64,000 nt of DNA from Nitrospirota bacterium (GCA_963701855.1 CAVPBK010000001.1:32001-96000), one strand, 5' to 3'. Shown: positions 1-64,000, counted from the first letter of the stretch. Made by a program: numbers and translations. Notes: generated by a model not told the origin, from the letters alone.

Positions 1-1
1 A

Positions 2-1078
2 GACGATCTGCAGCTGCCTGATCTGCAATTCGGTCTGTACGACATCGTCACCGCCGTCGATCATCAAACTGGTCGTCTACAGATAATCTTTTGTCCAACG
101 ATGGAACGGTTTTTAGGAGAGCCCCGGGAGAAGCTCTATCGTGAAGGCTTAGATCGAGTGGCTGAGTGCGAAGCCAGATTAAACGGAAGGCCCACTCCCC
201 TCAAGAATCTCCTCCCTCTCGATCAGATGGCCTTTCACCCCAATCAAACACGGGATGCTTACCTCAAACAAGTCCGGCGCTGCCAGGAGTATATTGAGGC
301 AGGAGACATCTACCAAGCCAACCTGTCGCATCGATTCACCCTGCAACCTCCCAGCGCATACAGCGATGGCCTAGACCGACAGCCCTATGAGCAAGAACTC
401 TATCGACGTCTCCAAGCCGTGAACCCCTCGCCTTTCTCAGGGCTCATCCGCTTCGACGACGTCACATTGATCAGCTCATCACCCGAACGGCTTGTCCGTT
501 CGCACAACAGGCAGGTGGATACACGCCCTATTGCCGGAACCAGACCGCGTGGGCTCGACGCTCGTGATGACCAACGCCTCATCGGGGAATTGCTCTCGAA
601 TGAAAAGGAGCAGGCGGAGCACCTCATGCTCGTTGATCTCGAACGAAACGACCTAGGCCGCGTCTGCCGATTCGGCAGCATACAGGTCGATGAATTCATG
701 GCAATTGAACAATACTCCCACGTCAGCCACATCGTATCCAATATACGCGGCACCTTGAAACCTGACGCCACGCCCTTTGATCTAATTCGAGCACTGTTCC
801 CAGGGGGTACCATCACGGGTGTGCCAAAGATCCGCTGTATGGAGATTATCGAAGAGCTGGAGCCGGTACGTCGTGGCCCCTACACAGGATCATTTGGATA
901 CATCGGCTGGAATGGCGACCTCGATCTCAATATCGTGATTCGAACTTTGGTATGGTGTGGGGGGAATGGCTACTTACAAGTCGGTGCCGGGATTGTCGCC
1001 GACTCCGATCCGGCCAAGGAATACGAAGAAACGATCCAGAAGGCCCAGGCATTTTTTAGCGCATTGCAACAGACGTAA
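2..1078 (+). CDS. pabB: Aminodeoxychorismate synthase component I / anthranilate synthase component I family (5' truncated by window)
   Basis: The frame is open from position 2 (DDLQLPDLQFGLYD...). Chorismate-binding motifs GDIYQANLS, SSSPERL, RPIAGTRPRG, AEHLMLVDLERNDLG, PGGTITGVPK, GAGIVADS. It is followed by a class IV aminotransferase, as in pabB-pabC pairs. Confidence 0.85.
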   Translation, partial: DDLQLPDLQFGLYDIVTAVDHQTGRLQIIFCPTMERFLGEPREKLYREGLDRVAECEARLNGRPTPLKNLLPLDQMAFHPNQTRDAYLKQVRRCQEYIEAGDIYQANLSHRFTLQPPSAYSDGLDRQPYEQELYRRLQAVNPSPFSGLIRFDDVTLISSSPERLVRSHNRQVDTRPIAGTRPRGLDARDDQRLIGELLSNEKEQAEHLMLVDLERNDLGRVCRFGSIQVDEFMAIEQYSHVSHIVSNIRGTLKPDATPFDLIRALFPGGTITGVPKIRCMEIIEELEPVRRGPYTGSFGYIGWNGDLDLNIVIRTLVWCGGNGYLQVGAGIVADSDPAKEYEETIQKAQAFFSALQQT

Positions 1079-1080
1079 CC

Positions 1081-1956
1081 ATGTGGGTTTACCTCAATGA
1101 TAGGTTTGTGAAAGAAGAGGAGGCCGTCGTCTCCGTCTTCGATCATGGGTTTCTCTATGGCGATGGCGTCTATGAAACCATTCGCTCCTACGGGAGCCGA
1201 ATCTTCATGCGAAACCAACATCTTGCCCGGCTTCGCCGGTCTGCAGACGCGATCGGCCTGACTATCCCCATCCCCGAACACAGATGGCCGGCACTCCTCC
1301 ACGAAGCAATGGTACGAAATGACGTCGGACACGAACGCACCGATGCGTACCTTCGCATCACCATCTCCCGAGGGGCTGGTGACATCGGTCTTGATCCAGC
1401 CCTGTGCCCAACCCCCACCGTGGTGATCATGACTAAACCGCTTCACCCTCCCTTACCTGAACAATATCGCATAGGCGTGAACGTGATCGTCGCCCAAACG
1501 AGAAGGAACCTACCTAGCGCCCTCTCACCCCAAATCAAAGCCACAAATTTTTTGAACAATATCCTGGCCAAACGTGAAGCGATCGTGGCCGGTGCCTTCG
1601 ACAGCATCCTGCTCAATTGGGAATCGCATCTGACGGAATGCACTGTCAGTAATCTCTTTTTCTTCCGAGCTGGCCGGCTCTGCACCCCGGCACTTGCATG
1701 CGGCCTGCTGGACGGAATCACACGTGACATCGTGCTTAGCCTCGCGCAAGAAGCACAGATCCCGGTTGATGAAGGACATTTCGGAATCGAGGCGATTCAT
1801 AAGGCAGACGAGTGTTTTCTCACCAACACAAGTATGGAAGTGATGCCGGTCACCATGATAGACGGACTTCCGGTGGGGAATGGGACACCGGGGCTTCTCA
1901 CCCGGAAACTACACGGACTATTTATTGCCAACCGAACGCGTTTTCTCGAACCCTAG
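1081..1956 (+). CDS. PLP-dependent aminotransferase class IV (PabC/IlvE-like)
   Basis: DHGFLYGDGVYET, catalytic Lys region IKATNFL, ECTVSNLF, LDGITR, ADECFLTNT. Starts 2 nt after the pabB stop. Confidence 0.9.
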   Translation: MWVYLNDRFVKEEEAVVSVFDHGFLYGDGVYETIRSYGSRIFMRNQHLARLRRSADAIGLTIPIPEHRWPALLHEAMVRNDVGHERTDAYLRITISRGAGDIGLDPALCPTPTVVIMTKPLHPPLPEQYRIGVNVIVAQTRRNLPSALSPQIKATNFLNNILAKREAIVAGAFDSILLNWESHLTECTVSNLFFFRAGRLCTPALACGLLDGITRDIVLSLAQEAQIPVDEGHFGIEAIHKADECFLTNTSMEVMPVTMIDGLPVGNGTPGLLTRKLHGLFIANRTRFLEP

Positions 1957-2034
1957 CCGGCTCACATCCCCACAGACTCCATTGTTTTTCCGCACTAATT
2001 TCAGCTGACATCCAGGCACAAGATCTGCATTTTG

Positions 2035-2062
2035 TTGACACCCAGTGGCAGACTGGTATCGT
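2035..2062 (+). promoter_or_regulatory. Putative sigma70 promoter
   Basis: TTGACA (2035-2040), 16 bp spacer, TATCGT (2057-2062), upstream of the transglycosylase gene. Confidence 0.35.
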
Positions 2063-2069
2063 TGCAACC

Positions 2070-2780
2070 ATGCACAACACCTTTTCTCTAATAATGACAT
2101 CTCTCCGGCGGCACGCGGCCATTGGGCTCACCTTAACGGTAATAGCGGGAATCGGCTCACTGGCCTTCTCCGTGCCAACAACCACGGCGGAAATTTATCA
2201 GTTTGTCGGGCGCGACGGCTCAATTTCCCTCACCAACGTCCCATCAGATTCTCGCTATCGAAAAATCGAGGTTGAATCCAGCCGATTCCACACCACCTTG
2301 TCCGAGCGGGAACTCGAACCAGTCATTCGTCGGCACTCTTCACAACACCGGCTCCATCCTGCGTTGATCCGAGCCGTCATCAAGGCTGAATCGGACTTCG
2401 ACCCACGGGCAGTTTCTCGCGCCGGTGCTATTGGCCTGATGCAACTGATGCCGCAGACCGCCGTGCGCCTGGATGTGCGGGATATGTATGACCCGGATGA
2501 TAATGTGGGAGGTGGGACCAAATACTTACGCCAACTGCTCGACCGCTTCCATGGGAACTTACCACTAGCCCTGGCAGCCTATAATGCCGGAGAGAATGTG
2601 GTCGACCGCTATCAGGCACTTCCCCCATACGATGAAACCAGGCAATATGTCCGGAAGGTTCTCCGATACTACCGCACATTCCTGGTCCGGGACGGCGTCA
2701 TCATAGAACGTCCGGTCAGCCAATACGGCCCGGCAGAGTCAACAGCAACCCCCGTGATTTCTGAGATGTCTTCCCGCTAA
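2070..2780 (+). CDS. Soluble lytic transglycosylase (SLT domain) with N-terminal signal and DUF4124-like segment
   Basis: AVIKAESDF (catalytic Glu), GAIGLMQLMP, ALAAYNAG, ETRQYVRKV. Start is ATG 2070 or 2094; the longer track ORF overlaps the upstream gene. Confidence 0.9.
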   Translation: MHNTFSLIMTSLRRHAAIGLTLTVIAGIGSLAFSVPTTTAEIYQFVGRDGSISLTNVPSDSRYRKIEVESSRFHTTLSERELEPVIRRHSSQHRLHPALIRAVIKAESDFDPRAVSRAGAIGLMQLMPQTAVRLDVRDMYDPDDNVGGGTKYLRQLLDRFHGNLPLALAAYNAGENVVDRYQALPPYDETRQYVRKVLRYYRTFLVRDGVIIERPVSQYGPAESTATPVISEMSSR

Positions 2781-4359
2781 CAACTTCCCCGCTCGCTAGG
2801 CGACTGTGTTGTTGCCACCCAGCCCGCTTGGCCTCAGGAAAATCAGACCGGTAATGGGCCCCGACGCTGTTCTCTCGCCACAGCGCCGCTTCCGCCACGC
2901 ATTGGGCTACCTGCACCATGTTTTTCACTTCCAGCGCTGCTCGGCTTGCAAACGGCTGGGTCACGAGTTGGGCCCACCGTGACAATTGCGCACAGGCCCG
3001 GATAAGCGACTCCCCCGAACGTATGACACCGACCTGTCCCCACATCGTTCGTCTGATTGAGCTTCGCAACTTTTCCGCATCTTCCAGTGTGCCGAATTGG
3101 CCCGCTCGGAGCGTGGCCTCCTGAGACGAGGGTGTCGGAGGCTCCTGTCTGTCGGCAAACGCCACGGCTGCCGATGCCGCGCGCGCACCAAACACCAATC
3201 CTTCGAGCAATGAATTGCTCGCCAAACGATTCGCTCCGTGCACACCACTACAGGCCACCTCCCCAGCGGCAAAAAGCCCTGGAACCGTTGTCGCACCGTT
3301 CAGATCAGTCCAGACCCCGCCCATCATATAATGCGCGCTGGGAGACACAGGGATCCATTCTTCCGTGATATCGATGTCATAGCGAAGGCACGTCGCATAA
3401 ATGGTTGGGAAACGCTGCTTAACAAACTCTGCCCCCAAGTGGGTGACATCAAGATAGACATGACGCGCTTTCGTCGCCGCCATCTCCGCCAAAATTGCCC
3501 GCGACACGATATCTCTCGGCGCTAACGCGCCCATGGGGTGGTATTGCTGCATGAACGGCACCCCTTTATTATTGCGTAGCTGCGCACCCTCGCCTCGCAT
3601 CGCTTCCGACAACAAGAACGGCGGGCTCGACGGCAAATACAATGCTGTGGGATGGAATTGAACGAACTCCATATCTTGAAGCACCGCGCCAGCGCGCAGT
3701 GCCATGGCCATTCCATCACCGGTGGCATTCGGGGGATTGGTCGTCCGTGCATAGATCTGCCCGGCCCCGCCTGTAGTCAGCACAACCGCGCGAGTCGGCA
3801 GCACGAACTGGCGACCGGATCCTTCATCTAAAACAACGGCCCCGCAGCAACGTCCATCATCAACGACGAGATCCACGGTAAAGTGATGATCCATTCGCTG
3901 AATGCGCTCCTGCCGATTCACTTCGGCAATCAATACTCGCACCATTTCGTTCCCCGTCGCATCTCCCCGCGCACGCAGGATACGGCTTCGGCTGTGGGCA
4001 GCCTCCCGAGCAAACGCGAACTTGCCGCCGACTTTGTCGAACTTGGCCCCCCATTCGATCAATTCTTGAATCCGATCAGGCCCTTCTTCCACGAGAACAC
4101 GCACGGCTTCTTTTCGACAGAGCCCATGTCCCGCTTTGAGTGTATCGGTCAAATGGATAGCCACATCGTCTTCTTCACTCATTGCCACCGCCACCCCGCC
4201 CTGTGCATGGATCGAACTACTCTGAAGTGGGTGCCCTTTTGTCAGCACTATGACACGGCCGGCACGGCTCAACTCCAACGCCGCGCGAAGACCGGCTACA
4301 CCGCTTCCGATGACCAGGAAATCGGCCTGTGCCTGAGTACGAGATTGCCGAGATGTCAT
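2716..4359 (-). CDS. nadB: L-aspartate oxidase
   Basis: GSGVAG FAD motif, AQGGVA, EAAHSRSRI, EFVQFHPT, LSEAMRGEG, LAPRDIVSR, HYMMGG, GVHGANRLASNSLLE. Confidence 0.95.
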   Translation of the reverse strand: MTSRQSRTQAQADFLVIGSGVAGLRAALELSRAGRVIVLTKGHPLQSSSIHAQGGVAVAMSEEDDVAIHLTDTLKAGHGLCRKEAVRVLVEEGPDRIQELIEWGAKFDKVGGKFAFAREAAHSRSRILRARGDATGNEMVRVLIAEVNRQERIQRMDHHFTVDLVVDDGRCCGAVVLDEGSGRQFVLPTRAVVLTTGGAGQIYARTTNPPNATGDGMAMALRAGAVLQDMEFVQFHPTALYLPSSPPFLLSEAMRGEGAQLRNNKGVPFMQQYHPMGALAPRDIVSRAILAEMAATKARHVYLDVTHLGAEFVKQRFPTIYATCLRYDIDITEEWIPVSPSAHYMMGGVWTDLNGATTVPGLFAAGEVACSGVHGANRLASNSLLEGLVFGARAASAAVAFADRQEPPTPSSQEATLRAGQFGTLEDAEKLRSSIRRTMWGQVGVIRSGESLIRACAQLSRWAQLVTQPFASRAALEVKNMVQVAQCVAEAALWRENSVGAHYRSDFPEAKRAGWQQHSRLASGEVVSGKTSQKSRGLLLTLPGRIG

Positions 4360-4362
4360 GGA

Positions 4363-4869
4363 CTACTTCTTTATAGGGGAACGTATGGGGTCAATGGTGG
4401 CCTGCCGAGCTTTCATACCGAAGGGGGCATCGCCCTGAACCCCGCGTAACAGAATCGATTGTGTGCCGACCCATTGCAATCGCGTATGGCCTCGCTGACG
4501 GAGACCCGGATCGTCCGTATTTTTTCTCCATAGTCCCTGCCAATGTACGAACACATCGACGTCGTCTCCTTCGATCATAATGCGCTCAACCGTAAAGTCC
4601 AACGTGATGGCACTAAAAGTCTGGAAATCGCCCTGAGCCTCTTCCCGCAATCTGTCAAGCTGTTCAGACGGCATCATAAGCGCGGCCAGATCCGACAAAT
4701 CTTTCCTCACATACGCTTGGCGAAGTGATTCCACCGCCCGATCGATACGAAGATACCGTTCGTGATCTTCTGGATATTGAATCGTCTTGCCCCCACAGCC
4801 GACACCGATCAAAGATATCGAGCCGAGCAAGAGTAAGACGGGAATAAGTGAAAATTTGTATGGAAGCAT
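4363..4869 (-). CDS. Hypothetical lipoprotein (possible NTF2-like fold)
   Basis: Hydrophobic signal ending in lipobox-like GVGC. Stop lies 3 nt before the nadB start. Confidence 0.7.
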   Translation of the reverse strand: MLPYKFSLIPVLLLLGSISLIGVGCGGKTIQYPEDHERYLRIDRAVESLRQAYVRKDLSDLAALMMPSEQLDRLREEAQGDFQTFSAITLDFTVERIMIEGDDVDVFVHWQGLWRKNTDDPGLRQRGHTRLQWVGTQSILLRGVQGDAPFGMKARQATIDPIRSPIKK

Positions 4870-4997
4870 GCTGACGGCAGTATATAGGAGCGAGTATCAG
4901 ACAGGTCAAGCAGCGTGTGAGCTGGCCCTCATCACTCGCAGGCCCGCAAGGCATTCAGTCGCGCCTAAATCATGACCAACTTAATACACCGATGAGC

Positions 4998-5026
4998 TTG
5001 CAATTTACAGCGAAAACTTCTACACT
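4998..5026 (+). promoter_or_regulatory. Putative sigma70 promoter
   Basis: TTGCAA-17bp-TACACT, followed by RBS AGGAGA (5038-5043) and ATG 5052. Confidence 0.55.
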
Positions 5027-5051
5027 CCCGCACTTGCAGGAGAGATAACGC

Positions 5052-5147
5052 ATGTCTAGTGTGCTAAAAAAACGCCGGAAAAAGATGCGCAAGCACAAGT
5101 ACAAGAAGCTGCGCCGGCGTCAAAAGTTCGAACGTCGCAAAAGCTAG
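5052..5147 (+). CDS. AURKAIP1/COX24-domain small basic protein (30S ribosomal protein bS22-like), 31 aa
   Basis: Manual translation MSSVLKKRRKKMRKHKYKKLRRRQKFERRKS*. It has a good RBS and promoter and is too short for the ORF track. Confidence 0.85.
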   Translation: MSSVLKKRRKKMRKHKYKKLRRRQKFERRKS

Positions 5148-5177
5148 GCTTCGCCCAAGAAGGGGGAGGAGGGGGAC

Positions 5178-5396
5178 GTGCCCGAAGGCAAGAAGGTTCG
5201 CATCCGCGTTCGGACTGTGAACTGTGTCTACGTTGGCGACTTTCTCATTCCTCCCATGAGAAATCGTGTGTCCGATGCGATCAACGAAGAACAACGTCTC
5301 TTTATTAGCCTTACCGACGTGGTGATCGGTGAGAAGGATCGCTCGGATTTCGTGGCCATCAACAAGAATCTGATCGAGTCGATCGCACAGCTATAA
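5178..5396 (+). CDS. Small conserved hypothetical protein (DUF6812-like)
   Basis: GTG start behind GGAGGAGG. The RVSDAINE...FISLTDV...FVAINKNLI pattern resembles small beta-rich bacterial proteins. Confidence 0.7.
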   Translation: MPEGKKVRIRVRTVNCVYVGDFLIPPMRNRVSDAINEEQRLFISLTDVVIGEKDRSDFVAINKNLIESIAQL

Positions 5397-5484
5397 CTGT
5401 CGACAACACCTCCGGTGTGCCTTCCCCCTTCGCTGTTCTCCCTTGGTTTTCCTTAGCCACCTCCTCTAAGATCACCGCTTCATC

Positions 5485-7215
5485 ATGTCCACTTTCTCAC
5501 GATTTCTCCCATTCCTGAAACCCTATCTGTCCCGCATGGTGCTGGCAGGCTTGTTGGTCATGGGTGTCGCCGCCATCAATCTGGCCCTACTGCGGTTGGC
5601 CGGTACCCTGTGGGACATCATTACCGTGCAGCACGACCAATCCAGAATGACGGACATGATTACCATCTTTCTTGGACTCGTCATCCTGCAGGGGCTCTGT
5701 TCGATGGGCCATAGCTATCTGACCGCGTGGATTTCGCAGCGCATCATCGCCGACTTTCGCCGGCATCTCTTTGCGCATCTACATACCCTATCGGTGAGCT
5801 TCTTTGCCCGCAGGCGTACCGGCGAACTCCTCTCACGGCTCATGAACGATGTAACCGTCATCCAATCGGTCGTCACCGAAACACCGATTGACGGTGCGAA
5901 ACAACTCGTGACCTTTGTCGGGGGAATCACGTTCTTGCTGATGATGAATTGGCGGCTCTGCCTCTTGATCCTGGTTCTGCTTCCATTGCTCGTCCTCGTG
6001 GCCAAATTTTTTGGACGAAGGCTGAAATCCCTCTCGACCTCGATTCAAGATCACACCGCTGCAATGAGTACGCTGATCGAGGAAGTAATCTCCGGCATCC
6101 GGATCGTGAAATCCTTCGTCCAAACACAGCGGGAAGAGGCCAGATTTTCCGCACAAGTCGAACAGACCTTGGCGTTGACAATGCGAAAGGCCGGTGTCAT
6201 GGCGGTGTTTATTCCCGTCATCAGCCTCCTCACCTTCTCTGCGGCGGCGGCGGTGTTGTGGTATGGAGGACGCCAGGTTATCGACGGAAGTGTGTCGCCG
6301 GGCGATCTCTTTGCCTTTGTCCTTTTTGCCGGAATATTGATCGGTCCCTTCAGTTCCGCTGCCCGCGTGTTCGCGCAGATCAGGGAAGCGCAGGGCGCTA
6401 CCCAACGTGTGTTCGAAATTCTCGACACTGGCTCCGAAGTAAGCGACTCCCCCACGGCCACGGCATTATCCCCCGTCTCAGGACACATCCGAGCGGAACG
6501 TGTCGGCTTTGCCTATGATCCACGCCAGCCGGTTTTGATGGATATATCGTTCGAAGCGAGGCCTGGCGAACTGGTTGCCATCGTCGGTCCCACGGGGGCT
6601 GGAAAAACAACCGTGATGAACTTGCTCCACCGTTTCTACGATCCAACCGAGGGGCGCATCACCATCGACGGGCACGATCTCCGCCAAGTCACCATGGACA
6701 GTTGGTATCGGCAGATCGCGCTGGTTCCGCAAGAGACAATCTTGTTCGGCGGAACGATTCTCGACAATATCCGCTACGGAGACGAGAAGGCCACTCAGGA
6801 AGAGGTGGTGGCAGCGAGCCGTGCGGCCCATGCCCACGACTTCATCATGAGCTTTCCGGACCAGTATCAGACCATTGTGGGGGAAAAGGGAATTAACGTG
6901 TCCGGTGGACAGCGACAGCGCATCGCCATAGCCAGAGCCATCGTGAAAAATCCACGGATCTTATTGTTGGATGAAGCCACCTCTGCCCTCGACAGTGAGT
7001 CGGAACGACTCGTCCAAGAGGCACTGGAACAACTCATGAAAGGCCGAACGACCTTTGTCATCGCCCATCGTTTGACGACCATCCAGCGAGCTGACCGCAT
7101 CCTCGTCCTCAACAAAGGGCGCCTCGTCGAAACCGGCACACATGTTGAGCTGATGGATCATAAAGGGCTCTACCAGTACCTCTACACCCTTCGGCTCATC
7201 GAACTCCCCTCCTAG
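5485..7215 (+). CDS. ABC exporter, fused permease/ATPase (MsbA-like)
   Basis: Six TM segments, GPTGAGKT, VSGGQRQR, LLLDEATS, IAHRL. Confidence 0.92.
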   Translation: MSTFSRFLPFLKPYLSRMVLAGLLVMGVAAINLALLRLAGTLWDIITVQHDQSRMTDMITIFLGLVILQGLCSMGHSYLTAWISQRIIADFRRHLFAHLHTLSVSFFARRRTGELLSRLMNDVTVIQSVVTETPIDGAKQLVTFVGGITFLLMMNWRLCLLILVLLPLLVLVAKFFGRRLKSLSTSIQDHTAAMSTLIEEVISGIRIVKSFVQTQREEARFSAQVEQTLALTMRKAGVMAVFIPVISLLTFSAAAAVLWYGGRQVIDGSVSPGDLFAFVLFAGILIGPFSSAARVFAQIREAQGATQRVFEILDTGSEVSDSPTATALSPVSGHIRAERVGFAYDPRQPVLMDISFEARPGELVAIVGPTGAGKTTVMNLLHRFYDPTEGRITIDGHDLRQVTMDSWYRQIALVPQETILFGGTILDNIRYGDEKATQEEVVAASRAAHAHDFIMSFPDQYQTIVGEKGINVSGGQRQRIAIARAIVKNPRILLLDEATSALDSESERLVQEALEQLMKGRTTFVIAHRLTTIQRADRILVLNKGRLVETGTHVELMDHKGLYQYLYTLRLIELPS

Positions 7216-7283
7216 CAGAATGCTGAAAAAGTCCGTCAGCTTCGTTCTCGCATCGTTCAGGCCCTCAACGTACCCCAGAGGGT
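7212..7283. mobile_element. Partial MITE (family M1), left end
   Basis: CTAG-CAGAATGCTGAAAAAGTCCGTCAGC...CGTTCTCGCATCGTTCAG closely matches the reverse complement of ~60770-60839. Confidence 0.65.
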
Positions 7284-7298
7284 CGGCTATGAGGGTGC

Positions 7299-8138
7299 TT
7301 ACATCCCGATCGTTTCGATTGCCTGCATGTCTTCAGCGGTGAGAGTGAGCTGTTCAGCCTGAAGATCGTCCTTCATATGCTGTGGGTTCGTGGTGCCGGT
7401 CAAGGGCAGCATCCCGACCTGCATCGCAAACCGAAACACGACTTGCGCGAGACCTGTCCCTAAACGCTGAGCAATGACCCTCATGCCTGGATCGGCAAAG
7501 ATCTCTCGATTGGCAGTCAACAGCGAAAAGCCTTGATAGATAATGCCATGGGTTCGGCAAATTTCCCGCACCTCTTTGTCCCATCCGAACGCAGCATAAC
7601 AGCGGTTTTGCACCATCATGGGTTTCACCGCCGCCCGGGTACACAGTTGGGTGAGCTGCTCAGCCGTCACATTGCTGATGCCGATCATTTTCGTTTTCCC
7701 CGACCGATAGAGCCCTTCGATGGCGGCCCACACTTCCCAGTCCGCAGTGCCCAATCCCTGTCGCTGATAGGGCCCGTGCAAGACATAGGAGTCAAGATAG
7801 TCGGTGTGCAGGTGGGCCAACGAGCTGTCAAAGGACTGAGTCACTTGGGTGGTGAGATTGGCTGAAACATCGTAGGGGGTGCGATGGTCCTGGCCATTCG
7901 TCGGCGTAAACTTGGTCTGGAGAAACAGACGATCTCGCGTGACCCCTTGCTGCACGAGAGTCAGTAAGGCCTCCCCCACCAACGCTTCCTGATAATGGAT
8001 CAGTTGGTTGGCCGTATCGATAGCTGTAAAACCCGCCGCCACGGCTAGCTGCACCAGTTGCGTCGTGGCTTCCTTTTTCCAAGCTGTGCCATACATGAAC
8101 GAAGGAACCGGCACATTGTTATAGGCGGTCAAGGCCAT
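7299..8138 (-). CDS. Aldo/keto reductase
   Basis: AIDTAN..HY, LFLQTKF, LHTDYLDSYVLHGP, IGISN. Confidence 0.9.
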   Translation of the reverse strand: MALTAYNNVPVPSFMYGTAWKKEATTQLVQLAVAAGFTAIDTANQLIHYQEALVGEALLTLVQQGVTRDRLFLQTKFTPTNGQDHRTPYDVSANLTTQVTQSFDSSLAHLHTDYLDSYVLHGPYQRQGLGTADWEVWAAIEGLYRSGKTKMIGISNVTAEQLTQLCTRAAVKPMMVQNRCYAAFGWDKEVREICRTHGIIYQGFSLLTANREIFADPGMRVIAQRLGTGLAQVVFRFAMQVGMLPLTGTTNPQHMKDDLQAEQLTLTAEDMQAIETIGM

Positions 8139-8198
8139 GATGTATTCTCCAAGGCGAACAGACTGCTGATACTTGAGGGAGGTCTACGCTGTGATCCT

Positions 8199-8794
8199 TT
8201 ACGAAGAGGCGGAACGCTGGGCTCGAATGAGGTCCGACACCGGATAACCCAACTGCTGAGCTCGCTCGACCAGACGCCCGTACGTAGGCTCGCCAGCTGA
8301 GGGGTCCGAGACAGGATTCAGAGGAATCGACGATCCGGAGTCTCCACCTTCGCGATCCGATACTCTGGATCGAGATCGAGATTCCAATAATTCCCGTCGC
8401 GAGATGAGCCAAACAGCCTCGCGAACCAGTTGCCGAAGACCACCGTGAGTCGCGCGTTCGTCTTGGCATTGACCACCGTCGCCACTCCTTCTGCCTGCTC
8501 AACCCCGCCGGATTTAGTCACACTCTCATTGTGCACACCAACCGCACCGCCAGGACGGCTGAATTATATCGCCTTGGAGTCCACGCAGTGACGCTGAAAC
8601 CACATCGGGAGCCGTGCAATTTCATGCCAGGTACCGGCATAGTGGGAGAGATCCATCGATGTGACCGTCAGCAGATCACCTCTCGAATCTACTCCTGCAC
8701 AGACCCCCAACATGAGGCACAAGAACGCCGGCACAAAACCGGCGCTCACAGAACCTGAACGGTTAGCTCCGCGTCGTATCGGCGACGTCCCCAT
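8199..8794 (-). pseudogene. blc: Lipocalin (Blc-like) pseudogene
   Basis: Lipocalin motifs YAGTWHEIARLP, GNYWNLDLDPEY and FL*ILSRTP. In-frame TAA at 8566-8564, TGA at 8320-8318, and a frameshift near 8292 before EPTYGRLVERAQQLGY. Confidence 0.85.
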
Positions 8795-8841
8795 CAAAAA
8801 CAGCATCTCATCCGGCCTCGCGCTGTTTCCCAAGAGCGATG

Positions 8842-10110
8842 TTATTTCCGGACGGCAATCCCGTGGGGATCCGCCGTTTCGTTTCCGTCTTTCATATTCA
8901 TAACGGTCGCCTGCCCCTTATAGTGACCGACTTTCCCTCCGCCATCCACATGAATGACACCGACGCCTGGAATAGTTCCTTTGGCATTGTGCGCCATCTT
9001 GTCATTCCCTGTAAGCGGGGTAGGACCGCGCAGGCTGACGAACACATACTGATTATCCGGTGCGTTGTCCAAGAGATCAGGAGCTGGATCCTTGTTCCCA
9101 TCTGTCACTAAATCGATCGAGCCCACGCTCAAGTTTGAGACTGTATCGATGACTTCGATATTGTTTCCTGCTCGGTCAGCACTCCAGACATAACGTCCGA
9201 CCGCGGCCATCCCATGGGAGTCGGCAAATTGATCATCCCGTTGAGACACCAACTTGGCGGAAACAGATTTTGGAAGGGTGGATAGGTTGAGGGCATATAC
9301 ATCATAAGAAAGAGGCGCCACCGGCCAGCCGCCACCGGAATTAATATACATCGTCTCGCCGACCTGAATGCCGCCACAGCCGGCAGGATGGATCTCATTA
9401 TTATTGAGTGTGGCCACAAGGCTCATCGGCGTGGTGGTGACATCAAATACGAATAGCCCACCTCCCCGCAGCGTGACAAAAGCATAGCGACTGGATGACT
9501 CCGTGATGGGGCATATCGGGGAGGTATCCGGGCGTTCCCCACCCTCCAACAAGGCAAGATTCACCACATCTTTCTCGGGATCAAAGCTGAATGTATGAGC
9601 CGCATAGTCGGTCCAAATACGGACAAATTTCTTTTCGATGATATTCGCCGCAATCGCCATCTTCTGGTTAGGCGTCGGCCAGGCCGCATGGGCATTCTTC
9701 CCCATCGATAAACAGGCCTCCGGCTTACGCGTCTTGGCATCCATGAAAAGCACGTGGCCGCTCAGGAATGAGAGGATCACATGACTCTGGTCCTTATTGA
9801 AGAACAACATATGCGGACGCCGGACTGGTTTCTTAGTCGCCGCTTCGCAAAAGGTGTTGACCTCGCCCGAAAGATCGATGGTAATGGCCGGTTTTGCAGC
9901 GGCAGGATTCGCCGCGAGCGCCGCACCATCATAGATATAGAGAAAGCCGCCGCTTTCTTTCGCCGTATCAGATTGATCCGTCAGCCACACTTCATAAGCG
10001 GAAGCCTGAGCCATACCTCCGATTCCTGCCCCTGCCCCAACTAGGGTGGTCGCCACGAGAGCGAGAGTAAGACGAGACAGACCGCTGCTCGACAAACCGT
10101 GAATTGTCAT
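8842..10110 (-). CDS. Secreted beta-propeller protein (YncE/YVTN-like)
   Basis: Signal peptide ending AQASA, with repeated blade-like segments (RPHM, AHAAW, HPAGC, DSHGM, DPHGIAV). Confidence 0.65.
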   Translation of the reverse strand: MTIHGLSSSGLSRLTLALVATTLVGAGAGIGGMAQASAYEVWLTDQSDTAKESGGFLYIYDGAALAANPAAAKPAITIDLSGEVNTFCEAATKKPVRRPHMLFFNKDQSHVILSFLSGHVLFMDAKTRKPEACLSMGKNAHAAWPTPNQKMAIAANIIEKKFVRIWTDYAAHTFSFDPEKDVVNLALLEGGERPDTSPICPITESSSRYAFVTLRGGGLFVFDVTTTPMSLVATLNNNEIHPAGCGGIQVGETMYINSGGGWPVAPLSYDVYALNLSTLPKSVSAKLVSQRDDQFADSHGMAAVGRYVWSADRAGNNIEVIDTVSNLSVGSIDLVTDGNKDPAPDLLDNAPDNQYVFVSLRGPTPLTGNDKMAHNAKGTIPGVGVIHVDGGGKVGHYKGQATVMNMKDGNETADPHGIAVRK

Positions 10111-10249
10111 AATCGGTCTCCTTCAATCAGACGTGATAGGCGTGAATTCAGTCGCTTGCTAACAGACAATGACCATCGCACAAGTAGAATCGACTATAGG
10201 GTAAGAGAATTCTCGTGGGAGATCAATGGTCTATCTGACTCGCAGGATG

Positions 10250-10915
10250 CTAAAATATCTGTCCAGCGACCCATGAGACATGATCGGCGCTCTGTAAATC
10301 TATTTCGAGCAGAACCACACTGCCGGGCTCCTTGGAATCGAGTCGGATCGGCATCCGATCGACAGCCAGTTTGGCCAAGGGCACCGCAACGATATGTGGG
10401 ACCTTGATCGAGGGGTTGGAATAGAGCCTGATCCGGACATTCTTTTGGCGCTCACTCGCCGTCAACTGAGACTTGAGGGTTGCCTCCACGAATCCCACCA
10501 GCATCCCACTACCGTCGGCAAATTTATGAATCTCAAAGGCATTGGAGACGGGCGGCATCTGTTCCAACGAGAGATCCGGACTCCGTGTAATCAAGGCCAT
10601 TCCCAGGACCTTCGGAGCAATAAACCCAAAGCTCCCCATTGGCGCAACCGAGAAACGGATCACCGAGGTGTCGGAACTGAATTCAGATACCCTGTTTTTA
10701 GCACGTAATTGACGCCGCAACTCCACTTCACTTCGAGTCGTCTTGATAAAAACTGCCTGGGGTGCATTTTTTCCTACAGGAAACACCTCCATTTTGCCTG
10801 CTGGTGCCCCAAGCGACGCAGGGACGAGGCTCATGAAGGTTAAACCCAGCAGCGTGCCGATGATGGGGTAATGAACAGACGTGGGTCGAGTTCTTCGTGG
10901 ATCTGTCTCAGACAT
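10250..10915 (-). CDS. Hypothetical exported protein
   Basis: Long ORF with a hydrophobic N-terminal segment. Start uncertain. Confidence 0.5.
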   Translation of the reverse strand: MSETDPRRTRPTSVHYPIIGTLLGLTFMSLVPASLGAPAGKMEVFPVGKNAPQAVFIKTTRSEVELRRQLRAKNRVSEFSSDTSVIRFSVAPMGSFGFIAPKVLGMALITRSPDLSLEQMPPVSNAFEIHKFADGSGMLVGFVEATLKSQLTASERQKNVRIRLYSNPSIKVPHIVAVPLAKLAVDRMPIRLDSKEPGSVVLLEIDLQSADHVSWVAGQIF

Positions 10916-11087
10916 GGGAATGATTCTCTTTGTGAGACGGTCACATTGATGCAAGATTGCAAGAAGGCGGTTGGCTAAAATCAAACCGATTTGTGAAGGG
11001 TGTCGCGCTGCGAAACGAGGTCGGATATATTACTTCACTGCATGATGTCGGGGTGCAGGGTCTGTCTCTCAGTCTTTCCGGACCGAC

Positions 11088-12389
11088 TCATTCCTTCGAA
11101 TCAGATCCCGCAGAGCGTGACAGCGACGTTCTCTCTGCTTTGCCGGATTGACGCTGTCCCGTAAAGATGATTCTCGCGCTCGGCTTGAATGTGAGGTAGT
11201 ACCAGATCCATTCCGACATCACCCGCACGCGATTGCGGAACCAGATCAGTGAGTAGATATGCACCAGGCACCAGAGTAGCCAGGCAACCAACCCAGATAA
11301 GTGCAATTGGCCTATCTGAGCCACGGCTTGTGCGCGCCCAATCGTAGCCAGCATGCCTCGATCCGCGTAGACAAACGGCCGACGCTGGCCCGGAGCGGTC
11401 TCCTCACGAATGAGCATCGCGACATAGCGGCCTTGCTGCATAGCGACGGGAGCCAGTCCCGGCAGGGGATCCCCGCCCGCATCGTCACAATGCGCGGCAT
11501 CGCCGATGACAAAGATCCAGGAATCGCCTGGAATCGTCAGATCCGGTTGAACTTTGATCCGGCCGGACCCGTCTTGAGGAACTGCGAGCGAACTCAAAAG
11601 CGGCGACGCCATATTGCCGGCCGCCCAGACGACATTCGTGGATCGAACGAGTTTACCTCCAATCACAACGCCATCGGCGCGAATCTCACTCACCGGACTA
11701 TTGAGCTTGATCGTGACGCCCTTGTGTTCGAGCGCAGCCGTCGCTTTCGCTGACAAGTCGGGGTTGAACCCTGGCAGAATGCGAGAGCCGCCTTCCACGA
11801 GCAGAATAGCGAGATCATCGAGACGCAAGTTCGGAAAGTCCGGCCCCATGGCCTTCCGCCCGAGTTCCGCCAATGCACCGGCCAACTCCACGCCGGTGGG
11901 ACCTCCCCCCACGATCACGAAGTTGAGCTGATCCCCCGTTCCGGCGACGACTCGTCGTCGTTCGGCCTCCTCAAATGCCAGCAGCATCCTCTCGCGAAGG
12001 TAGACCGCGTCGGCGAGGGTCTTGATCCCTGGCGCGTACTGTTCCCACGCGTCGTGCCCGAAATAGGAGTGCCGTGATCCGGGCGCGACAATGAGGGCAT
12101 CGAACGCAATCGGCGTACTTTCCCGCAATCGTACGAGACGCGCTGCTCGATCGATGGACAGGACTTCGTCCATAACCACGCGAACATGCGGGTGCCGTCG
12201 AAAGATCGTCCGTAACGGCCAGGCGATATCGCCCGGAGACAGCGCGGCAGTGGCCACTTGATAGAGCAACGGTTGAAAGAGGTGATGATTGGTACGGTCG
12301 ATAAGCCACACGTCGGCATCACGCAACGATTGCGCGGCCGTCAGGCCTCCGAAACCACCTCCGATGATGACGACCTGCTTGTAAGGCAT
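11088..12389 (-). CDS. ndh: Type II NADH:quinone oxidoreductase
   Basis: IIGGGFGG, HLFQPLLYQVAT, VGGGPTGVELAG, VIGD, APVAMQQG, C-terminal amphipathic WL.W.LVH segment. Confidence 0.92.
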   Translation of the reverse strand: MPYKQVVIIGGGFGGLTAAQSLRDADVWLIDRTNHHLFQPLLYQVATAALSPGDIAWPLRTIFRRHPHVRVVMDEVLSIDRAARLVRLRESTPIAFDALIVAPGSRHSYFGHDAWEQYAPGIKTLADAVYLRERMLLAFEEAERRRVVAGTGDQLNFVIVGGGPTGVELAGALAELGRKAMGPDFPNLRLDDLAILLVEGGSRILPGFNPDLSAKATAALEHKGVTIKLNSPVSEIRADGVVIGGKLVRSTNVVWAAGNMASPLLSSLAVPQDGSGRIKVQPDLTIPGDSWIFVIGDAAHCDDAGGDPLPGLAPVAMQQGRYVAMLIREETAPGQRRPFVYADRGMLATIGRAQAVAQIGQLHLSGLVAWLLWCLVHIYSLIWFRNRVRVMSEWIWYYLTFKPSARIIFTGQRQSGKAERTSLSRSAGSDSKE

Positions 12390-12493
12390 GAAAGGGAATC
12401 AGATCCAGGCTACGTTCCGGGGACGCAGGTGTCAACTTTTGAAGGGATCGATGCCGCGCCCCGCGAAACGGGGAACACACTGTTTGAGCTAGT

Positions 12494-13540
12494 TTAGGTT
12501 CGCTCCAGAGCAAGCAGTTGCTTTTTACGCTCAAGCCCCCAGCGATAGCCCGCAAGGCGCCCATTGCCACGAACGACTCGATGACAAGGGATGGCGATCG
12601 CGACGAGATTGCCGGCACAGGCTCTAGCCACGGCACGAGCTGCCGCCGGTTGCCTGATCACTCGCGCAATCTCTTGATAGGACCTGGTCTGTCCGCGAGG
12701 AATCTGTTGCAGCGCCTGCCACACCTTTCGTTGAAAGGCCGTCGTCTTCACGTCTAGCGGGAGGCGATCCCTATCCACGCTCCCGTTGAGGCACTGGAGA
12801 AGATGATACACATGCTTCTCCAATTCCTTCCTGTCTCGACGAAGCACCGCCTTCGGATAGTCGCTGCGAAGCGACGCGACCAGCGCCGCTTCGGTATCTC
12901 CAAGACTCACAGCCGCAATACCCCGCTCCGTGACTGCCATAAGCATGCGACCGACAGCCGTTGATACGGTGGTATAACGAAGCGTGACTCCTCTCCCACC
13001 GGAGCGAAACGCGGAGGGCGTCATGCCAAAGTCTTCATGCATTCGTGCGTACAAACGGCTGCTGGAACCGAACCCGGCTTCGTAGGTCGCGTTCGTCACG
13101 GTCTCACCTCGTTTCAAAGATGCAGTAAACCGCTCCATTCTCTTGGCATCTTGGTATGCCTTCGGAGAGATCCCGACCGATTTCGCGAAGGTCCGTTGCA
13201 GATGAAACGGACTGAGTCCGACGTGAGCGGCCAGCCGTCGAAGTGTGATTGGCTCGTCCGCATGCCCATCCAGATAGCACCGCGCTCGTTCAATCCGCTC
13301 TTCTACCTCTGCGCCGGCAACCGACCGAGGCCGGCAGCGCAAGCAGGCGCGAAATCCTGCCGACTCTGCCAGTTGCGGCGAATCGAAAAACGTCACATGG
13401 TTGCGACTCGCGCGGCGAGAGGGACAAGAAGGATGGCAATACACTCCCGTTGAAGACACCGCGTAGACGAAGCGGCCATTAGCACGACGATCACGATTCA
13501 GCACGGCCTCCCACGCATAGTCTGCACTGACTGACGGCAT
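12494..13540 (-). CDS. ada: Bifunctional Ada transcriptional activator / O6-methylguanine-DNA methyltransferase
   Basis: Zn-binding N-domain STGVYCHPSCPSR...FRACLRCRP, AraC HTH, active site IPCHRV. ATG 13540 lies behind a purine-rich RBS. Confidence 0.95.
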   Translation of the reverse strand: MPSVSADYAWEAVLNRDRRANGRFVYAVSSTGVYCHPSCPSRRASRNHVTFFDSPQLAESAGFRACLRCRPRSVAGAEVEERIERARCYLDGHADEPITLRRLAAHVGLSPFHLQRTFAKSVGISPKAYQDAKRMERFTASLKRGETVTNATYEAGFGSSSRLYARMHEDFGMTPSAFRSGGRGVTLRYTTVSTAVGRMLMAVTERGIAAVSLGDTEAALVASLRSDYPKAVLRRDRKELEKHVYHLLQCLNGSVDRDRLPLDVKTTAFQRKVWQALQQIPRGQTRSYQEIARVIRQPAAARAVARACAGNLVAIAIPCHRVVRGNGRLAGYRWGLERKKQLLALERT

Positions 13541-13601
13541 GAACCCTCTCCCCTCGTTGGGCCATAATACCGCCGGAACGGGTCGAGGCACTATCCGATT
13601 G

Positions 13602-13614
13602 TTGCGCTCAAAAT
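13602..13614 (-). promoter_or_regulatory. Candidate Ada box
   Basis: ATTTTGAGCGCAA versus E. coli AAT-N6-GCAA (AATTAAAGCGCAA). A TATTAT -10-like hexamer lies 32 nt downstream. Confidence 0.45.
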
Positions 13615-13665
13615 CCGACAGTAGAGCTCTGCGGTGTGGCGAAGACGCCTGACAACACTTCGCAG

Positions 13666-14211
13666 TTAGTCGTACAGAGGAGCCGCGCGAAGAAGCTTCC
13701 GCATCTCCCAGAACGATGGATGAGGCTCGTTCAATTGAGGATCCTTCAAGTCGATTTGAACATTGTAGAGAGGAGTTTCCACGGTTCCCACTTGGGTAAC
13801 CTGATACCAGCAATCGTACTTTTGCCCCCAGCGATCCAGATACCGTAGCCGGATATAGCCATTGTTAATAGGCTTTGCGCGAACCGGTGCCTCCGGACCC
13901 AAGACGATAGAGGCCACGTGCTTCTGATACCGTGGACCGCGAGGATAGACTTTCTTCACGGCAAAATTACCTTCCCACCCACCCATGTGCAGAAGACAAT
14001 CATACGCCATACCCCCACCCACATTCTCGATTTCCGGGTAAACGGTGAGGACGTTCCCTGAACTCATCACAGACAGGTTTGTAATCCGAAGATCAGGTTG
14101 CTCCGCGCGGAACTCCTCCTTTGTTCGGGTCACAAACGCATACAAATAGAACGCGGCAATAGCCCCGACAACGAGGAGAGCAACCAAGCCAAGCAGCCAC
14201 AACCAATCCAT
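13666..14211 (-). CDS. Hypothetical membrane-anchored protein
   Basis: N-terminal TM helix and beta-rich soluble domain. Upstream TTGACA-17-TAGCCT at 14291-14263. Confidence 0.7.
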   Translation of the reverse strand: MDWLWLLGLVALLVVGAIAAFYLYAFVTRTKEEFRAEQPDLRITNLSVMSSGNVLTVYPEIENVGGGMAYDCLLHMGGWEGNFAVKKVYPRGPRYQKHVASIVLGPEAPVRAKPINNGYIRLRYLDRWGQKYDCWYQVTQVGTVETPLYNVQIDLKDPQLNEPHPSFWEMRKLLRAAPLYD

Positions 14212-14334
14212 GACCACTGAAAACTTCCAGTGAGTTTTTTTCGCAGAAGCTGAAATGGAGAGAGGCTACGTTCTAACACGACAAGTGTCAACCAGAAGAA
14301 GCAGGAAATGTCGGCACATCAAGAGGAAGAATGT

Positions 14335-14440
14335 CGCGCGTTGCGCGAGTACAGAAGATCATCAGGCTCCATCCCCTCCTCTGTCTTTCTGATCGTGCGG
14401 CCTCGGCGAGCAAGAAGGATGGTCTGGCAACTCCCTCCCC
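14335..14440 (+). repeat. Hairpin repeat family R1, partial copy
   Basis: CGCGCGTTGCGCGAGTACAGAAGATCATCAGGCTCCATCCC is shared with 16555ff and 34440ff. Confidence 0.8.
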
Positions 14441-14537
14441 CTATTTGCAAAAGCTTGGAATCGGCGTGTGAAATCCGGCGTACCAGGGCCTCTTTTACTA
14501 GAGGCCCTGGTGGCCGTGAAGATGGCTGATAGCAGCG

Positions 14538-14903
14538 CTATTCCACTTCGACGATAATGGTGTGGGTAGCCGTGACAAGATCGTGGTCCTTCGTGGCGCC
14601 AGTCACGGTGATCTTGTGATCTCCCTTGCTCAGGCCCTTGAACGTCCCGGAAAAGCCTTTCTGATACTGACCGTCCAGGTACACATGGACATGCGTCGCT
14701 TGAGAGCCCTTGGTCAACTCATATTTCAACTCAAAGCTGTCGTCGACCTCATCCCCGTCCTTGGGAGATGTAATGACAACCTTCGATCCGTCTTCGACTG
14801 GTGGCTTAACTGGTTTATCCGCTGCAAAGACTGGTGCCCCGCTGAAGCAGCTCGCTAACACGATCCCTAGTCCCATGAGCCCGATACGTCCCATCATCTG
14901 CAT
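14538..14903 (-). CDS. Secreted Ig-like/DUF4399-like protein, paralog 1
   Basis: RBS AAGGAGGT, signal peptide, ITSPKDGD, HVHVYLDG, GDHKITV. Close paralog at 18532-18897. Confidence 0.8.
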   Translation of the reverse strand: MQMMGRIGLMGLGIVLASCFSGAPVFAADKPVKPPVEDGSKVVITSPKDGDEVDDSFELKYELTKGSQATHVHVYLDGQYQKGFSGTFKGLSKGDHKITVTGATKDHDLVTATHTIIVEVE

Positions 14904-15010
14904 CGCGACCTCCTTAGTTGAATCAACTGAATGGACATTGCAACTTACCATCGCCTGTGGGCTATCTGCTTGTCTGATTTCCCATCGCTCTCCGGTGGAG
15001 AATATCCGGC

Positions 15011-15039
15011 AATCTACTTCTCAGAATTGCCCCCGTCAA
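15011..15039 (-). promoter_or_regulatory. sigma70 promoter of paralog 1
   Basis: TTGACG-17bp-TAGATT. An equivalent promoter is conserved in the second copy. Confidence 0.6.
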
Positions 15040-15045
15040 CCCGAA

Positions 15046-15201
15046 CATGCGCGCATCGAAGTGCTTTTCTATCTTCTCCCTTCAGGGCAGGCTAGAAGGT
15101 CTCCCTCTGCGCGTGTTCAACGAGGGTCTTCCGAGACCGCGCGTTGCACGAGCACAGGAGATCCTCTAGCCTGCCCTCACATGCTCATTCCAAGCTCGCT
15201 T
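15046..15201 (+). repeat. Hairpin repeat family R1
   Basis: Outer stem AGGGCAGGCTAGAAGGTCTCC/GGAGATCCTCTAGCCTGCCCT encloses core CTGCGCGTGTTCAACGAG-GGTC-TTCCGA-GACC-GCGCGTTGCACGAGCACAG, followed by linker TCCAAGCTCGCT. Confidence 0.85.
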
Positions 15202-15337
15202 ACCTATCTCACCCTTATTGAACAGACTGCCAAGAAATTAAAAAAGGGGGGAGGTACAGTCTCCAGTTGATATCGTTGAGCAATTTGTTAGATGATAATG
15301 GGTTAGACAGCGATATCAGACAATGGGGGTGGATATC

Positions 15338-15520
15338 ATGACAAAAGCGCAAGCTGCTGCGTTACGCGAGAAGTGGGAAGAGGGAGAAAATCTTCCATGT
15401 AAGCATCTGCACCTGGAATTGGAACACAACAACAACGATTATTTGACGGACAACTATCACTGTACTGCCTGCGGTGAATTGGTTGCCGCCAACACCCGTG
15501 ATCCCTTTCAAGTCATCTGA
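15338..15520 (+). CDS. Small putative zinc-ribbon protein
   Basis: 60 aa with CKH...CTACG. Alternative ATG at 15323. Confidence 0.6.
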   Translation: MTKAQAAALREKWEEGENLPCKHLHLELEHNNNDYLTDNYHCTACGELVAANTRDPFQVI

Positions 15521-15686
15521 CCCCGACCAAGCCATCATCCCCACGTCTTCAGGATCCGAAATCGGGGTTCACTGAGCGAAAACGTCACCTGCGCGCGAAG
15601 CATCTCTGAAAGTGTCTGAAAATGTCGGACAGGCTCCTGGCCATGCACAGAACCATTCTGTGAACATCTCGTGGCAGTGGATACTC

Positions 15687-16370
15687 CTATCTCCGCAAGA
15701 AGCCGATCCACCGCCACAGGTTCAACAGACTCGCCAGGGAGGCCGCCACATAGGTCAGCGCGGCCGCGGTGAGGATGCGGCGGGCCCCCTGCTCGTCTTC
15801 AGGCGATAGATAGTTTCTTTGCTGGAGTATCGGCAGTGCACGCCTGAAACTGGCGTCCCACTCGACTGGAAGCGTGACAAGGTGCACAAGCGTGGAGATC
15901 CCCATCGTGGCCATCCCGGCAACCAGAACAAATACACCCGCCACAGGGGTCTGAGCTAACGCCACCGCAATCGGAATGCCCATCATCACTACCCCTCCGA
16001 GCTTTTCAGCCCCGTGCGCGACCCGCACAAGTCGCGTACGCTCCGTGAACGGCCGATAGCCTGCATGGTCTTGGATGGCATGCCCGACCTCGTGAGCGGC
16101 AACGGTGATAGCGGTGAGGGATTTCCCATTGAATTTATCGGGTGTCAGGCGGACGGCTTTAGTCTCAGGGTCGTAATGGTCACCCAGTTCGGTCGTTTCC
16201 ACCTTGATGTGCGTCATGTCTAACCGATCGAGCAGGTGCCGCGCTAACTCCGCTCCAGTTCCCGGATAGTCGGGACGGGGCATACTATGCTGGGCAAACA
16301 CCCGCCTGGTCCATAGTTGTGGACCGAATATGACGATACCGACAATGATCAACAGCAGGGCTATACGCAC
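15687..16370 (-). CDS. Membrane zinc metallopeptidase (YugP/Zn_peptidase_2)
   Basis: DHYDP, AAHEVGHAIQ, TLPVEWDASFRRA, AAALTYVA. Confidence 0.92.
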   Translation of the reverse strand: MRIALLLIIVGIVIFGPQLWTRRVFAQHSMPRPDYPGTGAELARHLLDRLDMTHIKVETTELGDHYDPETKAVRLTPDKFNGKSLTAITVAAHEVGHAIQDHAGYRPFTERTRLVRVAHGAEKLGGVVMMGIPIAVALAQTPVAGVFVLVAGMATMGISTLVHLVTLPVEWDASFRRALPILQQRNYLSPEDEQGARRILTAAALTYVAASLASLLNLWRWIGFLRR

Positions 16371-16522
16371 CCTATACCCCCTACCCTCCTATCGGGCGAG
16401 GCACTCGGCCAAGGCCATCGGCAAACACATGTGTGGGAGTGCCCCCTTTTTCACTCACGTTAACACAATGGACGGATGAAAAAGACGGGTAACAAACTTC
16501 CAGGAAATTAAGTGGGACAGTA

Positions 16523-16730
16523 CACTGCGCGTGTCCGACGAGGGTCTTCCGAGACCGAGCGTTGCACGAGCACAGGAGATCATCAGGCTCCATCCCTTCC
16601 TCTGCTCCAAACATCTACAAAGGGGAGTGGCCAAGGTTGCCCTTGACTGCGCGCATCGAGCGACCGCTGCTTTATCGCGGGGCTCTGCGAGCGAGAAGGG
16701 CACCTTGCCGCTCCCCTCCCCCCTTCCAAA
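16523..16730 (+). repeat. Hairpin repeat family R1, two modules
   Basis: Two cores separated by CAAACATCTACAAAGGGGAGTGGCCAAGG, colinear with 34409-34600. Confidence 0.85.
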
Positions 16731-16932
16731 CTCCCTCGCACTTTTCCCTCAAAGGATAGCCCGGATCTATCCTTGCTGCGCCTATCAACTGAACACCGCC
16801 TATCCTCTCCCTGCCTCTCTATTTGACCAGCTAACAGCCCTTTCTCTCATCTTGTGACTAGCCTGATCTGTTCGTCTGTGCTATAGACCGCGCATCGGGT
16901 CGCACCGAACAACCTCGAAAGACACAAGCACG

Positions 16933-18183
16933 ATGCCGACTTCCATTGCTGTAATCTTCATCGTGTTCTCCACCCTCGTCATTCTGAGCATTTACACGAT
17001 CAAACTTTCGAATCGGTTCGGCATCCCCTCACTGGTCTTGTTCCTCGCCATCGGCATGTTGGCGGGATCCGACGGTCTCGGCGGCATCACGTTCGACAAT
17101 CCGGCTCTGGTGCGATCGCTGGGTATTACTGCGCTCGTCTTGATTCTATTTTCTGGTGGATTAGACACAGAGTGGTCGGCAATACGCCCCATCGTGTGGC
17201 AGGGAGTCTCGCTCTCGACGATCGGGGTTCTGATCACTGCGCTGCTCATCGGGATGTTTGTCGCCTGGGTCCAAGGGTTCTCATTTCTGGAGGGCCTCTT
17301 GCTCGGCGCCATTGTATCGTCCACCGACGCTGCGGCCGTCTTCATGGTGCTACGAGCCCGGAGAACCAAAATCCCCCGGCGATTGATCCAATTGCTCGAA
17401 TTTGAATCCGGCAGCAACGATCCAATGGCCGTCGTGCTGACGATCGCGCTGATTCGACTGTTGACGGAACCCTCGACCTCTTTTGGGGAGCTGGTCCTAT
17501 TCTTTGTGATGCAAATGGGCGTGGGAACAGTGATTGGCATTGCGATGGGCGAAATCATGCGGCGATCGTTCAATGCGCTCGACTTGGAATTGGAAGGCAT
17601 TTATCCGGTGCTGTCGGTGGCGCTGGCGCTGCTGACCTACGGCATGACCGATTACCTGGACGGGAGTGGCTTTCTTGCCGTGTACCTGGCAGGGCTCGTC
17701 ATGCAGCGAAAACCGTTTACTCACCAGCAAAGTGTCTTGCGTTTTCACGACGGGCTGGCCTGGCTGATGCAGGTCACCATGTTCTTGGCACTGGGGCTAC
17801 AAGTATTTCCGGCAAGGCTCGTGCCAATCGCTGGGGTGGGCCTCCTGGTTTCTCTTTTCCTGATCTTCATCGCCCGCCCTGCGAGCGTCCACGTGGCGTT
17901 GGCTTTTTCGCCAATGTCCCTTCGAGAACAGACGCTTGTGGCCTGGGCGGGGCTCCGTGGGGCCGTGCCGATCATCTTGGCCACATTTCCCTTAGTGGCC
18001 GGGATCGAAAAGGCAGACATGATCTTCCATATGGTGTTTTTTATTGCACTCACGTCCGTCGTCATACAGGGGACGGCGATTCCGTTCCTCACGCGAATGT
18101 TGAAAATCGGAAGTCCACCATCGAATGAAACTCGATCCGGCCCACAGCTCAATCCGCAGCCACCCTCAAAACCGATGCCGTAA
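16933..18183 (+). CDS. Potassium/proton antiporter (CvrA/NhaP2 type), membrane domain only
   Basis: ILFSGGL, STDAAAVF, EFESGSNDPMA, GSGFLAVY, GLRGAVPI. No obvious C-terminal TrkA-C domain. Confidence 0.9.
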   Translation: MPTSIAVIFIVFSTLVILSIYTIKLSNRFGIPSLVLFLAIGMLAGSDGLGGITFDNPALVRSLGITALVLILFSGGLDTEWSAIRPIVWQGVSLSTIGVLITALLIGMFVAWVQGFSFLEGLLLGAIVSSTDAAAVFMVLRARRTKIPRRLIQLLEFESGSNDPMAVVLTIALIRLLTEPSTSFGELVLFFVMQMGVGTVIGIAMGEIMRRSFNALDLELEGIYPVLSVALALLTYGMTDYLDGSGFLAVYLAGLVMQRKPFTHQQSVLRFHDGLAWLMQVTMFLALGLQVFPARLVPIAGVGLLVSLFLIFIARPASVHVALAFSPMSLREQTLVAWAGLRGAVPIILATFPLVAGIEKADMIFHMVFFIALTSVVIQGTAIPFLTRMLKIGSPPSNETRSGPQLNPQPPSKPMP

Positions 18184-18531
18184 CTCTCTCCTAATCTGCC
18201 CACTCATTTTACTTGGTGCAGGGGCCAGATGCCCATTTCCCAGGACGAGCATCGCCATTGTCGAAGCTTCGTTTCTCTCTTCCATCTTTCATGTGTTGTC
18301 CTCCGCTTAAAACTCTGACAGGGGAAATTAGCCATGGGAAATGCGGAAAGCTGGGGAATTTGTTCGTAACGATCGTGATGGGAGACAACCGACCTCCGAA
18401 CATAGGAACAGGCTGTCCAGAAATTACGGAAGGCCGTATATGTGAAGGGGCGGAAACGGTTTATGAAACCCGACACACCAGAGCCTCTTTCACAGAGGCC
18501 CTGGTGGCCCTGAGGGTGGTTAGTTGTAGCC

Positions 18532-18897
18532 CTACTGTACCTCGACGGTGATGCTATGACTGGCTGTGACAGGATCGTGGTCCTTTGTCGCGCCGGTCAC
18601 AGTGATCTTGTGCGTCCCCTTGCTCAGACCCTTAATCTCCCCCTTAAAACCCTTCTGATACTGATCGTCTACATATGCATGGACATGCGTACCTGCGGAG
18701 CCCTTGGCCAACTCATACTTCACCTCAAAAGTGTCACTGACCTTGTCCCCGTCCTTGGGAGACGTAATCGTCACCTTTGACCCGTCCTCTACTGGCGCAG
18801 CCGCTGGTTTATCCCCTGCGAAGACTGGCGCCCCACTAAGACATCCCGCCAACGCGATCCCTAATCCCATGAATCCTATACGTCCCATCATCTGCAT
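18532..18897 (-). CDS. Secreted Ig-like/DUF4399-like protein, paralog 2
   Basis: RBS AAGGAGGT, MQMMGRIG start, HVHAYVDD. Same architecture as 14538-14903. Confidence 0.8.
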   Translation of the reverse strand: MQMMGRIGFMGLGIALAGCLSGAPVFAGDKPAAAPVEDGSKVTITSPKDGDKVSDTFEVKYELAKGSAGTHVHAYVDDQYQKGFKGEIKGLSKGTHKITVTGATKDHDPVTASHSITVEVQ

Positions 18898-19005
18898 CGT
18901 GACCTCCTTGTTTGAACCAACTGAATGAACACTACCACCTACCATCCTCTCCAGGATATCCTCTTCTCTGACTACCAGTCGTTCCCTGGCAGAGATCATC
19001 CGAAC

Positions 19006-19034
19006 ATTCTACTTTTCAAGATTGCCTCAGTCAA
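19006..19034 (-). promoter_or_regulatory. sigma70 promoter of paralog 2
   Basis: TTGACT-17bp-TAGAAT. Confidence 0.65.
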
Positions 19035-19041
19035 TCCGCAC

Positions 19042-19345
19042 CTGCGCGCATCGAGCAACCGCGAACACAAATAATCCCTCCAAGCTTGCTCGCTATCTCT
19101 TCAGGGACGGGGACTGATTGATCTTCTCCTGCGCGCAGCTTTCTCACCCGCCTACCCACTGGCAAATATTTCTCACCCATCCTACCCTCCGATTGCTTCG
19201 CAATCGATTTCCCTGGACGTGCCACTAGCCCAGGCGAAGGCCTCCCGATTCTCCATACCTTTCTCAGGGGAGTGGCCAAGGCTGCCCTTTATTGCGCGCT
19301 CTGCGAGCAAGAAGGGCACATGGACATTCCTCTCCCCCTCCCTCC
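19042..19345 (+). repeat. Hairpin repeat family R1, degenerate mosaic
   Basis: CTGCGCGCATCGAGC, ATCCCTCCAAGCT, TCTCTTCAGGGA..GGG.CTGATTGATCTTC and GGGGAGTGGCCAAGGCTGCCC are shared with 34318-34600. Confidence 0.8.
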
Positions 19346-19394
19346 TCACTCCACAATATAATATGGTACGGTAGAGCAACGACGGAGCCCGGCG

Positions 19395-20339
19395 ATGACC
19401 ATTCAGGCACAGTTTCCAGACGAGCAGAACATCGAGGGCGCCTTTATCAGGCAGCCGGATGCCTTTCAGGGCTGGGTGACCGCGAATGGCAACTCCGGCT
19501 ACCAGGCAGCGAGCGGCCGCTACCATCTCTATGTCTCATGGGCCTGCCCCTGGGCGCATCGGACGATTATTGTGCGGAAACTCAAGAAACTCGAACATGT
19601 GATCGGCATGACGATTGTGGACCCGATCCGCGACGAGCGGGGCTGGACCTTCCGAGAAGGACCAGGGCATTCACTCGATCCCATCAACGGATTCCAGTTC
19701 CTCAGTCAGGCCTACAAGGCCACCGATCCGAACTATCGAGGACGGTTCACCGTACCTGTGTTATGGGATACGATGACGAAACGCATCGTCACCAATTCCG
19801 ACGATGATCTCATGCGCATGTTCAACGGCGAATTCGATCGCTTCACCGAGAGCATGATCGACCTCTATCAAGAAGGAATCAGGAATGAGATCGAGAGCCT
19901 CAATACCTTCATCTACGAGAACGTGAACGACGGGGTCTATCGCGCGGGATTCGCCACATCACAGCAGGCCTATGAACGAGCCGTGTTGCGCCTCTTCGAC
20001 GCCCTCGATCAACTTGAGGCCAGGCTGGCGCGCCAACGCTACCTCTTCGGCTCACAATTCGTCGAAACCGATTGGCGCTTGTTCGTCACCCTCGTGCGCT
20101 TCGACGCCGTCTACCATGGCCATTTCAAATGCAACATCCGGCGGATCATCGACTACCCGAACCTCTTCAACTACCTCAAAGACCTCTATCAGACCGACGG
20201 CATCGCCGACACGGTGAACTTCGACCACATCAAGCGGCATTACTACATCACCCACGACGACATCAATCCAACCCGCATCGTCCCCCTCGGTCCCGATCAA
20301 GATCTCACCACCCCCCACGGCCGCGAACATCTGAGATAA
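19395..20339 (+). CDS. yqjG: Glutathionyl-hydroquinone reductase (Xi-class GST)
   Basis: RYHLYVSWACPWAHR, TVPVLWD, GVYRAGFATSQ, RFDAVYHGHFKCN, HIKRHYY. Confidence 0.93.
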   Translation: MTIQAQFPDEQNIEGAFIRQPDAFQGWVTANGNSGYQAASGRYHLYVSWACPWAHRTIIVRKLKKLEHVIGMTIVDPIRDERGWTFREGPGHSLDPINGFQFLSQAYKATDPNYRGRFTVPVLWDTMTKRIVTNSDDDLMRMFNGEFDRFTESMIDLYQEGIRNEIESLNTFIYENVNDGVYRAGFATSQQAYERAVLRLFDALDQLEARLARQRYLFGSQFVETDWRLFVTLVRFDAVYHGHFKCNIRRIIDYPNLFNYLKDLYQTDGIADTVNFDHIKRHYYITHDDINPTRIVPLGPDQDLTTPHGREHLR

Positions 20340-20350
20340 CGAGCAGGCCG

Positions 20351-20439
20351 GTCTTTCTGGTTTTTTTGGTTCATCTGGTTTATCTGGTTAGTTTGGTTCA
20401 ACCAAATAAACGAGACAAACCAAACAAACCAGAACAACC
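20351..20439. repeat. 9-nt-period inverted repeat hairpin (family R2)
   Basis: (TCTGGTTyr)n arm followed by an (AAACCAGAC-like)n arm, ~11 nt after the yqjG stop. Confidence 0.8.
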
Positions 20440-20649
20440 GCTTTCGCGGCAACCCTTGCGCGACTGATACGTCCGTGGTAAGGTGCAACGTGATCGCGTA
20501 AGACCTTCCGTGCTCGGAGGCTGCAGTCCTCCAGCAGACACGAAGTCTGACGCGATATTTTTTTGCCCGCACGCAGCCGTCCTGCATCTGCTGAGCATTC
20601 CGCCGAAGGCATAACCATCCCTCGCGCTCATTGCTAGCCCGACATCGCC

Positions 20650-21633
20650 GTGGGGTCATCCGTTACAATTCAAAGAGGTGAATCGTTGTTTCAAGAATTA
20701 TGGTCAACAGTCCGGGCCTTCCTCCGCAATACCGCGGGGAGTCTCTATCACATTGTCGTCGTCGCCCTAAGTGCTGGCATTGCGCTCTCGCTCCCGGCAG
20801 GCGCCAAACAGTTTTTATCGTTCTGGTCTCAAGTCGAGCATGACCTGATCTCGCTCATTGCCGTGGAAATGACGGTGGCGATCCTCCTGATCGTCTGCCT
20901 CAACTACTTCCATCGCAGCATACGGGACCGGGCCCTTGCCACCGTGGCGACCGGCGCCGGCCTCGTCTCGTTCTTCCCGCGCCGCACGCGGGGAGCACAA
21001 CGGCACATCAAGCGACTCAAGGAAGAGCAGGGCACAGGCCGAACTATCTCGGTCATCGGGTCAAGCGGCCACAGTACCTTTGTGGATCAAGTGGGAGGTC
21101 TGTCCTCGGTCCTCGACAAATGCCTGGGAGCCAGGATTATGCTGGTGAATCCCTACAGCCAGGAAGCGAGCGCGCGCATACAGGCGATCAACCATCCCGA
21201 GTTCACGCTGGAAACATTCCGGGAAGAAGTTCGACAAAGTATCCGGCTCCTCAAGCGGCTGAAGGCCATGGGGAAAGCCGTCAAACTCAAGCTCTACTCA
21301 GATTCCCCGTTGATGAAATTGGTGATCCTCGGAGATTATCTTTGGCTCCAGCATTACCATGCCGATCTGGACGTCCAGACCATGCCGGAGTATGTCCTGC
21401 GGCACAATCGCAAGGACCACGGCCTTTATACCCTCTATGCCCACTACTTCGTGCAGCGATGGGAGAGCGCCGAAATTCCGGAGTACGATCTCGACACGGA
21501 CGAGCTGGTGTACCGAAGCAAAGCCGGCAACGAAATCCGGAGAGAGCGGTTTGAGATTGGGGCGGCGTCCGAAGAAATCGGAGCCCAGCTGGAGACGCTC
21601 GAACTCACCGCCGAACCGGCCCAAGTCGGCTGA
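20650..21633 (+). CDS. Hypothetical protein: two N-terminal TM helices plus alpha/beta domain (DUF5919-like)
   Basis: Two hydrophobic segments, then ARIMLVNP and LKLY...KLVILGDYLWLQHY. The start may be TTG 20686 behind GAGGTG. Confidence 0.7.
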   Translation: MGSSVTIQRGESLFQELWSTVRAFLRNTAGSLYHIVVVALSAGIALSLPAGAKQFLSFWSQVEHDLISLIAVEMTVAILLIVCLNYFHRSIRDRALATVATGAGLVSFFPRRTRGAQRHIKRLKEEQGTGRTISVIGSSGHSTFVDQVGGLSSVLDKCLGARIMLVNPYSQEASARIQAINHPEFTLETFREEVRQSIRLLKRLKAMGKAVKLKLYSDSPLMKLVILGDYLWLQHYHADLDVQTMPEYVLRHNRKDHGLYTLYAHYFVQRWESAEIPEYDLDTDELVYRSKAGNEIRRERFEIGAASEEIGAQLETLELTAEPAQVG

Positions 21634-21677
21634 GCCAATCGGGCCAACACAAGATCAGCACGTCTGGAGCAAGCCAG

Positions 21678-21796
21678 GTCTGTCTGGTCTGTTCGGTCTG
21701 TCTGGTTTGTTTGGTTGAACGAAACTAACCAGATGGACCAGAAAGACTGGACAGACCAAATGAACAAGACAGTCTGGCAGCCTTTTCAGCATCTTG
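21678..21796. repeat. Family R2 hairpin followed by degenerate M1 right end
   Basis: GTCTGTCTG repeats / AACCAGATG repeats, then CTGGCAGCCTTTTCAGCATCTTG. Confidence 0.75.
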
Positions 21797-21835
21797 GTAG
21801 AGTACAATTCATTTTTTCAGAAAGTCTGTCCCCTC

Positions 21836-22675
21836 ATGTCCATCCAGTGGTTTCCCGGTCACATGAATACGGCGCGCAAAGAAGCGGCCAAGACGATGGA
21901 GGTGATCGATGTCATCGTCGAAGTACTAGATGCGCGAATACCAAACGCTAGCTGCAATCCACTGATCGAAGAACTGCGCCTCACCCGCCAGCGCCCTAGC
22001 CTGAAAGTTCTCAACAAAGCCGATCTCGCCGACCCCGCCGTCACTCAGGCTTGGCTCGATCTCTATAATCGGCAATCGGGCGTCAGCGCTGTAGCTCTTT
22101 CTTGTAGTCATGCGGGCGATGCCGCGAAGCTGCCCCAGTTTTGTCAGCCGCTCGCGCCCCATCGCAACAGCAGCGCGAAGCCGCTGCGCATGCTTATTAT
22201 GGGGGTTCCCAACGTCGGAAAATCGACCCTGATGAACATGCTCCTCAAACGCCGCGTCGCTCGCGTGGGCGACGAACCAGCCGTGACCAAAGTTCAACAA
22301 CGTCACAAACTCAACGACCGCATGGCCATCATCGACTCACCCGGACTGTTGTGGGGAACCATCAAAGACCCTCATGTGGGCCTCCTGCTCGCCACGGTCA
22401 ACGCCATAAGCCACAAGGTCGTGGATGACGAAGAGGTCGCAGAGTTTCTCGCTGGAATCTTGCTCGCGCGCTATCCTGCCCGGCTCACGACCCGCTACGG
22501 CTTTGCTGTGGACGGGCTGACTAGTGCTGGCGTGATCGACGCCGTAGGCAAAAAGCGTGGCTGCCTATTGACCAGAAGCGGCGGCGGAATAGATCGAAAC
22601 AAAGCGGCAAGGATACTCTTGTTGGACTACCGCAACGGCGCGCTCGGCCGCACCAGCTTGGAGACACCGGAGTAG
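21836..22675 (+). CDS. ylqF: Ribosome biogenesis GTPase
   Basis: IQWFPGHM, EVLDARIP, LNKADL (G4 preceding G1), GVPNVGKST, DSPG. Confidence 0.95.
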   Translation: MSIQWFPGHMNTARKEAAKTMEVIDVIVEVLDARIPNASCNPLIEELRLTRQRPSLKVLNKADLADPAVTQAWLDLYNRQSGVSAVALSCSHAGDAAKLPQFCQPLAPHRNSSAKPLRMLIMGVPNVGKSTLMNMLLKRRVARVGDEPAVTKVQQRHKLNDRMAIIDSPGLLWGTIKDPHVGLLLATVNAISHKVVDDEEVAEFLAGILLARYPARLTTRYGFAVDGLTSAGVIDAVGKKRGCLLTRSGGGIDRNKAARILLLDYRNGALGRTSLETPE

Positions 22676-22704
22676 GTGGGCAGAAGAACAGCCCGGTATG
22701 GGCA

Positions 22705-22790
22705 GTTTATCTGGTGGATAGGTTTGTCTGGTCTATATCATCCCCCGAACAAGACAAACCAAATAAACCTCTGTAACCAGACAAACTAGA
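22705..22790. repeat. Family R2 hairpin
   Basis: TTTATCTGG/TTTGTCTGG arm and ACAAACCAA/AACCAGACA arm between the convergent ylqF and RNB genes. Confidence 0.65.
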
Positions 22791-22804
22791 GAACCGCAAC
22801 TCGC

Positions 22805-24268
22805 TCACAATCCAACTCTGACGAAGTCGATATACCCTCGTTCGACATCCGTACTTATAAGCTCTACTTGCACCTTGTCTCCGACATCAAGGCCACGTTC
22901 GCCCGTCACCAGTCTCCCTTCGACCGGCGGCTCAAGGAGCCGGACCCACGTACCTCTGTCCGATGCGCCCGTCACGATGGCGTCGAAGCGTTGCCCAATC
23001 CTCGATTCGAGCAATAAGGCGGCGGCGGACTTGCGGAGCCGCCGCTCGACTTTCTCCGCATCGTCTTCTTTCTCGGTGCAGTGACCGGCCAGATACTTCA
23101 GCTCTTCCGGATGGTAGGGAGTTGGTGCGCCGGCCAGCGCCGCTTTGATCAGCCTCTGGGTGATGAGATCGGGAAAGCGCCGGTTGGGAGCCGTAGAATG
23201 GGTGTACCCCTTCACCGCAAGTCCGAAATGTTCGGGAGCGCCATCCTTCGACTGGTCCAGCACATATTCTCCTCTGCCGATGAGCTTCACAATGGCCAGG
23301 GACAGATCCGGAAATCTGAGGGGGTCGGCTTTCCGACGTGCGACGAGGAACGATTCGAGCGCCATCGCGTCCGGCTCCGGAGGTAAGGACTCACCCCAGC
23401 GTGCGGCCACCTCAACAATTCGCTGCCAACGTTCGGGAGAACGCAGGATACGGCGGAAGGAAGGCATGCCCTTTCCATTCAAATAGGACGCGGTCGCCTG
23501 ATTGGCCGCGACCATAAAATCTTCGATCAGTTCCTTCGCGCGATTCTTCTGCTCGACCTTGAGATCGGTCAGCACCTCACCCTCAAACACGGCTCTTGGC
23601 TCAATCGTTTCGAGACTCAACGCTCCCTGCTGGTGTCGTCGTGCCTTGAGCCGCTGCGCGACCTGGTCTTGGAGGCGAAGTTGCGCATCGAGGCCGGAGA
23701 CGGCCTTGACCCCCTCAGGCGCTGGCGCCACCCCTGCAAGCCAGGCTGCGACGCTGTTATAGGCCAGCTTCGCGTGGTTGCGGACAAGGGCCCGAAAGAG
23801 GGTCGAACTGAGAACCACCCCGTCCTCCGCAATCACCATCTCTACGATAATCGCGAGGCGGTCTTGCCCTTCGCCGAGCGACGTCAGATCGGTCGACAGC
23901 TTTTCCGGCAACATAGGAAATATGCCGCCGGACGTATAGACCGACGTTGTATTGTGCTTGGCATGAGCATCCAGGGCAGATTCCTTTGCGACCAGCGCGT
24001 CCACGTCGGCAATCGCGACCAGGATTGTGACAGACCGATCAGGATGTGGTTCAGCCACGGTGAGTTGGTCAAGATCTCGTGAGTCGTCGTTGTCGATCGA
24101 CGCCCAGAGTAACCCCGTTAAGTCACGCATGCCTGCCTGCTGGGCAGTGGCAGCAACCTCTATGCGGGCAAGCTCGGCCATCGCCGCGGAAGAAAAGTCC
24201 GGCAAGAGGCCTCGTTCGATCATGGCGCGACGAGCGATATTCTTGAGATCTGTGCGATGACTTTTCAT
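22805..24268 (-). CDS. RNB-domain exoribonuclease (RNase II/R family, short form)
   Basis: SIDNDDSRDLDQ, VAIADV, LIEDFMVAAN, YTHSTAPNRRFPDL, C-terminal S1 domain. Confidence 0.92.
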   Translation of the reverse strand: MKSHRTDLKNIARRAMIERGLLPDFSSAAMAELARIEVAATAQQAGMRDLTGLLWASIDNDDSRDLDQLTVAEPHPDRSVTILVAIADVDALVAKESALDAHAKHNTTSVYTSGGIFPMLPEKLSTDLTSLGEGQDRLAIIVEMVIAEDGVVLSSTLFRALVRNHAKLAYNSVAAWLAGVAPAPEGVKAVSGLDAQLRLQDQVAQRLKARRHQQGALSLETIEPRAVFEGEVLTDLKVEQKNRAKELIEDFMVAANQATASYLNGKGMPSFRRILRSPERWQRIVEVAARWGESLPPEPDAMALESFLVARRKADPLRFPDLSLAIVKLIGRGEYVLDQSKDGAPEHFGLAVKGYTHSTAPNRRFPDLITQRLIKAALAGAPTPYHPEELKYLAGHCTEKEDDAEKVERRLRKSAAALLLESRIGQRFDAIVTGASDRGTWVRLLEPPVEGRLVTGERGLDVGDKVQVELISTDVERGYIDFVRVGL

Positions 24269-24367
24269 GTGTTCCCTTCAATCTGGGATGAGACCCGGTT
24301 AGTTCTTGGTAGGGAAGGAGCAGGGGACACTCCGGCGAGAAAAGGCTCCCGACCAACTTTGTGGACC

Positions 24368-27052
24368 CTATGCAGAAGCTACCGCTTTATCAATAACAGA
24401 AAAGTCCCCGTCGGTTGGCATCCCAAATAGGCACCGTCCGCCGCTTCGGGACGCCCAGACTTGACCAACTGCCCGCTTTTCTTCAGCGTCCACAGCGTCG
24501 TACAGATGTTTCCCTTTGTATTCGACCGCAAGCACTCGCCCATCAGCAAGTTGGCAAAGGAAGTCTGGATAAAACCAGTCTGTTGAGGTTTGCAGCCGGA
24601 ATGATGTGGGCTTGCGAGGGAGGTTCCGAACCCAGAACTGCACTTGCGGCAAACCATCGAGGAACTGCGCGCACCGAAACTCCTCCGTGGTCTGACCATC
24701 GGCCGTCTTTTCGGACAGTTCTCCAGGCTTTGGCCCGAAATAGTGCTTTTGAAACTGAAAGCCCCCTTCATAGACACGGCTCGGCTCATAGCCCATCGTC
24801 TTGAAGTTGATCGTGCGCCCTTCGTCTACGGTCAGCGGCGAATCCGGGAGAAGCAACAACTGAAACGACGCCTTCCGCTCGCTCTCTCGATGACCCTGGA
24901 TACGTGCCGCAATCTCATCGCGGAGCCGAAAACGATCGAGCGCCAGAGTACTGACATCCGTCATACCCAACTTCGCCATGAGTCCTCTGATAACTTTTCT
25001 CAGAAACTCCGCCGACTCACCGGCTGGAATGTCCGGATGGTCAATTTCCCGGTCCAACCACGCGACCAGGCTTTCGAGCGACCATTCGTTCGCACCACCG
25101 AGTTGGAGCACTTGCTGATGCAACGTGCCGACAAAGTCCGCCTCCGGAGTTTCTCGGATCACGCTGATCTGCACCTCGCCTTTGACTCCGATGTCCACCA
25201 GCCCGGCTTTGCCGTAGGGACGCACAAGAGGACTATAGCCTGCTGGCAGCGAGGCATCTTTTTCGCTAAGCCTCCACGGGTGTTCGATCAGAAACGTACT
25301 CTCGAACTCGTAGGGAGTCCCGTTTTCGAGGACACAGAGCAGCGGCACGAGAAAGTCCAGTTGCCGCTCGTAAGGCGAGGGAACGCGTGTGGCCCCGGTG
25401 CCGCCGAACGCCTTCTCTGCCTCTCGCACAAGCGCGACCGCTTCCTCCACCTGAGTCTTGGCTTCGGGAGTCTTGACGCAGCTCTTCAGCCTTTCAATGT
25501 CGTCTCGATCGAGCGGGACCACGATGGTGATCTCGCCTGTGGCGGCATCGATTCGCACTTTCCCGGCAAGGGCCAATACCTGGATGGGTGCCGCCTTCGC
25601 ATCAATGGCACTCGGCGCCACCCGCACGGTTTGTGGCTGCACACCGAGCGGGAGAGTGCCTTGCGGAACCGGAATGATGATACGCTCGGTCTCTGCTGCC
25701 GTGAAACCGTTGTGCTCCAGCGCCTCGCGCAATTCCGCGAGCACATCCGTAATCGAATCCGATACTGAGAAGGCGTAGGCGCAATTGAGATCGGGATGCC
25801 GCTTCATCTGCGCGAGTGGCAGCCGGAGAATGCGTCCGACGATCTGCTCAATGGCGGTGGGCGACCGCGTCTCCTTGAGGCTGCACAACACATAGGCAAA
25901 GGGGCAATCCCATCCCTCTCGCAGCTTTTCGACCGTGATAATCACGCGTACCGGGCACTTCGGCGACGAAATATCCTTCACATCTTTCAACTCATCGAGC
26001 CTGCCGACTGAGATTTTCACCTCGTCCTTCGATAGGTTGAACTCGCGCACCAGCCGGTCGCGTAGCGGCTCACAGGCATCGACACGTTCAGCCTGGATCA
26101 AGAGAATAGGCCGGATATACTCGCTCGTCTGTTGTCCTTCGGCCACAGCCAGCCTTTCGAGATCGGCACGGAGCGTGACCGCCTCCGCCAGCAGTTGATC
26201 GCGCTGGCTCGGATGCCGCGTGATAACCCGTAGCGGCAGCTTCACCATCTGCGCGGTTTTTAATTCAGCCGCCGAGATGCGATGCAGCACGTTCGATGGA
26301 GTCTTTTCCCGTGCCGGCGTCGCCGTAAATTCAACGATGCACGATGGCAACACATCGCCGAGTGTAGAAAAGGATAAGTCGGTACGAGCGTTGTGCGCTT
26401 CGTCCACAATGACGATGGGCCGGCGCAGCCGCAGCATGTTCACGAGCGACGGCTTGGGTTTGCCGTCTGCTCCAGGCAACAGATCGGCCAGGCGTTCCAA
26501 TGATATGTTGAGCAAATGTTCTGCAAATGCGCCGTTCTGGTCATAGACCTTGCGCCCTGTCGTATCCTCGACACGGAACGATTGAATCGTCGCCACGATC
26601 ACAACCGTCTGCCCCTCCACGGTTGCGCGCGACAGACGCAACGCCTCCGCAATAGTCACCACTTCCACCGCGCCACATGCCAGTTCCAACGCGCGGCGAT
26701 AGGGATGGCGCGGATCGCGCAACGCATCGGCAGTCTGATCGAGAATGGTGTTACTAGGCACGAGCCACAATACGACGGCATGGTCGGCCCGCATGAAGTC
26801 GTGCAGGGCAAGACCTGCTGCATAACAGGCCAGCAGCGTCTTGCCGCCGCCTGTGGGCACTCGCAGACACACATACGGCATGCGCGACTCCAGTCCTGCA
26901 ACTGACACAGGAAAATAGGGCATCGCTTCCCCATACACTCGCCTCGTCACGTCCCGAAACGCCGAATCTGGATCGTAGGTGCGGGCAGCCACGCGAAAGA
27001 ACTCACGCAACGATTCGAGCACGCGCTCTTGATAGTCTTTCAGCGCAATCAC
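24368..27052 (-). CDS. res: Type III restriction enzyme Res subunit
   Basis: VPTGGGKT, DEAH, FTATP, EGWDCP, QIVGRILR, C-terminal FYPDF...VEYKG nuclease. Lies downstream of a mod gene. Confidence 0.9.
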   Translation of the reverse strand: MIALKDYQERVLESLREFFRVAARTYDPDSAFRDVTRRVYGEAMPYFPVSVAGLESRMPYVCLRVPTGGGKTLLACYAAGLALHDFMRADHAVVLWLVPSNTILDQTADALRDPRHPYRRALELACGAVEVVTIAEALRLSRATVEGQTVVIVATIQSFRVEDTTGRKVYDQNGAFAEHLLNISLERLADLLPGADGKPKPSLVNMLRLRRPIVIVDEAHNARTDLSFSTLGDVLPSCIVEFTATPAREKTPSNVLHRISAAELKTAQMVKLPLRVITRHPSQRDQLLAEAVTLRADLERLAVAEGQQTSEYIRPILLIQAERVDACEPLRDRLVREFNLSKDEVKISVGRLDELKDVKDISSPKCPVRVIITVEKLREGWDCPFAYVLCSLKETRSPTAIEQIVGRILRLPLAQMKRHPDLNCAYAFSVSDSITDVLAELREALEHNGFTAAETERIIIPVPQGTLPLGVQPQTVRVAPSAIDAKAAPIQVLALAGKVRIDAATGEITIVVPLDRDDIERLKSCVKTPEAKTQVEEAVALVREAEKAFGGTGATRVPSPYERQLDFLVPLLCVLENGTPYEFESTFLIEHPWRLSEKDASLPAGYSPLVRPYGKAGLVDIGVKGEVQISVIRETPEADFVGTLHQQVLQLGGANEWSLESLVAWLDREIDHPDIPAGESAEFLRKVIRGLMAKLGMTDVSTLALDRFRLRDEIAARIQGHRESERKASFQLLLLPDSPLTVDEGRTINFKTMGYEPSRVYEGGFQFQKHYFGPKPGELSEKTADGQTTEEFRCAQFLDGLPQVQFWVRNLPRKPTSFRLQTSTDWFYPDFLCQLADGRVLAVEYKGKHLYDAVDAEEKRAVGQVWASRSGGRCLFGMPTDGDFSVIDKAVASA

Positions 27053-27648
27053 GGCTTGCCTTTCGACTGGAAGCCGATACGCCGCTTGGGATGATCCGGG
27101 AGAGGCTGAAGAAGCGGGAGCAACTTCTCATACAGATCCAACAGGGCCGAATCATGCTGAAGCAATGTACGGTCGATTTCGGCTAGACGCTTGAGAATAG
27201 CCTGGTTGGCGACAATGTGCTCGCGCAGGCGCACGAACGCGCGGATGACAAACACACTCATGTGTACCGCTCGGTCGCTGCGCAGAATGTTCGCTGCCAT
27301 GAGCGCGCCATGCTCAGTGAAGGCCCAGGGGCGAAATCGAGGGTCACGGTGCTTCTGGGAACCGGTCACAATTTGTGACCGGTTATCCGTATCCTCGTAA
27401 TCTACAAGGGTTTCCCGGTTTGAGGTCACAGTTTGTGACCTCAAGTTTGTGACCTCTGCAGTCGTCAATTGAAATGCAAAATCCTTGGGGAAGCGGCTGA
27501 CATTTCGTTTAACGGCTTGGTTGAAGACTTTCGTCGTCACCCCGTACAGCCGGGCCAAATCCGCGTCGAGAATGACGCGCTGATTCCTGACGACAAAAAT
27601 CAGCGGCTCCAGTGATTCATGGACAAGGGCGGGCTTGCGTGACGACAT
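27049..27648 (-). CDS. ORF6N (KilA-N-like) domain protein
   Basis: RVILDADLARLYGVTTKVFNQAVKRNVSRFP.DF.FQLT, AFTEHGALMAA, VIRAFV, RRIGF. GTGA overlap with res. Confidence 0.9.
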   Translation of the reverse strand: MSSRKPALVHESLEPLIFVVRNQRVILDADLARLYGVTTKVFNQAVKRNVSRFPKDFAFQLTTAEVTNLRSQTVTSNRETLVDYEDTDNRSQIVTGSQKHRDPRFRPWAFTEHGALMAANILRSDRAVHMSVFVIRAFVRLREHIVANQAILKRLAEIDRTLLQHDSALLDLYEKLLPLLQPLPDHPKRRIGFQSKGKP

Positions 27649-27651
27649 AGA

Positions 27652-29368
27652 TCAGCTCACCTTAATCTCGTAGGGTGTCTGCCGAACAAGAGTACGCTCC
27701 GCCTGGAGTCGATCCTTCCCCAGCAAGCACCCGGCACAATAGATCACTTTCTGACCATCGAACTTTGGCAGTTTCGCCAGCACCGAACGCGTCAGCACGT
27801 TGCCCCCGCCCGAGCTTTTGTCGCCGAGAATGCCATTGAACAACAAATAGATTCCCACGCCCCGGCACTCGCCGATGAACGGCGACTTCGTCACGCGCTC
27901 GCGCGGGAGCGGCTCGCCCGTTTCAGTGAAATAGACGTGGCGCGCAAGGTCGGCAAAACTCACAGTCTCGCGAATCTTCCCGCTCTCGCCGAACAAAGGC
28001 TCTCCCAACTCACAATAGCGGAAGCTGCCCCCAAGCCCTTCAACCTTCTCACCCTTCGCATTCTTGTAGCCTTCGGCGACACGACGCACACGTTCGGCCG
28101 TAATCTTACGAGCGATCGACTCCTTCATTTCAACGAGAATGAACCGGCGATCTTGCCGATCAACATGATTCAACTTCAGTACAGCATGACCCGTTGTTCC
28201 CGATCCAGCGAAGGAGTCCAAAATCAAGTCATCATCGGACGTTGTAAAGCTGAGGAGTTCCTCTATCAACTCCGTAGGCTTTGGGAAATCAAACGGTCGC
28301 TTATCATCAGGGAATATGTCTTTTATCTCATATGTTCCAATTCGCCCATCCAACTCGAAAAGACTTGCCAGCTTTGCACGGTAATCTTTCACGTATACTT
28401 TCAGTTCGATGATTTTGGATTCGTCATCACCGAACAGAACACGGTTTTGAGCGAGCAATCCATCGAGCGTTTCTTTTGGAAAACGGTAGCCCATAAGAGG
28501 CTGCACGCACGGACTACCTGTAACGGGGTGAAGCACATCGTAACGGTAACCTTCTTTACCGGGGTTATGAACACTCTGGCTCCCGGTATAAATACCGCCA
28601 TCATCAATGTATTTGTAGCGGTCGAACGGCCAAAGGTAATCTTTATTCTCCCTGAACCATTTGGTGTACTCCTTCTGCCGCTTGTCGGGGTCCGAATATT
28701 TCCTCACGAACTCGTCCCCGACTAGTCAGTAGCTTATCCTTCACAGCCAAATTGACTGACTTCCACTCGCGAGGGAGCTTTTCCTTGTTCCTTGCATAGC
28801 AGAGAACATACTCATGCTCGGTGGCAATGTTCGTTGGATTGTTATCGGTTGCGTTCTTCCAAACCAATGTTCCAATTCGATTCGTGGCGCCAAAGATTTC
28901 GTCGAACAAAAGGCGCAGGGTTGGCACCTCTATCTCGTCAATACTTGCAAAGATCACCCCATCTTGTCGCAAGAACTTCTGCAGTAAGGCGATACGTGGA
29001 TACATCATGCAGAGCCATTTATCGTGTCGTGACAGGTCTTCCGCTTCTTCTCCGACGACTTTGCCTAACCACTCACGAATTTCCGGGCTATTAACATTGT
29101 CGTTGTAAATCCACCCTGAGCGTTTTCCTTCGTCGTTCCTTTCGTCCACACCAGTGTTGTATGGAGGATCGATATAGATGCACTTCACCTGCCCGGCGTA
29201 ATACGGAAGCAGCGCCTTGAGCGCAACGAGGTTATCCCCCTGTACGATGAGATTCCCGTCGCCCGGCTCACCGCAGGCGAGATCCGGCACGTCTTTGAGC
29301 AGGTGAAACGGCACCTGGTGGTGATGATTCACCACCGCCTCTTTCCCGATCCAATTCAGTGTAGGCAT
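27652..29368 (-). pseudogene. mod: Type III DNA methyltransferase (Mod), frameshifted
   Basis: The 5' frame has MPTLNWIGK, QGDNL and IYIDPPYNTG. The 3' frame has FPKP and LDSFAGSGTT. The frames differ by +1 nt at ~28720-28725. Confidence 0.88.
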
Positions 29369-29552
29369 AGAGAGAAGCCCGCCAAAATTAACCGCCGAAG
29401 AATACCCCTTTACCCGCAAGAAATCACGCGGCCATTTGTGAGGGAGAGAGAAAAGACCCTGTACTGGGAAGACATGAGATGTGAAAAATAACACGCGAGA
29501 AGCGAGGCGGCTGATATCGTCTCCACTGGTGTGCATCAAGCAAGGCTACAGA

Positions 29553-29791
29553 CGATCCCTCCAAGCTGCTTACCTCCTTCACAGGGCAGCCTGGTTGATC
29601 CTCGATTGCGCGCGTCGAACGAGCACCTTCTGAGCGTGCGCGTTCCGCGAGCAGGAGGATGACCAGGCTGCCCATCCCATCCTTCCGAGGCCGCGCGTTG
29701 CGCGAGCACAGGAGATCAACAGGCCGCCCTCCCGCTCTCTATTCTGCGAACAAGAAGAGCAGCGGGGCCATTCCACACCCCTTCCAAGCTT
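29553..29791 (+). repeat. Hairpin repeat family R1
   Basis: Outer stem GGGCAGCCTGGTTGATCCTC/GAGGATGACCAGGCTGCCC around a core with inner stem GCAC-CTTCTGAGC-GTGC, followed by further partial modules. Confidence 0.85.
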
Positions 29792-29934
29792 GGTTGGCTC
29801 TCTTTCAAAGAGTTCATCACGAGATGTATGGTTCTGATTGCGTTCTCGGTTTGTACCAGCTATATGATAGGAGCTTAACTAGAATCGCCTCCGTGCGGAG
29901 AACCAATAAATAATTCCGATGTCCGCTTCAACGT

Positions 29935-30405
29935 ATGCGCAACAATCCGGCAATTAATATACTTCGATGGGCCATCGCGGTTCCAGCAGGTATCATGCTG
30001 TGGTTCGCCGCGAACCATTCTATTGGAATGGCATTCGGCATTATCCATGGAGTTGAACGTGTCGAGGCCTTTTGGGAAGCGCCGGATATGGATGGGGTGC
30101 CGATTATCGGCACATACATTATATTTATCACAAGGACTATTGCCGCTGCTTCTCTTGTGAGTGCGATTATCTACATCGTACCGCGCTATCACAAGCAGGT
30201 CGCAATCATTGCCGCCTCTCTTGTATCCGCCGCCGCCGCAGGTTTCTTGGTTTTCGTATCGGTTCAAGTTGCGAATGAGGATCTCAGCATCGGTCCGGAT
30301 GGCTGGTACAAACAGATTCTGGACACGCTGAGCATTATTTTTGGCGCAATAGCCGGTGCATGGCTGGCAAATCAGAATCAGAGAAAAGAACGCAGGCGTA
30401 GTTAG
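29935..30405 (+). CDS. Hypothetical 4-TM membrane protein
   Basis: Four hydrophobic segments and a basic C-terminal tail. Lower GC than its neighbours. Confidence 0.7.
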   Translation: MRNNPAINILRWAIAVPAGIMLWFAANHSIGMAFGIIHGVERVEAFWEAPDMDGVPIIGTYIIFITRTIAAASLVSAIIYIVPRYHKQVAIIAASLVSAAAAGFLVFVSVQVANEDLSIGPDGWYKQILDTLSIIFGAIAGAWLANQNQRKERRRS

Positions 30406-30422
30406 CCCCCACAACAGCATCC

Positions 30423-30550
30423 AGCAAGATACTGGAAACGTCCGCCAGCCTGAGAAGACGGTTGTTTGGTTTCTTCTGGTTTGTCTGGTTATTTTGTTGA
30501 ACGAAAACTAACAGATGAACTAGATAAACGAGAAAGACCAGATGAATCAG
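30423..30550. repeat. Degenerate M1 left end plus family R2 hairpin
   Basis: GCAAGATACTGGAAACGTCCGCCAGC, then TCTGGTTTG repeats / AACAGATGAACTAGATAAAC. Confidence 0.7.
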
Positions 30551-30603
30551 AGCAACCTGTCCCGTCAGTTTCGGTCACCCCGTTATCGTGCCGGCCCCCA
30601 CAC

Positions 30604-31134
30604 TTACTTGTTCCTCATCCGCCCAGTTCCCGTTGTCCCCACCATGACGACCACCTTTGTCTGGGGAGAAAAAGCTTGCTCGACGCGTTGCTTTCCGTTG
30701 GTCGTGAGGATAACAATTCCGCTGTGACTCTCAATGCGCTGAAGAAAATGGGCCGTCTCCGCACTTGCGAATCGGTCATGGGCATCGGTGACTGTACCGC
30801 GCGCCCTAAACAGCGCGTCTACTTCATCGAAGAAGAGGATCGCGCCACTGGTTTCTGCTTTATCAAATACGTCGTTCAGATTCTTCTCCGTCTCGCCGAT
30901 GTATTGACTTACCACCGCCGACAAATCCACTCTGAACAAATCTGTTTGTAGGGATTCGGCCAACGTCTCGGCGGACTTCCTTCGGCGGAGCGCCGTGGAG
31001 CCTGACAGAACCAGGACCGCGACAGATGTCGCCTTGGACTTCTTTGCCCGGCGTACCGACCTTGCCTTCTTCTTCGCTGCTGCCTTCTTCACCGCGGTCT
31101 TCGGTCTCTTCCCTTTGATTACCTTAGCTGCCAT
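30604..31134 (-). CDS. Lys/Ala-rich N-terminus fused to a degenerate AAA+ ATPase domain
   Basis: VDLSAVVSQYIGETEKNL, Walker B LFFDEVDALF, DAHDRFA, sensor I ILTTN. The Walker A position reads GSTALRRRKS. Confidence 0.75.
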   Translation of the reverse strand: MAAKVIKGKRPKTAVKKAAAKKKARSVRRAKKSKATSVAVLVLSGSTALRRRKSAETLAESLQTDLFRVDLSAVVSQYIGETEKNLNDVFDKAETSGAILFFDEVDALFRARGTVTDAHDRFASAETAHFLQRIESHSGIVILTTNGKQRVEQAFSPQTKVVVMVGTTGTGRMRNK

Positions 31135-31292
31135 TCTTTTCCACGCTTCTCTTAATACGTTGAACTCCCGCCCCCTCCAATGTCCTGCCGCCGCATTCAC
31201 TCCCGAATATGCAGGCGACGGCTTGCGGATCTTATCTGCAATTGATCACAATGACCAGCGACTTACCCTGCACATAGGAAAGACTTCTCCTG

Positions 31293-31631
31293 ATGATGCC
31301 AACGGCGCTGATCGAACAGGAGCTCGCGGCAGCCGAGGCCGCACGGCATGACAACAACGACGGAAAGGCGCGAGTCTGTGCCAGACGCGCCGTGGCCCTC
31401 GCTACCGAAGCGTGGTTGGCACAGTTCTCTATTCCACGATGGCGGGGGGATGCAATGGCCCATCTCAGGCAAATTCAGCAGGACGAGTCGTTCCCTCTTC
31501 TCATCCGCCAGGCGGCCGAGCGATTGAGCACCCCGGTAACCCGTCAGCACGCAGCCCCCTTCACGATAAACCCCATCGCCGACGCAAGACTCATCATTGC
31601 CTATCTCAGCAGCACCAAGGGTGGCGCGTGA
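31293..31631 (+). CDS. Conserved hypothetical protein
   Basis: 112-aa helical ORF with a GKARVCARRA motif. Confidence 0.65.
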   Translation: MMPTALIEQELAAAEAARHDNNDGKARVCARRAVALATEAWLAQFSIPRWRGDAMAHLRQIQQDESFPLLIRQAAERLSTPVTRQHAAPFTINPIADARLIIAYLSSTKGGA

Positions 31632-31651
31632 AACGCGAGGATCGACTGATC

Positions 31652-31818
31652 TCTCTTGTTTATTTGGTCTGTGTTGTTTGTTTGGTTGCACGAGACTAAC
31701 CAGATGAACAAAACAAACCAGATGAACCAGATCAACCCGCCCCGCCCGCCTTGCGTGCTACAACAGCTTTTTTGCAGCCTGCACCCCTCTCTAAAGGGGA
31801 GTGGCTGAGGCTGCCCTT
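31652..31818. repeat. Family R2 hairpin, M1-like end and R1 fragment
   Basis: TTTGG/AACCAGATG repeats (31652-31736), TTTTTTGCAGCCTGC (~31767-31781), AAAGGGGAGTGGCTGAGGCTGCCCTT (~31793-31818). Confidence 0.7.
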
Positions 31819-32137
31819 CACCATTTTTCTCGACCGGTGGAGACTTCTAAGATCCCTTCTGTAGGAACGTCCACCTTATCTGCTTCAAAAACCTCTCCCT
31901 GAAATCGTAAGGAATGAGGTCGATTTCCCGAATGATTTGAACTATCCTTGGGCCGGTTCAAAAAGGAATCATTCTGGCCCTCGGACTGTTGGCCGGACGT
32001 GATGGCAGCGTAAGCCAATGGGCAGCAGCGAAATGAGAGGAGCACAGCGGGTTAGAAGGATTGAAGAAATCCTGGACGGTTGTGATGTCCTCACGAAGAA
32101 TGAACAAGCAAGCCGCCATAGGGAAGGAGTTCACACC

Positions 32138-32803
32138 ATGAAGGTGGCACAGATTTGGCGGTACCCGATAAAATCGATGGGTGGTGAACGGCTGAATCAC
32201 GCGCACATCGGTTCTCTTGGCATCGATGGGGATCGCGTCGTGCATGTGGAGGACGCGCACGGTCATGTGATCACGGCCAGAACACACCATCGGCTTCTCG
32301 GTCACCATGCCACGCTCAACGCGTCCGGCGAGCCTGTGGTTGGCGGCTTGCTGTGGAGCGATCCCAAGGTCCGCACAGATGTTGTGGACATCGTTGGGCC
32401 TGGCGCCCGGCTGGTTCGCGACGAGTCGAGCGATCGTTTCGACGTGCTCCCCTTGTTGGTCGCGACGGATGGAGCTATCACGGCCTTTGAACATGATGGT
32501 CGGCGACTCAGACCTAACCTTGTGATCGGCGGGGTCGAGAGCCTGACCGAGCGCTCGTGGCCTGGACAATGCCTGCATATCGGAGACGTCATCATCGGAA
32601 TCCAGGATCTTCGTGGGCGCTGCATCATGACGACGTTTGATCCTGACAGCCTGAAACAAGATCGTCAGGTGCTCACAGACATCGTGCGGAAATTCGGGGG
32701 CACGCTCGCCTTGAATTGTTACGTGATCCGGGGCGGCAAGATTCGAGTCGGCGACACCGTGGAGCTGGCCCGACACCATGAATGCGAGACCGCCCGCGCG
32801 TAG
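32138..32803 (+). CDS. MOSC domain protein
   Basis: RBS AAGGAG, IWRYPIKSMGGE, GDR, RRLRPNLVI, RCIMTTFDP, GKIRVGD. Confidence 0.9.
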   Translation: MKVAQIWRYPIKSMGGERLNHAHIGSLGIDGDRVVHVEDAHGHVITARTHHRLLGHHATLNASGEPVVGGLLWSDPKVRTDVVDIVGPGARLVRDESSDRFDVLPLLVATDGAITAFEHDGRRLRPNLVIGGVESLTERSWPGQCLHIGDVIIGIQDLRGRCIMTTFDPDSLKQDRQVLTDIVRKFGGTLALNCYVIRGGKIRVGDTVELARHHECETARA

Positions 32804-33121
32804 AGAGACCAACTCATGAGCGAGATGTCCCAAAAAGTCTCCTGTCAGATTTCTGTTGGTCCCGAAACTGACACTCACCTGCAAAACAGCGAGGAAGGTC
32901 ATCTTCCAAAAAAACTGAACGGTGCTGGCTGCATGAGCGGACTCACTGCCAATCGGACAGCAAAATTAAAAAAGAAAAACTATCAATGAGCAACGAATCA
33001 AAGACCGTTGTTTTTGAAGCCTTAGATCGTGAGTGGAAACCATGTGATATTTCCGGGATTCCAGTAGCAGATCCGCAATGCTTTTTGAGCCACACGCTAG
33101 GGAATCCGTTCTTTTCCGCCC

Positions 33122-34036
33122 ATGCTAATTGATAGTCCGTCCATTTCAGGTGCCACCTTTCAACGCTGTCGCTGGGTCAAACGCCATGACAGGGCGGACA
33201 CCGGGGAGGTGTTGGCACTTGTGAGCGATATCCTAAGCGTCGTGGAGCAACAAGGAAAGTTTCTAATAGATGTGCCTGAAGGCTGGGTTCCTGAAAAGTG
33301 GGTCAAGGCTGTTAGGGGTGGTACACAACGATACGTTGATTACATGAATACCATGAAGCTTTCGGACTCTGATGTGCTCTCGCCTGAGCAGCGGCGCGAG
33401 ATTGCTCTGCTTCGACTGCTAGTGCGCGAGCTTCAACGATTATTGGGGATTGGTGCGGACCAGACGGTTCAACGTCTTGGACATGCGTTCCATAACGTCG
33501 ATCGAGAGTTGCGAACGCTAGTTTCTGACACAGAGTATTCAATGTACATGTTCCGAGTCATCAGTGCTGACTGGGACATGCTGTCGATGGAAATGCGAGA
33601 AGGCTGTTGCCGAGTTGTGGGTCTTGAACTACAAGAGGCGGAGGAGTTGATTAACACACAGGGGTTCTCCATCAATTGTTCGGGCTCCCGTCGATTCAGA
33701 ATCAACACTCTGATCTCTAGAAACACTGCGCTCCATCTCCATGGTGTAACCGTTGAGGGCACTGTAAGAGAAGTTACAGTTCATCCGCCCATACCTGTGG
33801 GTGAAGAGAGCACAATGCATAATGCGTACTCTTTAGTGCTAGAAGATGAAACGGGCTCTATAGTTGCGGAAGTCATTGACACTGGCGAGCCAGTTCTGTC
33901 TTTCCCAGTTCCGCCTTTTCAAGGTAGGAGAGTCGTCATTGATGGAACCGTTGAGGTACTAAGCCAAGGATTGACGAACAGGCCACTTGTCAGGCTCAAA
34001 GCACAAGCGGGAAGAGTCCGTTTAGTGGACGACTGA
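33122..34036 (+). CDS. Hypothetical protein with C-terminal OB-fold-like domain, lower GC
   Basis: 304-aa ORF with VTVEGTV...LVLEDETGSI...GRRVVIDGTV. Start uncertain. Confidence 0.55.
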   Translation: MLIDSPSISGATFQRCRWVKRHDRADTGEVLALVSDILSVVEQQGKFLIDVPEGWVPEKWVKAVRGGTQRYVDYMNTMKLSDSDVLSPEQRREIALLRLLVRELQRLLGIGADQTVQRLGHAFHNVDRELRTLVSDTEYSMYMFRVISADWDMLSMEMREGCCRVVGLELQEAEELINTQGFSINCSGSRRFRINTLISRNTALHLHGVTVEGTVREVTVHPPIPVGEESTMHNAYSLVLEDETGSIVAEVIDTGEPVLSFPVPPFQGRRVVIDGTVEVLSQGLTNRPLVRLKAQAGRVRLVDD

Positions 34037-34082
34037 GCCGTCACTTGATGGCCTCCGATAGCTACCCGGAAGGATGTCTCGA

Positions 34083-34241
34083 TGTGCTCATTTTGTGCTC
34101 AACGCCATCTCACTCCAGCTCACTCAGGCCTACTCCAGCCAAAGTCGATTTTTTCGCAACTCCTGGCTAGAATTGGCCTGAATGAGCCTGAGTGGGCTGG
34201 AGTAGGGTGGTGACAACGCTTTCCTAACCCGCTGGTCGGGT
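34083..34241 (+). mobile_element. Relic attachment end of an integrative element (tRNA-Arg(CCT)-like core)
   Basis: TGTGCTCA direct repeat, 10-bp periodic and inverted repeats, then CAACGCTTTCCTAACCCGCTGGTCGG resembling a tRNA anticodon arm. Confidence 0.45.
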
Positions 34242-34317
34242 ATCTAGGCTGCCAGAACAACTCCTTGAATTTCAAAGCGGAGAAGAGGGCCCAACGACGG
34301 TTGGATCGCTTGCTCTT

Positions 34318-34733
34318 TACTGCGCGCATCGAACGACCGTCTTCAATCAAAATGATCCCTCCAAGCTCGCTTGTTATCTCTTCAGGGATGGGGGCTGATT
34401 GATCTTCCACTGCGCGCGTCCAACGAGGGCCTTCGGAGGCCGCGCGTTGCGCGAGCACAGAAGAGCATCAGGCTCCATCCCTTCCTCTGCTCCAAACATC
34501 TGCTAAGGGGAGTGGCCAAGGCTGCCCTCTACTGCGCGCATCGAACGAGCACATTCTTATCGTGCGCGTTCTGCGAGCAAGGAGGGCACCTGGCCACTCC
34601 CCTCCCATCCTTCCAAGCTTGCTCGTTTTTCCCCTAAGAGGGTGGCCTGATTGGTCTCCCACTGCGCGCGTCCAACGAGGGCCTTCTGAGGCCGCGCGTT
34701 GCGCGAGCACAGGAGACTAATAGGCTACCCTCC
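34318..34733 (+). repeat. Hairpin repeat family R1, array of three complete modules
   Basis: Three ~100-nt hairpins with a shared core and different self-complementary outer stems. Confidence 0.9.
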
Positions 34734-34735
34734 TC

Positions 34736-36199
34736 TCACCAACCCAACACCCATCGGTGCCCATTCTTCTCCAGCAGCGCATCTGCTTCGCTTGGCCCCC
34801 AGCTCCCAGCCGTGTAGAAGTGACTGGATTTCTCGCCAGTCAACAGCGGGTCATAGAGGCGCCAGGCCGTTTCGGTGAAATCCGCGCTGACGAAGAGGGT
34901 CTGATCGCCAATCATGACGTCGCGGAGAAGAGTCTCGTAGGCTTCAGGGAGCGCGCCAAAGGCTCGTTCATAGTCGAACTCCAGCGCATGGTCGCTCAGT
35001 TGAAACGGCCTCCCCGGACTCTTCACGGAAAAACAGAGCGAGAACCCTTCACTGGGCTGGAGCATGATCAGTAACATGTTGGGGGAAATACTACCGGGAG
35101 CAAGGGACCGAAACACTTGGGTGGGAGCCTCACGAAAGACCACCGCAATCTGGGTCAGTTTACGCGGCAGGCGTTTGCCCGTCCGGAGATAGAAGGGTAC
35201 GCCCCTCCATCTCCAATTGTGAATCTCCGCTTTCAGCGCGACATACGTCTCCGTGGTCGAATCCTTCGGGATACCCTGTTCCTCGCGATAACCTGGAATC
35301 GTCTGGCCGGCGAACTGCCAGGACGCGTACTGGCCAAAGACAGTATCTTGAGGCGTGATCGGCGCAATGGAATGGAGCACTTTGAGCTTTTCGTCCTGGA
35401 TCGCAGAGGCATCGAAGGACCCCGGCACTTCCATCGCGATGACAGTCATGAGTTGGGTCAGATGGTTCTGAACCATGTCGCGGAACGCCCCGGCGTGTTG
35501 ATAGTAGGCCCCGCGATGCTCGACGCCGAGATCTTCGGCAACGGTAATCTGAATATTCTCGATTGAGTCGCGATTCCAGAGCGATTCGAAAATCGGGTTC
35601 GCGAAGCGGAAGGCCAGGAGATTCTGCACCGTCTCTTTGCCGAGGAAATGATCGATGCGGTAGATCTGGGGTTCCTCGATATAGCGATGCAGGGTCGTGT
35701 TCAAGTTCCGGGCTGAGTGAAAATCTCGGCCAAATGGTTTTTCAAACACGACGCGGACCCATCCATGGCTCTTGAGCAGTCCCGTCTGGTCCAGTCCCTC
35801 CATGGCAATGGGCACAGTGTCCGGTGGCACGGCCAGATAGAACACCCGGTTCTCCGGCATCTTGTGCGTACGTTCCAACTGCCGGATGTGCAGGGCTAGG
35901 GCCTCATAATCATGCAGCCCTCCTTCATGCAGAGGCTGGTAGTGAAGACACTCCTCGCACCAGGCGCGCAACTCCGTTTCATTGCGCCCGCCGGCTTGCC
36001 GCAGACCTTCGAAGACCCAGAGCCGAAACCCCTCTTCACCCATTTCTTGTAAGGCAGCACCGACGATCAGCGTGTTGCGAGTTTCCAGGACTCCCTGGTC
36101 TCGCAAATGATACAGCGCGGGCAGGAGCTTCCGACGCGTCAGATCGCCGGTCGCACCAATGATCACAAAAACGTGAGGCTCAACCTGATGTTCCGACAT
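34736..36199 (-). CDS. zwf: Glucose-6-phosphate 1-dehydrogenase
   Basis: [37 protein letters not shown]. Confidence 0.96.
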
Positions 36200-36237
36200 C
36201 GGCAGGATACTCAGTGTGAACGGTCAACTGTCTCTTC

Positions 36238-36620
36238 GCAGGATGCTGAAACAGTCGCTCTTCTCACCCACCCGACCCCGGCGCGCCGAGACGCGCCTTT
36301 TCCCGTGCGGCGTTCTCGCATCGTTCAGACCCTCAACCTTGATGAGAAGTTCCTCGGAGATCGGAAGCACTGTAGGTGCTTTCCCGTTCGCCAAGATCTA
36401 TTCTAGGGGCGAACGGCCCACACAAAGTGCGGTTTGTACCTCCTCGGCTCTTCACTCGCTACAGCCTTGCCCGCGGAACGGCGCGTCTTGGCGCGCCGGG
36501 GTCGGGCGGGTGAGAAAGGTGGCCCGTTTGAGCATCCTGCGGGAATGTTCTTCTGTTGTGCCAAATTTGCAGGCCATCGAAGTTCCACTAAGCCTACATA
36601 GTTGTTCAGAAGTTTGCTAG
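36238..36620. mobile_element. MITE (family M1), long foldback form
   Basis: TIR GCAGGATGCTGAAAC / GTTTGAGCATCCTGC (36238-36252; 36526-36540). Internal 37-bp inverted repeat (36261-36297; 36480-36516). Extension ends in CTAG at 36617-36620. Confidence 0.75.
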
Positions 36621-36679
36621 CAGCGTCATCGGCTTCATCTCTCGGCGACCGGACCCTTCGCGCCGTTCCGTCCCGTTGA

Positions 36680-39600
36680 TCAATGACCGTGGGGGGTGAC
36701 GCTCGCTGACGGGCTTGGGACGGCGGAACGCTCTTCAATCCACTTGTAGAGCACCGGCAGCACAATCAGCGTCAAGAATGTCGAACTGACCAGTCCGCCG
36801 ATTACCACGACGGCCAGGGGCCGCTGAACTTCCGATCCAATTCCATGGGCAAAGGCAAGCGGCACCAATCCAAGCAACGCGACCAGCGCCGTCATTAACA
36901 CGGGCCGCAAGCGCATCACGCAGCCGGACATTACTGCCTGTTCAATACCCATTCCCTCCTGCCGGCGAAGGAAATTCATATAGGACACCAGCACGATGCC
37001 GTTCAGCACGGCCACGCCGAAGAGATTGATGAACCCGACTGAGGCCGGCACGCTCAGGTATTCCCCCGTCACCCATAAGGCAACAATTCCGCCGATGAGG
37101 GCAAACGGGAGATTGAGAATGATCAGTGCCGCCTGTTTGAGCGAGGAAAACGACGAGAGCAGGAGCAAGAAGATTACGCCAATGGTGATCGGAACAATGA
37201 TCTTGATGCGGGCCATCGCCCGCTCCATATTTTCGAACGATCCGCCCCAGACGACATGGTACCCTTCCGGGAGCCGGACCTCCCGGGCCATCCGCTGCTG
37301 CGCCTCGGCCACAATGCTCCCGATGTCTCGTCCGTGGGTATTGAAGCTGACCGGCAGATAGCGCTGGAGTTGATCGCGGTTGATGCGCCCCGGTCCCTCG
37401 TGCATCCGGATGGTGCCAAGATCGCTGAGGGGAATGAAGGCCCCACTGCCATCCGTCAGTCGAATATTCCCGATGGTTTCGATGCTGTTCCGATACTGTA
37501 CCGGAAACCGCACGATCAAATTGAATCGTCGATTCTCTTCATACACCCGGGTCGCGACTTCTCCTCCGATCGCGGTTGCAATGACTTCGCGCACATCCGA
37601 AACATTGATGCCGTGCCGGGCGATCTTGCCCCGATCAATATCGATCGTGATGTACGGTTGGCCGAAGAGTTGCTCTACTTTTAAATCTTTGACACCCCGA
37701 ATCGTGCCGAGGACGCTGGCGATCTCGTTCCCCATTTTCCGCAGCTCCTCCAGGTCATGCCCGAACAGTTTGACTGTCACCTCTGCGCGCACCCCAGAAA
37801 TCAATTCGTCCACTCGTTGCTGAATCGGCTGGCTGAGCAGAAAGTTGGCGCCTGGCACCAGGGCCAGCCGCTCGCGGACTTGCTCTTTCAACCCCTCCAT
37901 GGTGGAGGCCGTCGTCCAGGTCTCGATCGGACGCAGCCTCGCAACGGAATCGCTTTCATTCGGTTCTTGCGGGTCGTTCGCCAATTCCGTACGCCCGATT
38001 TTTGACACCATCATCTCTACTTCAGGGAACTCCAGCACCGCTTTCTGCACCTCCCGTTCGATCTTGATCGATTGATCCAAAGAAATGCTCGGCAAACGGA
38101 TCGTGAGGGGCGCCATCGTGCCTTCATTCAGAATGGGAACAAACTCCGACCCTAGAAATGGAAAGAGCGCAATACTTCCTGCTAACGCCAGTCCGGTGGC
38201 TGTCAGCACCGCGTTTCGATGTCCTAACGCCCAGCGCAGCATGGGGAGATAGAGACGCTTGGCCCATCGGAGCACCCAGGGCTCGGCATCGGCGTGCCCT
38301 GCCTTCAAAGTCAGTAAACACAACACCGGCGACAGGGTAACTGACAGAATGAGCGACACTATCAGAGCAATCATGATGGTATAGGCCATCGGCTTGAACA
38401 TTTTGCCTTCCATGCCTTGAAACGAGAGGATGGGCATAAAGACGATGATGATGATGATAATGCCGAAGACCACGGGACGGGCGACCTCCCGAGCGGCATT
38501 GAGGATGAGGGCCTGTCGAGGCATACCCTGGTGACGAGGATCCGACAGATGCCGGTGTATGTTCTCCACCAGCACCACAGACGCATCGACCATCATGCCG
38601 ATGGCGATGGCCAGACCGCCCAAGGACATCAGATTGGCCGTGAGATCGAATCGATCCATCACGAAGAACGTTATGAGCGGCGTCAGAATGAGCGTCGCCG
38701 CCACGATCAAGGCGCTCCTGGTATCTCCCAGGAACAGGAACAGCACAACCACCACCAGGAGAACACCTTCCCCCAACGCCTTATAAACAGTCTTCAAGGC
38801 GGCGGAGATCAATTCGATACGATCGTAAAAGGGAACGATCCGCCAGCCTGTCGGCAGTAGACCCTTGTCCTGTATCTCGGCGATCTTGACCTTGATGCCT
38901 TCTACGACGTCGCGGGCGTTTCCTCCGCGCAGCATAAGCACGATCCCTGCCACCACCTCACGCTCACCGTTCAAGACGACTGCGCCATGACGAATGGCAT
39001 GGCCGATCTGAACCTGGGCAACGTCGTGGATGTGCACGGGAGTGCCGCCCACCTCCTTGACGACGATGTCCTCGATGTCACTCAGTTTCCGGATCAGTCC
39101 CACGCCTCGGACGATGTATTTTTCAGCATGTGTCTCCAGGATGTTGCCCGAAGCATTCGCATTGTTGTTCGCCACGGCGGCAAATACTTCCTGCAGTGAG
39201 AGAGCGTATTTACGCAAGAGCTCCGGCTCGACGAGCACCTGGTACTGTTTGACATATCCACCTTGTGAGTTGACTTCGATGACTCCAGGGACCCCCTTGA
39301 TCAAGGGCCGGATGACCCAGTCCACCACCGTTCGCTGTTCGATCAATTCGCGCTCCACCGCGGCAGCGTCCAGGCCGGCATGAGAAGGGCCTTCCAGATA
39401 GTACTGATAGATCTCTCCCAGTCCGGTGCTGTTCGGCGACATCATCGGTTCAGACCCAGGCGGTAGATGCTCCTGCACTTCGATCAGCCGTTCGAGCACG
39501 AGTTGCCGGGCAAGGTTGATGTCCATCTGATCGTCGAACACCACCGTAATCAACGACAATCCTACTTTGGTGAGCGAGCGGAGTTCCGTCAGATGCGGAA

Positions 39601-39826
39601 CCCCGGTAACTTGTTGTTCGATGGGAAAGGTCACCAGCCGTTCGACCTCTTCGGGGGACAAGCCGGGCGCTTTCGTGACGATTTGCACGAGCACGCTCGT
39701 CACATCGGGAAACGCGTCGATCGAAATCGTGCGGAAGGCATAGCCCCCCAGAAGGGTCAGCAGGCCGGCGAATGTGAGGATCAGTAAGGGGCGGCGAAGA
39801 GAAAACTCAAGAAGTTTGTCGACCAT
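36680..39826 (-). CDS. CusA/CzcA-family heavy-metal RND transporter
   Basis: IDAFPDVT, LMSLGGLAIAIGMMVDASVVLVEN, EGKMFKPMA, GVAVLNG, RLRPVLMTA. Confidence 0.93.
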   Translation of the reverse strand: MVDKLLEFSLRRPLLILTFAGLLTLLGGYAFRTISIDAFPDVTSVLVQIVTKAPGLSPEEVERLVTFPIEQQVTGVPHLTELRSLTKVGLSLITVVFDDQMDINLARQLVLERLIEVQEHLPPGSEPMMSPNSTGLGEIYQYYLEGPSHAGLDAAAVERELIEQRTVVDWVIRPLIKGVPGVIEVNSQGGYVKQYQVLVEPELLRKYALSLQEVFAAVANNNANASGNILETHAEKYIVRGVGLIRKLSDIEDIVVKEVGGTPVHIHDVAQVQIGHAIRHGAVVLNGEREVVAGIVLMLRGGNARDVVEGIKVKIAEIQDKGLLPTGWRIVPFYDRIELISAALKTVYKALGEGVLLVVVVLFLFLGDTRSALIVAATLILTPLITFFVMDRFDLTANLMSLGGLAIAIGMMVDASVVLVENIHRHLSDPRHQGMPRQALILNAAREVARPVVFGIIIIIIVFMPILSFQGMEGKMFKPMAYTIMIALIVSLILSVTLSPVLCLLTLKAGHADAEPWVLRWAKRLYLPMLRWALGHRNAVLTATGLALAGSIALFPFLGSEFVPILNEGTMAPLTIRLPSISLDQSIKIEREVQKAVLEFPEVEMMVSKIGRTELANDPQEPNESDSVARLRPIETWTTASTMEGLKEQVRERLALVPGANFLLSQPIQQRVDELISGVRAEVTVKLFGHDLEELRKMGNEIASVLGTIRGVKDLKVEQLFGQPYITIDIDRGKIARHGINVSDVREVIATAIGGEVATRVYEENRRFNLIVRFPVQYRNSIETIGNIRLTDGSGAFIPLSDLGTIRMHEGPGRINRDQLQRYLPVSFNTHGRDIGSIVAEAQQRMAREVRLPEGYHVVWGGSFENMERAMARIKIIVPITIGVIFLLLLSSFSSLKQAALIILNLPFALIGGIVALWVTGEYLSVPASVGFINLFGVAVLNGIVLVSYMNFLRRQEGMGIEQAVMSGCVMRLRPVLMTALVALLGLVPLAFAHGIGSEVQRPLAVVVIGGLVSSTFLTLIVLPVLYKWIEERSAVPSPSASVTPHGH

Positions 39827-39827
39827 G

Positions 39828-41075
39828 CTAGTCTTTGGGCTTCAACAGCTCGGATTTCAAGGTAAAGGCGCCTTCCTTGACGACCGATTCCCCTTCCTGC
39901 ATCCCTTCGAGGATTTCGGCGAAGGTTCCATTTTTCCCGCCCACCTTGATCGTTCGCGCTTCAAAGACGCCGGGTTCCTTTTGCACAAACACGAAGCTGC
40001 GATCCCGATCGTGCTGAACAGCTGCTTCGGGAACGACCAGGACATCCGATGCCGGTTCGGACGAAACGCGGATCGTGGCAAACATTTCCGGCTTCAGGTG
40101 ACCCTTGGAATTTTCCAAGACGAGGCGCACCTGCATGGTCCGCGTCGCGGTATCGAGAACGTCACCAACATACGCAACGGTGCCCTGGAACACGTCATCG
40201 GGATAGGCAGTCACAAAGACTTCGACCGGCTGATTCGGAACGGTGGTCGCACGCTGCACATAGGAAACATCTTTTTCCGATACATTAGCCACCACCCAGA
40301 CCGTCGAAAGATCGGCCACCACAAACAGTTTTTGAGTGGTTTCGACCAGCTCGCCTTTCGTGAGATCCCGCGCGATCACCCGTCCGGCAAAGGGCGCAAC
40401 AATGGAAATCTGCGAGCGGATCGTTTGGGTCCGTTCCAGCGAGCGGATCTGTTTGTCGTCCATGCCTAACAGCCGGAGCCCCTCGAGTGCTTCCTGAGCC
40501 TCGGCGCGGATACTGATCATTTCTCCTTCGCGGCGCTGCGCCTCTGCCTGGCCGATGACTTTCTCTTGGTAAAGGAACTGCGCCCGCTGATAGGCCTGCT
40601 CCGCCACATGTCTTCGCGCGCGAGCCTTGAGATAGGCAGACTGGGCGAGCCCGAGATCGCCGCTATGGAGCACCGCCAACAGCTGATTGGCTTTGACCAT
40701 CTGACCCAAGTCGGCATGCACCTCGGCCACCCGCCCACGCACGAGGGTCGTAATATTCGCCAACGCGTTCTCGTTCGGCCGTACGACGCCGGGAAATGTA
40801 CGGTAGGTGCGAAATGCCGTTCGTCCGACCGGCTCCACCGTCACACCGGACCGGATGACTTCGTCCGGCGGGAGACGAACAAGACCTGCCTCGCTCGACG
40901 ACTGTTTCGATCCTCTCTCCTCAGCCGGAGCCGGCGCACGGTCACAACCCATGAAGGAGGCCAGCAGCAGCATGCCGAAGAAGACCTTGCACGCAGCACT
41001 CAAACGGCTTCGTGGGCGCGCATGACACTCGTATCGATTTGTACATCGGCCGGAAGAAATGACCATGCCTCTCAT
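39828..41075 (-). CDS. RND membrane fusion protein (CzcB/CusB-like)
   Basis: ADLSTVWV, TRTMQVR, LKPEMF. Lipoprotein-like FMGC signal. Confidence 0.92.
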   Translation of the reverse strand: MRGMVISSGRCTNRYECHARPRSRLSAACKVFFGMLLLASFMGCDRAPAPAEERGSKQSSSEAGLVRLPPDEVIRSGVTVEPVGRTAFRTYRTFPGVVRPNENALANITTLVRGRVAEVHADLGQMVKANQLLAVLHSGDLGLAQSAYLKARARRHVAEQAYQRAQFLYQEKVIGQAEAQRREGEMISIRAEAQEALEGLRLLGMDDKQIRSLERTQTIRSQISIVAPFAGRVIARDLTKGELVETTQKLFVVADLSTVWVVANVSEKDVSYVQRATTVPNQPVEVFVTAYPDDVFQGTVAYVGDVLDTATRTMQVRLVLENSKGHLKPEMFATIRVSSEPASDVLVVPEAAVQHDRDRSFVFVQKEPGVFEARTIKVGGKNGTFAEILEGMQEGESVVKEGAFTLKSELLKPKD

Positions 41076-41090
41076 CTGTCCTTTTTACTA

Positions 41091-42359
41091 TTAGAGTGGA
41101 CCGCCCAGTGCCCGCTCAAACCGCGTGAGCGCTATTGAGAGTTCGAAGCGTGCCTGATTGTAATCCACGGTGATCTGGCGCTGGACCCGTTGGGCATCGA
41201 GAACATCCAGGAGACTGGAGGCGCCCTGGCGGAAGCTCAATTGGGCGATGCGAAGCGCTTCTTGCGCTTGCTTTAAGAGCCCTTCCTCATAGACGAGAAT
41301 CTGATCTTGCGCCGTTTCCGCCTCGCGAGCATGTTGGTTGATGGCACGGGCGAGGTCGTTCCTGGCGCGAATCAACTCTGCCTCTTCTTTTCGTTGAGTA
41401 CCGAGCGCCGTCGCAATGTGCCCTTGCTGCCGATACCATAGGGGCGTCGGCAGACTCACACCCGCCATCACCGCCTCGCGGCCTATCTCTCTGGCATACC
41501 CGCCAAACAGGGTCACGTTCGGCACACGGGCTTGACGCTCTTTGGTGACGGTCAATTCAGCCTGTTCCACTACTTTTCCCTGGCGTTTGAGAATGGGATG
41601 CTGCGACATGTCCCTCGCCGCCATCTGCTCCGGGTCCAGATGCTCCCGGAAGGACCGGAAATCTCCTTCCACCTTGTACCGAGGCCCCAAGGCTCCCGCC
41701 GTCAAGGTGTCCAGCCCGACAAGTTTCACTCGCACAACATTCTTGGCTTTCGTCATCTCTTGCTTGGCTTTGAGCACCTCCACATCCGCCTTCACCGCTT
41801 CGAATTGAGGGCCTTCGCCGGATCGGACGCGGGCTCTGACAATGCGCGCCACCTCCTGAACGATCTCTAAGTTCTGCTGAAGCAGGTCTACCGTCCGTTC
41901 CGCCAGCAGCAGTTCGTAGAATAGCCCCTTCACCTCCGCAATGAGATTGAGCTTGGCTTCTTCGAGGCCGACCGTCGCCCCAACCAGACCGGCGGCTGCC
42001 GCGTCCTTACGAGCCTCCCGCATGCCAGGCCATTCCACCGTCTGATGCACCGTCACGCCGCGCTCGGTTATGCGATCCCCGTTGCGGGGGTCTTGAATCG
42101 TGGCATCCGCCGTCTGGGCGGTGATTGTGGGGTTAGGATAGGCGCCGGCTTCGATCCGCCTGCCCTCATTCTGCTCGATTACGCTTCGGGCACCTGCGAT
42201 TGCCGGGTTCCGCTCCATCGCCAAGTCGATGATGCGTCCGAGATCGAACGTGGGCATCAGTTCCTTCGCCTGGGCGAAGGATGGCATCAGTGCCCCACTC
42301 GTCGCCACGGCCACCATCACGGTTATCACTACGGCAAAATTCCAAGGACGAGCCGGCAT
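41091..42359 (-). CDS. TolC-family outer membrane efflux protein (CzcC-like)
   Basis: Signal peptide, AMERNP, YPNP, SLLDVLDAQR. RBS AAGGAGG. Confidence 0.9.
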   Translation of the reverse strand: MPARPWNFAVVITVMVAVATSGALMPSFAQAKELMPTFDLGRIIDLAMERNPAIAGARSVIEQNEGRRIEAGAYPNPTITAQTADATIQDPRNGDRITERGVTVHQTVEWPGMREARKDAAAAGLVGATVGLEEAKLNLIAEVKGLFYELLLAERTVDLLQQNLEIVQEVARIVRARVRSGEGPQFEAVKADVEVLKAKQEMTKAKNVVRVKLVGLDTLTAGALGPRYKVEGDFRSFREHLDPEQMAARDMSQHPILKRQGKVVEQAELTVTKERQARVPNVTLFGGYAREIGREAVMAGVSLPTPLWYRQQGHIATALGTQRKEEAELIRARNDLARAINQHAREAETAQDQILVYEEGLLKQAQEALRIAQLSFRQGASSLLDVLDAQRVQRQITVDYNQARFELSIALTRFERALGGPL

Positions 42360-42432
42360 GTGCTGCCTCCTTCGGAGTCACGATGAGCATGTCTGATCGA
42401 GATCGAAAACGAAACAGGCTGTCGACGTTGTG

Positions 42433-42762
42433 CTAACTCTGTGAGGTCGGGGGATGAAACAGTTGGAAGATCAGAAGGGTGGATGGAGGAAGCTCGTTCA
42501 TTGAGGCAAGGAAACGGCTTGACTCACAATCGGATACACTCAATCGAGAAGTGACGCAATCTTCCGGCATCTCTTGCGGCGAATCGTCCTCGAAATCGGT
42601 CGCCTCCGCGGTGTTACTGAAGTCGCAGGTTTGCCCACTTCCAGTATCGCCGGTCAAACCGCACAAACTATTGAAAGACCACCCGATCTGCGCGGCCGGA
42701 AATACGGTGCAGAATAGCAGCATAAACACGAAAAATGAGACAAATGAACGGATCGTTACCAC
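42433..42762 (-). CDS. Small upstream ORF with signal-like N-terminus and C-terminal FHPP motif
   Basis: 109 aa, five Cys, acidic linker, ends QLFHPPTSQS. Stop lies 73 nt before the TolC gene start. Confidence 0.6.
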   Translation of the reverse strand: MVTIRSFVSFFVFMLLFCTVFPAAQIGWSFNSLCGLTGDTGSGQTCDFSNTAEATDFEDDSPQEMPEDCVTSRLSVSDCESSRFLASMNELPPSTLLIFQLFHPPTSQS

Positions 42763-43287
42763 AACACCTTATAAATACGAGGATGACGAGGTTGTCAATA
42801 AGTTAGTTGAAATATTAAAGCGGCTTCCCCGGCAGTTACGGCCAGCTAAGACACTCGACGCTATAGTACCCTGCTCTCAGCCTCGGTTACAAGAAGAACT
42901 GTTAACCCGCATAATTCATGACGGTTCGTCACGACACCGCCCAAACGCACGTTCCTCATGAAGCTTATTTCGTTATTCGCGCGCGACTTGCGAGAAAAGC
43001 AGGACTGGCCTGATGTATCATCTTCGCCAGTCGCGCAGGTCATGCCCTTCTCGCTCATCATCCACGAGCGACACTTCACACGCAAGAGCAGCGGGTCGGC
43101 GATTACAGTAGACATGTTTCAGAGATTCTTTCTCAGCAGGACGCCCTCTTGTCCTGTTTCATCAACAAAGGTCTTCAGACTTTCGGCCAAGAGCAAGGAG
43201 GTATCTGGCCTACCGTCTGTCGGCAAAGAGTGGTGCCGGAGTTGAAAGGTCGCGATCCAACTCTTCGGCCCGTCGATCGCGCTGCTA

Positions 43288-44115
43288 CTATTGATCATTC
43301 GCGGCTTCACTCGTGACGATTGTCTGTCGATCACCCTGATCGGCGGATTCCGGTGTCCCGTCGATTCGATGGACGAGAAGCCGTATGACCTCTTCTATTT
43401 CTCCTTGATGGTTGAGATAATACTGCGCCCGAGATCGTGCATGCCGCCCGACACGCACCCCCATGGCCAGCCCTTTGGTCAGTTCAAAGACATCCTCGTC
43501 CGTTTCATCGTCACCGATAAAGAATATGCTGGTTTGCCGGAGGTGAACCATCAGAGCCAACACCGCCGGCCCTTTCCCGCTCTCCCCAGGAGGGAGTACA
43601 TTGACAGACAATTTACCAAAAATGAGTCGAGGCGCTGGCGACAATTGCTGGAGCAGAAGCAGCACGGCCAAGTGCACCTGATTCGGTTCTGTCACGCCTC
43701 GGTAGTGCAGGGTAAGTGAATAGCGCTTGTCTTCGACTTCGACGCCAAGATCCGTTAATGACTGGGCGAAGCGAATGGAAAGGTCCCGCTTCCAACCCTG
43801 ACAGATCTCTTCAGCCCAGAGGAGTGTGGAGACGGGGGTCAGGGAACTCTCGATCCCGTGATTCCCGATCAGGTACGGGACGGTTCCATTGATGCGTGAC
43901 GCGAGATCAGCGAGTGCCCGGCCTGAGACAATGGCGCAGGAGGCACGTTTCGCCAGTTCCTTGATCCACTCGTTGATGGAAGCTGGGATCTGGACGGTGT
44001 CACGATCGGGCGAGATCGGCGCAAGCGTGCCGTCAAAATCGAAGGCATACAGAATGGAGCGGGTCGTGAGGGCGCACAGGGCCCGACGCCCCTCCTCAGA
44101 TAATAAATACATCAT
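43288..44115 (-). CDS. otsB: Trehalose-6-phosphate phosphatase
   Basis: HAD motifs FDFDGTL, VSGR, GNHG, GK, FIGDDETDEDVF. Start overlaps the otsA stop. Confidence 0.93.
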   Translation of the reverse strand: MMYLLSEEGRRALCALTTRSILYAFDFDGTLAPISPDRDTVQIPASINEWIKELAKRASCAIVSGRALADLASRINGTVPYLIGNHGIESSLTPVSTLLWAEEICQGWKRDLSIRFAQSLTDLGVEVEDKRYSLTLHYRGVTEPNQVHLAVLLLLQQLSPAPRLIFGKLSVNVLPPGESGKGPAVLALMVHLRQTSIFFIGDDETDEDVFELTKGLAMGVRVGRHARSRAQYYLNHQGEIEEVIRLLVHRIDGTPESADQGDRQTIVTSEAANDQ

Positions 44116-46361
44116 GCGGGATCTCCCGTGGTGGTTCGTACATCTCGCGCACCCACTTGCCGGGCGAGGCGGGCTCGTTGCCGCATGCTGGCCGCATCCA
44201 TGAGCATGCGCCCGGCCCAGCGGTACACGTTAAATTCTTGCACGATGCCGCGCATGCTGCGCATCCTGGCTCGCTGCTCGGTCGGCGGCATCGTCAGAGC
44301 CAGGTGCATGGCCGCCGCACACTGATCGATGTTGTATGGATTGATGATCAGCGCCTCGGGTAACTCAGTGGCCGCGCCGGTAAATTGGCTGAGGATCAGC
44401 ACGCCTTGCTCGTCGTCCCGCGCTGCAACAAATTCTTTGGCTACGAGATTCATGCCGTCATGCAGGCTGCTGACGACGCAGAAGTCGGCCCCTCGGTAAT
44501 AGGTGGTGACGTCCTGCGGTTTGTGATGTTCGATCCGTAGATAGATGGGCTGGTACCCCTCTCGGCCGAATCGTTGATTGATGCGTTCGGCCAAGGCCGT
44601 CACTTGCTGCGTGAGCTGCTTATACTGATCGATTTTAGAGCGGCTGGGAGCGGCAATTTGGATGAAGGAGAACGCGCCGACCCATTCCGGCTGCAACTCC
44701 AGAAGTCGTTCAACAGCGAGGAACCGCTCGAGAATGCCCTTCGTATAATCCAGCCGTTCGACGCCGACACCGACGCGATGGGTGAGGGGGATGCCGTTAA
44801 TTACCCGGATGTGGGCCCTGCACTCGGATTCGGACGGCACTGGTGACTGCTCTTGCTTGGGCCACGCGATCGAAATCGGGTAATGATTCACCGCGGTGAG
44901 TTTGCCTTGATAGGAAATCATGGAGCTGTCCCAGTTGATTCTCGTTTCGAGAGAGCGGTCCACGGTATTGATGAAGTTGCTGCAATGGAATCGGGTGTGA
45001 AATCCGAGAATACTGCTCCCCAAGAGCCCTTCGAGGATCTCTCGATACCAGGGACAGATGGCATAGCGTTCCGGATCACTCCACGGGATGTGCCAAAACG
45101 TCACGATTGTCGCGTGCGGCAGATGGTCGCGCACGATCTTGGGCACCAGGGACAGATGGAAATCCTGCACGAGTACGACGGGGTTGTCGGTTTTGGCTTC
45201 CTCGATAATGGCCATCGCAAACCGCTCATTGATCTTTTTGTACTGTTCCCAGTCCGAGGAACGAAAGATGGGGCGGACGTGGGCCAGATGACAGAGCGGC
45301 CAGAGCCCTTCGTTGGCAAATCCATAGTAGTAGCCGTCTTCTTCCTCAGACGACATCCAAATCCTCCTGATCTCGTAGGCAGGGTTGTCCGGCGGGACGC
45401 GGACATGGTCGTGCGCATCGACAACCTCGCGATCAGCCGTGCCACTGCCATGCGCAATCCAGACACCCGAACAGGCACGCATAATCGGTTCGAGGGCGGT
45501 GACGACCCCGCTGGCCGGCACTTGGACTTCGATCTGCTGCCCGTTCCGATTGTGGAGATACGGCTCACGGTTGGAAGCGATCAGCACTTCATCTCCAGCG
45601 AGGTGATCGTGCAGGATCTTCTTGAGGGTGGCCGGCGTCCAGCTCATCTGGCTCTCATCGCGCATACGCTTGTCCGATTCAAGTTCCCGAATCATCGCAC
45701 GCAGATCTTGCGCGACCGGCTGCAGCTCTGAATCCTGCAGCGTATCGCCGCGCAATGCGGCAAGCCCCTCGCCGCGGAGCATTCCTCGTACGCCCGCCAC
45801 CCATCCTCGCCAACTCAGGTGCGCGACCAGCACCGTCACAAGGGAAATTACCACGCCGATGATTGCAAACAGATAGTAGAGGTACCACTTTGTATCGCTG
45901 CTTCGACGCTCCACCCAACTCATGTCGTGGATGAGCATGAGGCGTCCCAGAGGACGGCCGTTGGCTGCTATGTCGACCGCAGAGACATGAACGGGCCCTT
46001 GCTTGAGCCGAACGAGGGTCGTCTGGCCCGCGTTGACGACCGTGGGGCCTGCACAGGGAATCGACTCAGGGTAGGCATGTGTTTTATACGTGAGCTGATT
46101 GTGCGGATCGCAGAACCCGATGGCAAAGAGCCGTTCGTCTGTGGTGATCCGCTGAAAGTAACCCGATAATTTCGCCTTGGACTCGGAAGCAAGCAGCTCG
46201 GTGAGCGGAGCTTCCATCATCCCGGCGATGAGTTGCGAGCGAAGCTCCAAGTCCCGCATGAACCATTTCAGCGTCAGCGTATCAACGAGGGGAATAACGG
46301 CATAGGCCAGGCCGGCGAGCACCAGGGCCAACGGCAGTAAGAATCGAAGCGATAAGCGCAT
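44112..46361 (-). CDS. otsA: Trehalose-6-phosphate synthase with N-terminal two-TM extension
   Basis: GT20 motifs [37 protein letters not shown] after ~250 extra residues. Confidence 0.92.
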
Positions 46362-46409
46362 AGGTCACCTCTCGTTTACTTCGGGCGAAAAATCGCCTAT
46401 GGTAACGGC

Positions 46410-48194
46410 ATGTATCCTTACGCCCTGATCGGCAATTGTCAAACTTCGGCTCTCATCGGATTGACCGGCGCTGTCGAGTGGATGTGCGCCCCGCGGCCCG
46501 ACAGTCCGCCCGTCTTTGGCCGGATGCTCGATCCCGACGGAGGGCATTTCTCTATTTCGAGCCTGATCCCTTCCACCGAACTCATGACCGAGCAACGCTA
46601 TCTTCCGAATACGAATATCCTGCTCACCACCGTCACATTGCCGAACGGCGATGCCTTCCAGATCACCGACTTCTGCCCGCGGTTCGAGCAGTACGGACGC
46701 ATCTACAGGCCGGCGGCGCTGTTCAGGTTGATCGAACCGTTGCAGGGCACTCCGGCCATCCGTGTCAGTTGCCGTCCAGTGTCAGGCTGGGAAAAGACTC
46801 CTGTCAATCCTGTGCGGGGCAGCAATCATCTGCGCTACGACATCCGAGGCGAATCGCTCCGCCTTCTGACCAACATGCCGTTGACCTATCTCTGCGAAGA
46901 GACTCCGGTTGCCCTGACACAGAATTTCAATTTCGGTCTAACGTGGGGCCTCGGCATCGAAGATGACCTCATCAAAGTCACGCACGACTTTCTGGAACAA
47001 ACCACGCGCTATTGGCATACCTGGGTGAAAAACTGTTCGGTGCCGCTGCTGCATCAACAGGAGGTCATCCGCTCCGCTCTGGCCTTGAAGCTCCATTGCT
47101 TCGAAGACACGGGCGCCATTCTGGCGGCCCTGACGACGAGCCTCCCCGAGCAGCCAGGCGGAGGTCGTAACTGGGACTATCGGTACTGCTGGCTGCGCGA
47201 CGCCTATTTTGCGCTCACGGCATTTCATAACCTGGGCCACTTCGAGGAAATGGAGGCCTTTCTCAAGTTTCTGCTGAACATTGCCCACACACATGAACAT
47301 TCCCGTGACCGCCTACGACCGGTCTATACGCTGAGCCAAGGTCTGCCGCTCCCGGAAACCGTGCAAGCGAATTGGGCTGGTTATCGAGGCAGCGTCCCGG
47401 TTCGCAGCCACAACCAAGCAGCGGAGCACGTGCAGAACGACGCCTATGGAGAAATGATTCTGACCTTCACCCCGATCTTCTTCGACGAACGGTTTATCGA
47501 TCTAAGAACCAAAACCCTCGACACGCTCCTGGCCCATTTGGCGAAGTTGTGTGCGCGCAGCATCGGCCAACCGGACGCCGGTCTCTGGGAGATCCGCAAT
47601 GGCTGGCAGGAGCACTCCTTTACAAACTTGATGTCCTGGGCCGGCATCGAACGATTGGAGCGCATCAAACAAGCCGGGCACCTCGGTTCGATCTCCTTGG
47701 ACTTGACCGGCGCACGGGTCCACGCGGCAGATGCCCTCCTCCGAGGCGTACATGGCGGAGCGCTTCGAAACGGCCCGACCGACTCCAGTAATGATGCCGC
47801 CCTCGCCCACCTTCCGATCCTGGGCTACCCAAACCGGGAGCTCTGTGAGTCTACGGTGCTTCACATCACCCACGAACTGTCGCTTCGGCGCGGAAGCGAG
47901 GACACCGGCTTCTTTTACCGCTACGTGCGAAACGACGACTTCGGAAAGCCTGAAGGAGCCTTTGTCATCTGCTCCTTTTGGATTGCCCAAGCGCTCGCCC
48001 GGCTGGGACGGATCCCCGAGGCCAGGACTATTCTTGATCGAGTATTAGTTGCGGCTAATCACGTCGGATTGTTTTCCGAGCATTTCATCCCCGACACGAA
48101 TATTCAGTGCGGCAATTTCCCTCAAGCCTATTCCCATGTCGGTCTTATCAACGCAGCCTTTTCCGTCAGTCCTCCCTGGAGCGACGTGCTCTGA
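46410..48194 (+). CDS. Glycoside hydrolase family 15 (trehalase/glucoamylase-like)
   Basis: TTSLPE, RNWDYRYCWLRD, DAGLWE, GLFSE, GNFPQAYSH. Confidence 0.92.
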   Translation: MYPYALIGNCQTSALIGLTGAVEWMCAPRPDSPPVFGRMLDPDGGHFSISSLIPSTELMTEQRYLPNTNILLTTVTLPNGDAFQITDFCPRFEQYGRIYRPAALFRLIEPLQGTPAIRVSCRPVSGWEKTPVNPVRGSNHLRYDIRGESLRLLTNMPLTYLCEETPVALTQNFNFGLTWGLGIEDDLIKVTHDFLEQTTRYWHTWVKNCSVPLLHQQEVIRSALALKLHCFEDTGAILAALTTSLPEQPGGGRNWDYRYCWLRDAYFALTAFHNLGHFEEMEAFLKFLLNIAHTHEHSRDRLRPVYTLSQGLPLPETVQANWAGYRGSVPVRSHNQAAEHVQNDAYGEMILTFTPIFFDERFIDLRTKTLDTLLAHLAKLCARSIGQPDAGLWEIRNGWQEHSFTNLMSWAGIERLERIKQAGHLGSISLDLTGARVHAADALLRGVHGGALRNGPTDSSNDAALAHLPILGYPNRELCESTVLHITHELSLRRGSEDTGFFYRYVRNDDFGKPEGAFVICSFWIAQALARLGRIPEARTILDRVLVAANHVGLFSEHFIPDTNIQCGNFPQAYSHVGLINAAFSVSPPWSDVL

Positions 48195-48429
48195 ACATCA
48201 TGCCACACGCACGGGACGTTAGCGCCCCTTCTTCACTTGAACAACCGCCGTCGAGCTATCGCTTCTTTGAGATTCTCGGCACTGAACCACACGTTGCATC
48301 GGAGCGCCCGGTCACAAACGAAACAGAGTTGCCTCAGCGCCAGCGTTCCTTCAAATACCAATGGAGACGTGAATGCACGCCCTTTTTCGTAGAAAACGTG
48401 CCACTGCGCTGTGGAGCCAGGAAACGGAC

Positions 48430-48728
48430 CTAGAGAATAGGAGCATGACACAGCGCAGAGACGAGAACCAGCACATCGACAGATGGGTGCGTGTCAGCCA
48501 CTGAAACCGCTTCGAATGAAGACATTAGTTGGAGAAGGGAAGGAGGAACTGCGAACCCTTCAAAAACCGATGTAAACAAGGTGTCAGCGGCCTCAAGGGG
48601 ATTCAGAAGTGTGACTGGCACGCCGAGCATTTCCATCATGATACAGACCAGAGCAACATGACCATCGCCATACATACCCTCCTGCCAAGGCAGTGTTCCT
48701 TGAAGCAATTGTGGCGCAGTTTCGACAT
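48430..48728 (-). pseudogene. Probable decayed signal-bearing small ORF
   Basis: MSKLRH...MAMVMLL (ATG 48728) appears to shift frame into CIMMEMLGVPVTLL...ALCHAPIL*. Confidence 0.35.
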
Positions 48729-49006
48729 TCAACGCCTTTACACGCCTCTCTCAGCCTCGATTACAAGAACAGGGCCTCCTCGGTTAGTTATAATAACGTA
48801 TACATATTACGGTACTCTCTCCGGAGTCTTACCCGCTGAGCTATATTGATCAGATCGTAGGAGTTTCCTTTGTTTTTGGCGAAGAGTCGCATGGGTACAC
48901 GGATCTGAGACATCGTTTTGAGGTTTTGCCAAGATCCAGTACATTGGTATTCGATGACAGGACCTCCTCGACCCCCATCCGAAGCTCTCCGGCGGTTCTC
49001 ACTCTG

Positions 49007-49870
49007 TCACCGAACGACGAGCACGGCACAGTTCGCGTGCTGCACCACCCGCGTCGACACGCTGCCGATGAGAAATCTGGCGATGGCGCCGAGCCCTTTG
49101 GCCCCCACCACGATCAGATCGGCCTGCTGTTGGGAGGCTGCCTTCATGATCTCTTCAGCAGGATTCCCAAGGTAACACAGAGGCTCGGCTATGAATCCCG
49201 CTTTCGTCAGCTTATGCACGCTCTGTTCGAGTAATTTCTTGCTTCCCTCCTTCAACCCAGGATACATGACCAACGGCAGCACATGGAGCACGCTCACGTG
49301 AATCGGTACGCGCCCGCCCTTGCCGGTTGAACGATCCGGCTGAAACTTGCTCAGCACAAACCTCAGAGCTTTGGCCGATGCGTCCGATCCATCGGTCGCC
49401 AAGGTAATCCGCCGCAACGGCGATGCCTCGCCCTTGACGACCAGCACGGGGCAGGTCGCGTGATGGATCAGATTCGTCGATACGCTGCCGAGCATGAAAC
49501 GGTCGAGGGCATCAAGACCCTGACTGCCCACTACCAAAAGTCCGTCTCGTTTCGGCGCCCGTTTCAAAATCGTCGGCGCGACCGCTCCCTGCTCCTTGCG
49601 GACCATGCCCTTAATTTTCAGCGAGGCCAACTGATGTCTAGCCTCCTGAAGGGTTTTGACCGAGCGCGCTTCCATGCGCTTGATTTCCTCTTGAATGTAC
49701 CGCTCGGTGCCGGCCATCACCGGCTGCGCCAGAAACGGCGCGCGAAGCGAAGCGACATCCAGCACATGCAGCGCGGTTACCTTGGGCGGCTCAATGAGCG
49801 GCAGCTTGGCCGCCCAGTTCAATGCCCATCCTCCGTACTTCGATCCATCCGTCGCCACAAGCACATTCAT
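49007..49870 (-). CDS. Tandem-domain universal stress protein, copy 1
   Basis: VLVATDGS, VGSQG...LGSVS, ITLATDGS, VGAKG...IGSVS..VVQHA.CAVLVV. Confidence 0.92.
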   Translation of the reverse strand: MNVLVATDGSKYGGWALNWAAKLPLIEPPKVTALHVLDVASLRAPFLAQPVMAGTERYIQEEIKRMEARSVKTLQEARHQLASLKIKGMVRKEQGAVAPTILKRAPKRDGLLVVGSQGLDALDRFMLGSVSTNLIHHATCPVLVVKGEASPLRRITLATDGSDASAKALRFVLSKFQPDRSTGKGGRVPIHVSVLHVLPLVMYPGLKEGSKKLLEQSVHKLTKAGFIAEPLCYLGNPAEEIMKAASQQQADLIVVGAKGLGAIARFLIGSVSTRVVQHANCAVLVVR

Positions 49871-49953
49871 GGTGCCCATCCTTTCGATTGAGTGTCCACC
49901 GCGTTCAAATCGACAGACTGAAACCGGCTGTGAACTGCTTCCGGCGACAACCC
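49867..49953 (-). pseudogene. Duplicated 3' fragment of pfp
   Basis: GLSPEAVHSRFQSVDLNAVDTQSKGWAP* versus the Pfp C-terminus GLSPEAFQARFQPVVSGLLDTQSKRGAS* (16/28 identical), with the same ATGA overlap. Confidence 0.8.
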
Positions 49954-50017
49954 CTCCAGAGCCAGTCAACAGCCAGTGCCACTGGACACTTGAGACGTCC
50001 CTGTCGTTCTCCCTCTG

Positions 50018-50896
50018 TCATCGAACGACGAGCACGGCGCAGTCAGCGTGCTGCACCACCCGCGTTGACACGCTCCCGAGGAGAAACCGGTCAATGGCGG
50101 CCAGCCCCTTGGCTCCCATCACAATCAGATCGGCATGCTGTTGAGAGGCCACTTTCATAATCTTTTCAGCGGGATTACCAAGCCGACATAGAGGTTCAGC
50201 CGTAAATCCTGCCTCGATCAGTTTCTGCGCGCTCTGTTCAACCAACCTATGGCCTACCTCCTTTACCTTCAGTCCCCGATACTTGGTCCAGGGTATTGTC
50301 GTTCCGATATCGATGGGGGCCAAAGGGTGAGGTGCTATGACATGGATCACGCTTACATGAATCGGCACGTGCCTGCCCTTGCCGGTCGAGCGATCCGGCT
50401 GAAGCTTGGTCAGCACAAACGCCAGGGCTTTGGTCGAGGCGGGCGACCCATCGGTCGCCAAGGCAATTCGCCGCAATGGGACCGCCTCGCCCTTGACGAC
50501 GAGCACAGGACAGGTTGCGTGCTGGATGAGTTTCGTCGATACGCTGCCGAGCGTAAAGCGGTCTAGGGCGTCGAGGCCCTGACTGCCCACCACCAGAAGC
50601 CCGCTCCGTTTCGGCGTGCGTTTCAAGATCGTCGGCGCAATCGCCCCTTGCTCCTTGCGGGCCGTGCCCGTGAGTTTCAGCGACCTCAACTGCTTGGTGA
50701 CTTTCTTAAGAGTTCTTGCCGCGCTCGCTTTCACGCGCTGAGTCTCTAACTTCGTCCAAAACGGCAAACGTAGCTTGGTGTTATCGAGCACGTGCAGCGC
50801 CGTCACATTCGGCAGCTCGACGAGCGGCAGCTTGGCCACCCAGTTTAGTGCCCATCGTCCATACTTCGATCCATCCGTCGCCACAAGCACATTCAT
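50018..50896 (-). CDS. Tandem-domain universal stress protein, copy 2
   Basis: Close paralog of 49007-49870. ATGA overlap with pfp. Confidence 0.92.
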   Translation of the reverse strand: MNVLVATDGSKYGRWALNWVAKLPLVELPNVTALHVLDNTKLRLPFWTKLETQRVKASAARTLKKVTKQLRSLKLTGTARKEQGAIAPTILKRTPKRSGLLVVGSQGLDALDRFTLGSVSTKLIQHATCPVLVVKGEAVPLRRIALATDGSPASTKALAFVLTKLQPDRSTGKGRHVPIHVSVIHVIAPHPLAPIDIGTTIPWTKYRGLKVKEVGHRLVEQSAQKLIEAGFTAEPLCRLGNPAEKIMKVASQQHADLIVMGAKGLAAIDRFLLGSVSTRVVQHADCAVLVVR

Positions 50897-52179
50897 GATG
50901 CGCCTCTTTTCGATTGAGTATCCAACAGGCCCGAGACAACAGGCTGAAACCGAGCCTGAAATGCCTCAGGCGACAGCCCCGCTATTGTCGCGTAGCGGCC
51001 GAGTGCCACCGGATCCTTGAGATCCTCGTCGGACAGCCGAATCATGTACTGACGCGCAATCTGGTACGACTGCGCCGTGATATCCACCATCCGCACCTTC
51101 GCCCGGCCGCTGACGGGGTCCACCATCTGCTTGAAAGAAATCGGTGTAAACCGTCCATTTTGGATCGATACCATGGCCGCCGTACCTTCATCGAGAAGAA
51201 ACTGCGCCGCACAATAGCCAAGATCGCGAGTGTATTCCATATCGAACGGAATCGGGTCCGCACAGCGTAATTCATAACCCACATTCTTACTGACGATTGA
51301 CGCAGCAAGTCCCAAGGCTTTCATGCCTTTCGTGACTTCACGCCGGAGCACATCGCCGATATCCACGTCTGCTAAACGCAGATGGCCATGCTCATCCCGC
51401 TCGACGTGGTCCAATCCACCCAGATCTCGCGGGTCAAGAATCTCGATCAGTCCTTCCGCCAACACCACCACCCCGTCGGAACGTTCTCCGCTGAGCCGCT
51501 TGATCATCGTCCCAATCACGAGATCTACCACGCGCTGAAGTCTCACGGGCCGCTCCCGAAATTCCTCAGGAATGACGGTGAGGGTGGCGCCGGCGGCTTT
51601 GCCGACTCCGAGCGCCAAATGGCCGGCTTTGCGTCCCATAGTGACGACGAAGTACCAGCGCGCCGTGGTGTGGGCGTCCACCATGAGATTCTTGACGATC
51701 TCGACGGCGACATGCCGGGCCGTTTGAAAACCGAACGTTGGAATACCGTGCGGAAGATCCAGATCGTTATCGATCGTCTTCGGCACATGCACGACTTGAA
51801 TGCGCCCGGCCGCCTGTTCTTCCAGTTTGAGCGATGAGAAGGCCGTATCGTCTCCGCCGATGGTTACCAGGCGCGTGATGCCCAGACTCATCAAGGAGGA
51901 GAGGACGATGGAAAGAGACTCAGGCTTCTTCGTCGGATTCGCCCGCGAGGTACCAAGGCACGATCCGCCTCGGTAGTGAATGCGACTGACTTCTTCAATG
52001 GAAAGAGGACGGACATGACTCGTACTCCCTTCCATCAGCCATTTAAATCCGTCGATGATACCAGTGACGTCGTAGCCGCCGAGGATACTGCGGATCGTGA
52101 CCGCGCTGATGACACTATTGATCCCCGGCGCTGGCCCGCCCCCGACTAGAATACCGACGGTTGTGCGCGAAGAATTCAT
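50893..52179 (-). CDS. pfp: Pyrophosphate-dependent phosphofructokinase
   Basis: GGGPAPGIN, GGDDT and PKTIDND (PPi-type Asp/Lys), MGRKAGHL, GYELRC. Confidence 0.92.
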   Translation of the reverse strand: MNSSRTTVGILVGGGPAPGINSVISAVTIRSILGGYDVTGIIDGFKWLMEGSTSHVRPLSIEEVSRIHYRGGSCLGTSRANPTKKPESLSIVLSSLMSLGITRLVTIGGDDTAFSSLKLEEQAAGRIQVVHVPKTIDNDLDLPHGIPTFGFQTARHVAVEIVKNLMVDAHTTARWYFVVTMGRKAGHLALGVGKAAGATLTVIPEEFRERPVRLQRVVDLVIGTMIKRLSGERSDGVVVLAEGLIEILDPRDLGGLDHVERDEHGHLRLADVDIGDVLRREVTKGMKALGLAASIVSKNVGYELRCADPIPFDMEYTRDLGYCAAQFLLDEGTAAMVSIQNGRFTPISFKQMVDPVSGRAKVRMVDITAQSYQIARQYMIRLSDEDLKDPVALGRYATIAGLSPEAFQARFQPVVSGLLDTQSKRGAS

Positions 52180-52201
52180 GATGCGAGAACTCCTTTTGAT
52201 G

Positions 52202-53023
52202 CTAATCCGAGTTTCTCAAATACACTGACCAATAGACCAGGGCCACTAGGATTGTCCCGCCAAGAACGTTACCCATCGTCACCAGCGCGAGATTGCTCAA
52301 GGCGCCGAGTACTGAAAGCGGGGCTGATCCACCGGCTGCCAGCGCAATGCCGACCGGAAGAAAATACATGTTGGCGACGGAATGTTCAAACCCGCAGGCG
52401 ATGAACGCGGTGATCGGAAATACGATGGCGAGAATCTTATCGGTCACGCTCCGCGCTCCCATGCACAACCAGACTGCCAAACAGACCAGCACGTTGCAGA
52501 GGATGCCACGGGCCACCGCCGAGACCGGATCGAGCGCGATCTTGCTGCGCGCGATCTGGACCATCGTCTCCCCGACTGCGCCATGGCCCATGCTTTGTAT
52601 GCCGGCCAGCCATACTAAAGCCGCTGTTCCAACCGCTCCAACCAAGTTGCCGAGATAGACCCATCCCCAGTTCCTCATGATTTGTTGTGTCGTCACCCGG
52701 CCGGAGGCCCAAGCCATGGCAATCAGGTTATTGCCGGTAAAGAGTTCCGCTCCGCCCACCACCACCAGAATGAGCCCTAAACTAAATGTGACGCCCCCTG
52801 CGAGGCGGAGGAGCCCGAAGGGGACCGTAGCCTCATTCCCAGTGGTCACGGTGACCGTGTAAAACAACGCGCCCAGCGCAATAAAGGCCCCAGCCAAGAC
52901 GGCCAGGGCGAACATAGTCAGGACCGGCAGCGCAGCTTTTGTGACGCCGACTTCACGCACCCGCATGGCGATCTGCGCAGGAGCGTAGGCATCGAGCAGA
53001 CTGTTGGTTGCGCTCTGTTCCAT
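52202..53023 (-). CDS. Formate/nitrite transporter (FocA/FdhC-like)
   Basis: AELFTGN, GILCNVLVCLAVW, GFEHSVANM. Adjacent to formate dehydrogenase. Confidence 0.93.
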   Translation of the reverse strand: MEQSATNSLLDAYAPAQIAMRVREVGVTKAALPVLTMFALAVLAGAFIALGALFYTVTVTTGNEATVPFGLLRLAGGVTFSLGLILVVVGGAELFTGNNLIAMAWASGRVTTQQIMRNWGWVYLGNLVGAVGTAALVWLAGIQSMGHGAVGETMVQIARSKIALDPVSAVARGILCNVLVCLAVWLCMGARSVTDKILAIVFPITAFIACGFEHSVANMYFLPVGIALAAGGSAPLSVLGALSNLALVTMGNVLGGTILVALVYWSVYLRNSD

Positions 53024-53069
53024 ATCTCGCTAGGAACCTGTCTGACATTGCCTTCGTTCGGACAGGCTC

Positions 53070-55820
53070 CTATAGAATCAGCTGGCGTCGCATGTGCCGC
53101 AGTTCCGCTTCATCTTCCGGATCAAGTTCATCCCGTTCGATCGGTTCCACGCGCACAGTAGATACCTTGTACTCCGGGCACTTTGAACTTTCATCCGCAC
53201 TCGACGAGAGCAATGCGTTCACCGTTGAAGCAGGGAAATGAAAGCTGGTGAAAAGATGCCCTGGCAGGACTCGTTCACTCCCCACGACAGGAAGCAAGGC
53301 CTCGCCGCGAGCACTCACCACACGAACGATCTCACCGTCACGGAGATACAGCCCTTCCATATCGGCCGGATGCATTTCCAGCACATCTGTATCGACCAAC
53401 TCGAGAATGTCTGTCCGGCGTGTTTGGGCTCCGCAGTTGTAATGTTGGAGAATGCGTCCAGTAGTCAGCACGAACGGATACTCCTTGCTCGCAGCTTCTC
53501 CCGGCGGCAAGTACTCGACGCCGACAAAGTGCGCCTTCCCCTTTGGAAATGTCTCCTGATGCATCAGCGACGTGCCTTCATGCACGGCAGTCGGCACTGG
53601 CCACTGTAACCCGGCATGTTGGTCGAGCCGGTCGTAGGACACACCGGCAAACATCGGCGTGAGCCTCGCAATCTCGTCCATGATCTCCGAGGGATGCTGA
53701 TAGGGCATGGGATAGCCCATCCGATTTGAGACTTCGCAAACCACACGCCAATCCGGAAGAATCCCGTGAGGCGGCTCCACCGCCTTCCTGATCCGCTGAA
53801 TACGACGCTCAAGATTGGTAAAGGTGCCGTCCTTTTCTAGAAACGATGCGCCAGGCAATATCAAATGTGCGAACTTGGCGGTCTCGCTGAGAAACAGGTC
53901 TTGCACCACCAGAAATTCCACCCGCCTCAACGCCTCGTGCACTTTCTTCAAATTCGGGTCGGTCTGCGCCACGTCATACCCGATGATCCAGAGGCCCTTG
54001 AGCCGGCCCGCAATCGCCGCGTCCCACATATCGGGGGTTTTCATGCCGCGCTTCGTGGGCAACGGACGGCCGGTGACGGTCTGATGCAGCAATGCCAGTT
54101 TCGGATCGTCCAAATTCTGGTAGCCGGCGAAGTAGGTCGGGAGGCAACCCATATCAGAAGCCCCCTGCACATTGTTTTGTCCACGCAAGGGATTGATGCC
54201 GGTACCAGGCTTTCCGATGTTGCCGGTGGCCAGGGCGAGGTTACAGAGCGCGATGACCCCATGGCTGCCCCAGCGATGTTCCGTCACGCCGAGACCATGT
54301 ACGCAGAGCGACGCTCTGCTGCTCCCATAGCGCCGAGCCGCTTGATAGATGAGATGGGCCGGCACACCGGTGATGGCTTCAGCAGCTTCCGGCGTACAGT
54401 CCGAGACGGTCTTGAGCCAGTCCTCGACGCCCTCGGTTCTGGCCTCGATGAAAGCCTGATCGAAGAGCCTTTCCTTGGCAAGGACGTAGCCCATCGCATT
54501 CAGCAACGCGACATTGGTGCCGGGCCGCAGTTGCAGATGCAGATCGGCCAGCCGCGCCAGTTCCGTGCGCCTGGGATCGATGACGATCAAGGGCACCCCT
54601 CGCCGATGTGCCTGCTTGATCCTAGCCCCGACCACGGGATGGGACTCCGTCGGGTTCGCTCCCACCACCATAATCAGATGGGCCAGATTGAGATCCTGAA
54701 TGGAATTAGTTGCAGCAGATGCTCCCAATGTTTCCATCATGCCAGTGACGGTCGCGCTGTGGCAGACACGGGCGCAGTTGTCGATGTGGTTCGTCCCGAT
54801 CACGCAACGCATGAATTTGCCGAATAGATAATTTTCTTCGTTCGTGCCCCGGCTGGATGAAATAGTCGCGAGGGCATCCGGACCATGCGCGTTCTTGATG
54901 CGCATGAACTCCTGCGCGACCCTGTCCAATGCCGATTCCCAGGAAATCTCTTCCCAGTCGTTGCCGCGTCGAAGCAGCGGGGCACGCAGCCGATCAGGTG
55001 CATCGTTATAAGTCCAGCCGAACCGTCCCTTCATGCAGGCATGGCCCTGATTCGAAGGCCCATCATCTGCCGGAAGCATCTGAACCACTCGTCCATCCCG
55101 CACACCCGCATCGAACGCACAGCCCACGCCACAATAGGCGCAGGTCGTGCGCACAGTTCTGGTCGGTGCGCCCTGTACCAGCACTGTTTTCTCCGTGAGC
55201 GCGCCGGTCGGACATTCCTTCACGCAAGCGCCGCACGAGACACAGTTGGATGAGGCAAACGCCGCAGCATCACCCATTAAGAAGGTCCCGCCTCCTGCTG
55301 CCGGCCTGGCTTCAAATCCCCGTCCAAACATCGTCAGGGCATGCGTGCCCTGGATTTCATCGCAGGCCCGCACACAGCGCGCGCAGGAAATGCAGGCGGC
55401 GTTATCGAAGGTGAAGAATGGATTCGAGTCGTCGCGCACAGCGGCGCGTTTCATGTGCGCCCCATCGGAATACCGAACTCTATTGACGCCGCATGCGAGC
55501 GCCAGTTCGCGCAATGGCCCCAAGCTCTCCCTGCCTTCAGGTTGTTCAGACATATACAGTTCGACGATATTGTGGCGATGCCGCCTAAGCCGATCGCTCT
55601 CGGTGCGGACGACCATATCGGGTCTGACCGGAGTCGTACAGGAGGCAGGAGTCCCAGACTGCCCTTCAATTTCACAGACACAGAGACGGCACGAGCCAAA
55701 GGGGGCAAGTTGATGCGAGATGCAGAGGCTGGGTATCGAAATCCTGGCCTTCTTCGCCGCCTGGTAAATCGTATCGCCTGGTTCCGCTGCCACAGTCTTG
55801 CCATTGATATTGAGTTGCAT
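53070..55820 (-). CDS. fdsA: NAD-dependent formate dehydrogenase alpha subunit (Cys-type)
   Basis: N-terminal 2Fe-2S and 4Fe-4S motifs, CAYCGVGC, CMKGRFG, CARVCH active site, LRGQNNVQG, PEYK. ATG 55820. Confidence 0.93.
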   Translation of the reverse strand: MQLNINGKTVAAEPGDTIYQAAKKARISIPSLCISHQLAPFGSCRLCVCEIEGQSGTPASCTTPVRPDMVVRTESDRLRRHRHNIVELYMSEQPEGRESLGPLRELALACGVNRVRYSDGAHMKRAAVRDDSNPFFTFDNAACISCARCVRACDEIQGTHALTMFGRGFEARPAAGGGTFLMGDAAAFASSNCVSCGACVKECPTGALTEKTVLVQGAPTRTVRTTCAYCGVGCAFDAGVRDGRVVQMLPADDGPSNQGHACMKGRFGWTYNDAPDRLRAPLLRRGNDWEEISWESALDRVAQEFMRIKNAHGPDALATISSSRGTNEENYLFGKFMRCVIGTNHIDNCARVCHSATVTGMMETLGASAATNSIQDLNLAHLIMVVGANPTESHPVVGARIKQAHRRGVPLIVIDPRRTELARLADLHLQLRPGTNVALLNAMGYVLAKERLFDQAFIEARTEGVEDWLKTVSDCTPEAAEAITGVPAHLIYQAARRYGSSRASLCVHGLGVTEHRWGSHGVIALCNLALATGNIGKPGTGINPLRGQNNVQGASDMGCLPTYFAGYQNLDDPKLALLHQTVTGRPLPTKRGMKTPDMWDAAIAGRLKGLWIIGYDVAQTDPNLKKVHEALRRVEFLVVQDLFLSETAKFAHLILPGASFLEKDGTFTNLERRIQRIRKAVEPPHGILPDWRVVCEVSNRMGYPMPYQHPSEIMDEIARLTPMFAGVSYDRLDQHAGLQWPVPTAVHEGTSLMHQETFPKGKAHFVGVEYLPPGEAASKEYPFVLTTGRILQHYNCGAQTRRTDILELVDTDVLEMHPADMEGLYLRDGEIVRVVSARGEALLPVVGSERVLPGHLFTSFHFPASTVNALLSSSADESSKCPEYKVSTVRVEPIERDELDPEDEAELRHMRRQLIL

Positions 55821-55912
55821 CGTTTTCTCTCTACGGTCTTTCAGGCTGAAAGTCGTCAAGTCTTCAAGTCGTAAGACCTTACCGCTTTTGAGACCTGATG
55901 ACATTCAGACTT

Positions 55913-57406
55913 TTAGACTTTCTGACGCCCCTTGAATTCATTCGGGAAATGTTCAATCGCCGTCAGCACCGGATATGGAGCACGCCCCCCTAACGCGCAG
56001 AGGCTGGTCGCTTTCATGGTCTCTCCAAGATCAGACAAGAGAAGGAGATCCTCCGCTGATCCCTGACCGCTCTGAATCCGTTCAAGAATTTCGCGCCCGC
56101 GCACTGATCCAATCCGGCAGGGTGTACATTTTCCACAAGACTCATCCGCGGTGAAGGCCATGAAGTGCCGCGCCAACTCGACCATGTTCGTCTCATCATC
56201 GTAGACGACGATGCCCCCATGCCCGAGAATGGCTCCTGCCTCGGCAAATGCGTCATAGCAGATAGGGATATCGAGTTTCGATTCAGGAAACAGGCTCCCC
56301 AATGGCCCCCCAACCTGGACGGCTTTGAACCGCGAACCAGGCACCATGCCACCGCCGAATTGATCCAGCACCCGGCGCAACGTAAAACCAAAAGCGATTT
56401 CCACCAGACCAGGCTGCTTCACCCGACCACCAAGCTGCAGCGCCATCGTACCGCGCGATCCTTCAGTGCCGAGTGAGGCATGCCAGGCGCCGCCGTTTGC
56501 CAGAATGTTGGGAATCGTCGCGAACGTCAGGACGTTGCTGACGATTGTCGGTTTGCCATACAGTCCTGATTCTGCCGGGTAGGGCGGCTTCGCCAGCACG
56601 ACACCACGGCGACCCTCCAGCGATTCCAGCAAGGCTGTTTCTTCACCACAGACGTAGGAGCCGGCGCCGACCACCACCTCAAGATCGAACGGATAGTCGT
56701 CGCAGTCCAACAGGTCCGCCTCGCGCGCCTTCTGAATCGCGAACCGCATGGCCCGCACCGCCGCTGGATATTCGTACCGGCAATAGATATATCCGCGCGT
56801 CGCCCCGATCGCCCGCGCACAGATCATCATCCCTTCGATTAATCGGAAGGGATCGCCCTCCATGATCATCCGATCACAATAGGTGCCGGCGTCCCCTTCG
56901 TCGGCATTCGCCACGACATACTTATGCTCCGACCCGGTCTGCTGCGCGACCTGCCACTTTTTCCACACAGGAAACGCCGCACCCCCACGACCTCGTAATC
57001 GCGAGATGCGCACCTCTTCGACGATCGCCTCCGGCGACAGACTCTGGGCCGCTGCCAATCCCTTCAGTCCGCCACGCGTTTGATATTCATCGAGCGCAAG
57101 CGGCTCGGTGATGCCGAAGTTGGCGAAAGTGAAGCGGGTCTGTTGTTGCAGAAACGGTATCCCGGCAACCGGCGTTCCACCCACGCCGGCCACGATGCGC
57201 GGCAAGTCATTCGGCGCTACGTTGAACCAAGCCTCACGCCCGTTGTGCGTATCGCGCTCTACCATCGGTTCCAGAAAAAAAGCTCCACGCGAGGACGTGC
57301 GAATCAGTTGAATCTCAGTACGCTCGCTCCAGGCATCGGCAAGCCCTCCTGCGCCAGCCGCACAGGAGGAGGTATCGTTGGCGAGATAGCAGCGCATCGT
57401 CTTCAT
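55913..57406 (-). CDS. fdsB: Formate dehydrogenase beta subunit (NuoF-like, FMN/NADH-binding)
   Basis: LRGRGGAAFP, NADEGD, YVCGEETAL, ESCGKCTPCRIG, SLCALG. Confidence 0.92.
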   Translation of the reverse strand: MKTMRCYLANDTSSCAAGAGGLADAWSERTEIQLIRTSSRGAFFLEPMVERDTHNGREAWFNVAPNDLPRIVAGVGGTPVAGIPFLQQQTRFTFANFGITEPLALDEYQTRGGLKGLAAAQSLSPEAIVEEVRISRLRGRGGAAFPVWKKWQVAQQTGSEHKYVVANADEGDAGTYCDRMIMEGDPFRLIEGMMICARAIGATRGYIYCRYEYPAAVRAMRFAIQKAREADLLDCDDYPFDLEVVVGAGSYVCGEETALLESLEGRRGVVLAKPPYPAESGLYGKPTIVSNVLTFATIPNILANGGAWHASLGTEGSRGTMALQLGGRVKQPGLVEIAFGFTLRRVLDQFGGGMVPGSRFKAVQVGGPLGSLFPESKLDIPICYDAFAEAGAILGHGGIVVYDDETNMVELARHFMAFTADESCGKCTPCRIGSVRGREILERIQSGQGSAEDLLLLSDLGETMKATSLCALGGRAPYPVLTAIEHFPNEFKGRQKV

Positions 57407-57449
57407 CTATCGTAACTACTCAGGTACATAGGCTGAAGGCTTTTAGGGG

Positions 57450-57554
57450 TTGGGTTTCTTGCGCAACGAGAATTCATCTCTGCTTGAACCCAAGGTCATA
57501 GAAACCGAGAATGTGTTGAATGGCGTGACTCATGCTTTGCGAGATCATTTATAG
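57450..57554 (+). pseudogene. 3' remnant of a four-helix-bundle (23S rRNA IVS-type) protein gene
   Basis: LGFLRNENSSLLEPKVIETENVLNGVTHALRDHL*, with no start codon. Flanked by GGCTGAAG / CTTCAGCCTTCAGCC repeats. Confidence 0.6.
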
Positions 57555-57599
57555 ATTTCACACTTCAGCCTTCAGCCTGAACACCTGAGAAGTTACCCT

Positions 57600-58070
57600 C
57601 TATCTATAGGGTTCCAGCAGAGACGGAACGTCGGAAGGCGTCACTCGCCCACGGAGATCCTCATCGATCATCACAGTCGGCGACACCGCGCAGTTTCCCG
57701 CGCAGGACATCTGTTCCACAGTGAAACGATCTGCCTGTGCACGATCACCGACAGCTACGCGCACGTGATCTTGGATTGCACGGAGGACGCGGACGCCGTG
57801 GTTGGCCGTACAGGACTCGCCCATGCAGACTCGAATAAGGTGCCGACCAGGCGACTGAGTCCGGAGGTCCGAATAATAGGACAGGACCCCGGCAACCTGG
57901 GCATCCGTCACGCCTAACATCTGCGCAATCTGAGGAATGCCACTCGTCGGCACATGGCCCAGAGCAGACTGAACAGCCAGAAGCGTCTTGAGAATGTTCG
58001 GTTTGTCCGGCGGCACAGGGCAACAGCTTTCAAGCGTCTCAGCGAGCTTGGGCTTGTGCCGAGTTGTCAT
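57600..58070 (-). CDS. fdsG: Formate dehydrogenase gamma subunit (NuoE-like 2Fe-2S)
   Basis: GVLSYY, VCMGESC...CAGNCAVSP. Confidence 0.9.
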   Translation of the reverse strand: MTTRHKPKLAETLESCCPVPPDKPNILKTLLAVQSALGHVPTSGIPQIAQMLGVTDAQVAGVLSYYSDLRTQSPGRHLIRVCMGESCTANHGVRVLRAIQDHVRVAVGDRAQADRFTVEQMSCAGNCAVSPTVMIDEDLRGRVTPSDVPSLLEPYR

Positions 58071-58078
58071 CGAATCAC

Positions 58079-59452
58079 CTAGTCGAGTCCCACATGGGCT
58101 CTGAGCTTGTTATAGTCGAATGAAGCCTGGCCCACGCGCCTGATTCCAGGGTCGTGGCGCTCCATATCGGCAATCAAGGCAGCGACCTGCTCGCGACCGG
58201 CTGCTGAGGTTGCGACGTGACGCGGCATGTGATTCTCCAGCGACGGGCAGGCCCGTTCCGCCCACTCTAAATACAGGGTCTCTAAGAATCCTTTCAAGAG
58301 GGTTCGATCTTCCTCTGCCGAAAGCACCAACGTCAGAGGCTCTTCGACCGCCAACTCCGACTCCTTGAGTTGCCGAGGCGGTGGCGCACAGGTCTCGCCG
58401 CGGAAATGAAGAGAGAATCCGAACGTCGACGCCAGCTTGTGTTTGACGGCATCGAGCCGTTCTTGCGAGTCACACTCTACCCACAACTGGGTCGCAGTGA
58501 GGATCAGTCTTGCAACCACCGCTGATACAAGAGGGCCGGATGCCCCTCGCTGCACGAAGTGCTGCGCATCCTTCGAGGTTGAGGCTCCACCGGGTGGAGG
58601 GACCACCGTTTCACGCTCGAATCCTTCAAGGCCTGCGATCATTTCATTCACGTAACCGTACTCGCAATGATCGTATAGGGCCAAGGCATACAAATAGGGC
58701 TGCCCGCTTTCTGCCACATAGCGAATACTCCCCACGGCATCGAGGAGCGCGGCAAACCGCATGCGCGCGAAGGTCCACAGCAACACATGTCCATAGCGCT
58801 TGGCGAACTCCGGCCAATCTCCGAGTTCGAAGGACCCCGCGGAAATTTCCACCTGCCGCCGATAGTCGAGTGTGGCGTTCAGCAGGCCCTTCCCGTCCTC
58901 ATTGGATAACAAAATCGCGGCGCCGGCGATCACCGCCCGCTCCCACTCCACATCGCCAGGCTCGCGGATCAGCCTCGTGAGAAGCACCTGTCCCGGTTGC
59001 AGTCCCTTGCGGAACGCTCCGTCCGGCACACGATAGACCCGCGCATTTCCTACCGAGCGGAAGACCAGGCGCTGGTCCTGTTCGTCGATCGACAGGAATT
59101 CGGCCAGATCGAGATAGGAATGTTTCAGCGGATCCAACCACTCTCGCTCTTCTTGTGGAATATGTTCCGTGATGACATCGCGCAACTGCTCGATCAACGT
59201 CAGTTGCCCGTTCTGCGGGTAGAAGTCGGCGTAAAGTAAAAGGTTGGCTAATTCCGTTTCCTGCGGCATCGGGAACAACAGCGCCCCTCCCCCGCCCTCA
59301 AAATAGGGCTGGAGGGCAAGCTGCCGTGCGATCTGCCGCTGGACAGCCACCCCCGGCTCCAACGAAAGGGATTCCAATCGAGCGAGCAACGCGTCGAGCG
59401 AAGGGACAAGAGGCACCCAGAGGCCGGCTGTCGTTTCACTCGCGAGCTTCAT
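58079..59452 (-). CDS. Conserved hypothetical protein
   Basis: 457-aa ORF in the operon, overlapping the upstream gene. C-terminus W...CPSLENHMPR...GREQVAALI. Confidence 0.7.
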   Translation of the reverse strand: MKLASETTAGLWVPLVPSLDALLARLESLSLEPGVAVQRQIARQLALQPYFEGGGGALLFPMPQETELANLLLYADFYPQNGQLTLIEQLRDVITEHIPQEEREWLDPLKHSYLDLAEFLSIDEQDQRLVFRSVGNARVYRVPDGAFRKGLQPGQVLLTRLIREPGDVEWERAVIAGAAILLSNEDGKGLLNATLDYRRQVEISAGSFELGDWPEFAKRYGHVLLWTFARMRFAALLDAVGSIRYVAESGQPYLYALALYDHCEYGYVNEMIAGLEGFERETVVPPPGGASTSKDAQHFVQRGASGPLVSAVVARLILTATQLWVECDSQERLDAVKHKLASTFGFSLHFRGETCAPPPRQLKESELAVEEPLTLVLSAEEDRTLLKGFLETLYLEWAERACPSLENHMPRHVATSAAGREQVAALIADMERHDPGIRRVGQASFDYNKLRAHVGLD

Positions 59453-59657
59453 GAATTTCTTCCATCACGATGGCTTCAGCATCGAGCCAGTCCTCGAAAT
59501 CGTGTCCGTCTCGATATCCTCGATCTTGCCATAATTCGAACGCCTTCTTCGAAATCCGTTCCCGCATGCCATTCGGCAGCTTGATAGATTGCGGCGATGC
59601 CGCCAAGGGCGAACGCATCGAGGGTTTCTTCTTCACTGTGAGTTTTGTTGCACTCAT
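59436..59657 (-). CDS. DUF2934 domain protein
   Basis: RISKKAFELWQDRG..DGHDFEDWLDAE. RBS AAGGAG. Confidence 0.88.
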   Translation of the reverse strand: MSATKLTVKKKPSMRSPLAASPQSIKLPNGMRERISKKAFELWQDRGYRDGHDFEDWLDAEAIVMEEIHEARE

Positions 59658-59674
59658 GATCACCCACTCCTTGG

Positions 59675-60634
59675 TTAAATATGCGTCACGGGAGACATTT
59701 CTGTCGGAATCACCTGACGATGGCCTGGTCCAAACTTTTGGCTACGCACCGTGACCACAGGACAGCGGGCTTTTCGCAAGATGGCCTCCGCCACGCTGCC
59801 GGAGATGGTGTGCGAAACCCCACGGCGTCCGTGCGTGCCCATCACGATGAGATCGCAGGGTAAGGTCTGGGCAGCATCTAAGATTGAATCGGCCGGAAAG
59901 CCTCCCCGCAAGCGATATTCTATCGGCATATTGGGATGCTGGTGGGTAGCAACCAGCTCCTCCAGTCGTTTCGTCCAGCTCTCGCGCACATCTTCGCGGC
60001 TCCTGAAATGGCCGAGGTCAAAGTCCAAACCATACGACACCGGCTCCAGCACATGCAGTAGCATCACAGACGCCTTCGCCTGCTGCGCCATCACGGCTGC
60101 ATACTCCAAGGCATCGAGGGAACAATCGGAAAAATCGACCGGCACGAGGATGCGATCCAGCGTGACAGGCATCGAGGGGGCACCCTCTCCCTGTTCGGCG
60201 TCTGCTTGCTCCATTCGCACCGTCAGCACCGGGCAGGGGGCTCCGCGAATGACCCGTTCGGCAGTACTGCCTAACAAAACGTGCGCAAGGCCGGTCTTGC
60301 CCCTGGTCCCTACAACGATCAAGTCCGAATCCTCCGCCTTCGCCGCGGCAATTACCTCTTCACTCGGAATGCCTGTAGCCACCCTGGTCGTGACCACAAT
60401 GCCTCGCCGCTCCGCACGGCCTTTGAGGTCGGCTAACTGCGACGATGCGGTCTTGAGCAAATCAGCCAAATATTGCTGATTGACGGGGTAATCGGGATTG
60501 AGTCCCGGTGGAAACTCTGCAACGCTGAGCACCGTCAAGGAAGCCCTCCACGAACAAGCGAGAGAGCAGGCATAATCTTCCGCCCGCCGGGCCCACCGTG
60601 AAAAATCCGTCGCAAATAAAATCCGCTTAATCAA
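59675..60634 (-). CDS. Tandem-domain universal stress protein
   Basis: ILFATDFS, VGTRG..LGSTAE, ILVPVDFS, MGTHG..GSVAE. TTG start behind GAGGAG. Confidence 0.92.
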   Translation of the reverse strand: MIKRILFATDFSRWARRAEDYACSLACSWRASLTVLSVAEFPPGLNPDYPVNQQYLADLLKTASSQLADLKGRAERRGIVVTTRVATGIPSEEVIAAAKAEDSDLIVVGTRGKTGLAHVLLGSTAERVIRGAPCPVLTVRMEQADAEQGEGAPSMPVTLDRILVPVDFSDCSLDALEYAAVMAQQAKASVMLLHVLEPVSYGLDFDLGHFRSREDVRESWTKRLEELVATHQHPNMPIEYRLRGGFPADSILDAAQTLPCDLIVMGTHGRRGVSHTISGSVAEAILRKARCPVVTVRSQKFGPGHRQVIPTEMSPVTHI

Positions 60635-60663
60635 GGGTGTTGTCTCCTCATATTCTCCAGCCT

Positions 60664-60839
60664 CTAGCAGGCTACTGAAAGACTACTGCAGCACGGCAAA
60701 ACTTCGATAGCCCGCAGGCTGCTCAAAAAGGCCGTCCAGCAAGGCCGCAGCGAGTGAAGGCCCGAGGCGTGCCCTCTGGAGTACGTTGAAGGTCTGAACG
60801 ATGCGAGAACGACGCTGGCGGACTTTTTCAGCAGCCTGC
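60664..60839. mobile_element. MITE (family M1)
   Basis: CTAG start. TIR GCAGGCTGCTCAAAAAG (60714-60730) / CTTTTTCAGCAGCCTGC (60823-60839). Internal sequence shared with the 7212 and 36238 copies. Confidence 0.75.
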
Positions 60840-60845
60840 AAATTT

Positions 60846-61274
60846 TTACACCGCCTCCGCGCTCAGCAACAGCAACTCGCCGGTCATGTTCGGATGGATC
60901 GAGCACCGGAACTCATGCCGGCCAGGCCGCGACATGTTGAACCGAATAACCGCATCCCGTTTGGGATCGAGAAACACTCCACCCAGGCCTCGGCCATAGA
61001 CGATCACCCCGTCCTTCTCGACTTGAGTCGGAAGGCCCTCAAACATGGTCGAGCCAAAGTCGTGCCGTTCAGCATCCTCGTTCCTGACCTTAATCACTGA
61101 AGGGAATCCAAGGCGGAGCACCCCCTGCTTGGTCACGAACTTGAAATCCTTGATCGTGACCTCGATGACTTGCTCCGACTGCGAGAACACCGGCTCTGCC
61201 GCCTCCCACCAGAACCCGAACGTGACGGCAAGCACAAGAACCCATCCCCACTGCTGCGCTTTCTGACTTTTCAT
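60846..61274 (-). CDS. Exported cupredoxin-domain protein
   Basis: Signal peptide, His in RHDF, and C-terminal CSIHPNM type-1 copper ligand set. Confidence 0.85.
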   Translation of the reverse strand: MKSQKAQQWGWVLVLAVTFGFWWEAAEPVFSQSEQVIEVTIKDFKFVTKQGVLRLGFPSVIKVRNEDAERHDFGSTMFEGLPTQVEKDGVIVYGRGLGGVFLDPKRDAVIRFNMSRPGRHEFRCSIHPNMTGELLLLSAEAV

Positions 61275-61304
61275 AGATTTCTCCCTTTTCAACACATCCT
61301 CGAG

Positions 61305-61787
61305 TTATCGTTTCGGCGTCGGTGGCAGCGGAACGGTCAACACCGGACAACCCGCGGTCCGCACCACCCGTTCCGCAGTACTGCCGAAAAATATTTTGTC
61401 GACACTTTCCGATCGCCCCCCATAACTGCCCAACACCACCAGGTTGACTTTTTCAATCCGGACTATCTTTGCAATCTCCACAAAGGGCACTCCTTCCGCC
61501 AGCACCCGTGTGATCTTCACGCCCTTGACCGTCTCCGAATCGAGCAACCGCCGCGTATTCAAACGGGCGTGGTGCCGCAGGCGCCGCTTCTGAGCTTGTG
61601 CATCGGACGGCACAGCCAACAACCCAAGGCGGTTGAAGGCCGCAAGGGCACTTGTGTCGATCACATGCAATAACAGCAGTTCGGCCTGAAAGGTCCGGGC
61701 AAGGGTTAGGGCGACGCGGAAGGCTTCTTCTGAACAGACAGAAAAATCCACCGGCACAAGCATCCTGGTACAGAACGGTTCAGCCAT
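61305..61787 (-). CDS. Universal stress protein (single domain)
   Basis: MLVPVDFS, LLHV, LGSYG...FGSTAERVVR.A.CPVLTV. RBS AAAGGAGGT. Confidence 0.9.
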   Translation of the reverse strand: MAEPFCTRMLVPVDFSVCSEEAFRVALTLARTFQAELLLLHVIDTSALAAFNRLGLLAVPSDAQAQKRRLRHHARLNTRRLLDSETVKGVKITRVLAEGVPFVEIAKIVRIEKVNLVVLGSYGGRSESVDKIFFGSTAERVVRTAGCPVLTVPLPPTPKR

Positions 61788-61800
61788 GCGACCTCCTTTA

Positions 61801-61973
61801 CCCGGACTATTCATAAATGCCTGCTACGTCGTCCGATCCTCTCGCCCGGCGGGGCTTTTTTCGTGCGGCCTCCTCGACGGACCACAAGTACGCCTCCCTC
61901 GGCCTTACTTGCGAGAAGCCCCGGCGGGCTTCGGTCTCGAACGCCTCGCGACGGCATTCATGAATAGTCCGGG
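61801..61973. mobile_element. MITE (family M2), 173 bp
   Basis: 21-bp TIR CCCGGACTATTCATAAATGCC / GGCATTCATGAATAGTCCGGG (1 mismatch), internal inverted repeat, TA dinucleotides at or near both flanks. Confidence 0.75.
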
Positions 61974-61999
61974 CTACGGATTGACTCATTCCCGTTATC

Positions 62000-62015
62000 A
62001 GCAAGGCCGGTGCCA
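62000..62015 (-). promoter_or_regulatory. sigma54 (-24/-12) promoter
   Basis: TGGCAC-CGGCC-TTGCT matches TGGCAC-N5-TTGCW and faces the USP/fds cluster. Confidence 0.75.
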
Positions 62016-62278
62016 CTGAGTCAGGAGTCGAGAGCCATGGCTAAGAGCACAGTGGAAACAAAGACTTTGTCTTTCTTGTCAGACCATACACCATCTGCCA
62101 TCGGCTCTTTGCATTGTGAGCAGGGGTGTCCTGCTACAGCTCGACTTTCTCTGCTGTAGCAGAAGGCGACAGCAGACGTGAACCCGTGAAGCGCAAGGCG
62201 TAATAAAAATGAAACCAACCGCCTTTCGCTCTTCACCTTACGAGTCACCCCTCACACCTCACATAGCTGTTAGGGCAA

Positions 62279-62294
62279 CGGCATTGGATTTGCT
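62279..62294 (+). promoter_or_regulatory. Candidate divergent sigma54 promoter
   Basis: CGGCAT-TGGAT-TTGCT with correct GG-N10-GC spacing. Confidence 0.5.
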
Positions 62295-62602
62295 GAGTTT
62301 CTGTGTAGTACGAAACTGGAAACGAATCTATGACAAGAACGCGGTGGCTGCTCGTAGGTGCCGTTCTCCTCGGGCTCGCGGTGGGAATCTACTTTCTGTT
62401 TTTCTGCCCCGTGGAGTGTCAATGATCTCTGAATGACCAAAACAGCGACGAAAATGACGTTTCTACCGTGACCTCTGCGATAGCGTTGGTGAGAGGCGAA
62501 GCGCATTGAGGTTCGACCAGTCGGACGGTGGCGACACCCGTTCGGCCCTTCGTCCGTGATCGGAAGATGAAAATAAGGAAGGATGCAACCGGATGGCCGG
62601 CA

Positions 62603-63283
62603 ATGAATGAAAAAGCAGTAAGACTCACATGGGGGGATCTCACCCTTGAAGGAGTCCTCGGACTTCCGGCACAGACGCTGGGAATGGTGGTCTTCGCCCA
62701 CGGAAGTGGCAGCGGGCGGTTCAGCCCACGCAATAATTTCGTCGCCCGCTATCTCCAGCACGGAGAGGTGGCTACGCTCCTGATCGACTTACTGACACCG
62801 GATGAAGCTGAAGACCGCCGCAAGGTCTTTAACATCGACCTGCTGACAGATCGCGTGCTGTTGGCCAAAGCCTGGCTCGAACAGGATGCCAGGACGAAGG
62901 GCCTGGGCATCGGCTATTTCGGCGCCAGCACCGGAGCAGGCGCGGCCCTGCAGGCGGCAGCCCGCGATCCTTCGTCGATTCAGGCCCTTGTATCACGGGG
63001 CGGCAGACCGGATCTGGCCGAAGCCTATCTGCCCTCAGTCACCGCGCCGACTTTACTGATTGTCGGGGGAGACGACGAGCCGGTCATCGAAATGAATCGA
63101 GCTGCCTATCGGCTCCTCACCTGCCCGAAACGGATTGTGATCGTGCCGGGCGCCTCACATCTATTCGAAGAGCCTGGCACACTTGAACAAGTTGCGGAAC
63201 ATGCTCTCGCCTGGTTTCAGCAACACTTTCATCCCGCCAAGCACGATAGTACAACTGCGCAAACAAAGGAGCGTCTTCGATGA
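62603..63283 (+). CDS. Dienelactone-hydrolase-family alpha/beta hydrolase
   Basis: VVFAHGSGSGRFSPRN, GYFGASTG, VSRGGRPDL, LIVGG.D, GASHLFEE. Confidence 0.9.
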   Translation: MNEKAVRLTWGDLTLEGVLGLPAQTLGMVVFAHGSGSGRFSPRNNFVARYLQHGEVATLLIDLLTPDEAEDRRKVFNIDLLTDRVLLAKAWLEQDARTKGLGIGYFGASTGAGAALQAAARDPSSIQALVSRGGRPDLAEAYLPSVTAPTLLIVGGDDEPVIEMNRAAYRLLTCPKRIVIVPGASHLFEEPGTLEQVAEHALAWFQQHFHPAKHDSTTAQTKERLR

Positions 63284-64000
63284 AAACATTACTCGCGGTT
63301 GACGGATCGGATAATTCCTATGAGGCCGTTCATGTCCTGAAATACCTGGCTCGGGCAGAGCAACTGACCCTGCTTCACGCGTTGAAAGTCCCGCGGCCGG
63401 CGTACCCCATGATGGTGTCTGAAACGGCGGAGGAGATTTATAAGACCCTTGAGCAGAGCATGAAGGAAGACGGGGAACGGTTGCTCAATCGGACCCAGTC
63501 CCTTCTCCCGCTGCACGCAGGCCCCACAACGAAGCACCTTCAAATGGGATCTCCCGCAGAAGTGATCGTGTCGATGGCCGAGGAGCAGAAAGCCGATCTC
63601 ATCGTGATGGGAGCACGGGGTCTTGGCCCCATCAAGGAGCGGCTGCTCGGCAGCGTATCGCACCGCATCCTCACCCTGGCCCCCTGCGCCACATTGATCG
63701 TGAACGGCCCGGTTAAGACGATGAAACAGATCCTGCTGCCGCTCGAAGGTCCAACCGACGCGGAAGCCGCGGTTCGTTTTCTCCAGCTTAAGCCGTTTCA
63801 CGATACGGTTGAGTTGACGCTGATGACGGTCTTGCCTTGGACGGAGCCTCCATGGCCGAGCGGTGCAGCCGCCGAGGCCGCCGCCACCGAGATGCTGGAG
63901 AAGCAAACCGATTACATCGAGAGTCTGGCAGAACGTCTACGCGTCATAGGTTATCACGCACATGGAGTTGTCCTAGTCGGAACACCGTCTACCATGATCC
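63280..64000 (+). CDS. Tandem-domain universal stress protein (3' truncated by window)
   Basis: ATGA overlap. MKTLLAVDGSDNS...DLIVMGARGLG...LLGSVSHRI. Absent from the track because it has no stop in the window. Confidence 0.88.
   Translation, partial: MKTLLAVDGSDNSYEAVHVLKYLARAEQLTLLHALKVPRPAYPMMVSETAEEIYKTLEQSMKEDGERLLNRTQSLLPLHAGPTTKHLQMGSPAEVIVSMAEEQKADLIVMGARGLGPIKERLLGSVSHRILTLAPCATLIVNGPVKTMKQILLPLEGPTDAEAAVRFLQLKPFHDTVELTLMTVLPWTEPPWPSGAAAEAAATEMLEKQTDYIESLAERLRVIGYHAHGVVLVGTPSTMI

Follow-up and report, generated by a model that had tools for sequence, protein, structure and literature searches.

A Nitrospira-wide family of interspersed, non-coding hairpin repeats with a conserved core and replication-linked polarity

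Several described kinds of bacterial repeat offer a point of comparison for the hairpin family analyzed here. REP sequences carry a conserved tetranucleotide of the GTAG type at the foot. ERIC (IRU) elements are imperfect palindromes of about 100-130 nt with a conserved central inverted repeat; they are extragenic and common to related genera, and we know of no transposase for them. Integron attC sites pair an R''(RYYYAAC) box with an R'(GTTRRRY) box at their foot, the place where crossover happens, and in chromosomal arrays their orientation is biased towards replication. Single-strand transposition by HUH enzymes leaves no target duplication, with IS200/IS605 insertion occurring 3' of a fixed short target. 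REPIN populations are described, in the part of that literature drawn on here, as persisting vertically within a lineage. Y1 transposases, including TnpA-REP of E. coli, require single-stranded DNA, according to the relevant passages of one source (PMC6006769).

The family considered here is Nitrospira-wide, non-coding, and interspersed between genes. An exact-pattern scan of species-representative genomes returned at least 134 loci from at least 69 accession prefixes; among the matches listed, 132 of 134 titles carry the name Nitrospira or that of a rank above it (Nitrospiraceae, Nitrospirales, Nitrospirota/Nitrospirae), and the remaining two name no taxon. Placement is extragenic, with just 7/146 matches falling inside an ORF by a crude ORF call. 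Each unit is an imperfect hairpin of ~100 nt, in which a near-invariant, asymmetric core of ~51 nt, C-TGC-G-CGCG-TC-CAACG-AG-(short apical stem-loop)-GCG-CGTTG-CGCG-A-GCA-CAG, is enclosed by copy-specific paired arms of ~20 bp. On the top strand, units have short pyrimidine-rich leader and tail sequences, and the hairpin feet of the main families read RGGG...CCCY, with no GTAG-type motif among them. No plasmid or phage match to the family was found, nor any description of it in the literature searched; it resembles known bacterial repeats and is apparently undescribed so far.

Like REP/BIME sequences, the units are many-copy extragenic imperfect palindromes, they form mosaic clusters in which whole and partial units are joined by other short motifs, their strand is defined by asymmetry, and we propose that they too have a single-stranded DNA substrate. 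They differ in having a unit of ~100 nt, of which 51 nt form an invariant centre, rather than a palindrome of 20-40 nt, and a core common to the whole genus. The likeness to ERIC/IRU is architectural, drawn from the general features given above and not from sequence comparison, and it extends to variants with internal insertions or deletions; in contrast to ERIC/IRU, the arms vary almost freely yet stay paired, and a replication-linked polarity can be measured. A REPIN is likewise a non-autonomous long hairpin of about 100 nt, but it has conserved REPs in its arms and a variable loop, whereas this family has a conserved centre and variable arms; a REPIN assignment was rejected on these grounds, the family having an invariant centre and 66 arm families. 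We tentatively place it in one broad class with REP/BIME, ERIC, and other palindromic MITE-like repeats.

In the window, by which we mean the whole 64-kb stretch of DNA analyzed, the repeat family first noticed from the sequence alone is real: eight strong copies and about eight fragments lie at 14.3-34.8 kb, all on the + strand, and family sequence is present at all seven loci named in the preliminary description (14335, 15046, 16523, 19042, 29553, 31793, and 34318). The core motif CTGCGCGCRTCSAACGAG, allowing up to 3 mismatches, has 10 matches in the window, all on +, against 0.44 expected; the one at 19550, within a GST-like ORF (19395-20339), is probably due to chance. The two-part pattern TGCGCGYRTYSRACGAG-N12-16-GMGCGTT has 6 matches there against 0 expected. 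A covariance model (CM) scored eight loci at 45-113 bits on + and only 10-20 bits at the identical places on -, with no independent minus-strand copy in the window and none on either strand beyond 14-35 kb, leaving 43 of the 64 kb empty. Folds of six + strand sequences as single-stranded DNA gave z = -5.2 to -10.8. The inner-stem variants reported earlier (GGCC/GGCC, GGTC/GACC, GCAC/GTGC) were recovered at the window loci, and the outer stems quoted with them are self-complementary in the window sequence, as claimed.

Five hairpins are complete, all on +: 15074-15192 (G-type arms, T-variant A core; CM 87.8 bits; fold -34.8 kcal/mol, z -7.1), 29573-29689 (C-type arms and core; 102 bits; z -5.2), 34377-34494 (A2 arms, A core; 112.6 bits; z -7.0), 34499-34615 (B arms, B core; 106.3 bits; -41.8 kcal/mol, z -10.8), and 34629-34746 (A3 arms, A core; 111.9 bits; z -7.5). 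The last three belong to a tandem A-B-A array with linkers at 34310-34746, its units back to back with no cassettes between them. Modules had been said to be concatenated, often through the linker YCCAAGCTYGCT; allowing up to 1 mismatch, it has 6 matches in the window against 1.29 expected, five of which adjoin units on +, the sixth (58041, on -) being unrelated to units. Linker sequence follows the first complete hairpin (TCCAAGCTCGCT, 15189-15200, + strand, a linker pattern match) and precedes the second as a linker or leader (CCCTCCAAGCTGCTTACC..., 29553-29572, +).

Partial units, again all on +, make up the rest; calls given without a score or pattern match were read from the sequence itself. 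Half-units and solo arms occupy 14332-14440, 19009-19140, 29681-29800, 31790-31820, and 34310-34371. The first comprises the 3' half of an A-type core with an A2-type right arm (14332-14383; repeat family D8; nhmmer E=0.016) and the 3' half of a B/F-type unit, with loop remnant, 3' core, and right arm (14384-14440; repeat family D12). A 5' core fragment at 15046-15060 (D20; weak nhmmer match at 15048-15060) is the end of a segment duplicated at 19005-19054. At 16496-16609 an A core with an A2 right arm has unrelated sequence in place of its left arm (CM 62.5 bits) and belongs to a ~260-nt block missing from the syntenic locus L022; it is followed by a B-type hairpin with a diverged core (16614-16729; 67.3 bits; fold z -6.3). 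A 5' core fragment, spacer, and TCCAAGCT linker (19009-19092; 12.6 bits, E 0.13; linker match) precede an A2-type left arm with the first 8 nt of the core, which then runs into a degenerate, long-insert variant of the centre (19095-19258), a junction found again in at least eight other genomes, and a B-type hairpin whose core centre is deleted (19259-19345; 44.7 bits). The 3' half of an A core, beginning in the loop at CCTTC, with a right arm (29681-29740; nhmmer E=1e-5) has a junction that recurs in many genomes, and is followed by a degenerate 3' half-unit with the linker TCCAAGCTTGGT (29741-29800; linker match). A solo, coreless B-type left arm lies at 31790-31820 (D13), and the composite of a 16-18-nt 5' core fragment, spacer, and linker at 34310-34371 (nhmmer E=4e-4) is found again in other genomes.

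Selection on a single-strand fold, postulated from the window, is borne out by significant covariation in both core and arms, well above shuffled and slid controls, and by a preference for G:T over A.C on the top strand. Across 147 copies, 86.6% of cells are paired, compared with 75.6% after shuffling and 34-53% with the partner slid, and double-sided changes number 577 against 248 +/- 15 in shuffles, with 0/500 shuffles attaining the observed value; these counts, like the G:T and A.C counts that follow, include related copies within families and are not independent events. Core pairs switch from G:C to A:T (101/42) and from C:G to G:C (77/68). At least 15 arm base pairs form in 162/181 full-core copies, and the 66 arm families are distributed among 163 well-paired copies. 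The top strand is more stable than its complement in 163/181 copies, and 200 G:T pairs stand against 25 A.C mismatches in its arm stems, with 94 changes to G:T and 47 to A.C within the eight largest arm families and 12 G:T and 0 A.C in the family consensus sequences.

Covariation with G:U-type tolerance on one strand is also what a structured RNA would show, whether an sRNA, a terminator or insulator, or an mRNA-stabilizing 3' hairpin like those of REP/ERIC transcripts. Some families (D type) do have an A-run before the hairpin and a T-run after it, as in a terminator, and divergent intergenic regions are under-represented (17/122). However, most families lack the T-run, a gene reads into the G:T-tolerant top strand in only 53/122 classified contexts, and 52/122 place that strand antisense to both neighbouring genes. 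No Rfam family matched over the whole window at the gathering threshold, the best sub-threshold match being mir-2820 (20.4 bits against a threshold of 84, E 0.1), and we rejected assignment to any Rfam RNA family. Since orientation is also independent of the neighbouring genes, tracking GC skew equally in every gene context, the non-coding RNA idea fits poorly and we consider it very unlikely.

The claim that every copy lies on one strand holds in the window; elsewhere it is only an 83% tendency, with both strands represented on single contigs. Orientation follows local GC skew and not the neighbouring genes, as the proposed replication-strand bias would have it: the top strand is the locally C-rich strand in 105/126 copies (p about 1e-14), or in 43 segments versus 8 when polarity is counted by segment, replication direction being taken from GC skew only. 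The fraction is equal across classes of neighbour-gene direction (38/46, 20/24, 15/17, 17/23), while the genes have hardly any skew preference of their own (370/671). Polarity does not depend on how stable the hairpin is (29/34, 24/34, 31/34), and fragments show it too (19/22). Assuming the usual G-rich leading strands, the top strand, which folds better, would not lie on the lagging-strand template. With IS200/IS605 elements the family shares a hairpin recognized on one strand and an orientation tied to the replication fork, as that is set out in the passages of PMC6006769 on these elements, according to which IS608 and ISDra2 use the lagging-strand template for both insertion and excision; the polarity here would be opposite, the better-folding strand lying on the C-rich strand. 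The family also has one central hairpin rather than two subterminal ones.

Searches for a dedicated enzyme gave no HUH/RAYT, IS200/IS605 transposase, or integrase among 29 window ORFs, nor by Pfam among the 184 ORFs closest to copies in other genomes; REP/BIME-RAYT systems usually have a cognate Y1 (RAYT) gene flanked by the repeats, and none was seen in either set. Pfam found housekeeping genes among the 184, and 960 ORFs near copies form 789 clusters of at most 7 members. Placement at accessory-gene junctions was true only in part: in other genomes copies adjoin polA, dnaE, gyrB, glyS, guaA, tgt, scpAB, recG, and similar genes. The small ORF clusters (largest 7/960) and housekeeping neighbours point to action in trans.

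An attC-like, structure-specified recombination site that exchanges flanking genes is another reading, for which L055 could speak, as units there flank a type III restriction-modification locus on both sides. As in attC, structure is conserved while stem sequence is free, the strand is defined by fixed bulges, and orientation is biased relative to replication; units with chimeric arms and half-sites joined to unrelated DNA would fit, and GTCCAAC in the A core matches RYYYAAC. Yet the AAC/GTT boxes sit close to the apex, some 25 bp of further stem lying outside them, not at the foot as in attC, and GTTGCGC and its counterparts in the B and C cores (GTTCTGC, GTTCCGC) do not fit GTTRRRY; on these grounds an integron attC was rejected. 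No integrase is present among the ORFs scanned in the window and near copies in other genomes, no cassette array exists, tandem units have no cassettes between them, and the genes beside copies run in both directions and are mostly housekeeping. A cassette-shuffling site therefore fails on anatomy and is, in our judgment, extremely improbable.

Comparison across genomes shows gain and loss of copies from one species to another, including at positions next to housekeeping genes. Filled and empty orthologous sites were found for window 16485-16743 versus L022, L055 versus window 24322-24331, and SWDN01000003 versus CAVREB010000002; one orthologous site is occupied by different arm families, and three genomes keep elements at orthologous positions. 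Of these three insertion sites, SWDN01000003/CAVREB010000002 has a direct duplication of GATGAA and L055 one of about 4-8 nt around GAAC, while duplication in the L022 comparison is doubtful; short duplications at two sites may be a further difference from IS200/IS605. Inserted blocks bring 45-66 nt of additional, unique sequence, and their leader of 17-62 nt is on one side only, which leaves the arms non-terminal; duplication lengths differ at the few sites available. These features are to be set beside the inverted repeats at the very ends and the fixed-length target duplication of a DDE-type MITE. The BIME-like modular build is supported, with mosaics of truncated units and chimeras joining the left arm of one family to the right arm of another; truncations and recurrent junctions map to the base of the core and to the loop, a CCTTC microhomology among them.

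The unique extra sequence is better explained by a copied chunk than by precise transposition, and spread may need no enzyme: the hairpin would stall replication and the nascent strand switch template by microhomology (MMBIR/FoSTeS-like), a mechanism we regard as distinctly unlikely, as we do its corollary that an element-bearing chunk is copied into another fork. Short, variable junction duplications and microhomologies, the recurrent junctions, and the absence of an enzyme gene among ORFs scanned near copies agree with it, as does an equal polarity bias in intact, weak, and truncated copies, polarity being inherited because switches join like strands. Against it, the origin of that bias and the frozen 51-nt core with its bulges beside drifting arms go unexplained, and the case draws on only two or three junctions.

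We instead tentatively favor, at somewhat under even confidence, a non-autonomous, replication-coupled single-stranded DNA hairpin element of the REP/BIME/ERIC kind, mobilized by a putative trans-acting factor. Of the preliminary interpretation, this keeps fold selection, BIME-like build, and replication bias, and leaves aside the nearby enzyme, attC-like cassettes, and non-coding RNA. Under the hairpin-element reading, the element would act as single-stranded DNA with the top strand forming the hairpin; a trans-acting protein would read the invariant core and the bulges fixed in it, and the arms would be required merely to pair. The making of new copies would be coupled to the replication fork, so that polarity is fixed relative to replication, and later recombination, gene conversion, and slippage between copies would generate half-units, chimeric arms, tandem mosaics, and new combinations of apical and basal modules.

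A related possibility, unlikely in our view, is that a putative chromosomal protein binds the core hairpin on one strand of a host-recruited site; roles such as priming or restart, topology, or nucleoid organization, for which such sites would be kept as has been proposed for some BIMEs, are similarly doubtful. Gain and loss between close relatives, the patchy, clustered distribution of copies (with most of the window empty), and the many truncated or chimeric copies speak against this, and we know of no candidate protein. In its favor, polarity follows replication and not transcription, copies adjoin core housekeeping genes, and three genomes have retained elements at orthologous sites. Genus-wide, the core is far more conserved than the flanking genes with their 72-90% identity from species to species, a contrast imposed in part by the exact search pattern. 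Conservation of the core above that of the flanking genes could mean that the family serves a host function rather than spreading selfishly.

When folded as single-stranded DNA, the full unit of this repeat family is an imperfect hairpin of ~100 nt. Its outermost part is a pyrimidine-rich leader, often containing TCCAAGCTYGCTCGTT, followed by an arm of ~20-24 nt, an internal loop of 2-3 nt, a core (TGC/GCA, then G and A as bulges, CGCG/CGCG, a TC bulge, CAACG/CGTTG), and a short apical stem-loop of the GGCC, GGTC/GACC, GCCC/GGGC, or CAC/GTG type; after the apical stem-loop and the return of the core come the second arm and a C-rich tail. Because the bulges make the core asymmetric, each unit has a defined orientation. 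For six plus-strand sequences folded as single-stranded DNA, energies lay between -28.6 and -41.8 kcal/mol and z between -5.2 and -10.8.

The core motif reported in the preliminary description was recovered in the window 10 times at three or fewer mismatches, always on the plus strand, against 0.44 matches expected; one of these, at 19550, falls within a GST-like ORF and is probably due to chance. A two-part pattern across both core halves matched the window six times, against zero expected, and a covariance model returned eight strong copies, all plus, with 45-113 bits (15074-15192, 16496-16609, 16614-16729, 19259-19345, 29573-29689, 34377-34494, 34499-34615, and 34629-34746). The single strand orientation first noted by eye thus holds for every strong copy, the opposite strand at these eight loci reaching only 10-20 bits in the same model, which detected no independent minus-strand copy in the window. 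A permissive nhmmer search added half-units at 14332, 19287, 29681, and 34319, together with two short pieces of the 5' side (15048 and 19042); solo arms and linkers were also apparent on reading the sequence. Main-family units are confined to 21 kb of the 64-kb window (14-35 kb), outside of which the covariance model found no copy, and since local clusters also occur in other genomes (for instance, 8 matches in 20 kb of CAVZKI010000001), the family is regionally clustered. No tRNA or tmRNA was found in the window.

We gathered 155 distinct exact-pattern copies, of which 147 were aligned (alignment A1). The 38 nt inside the search pattern are conserved by construction in these copies, but the GCGAGCA that follows is at least 90% conserved in each column although the pattern did not demand it. 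A profile search produced 181 copies with a full core; the arms pair over 15 bp or more in 162 of them and over fewer than 8 bp in 12. The 163 well-paired copies form 66 arm families, including eight with 4-30 members and 52 singletons; the large families look like diverged relatives because they have the loose pattern RGGG..GGC...TC..C in common, and some of the singletons look unrelated.

The covarying stems claimed at the outset were borne out, with values well above both shuffled and slid controls. In a fixed structure of 28 pairs, which was derived from the same alignment and tested on mutually related copies, 86.6% of cells were paired, compared with 75.6% after shuffling and 34-53% when the partner was slid; double-sided changes numbered 577 (shuffles, 248 +/- 15), and the covariation score was 0.373 (shuffles, 0.184). 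In none of 500 shuffles was the respective observed value reached. Double changes occurred at all 16 arm pairs and at 3 of the 12 core pairs, and RNAalifold identified compensatory changes at 10 of 20 pairs.

A core profile search of the window and of 126 merged segments totalling 1.01 Mb yielded 223 matches, and these provided a measure of orientation relative to replication. In segments of at least 8 kb, the top strand (the repeat's own reading strand, plus in the window) lay on the C-rich strand of the flanking +/-10 kb for 105 of 126 matches (two-sided binomial, about 1e-14), for 98 of 119 when the window was left out, and in a ratio of 43 to 8 when counted by segment. The replication-strand bias proposed earlier is therefore present, with direction taken from GC skew. 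According to a crude ORF caller, the top strand is antisense to both neighboring genes in 52 cases and sense to both in 27, the remainder being convergent (26), divergent (17), inside an ORF (7), or at a contig edge (17). The C-rich share was 38/46 for antisense-to-both, 20/24 for sense-to-both, 17/23 for convergent, and 15/17 for divergent contexts, and the genes' own split by skew strand was 370 of 671. Hairpins in the stable, intermediate, and weak thirds gave 29/34, 24/34, and 31/34, copies with fewer than 15 arm pairs gave 9/10, and partial copies gave 19/22. Given an equal bias in all contexts and hairpin strengths, polarity follows replication and not transcription or hairpin strength, and a copy probably acquires its polarity as it is being made. 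A role of the units as RNA is, in our assessment, very unlikely. We rejected selection against stable hairpins as the source of the polarity: the three stability classes and the fragments all show the same bias.

The top strand is also the one that folds better: it was the more stable strand in 163 of 181 copies (means of -33.9 vs. -30.3 kcal/mol). Arm stems contain 200 G:T pairs versus 25 single A.C mismatches; where members of the eight largest families depart from a Watson-Crick consensus pair, 94 changes are to G:T and 47 to A.C, alongside 77 compensatory cells, and the family consensus sequences contain 12 G:T and no A.C. The usual skew-generating mutation pressure would favor A and C on the C-rich (top) strand, so that an excess of G:T, being contrary to that pressure, points to selection for pairing of the top strand. 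Provided that leading strands are G-rich, the top strand would be the nascent lagging strand or the leading-strand template. According to PMC6006769, IS608 uses the lagging-strand template; the main family's top strand would, under the same condition, not be on that template, and the two are in tension.

Arms, basal core type, and apical stem reassort among copies: A2 arms can surround a B core, C arms can carry an A-type apex, and F arms can surround an A core (letters denote arm and/or core variants). Chimeric copies have left and right arms drawn from two different families. Three junctions recur in several genomes: a left arm plus CTGCGCGC and then a longer alternative centre (window 19128); a B left arm with 16 nt of core, a spacer, a linker, and an A2 unit (window 34310); and a B or C hairpin whose tail, CCTTC, continues directly as the loop and then the 3' half of an A core (window 29681). 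For eight arm families we found no arms-only hairpins, the sole short-gap case being a deleted copy in the window, and this absence argues against entry of the core into pre-existing hairpins.

Comparison with related genomes revealed gain and loss of units. Window genes are 82-88% identical to those of locus L022 and 72-87% to those of locus L055, both from other genomes carrying copies; the window therefore derives from a related Nitrospira. Window 16485-16743 (~260 nt, a partial A unit plus a B unit) is missing from the syntenic L022, and L055 has a ~117-nt G-type unit between its RNase II and res genes, with ~4-8 nt around GAAC repeated at both ends, where the window has none (24322-24331). 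A 175-nt block in SWDN01000003 (a B unit with 62-66 nt of additional unique sequence), absent from CAVREB010000002, sits between one stop codon and the next start codon and is flanked by a GATGAA duplication. At one orthologous site the unit is of G type in the window and of A2 type in L022. Three genomes share a unit at one site, and in one of these it is truncated, with a second unit after it. By blastn, the extra sequence of the inserted blocks has no second copy in the collected sequences. The junction duplications and extra sequences agree well with enzyme-free spread through template switching, a route we consider quite unlikely overall.

Several other features were observed. A second repeat family consists of arrays of 9-nt units, TCTGGTTTG-like and then AACCAGAYR-like, that form long hairpins of the same polarity (plus) at 20352-20447, 21679-21765, 22739-22790, 30461-30547, and 31650-31736, flanking genes at 20650-22675 and 30604-31691; three folded arrays had z of -6.8, -6.4, and -1.8, and a similar 9-mer array abuts a main-family half-unit in JANOOS010000012. 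Window segments 14500-15059 and 18494-19054 are duplicates (77-82% identical) that each hold, with its upstream region, a small gene for a Big_7-like secreted protein (minus strand; 14538-14951 and 18532-18999), and in both the homology stops within the first ~14 nt of a repeat core, as if the core had been the breakpoint. The N6_N4 DNA methylase gene (27652-29539) of a type III-like R-M locus is split into two overlapping ORFs, of which 28643-29539 matches profile positions 1-125 and 27652-28707 matches 145-218; its L055 orthologue is a single ORF of 560 aa, and the window mod gene is probably frameshifted. Beside it are an ORF6N gene and a res helicase gene (24368-27052) that is intact. The L055 R-M locus is bracketed by two opposite-orientation repeat units (9964-10093 and about 15440-15480), and that of the window has a unit cluster only to its right (29553-29800). 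Two tandem paralogous genes (49007-49969 and 50018-50896, both minus) occupy 48995-50980, with DNA 78-84% identical.

Clustering of 960 ORFs around the copies produced 789 clusters, the largest with 7 members, and thus no conserved neighbor. Pfam searches of the 184 locus ORFs nearest copies and 29 window ORFs found housekeeping and assorted genes; the HUH/RAYT or integrase gene that had been envisaged beside the repeats did not materialize, as no Y1 transposase, DDE transposase, or integrase was detected in this set. Use of the units as attC-like recombination sites seems most improbable, and recruitment by the host as a structural site unlikely. In L078, a locus from another genome, a 466-aa reverse transcriptase (RVT_1 only; 10232-11632) ends ~160 nt from a same-orientation unit. 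A small ORF on the bottom strand of the A2 unit (SD-like AGGAGG, then ATG) was set aside, because A and B cores differ by single-base indels and would keep no common reading frame.

The reading we favor, tentatively, is a non-autonomous top-strand DNA hairpin element whose core would be read by a factor encoded elsewhere and which would be copied at the fork. More speculatively, and with considerable doubt, the core may be the recognition module of a putative protein restricted to Nitrospira, either an enzyme specific for one strand of ssDNA or a component associated with the replisome. The unit would then be a new kind of mobile or recombination site specified by its structure, following a logic like that of attC or REP. 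It would act on the strand complementary to the lagging-strand template (nascent lagging strand or leading-strand template) and would enter the chromosome at the fork, where its pyrimidine-rich flanks would anneal to intergenic targets rich in purines.

A scan of species-representative genomes with the two-part pattern found at least 134 loci; those among the matches listed come from at least 113 contigs and at least 69 accession prefixes, with titles naming Nitrospira, Nitrospiraceae, Nitrospirales, Nitrospirota, or Nitrospirae in 132 cases and no taxon in two. Candidatus N. defluvii (FP929003) is among the matches listed, and the window itself is not. Nitrospira genomes probably carry around a hundred copies or more each, an estimate based on 11 core matches in the 64-kb window and on 223 matches in ~1 Mb of sequence chosen for holding copies. 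Nothing in Rfam reached gathering thresholds across the whole window; a permissive Rfam search of 34280-34760 gave only a chance miRNA match, and blastn of 34377-34746 found no match in plasmid and phage collections. Full-text literature searches on Nitrospira repeats yielded no published description of the family, and the RepRanger paper (PMC12306157) has N. moscoviensis in a table of generic counts. The family groups with REP/BIME, ERIC, and other palindromic interspersed repeats, but differs from these in three respects: the arms covary freely around an invariant centre, the core is common to the whole genus, and a replication polarity was measured.

Nitrospira are key nitrifiers whose genomes are known mostly from metagenome bins, and a genus-wide repeat of this kind breaks assemblies, marks points of rearrangement, and serves as a taxon-specific marker. 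It also offers a clear natural example of a frozen, putative protein-recognition core within freely covarying stems, with a measurable replication polarity, and may open the way to a new enzyme acting on single-stranded DNA or to a new route by which hairpin repeats spread.
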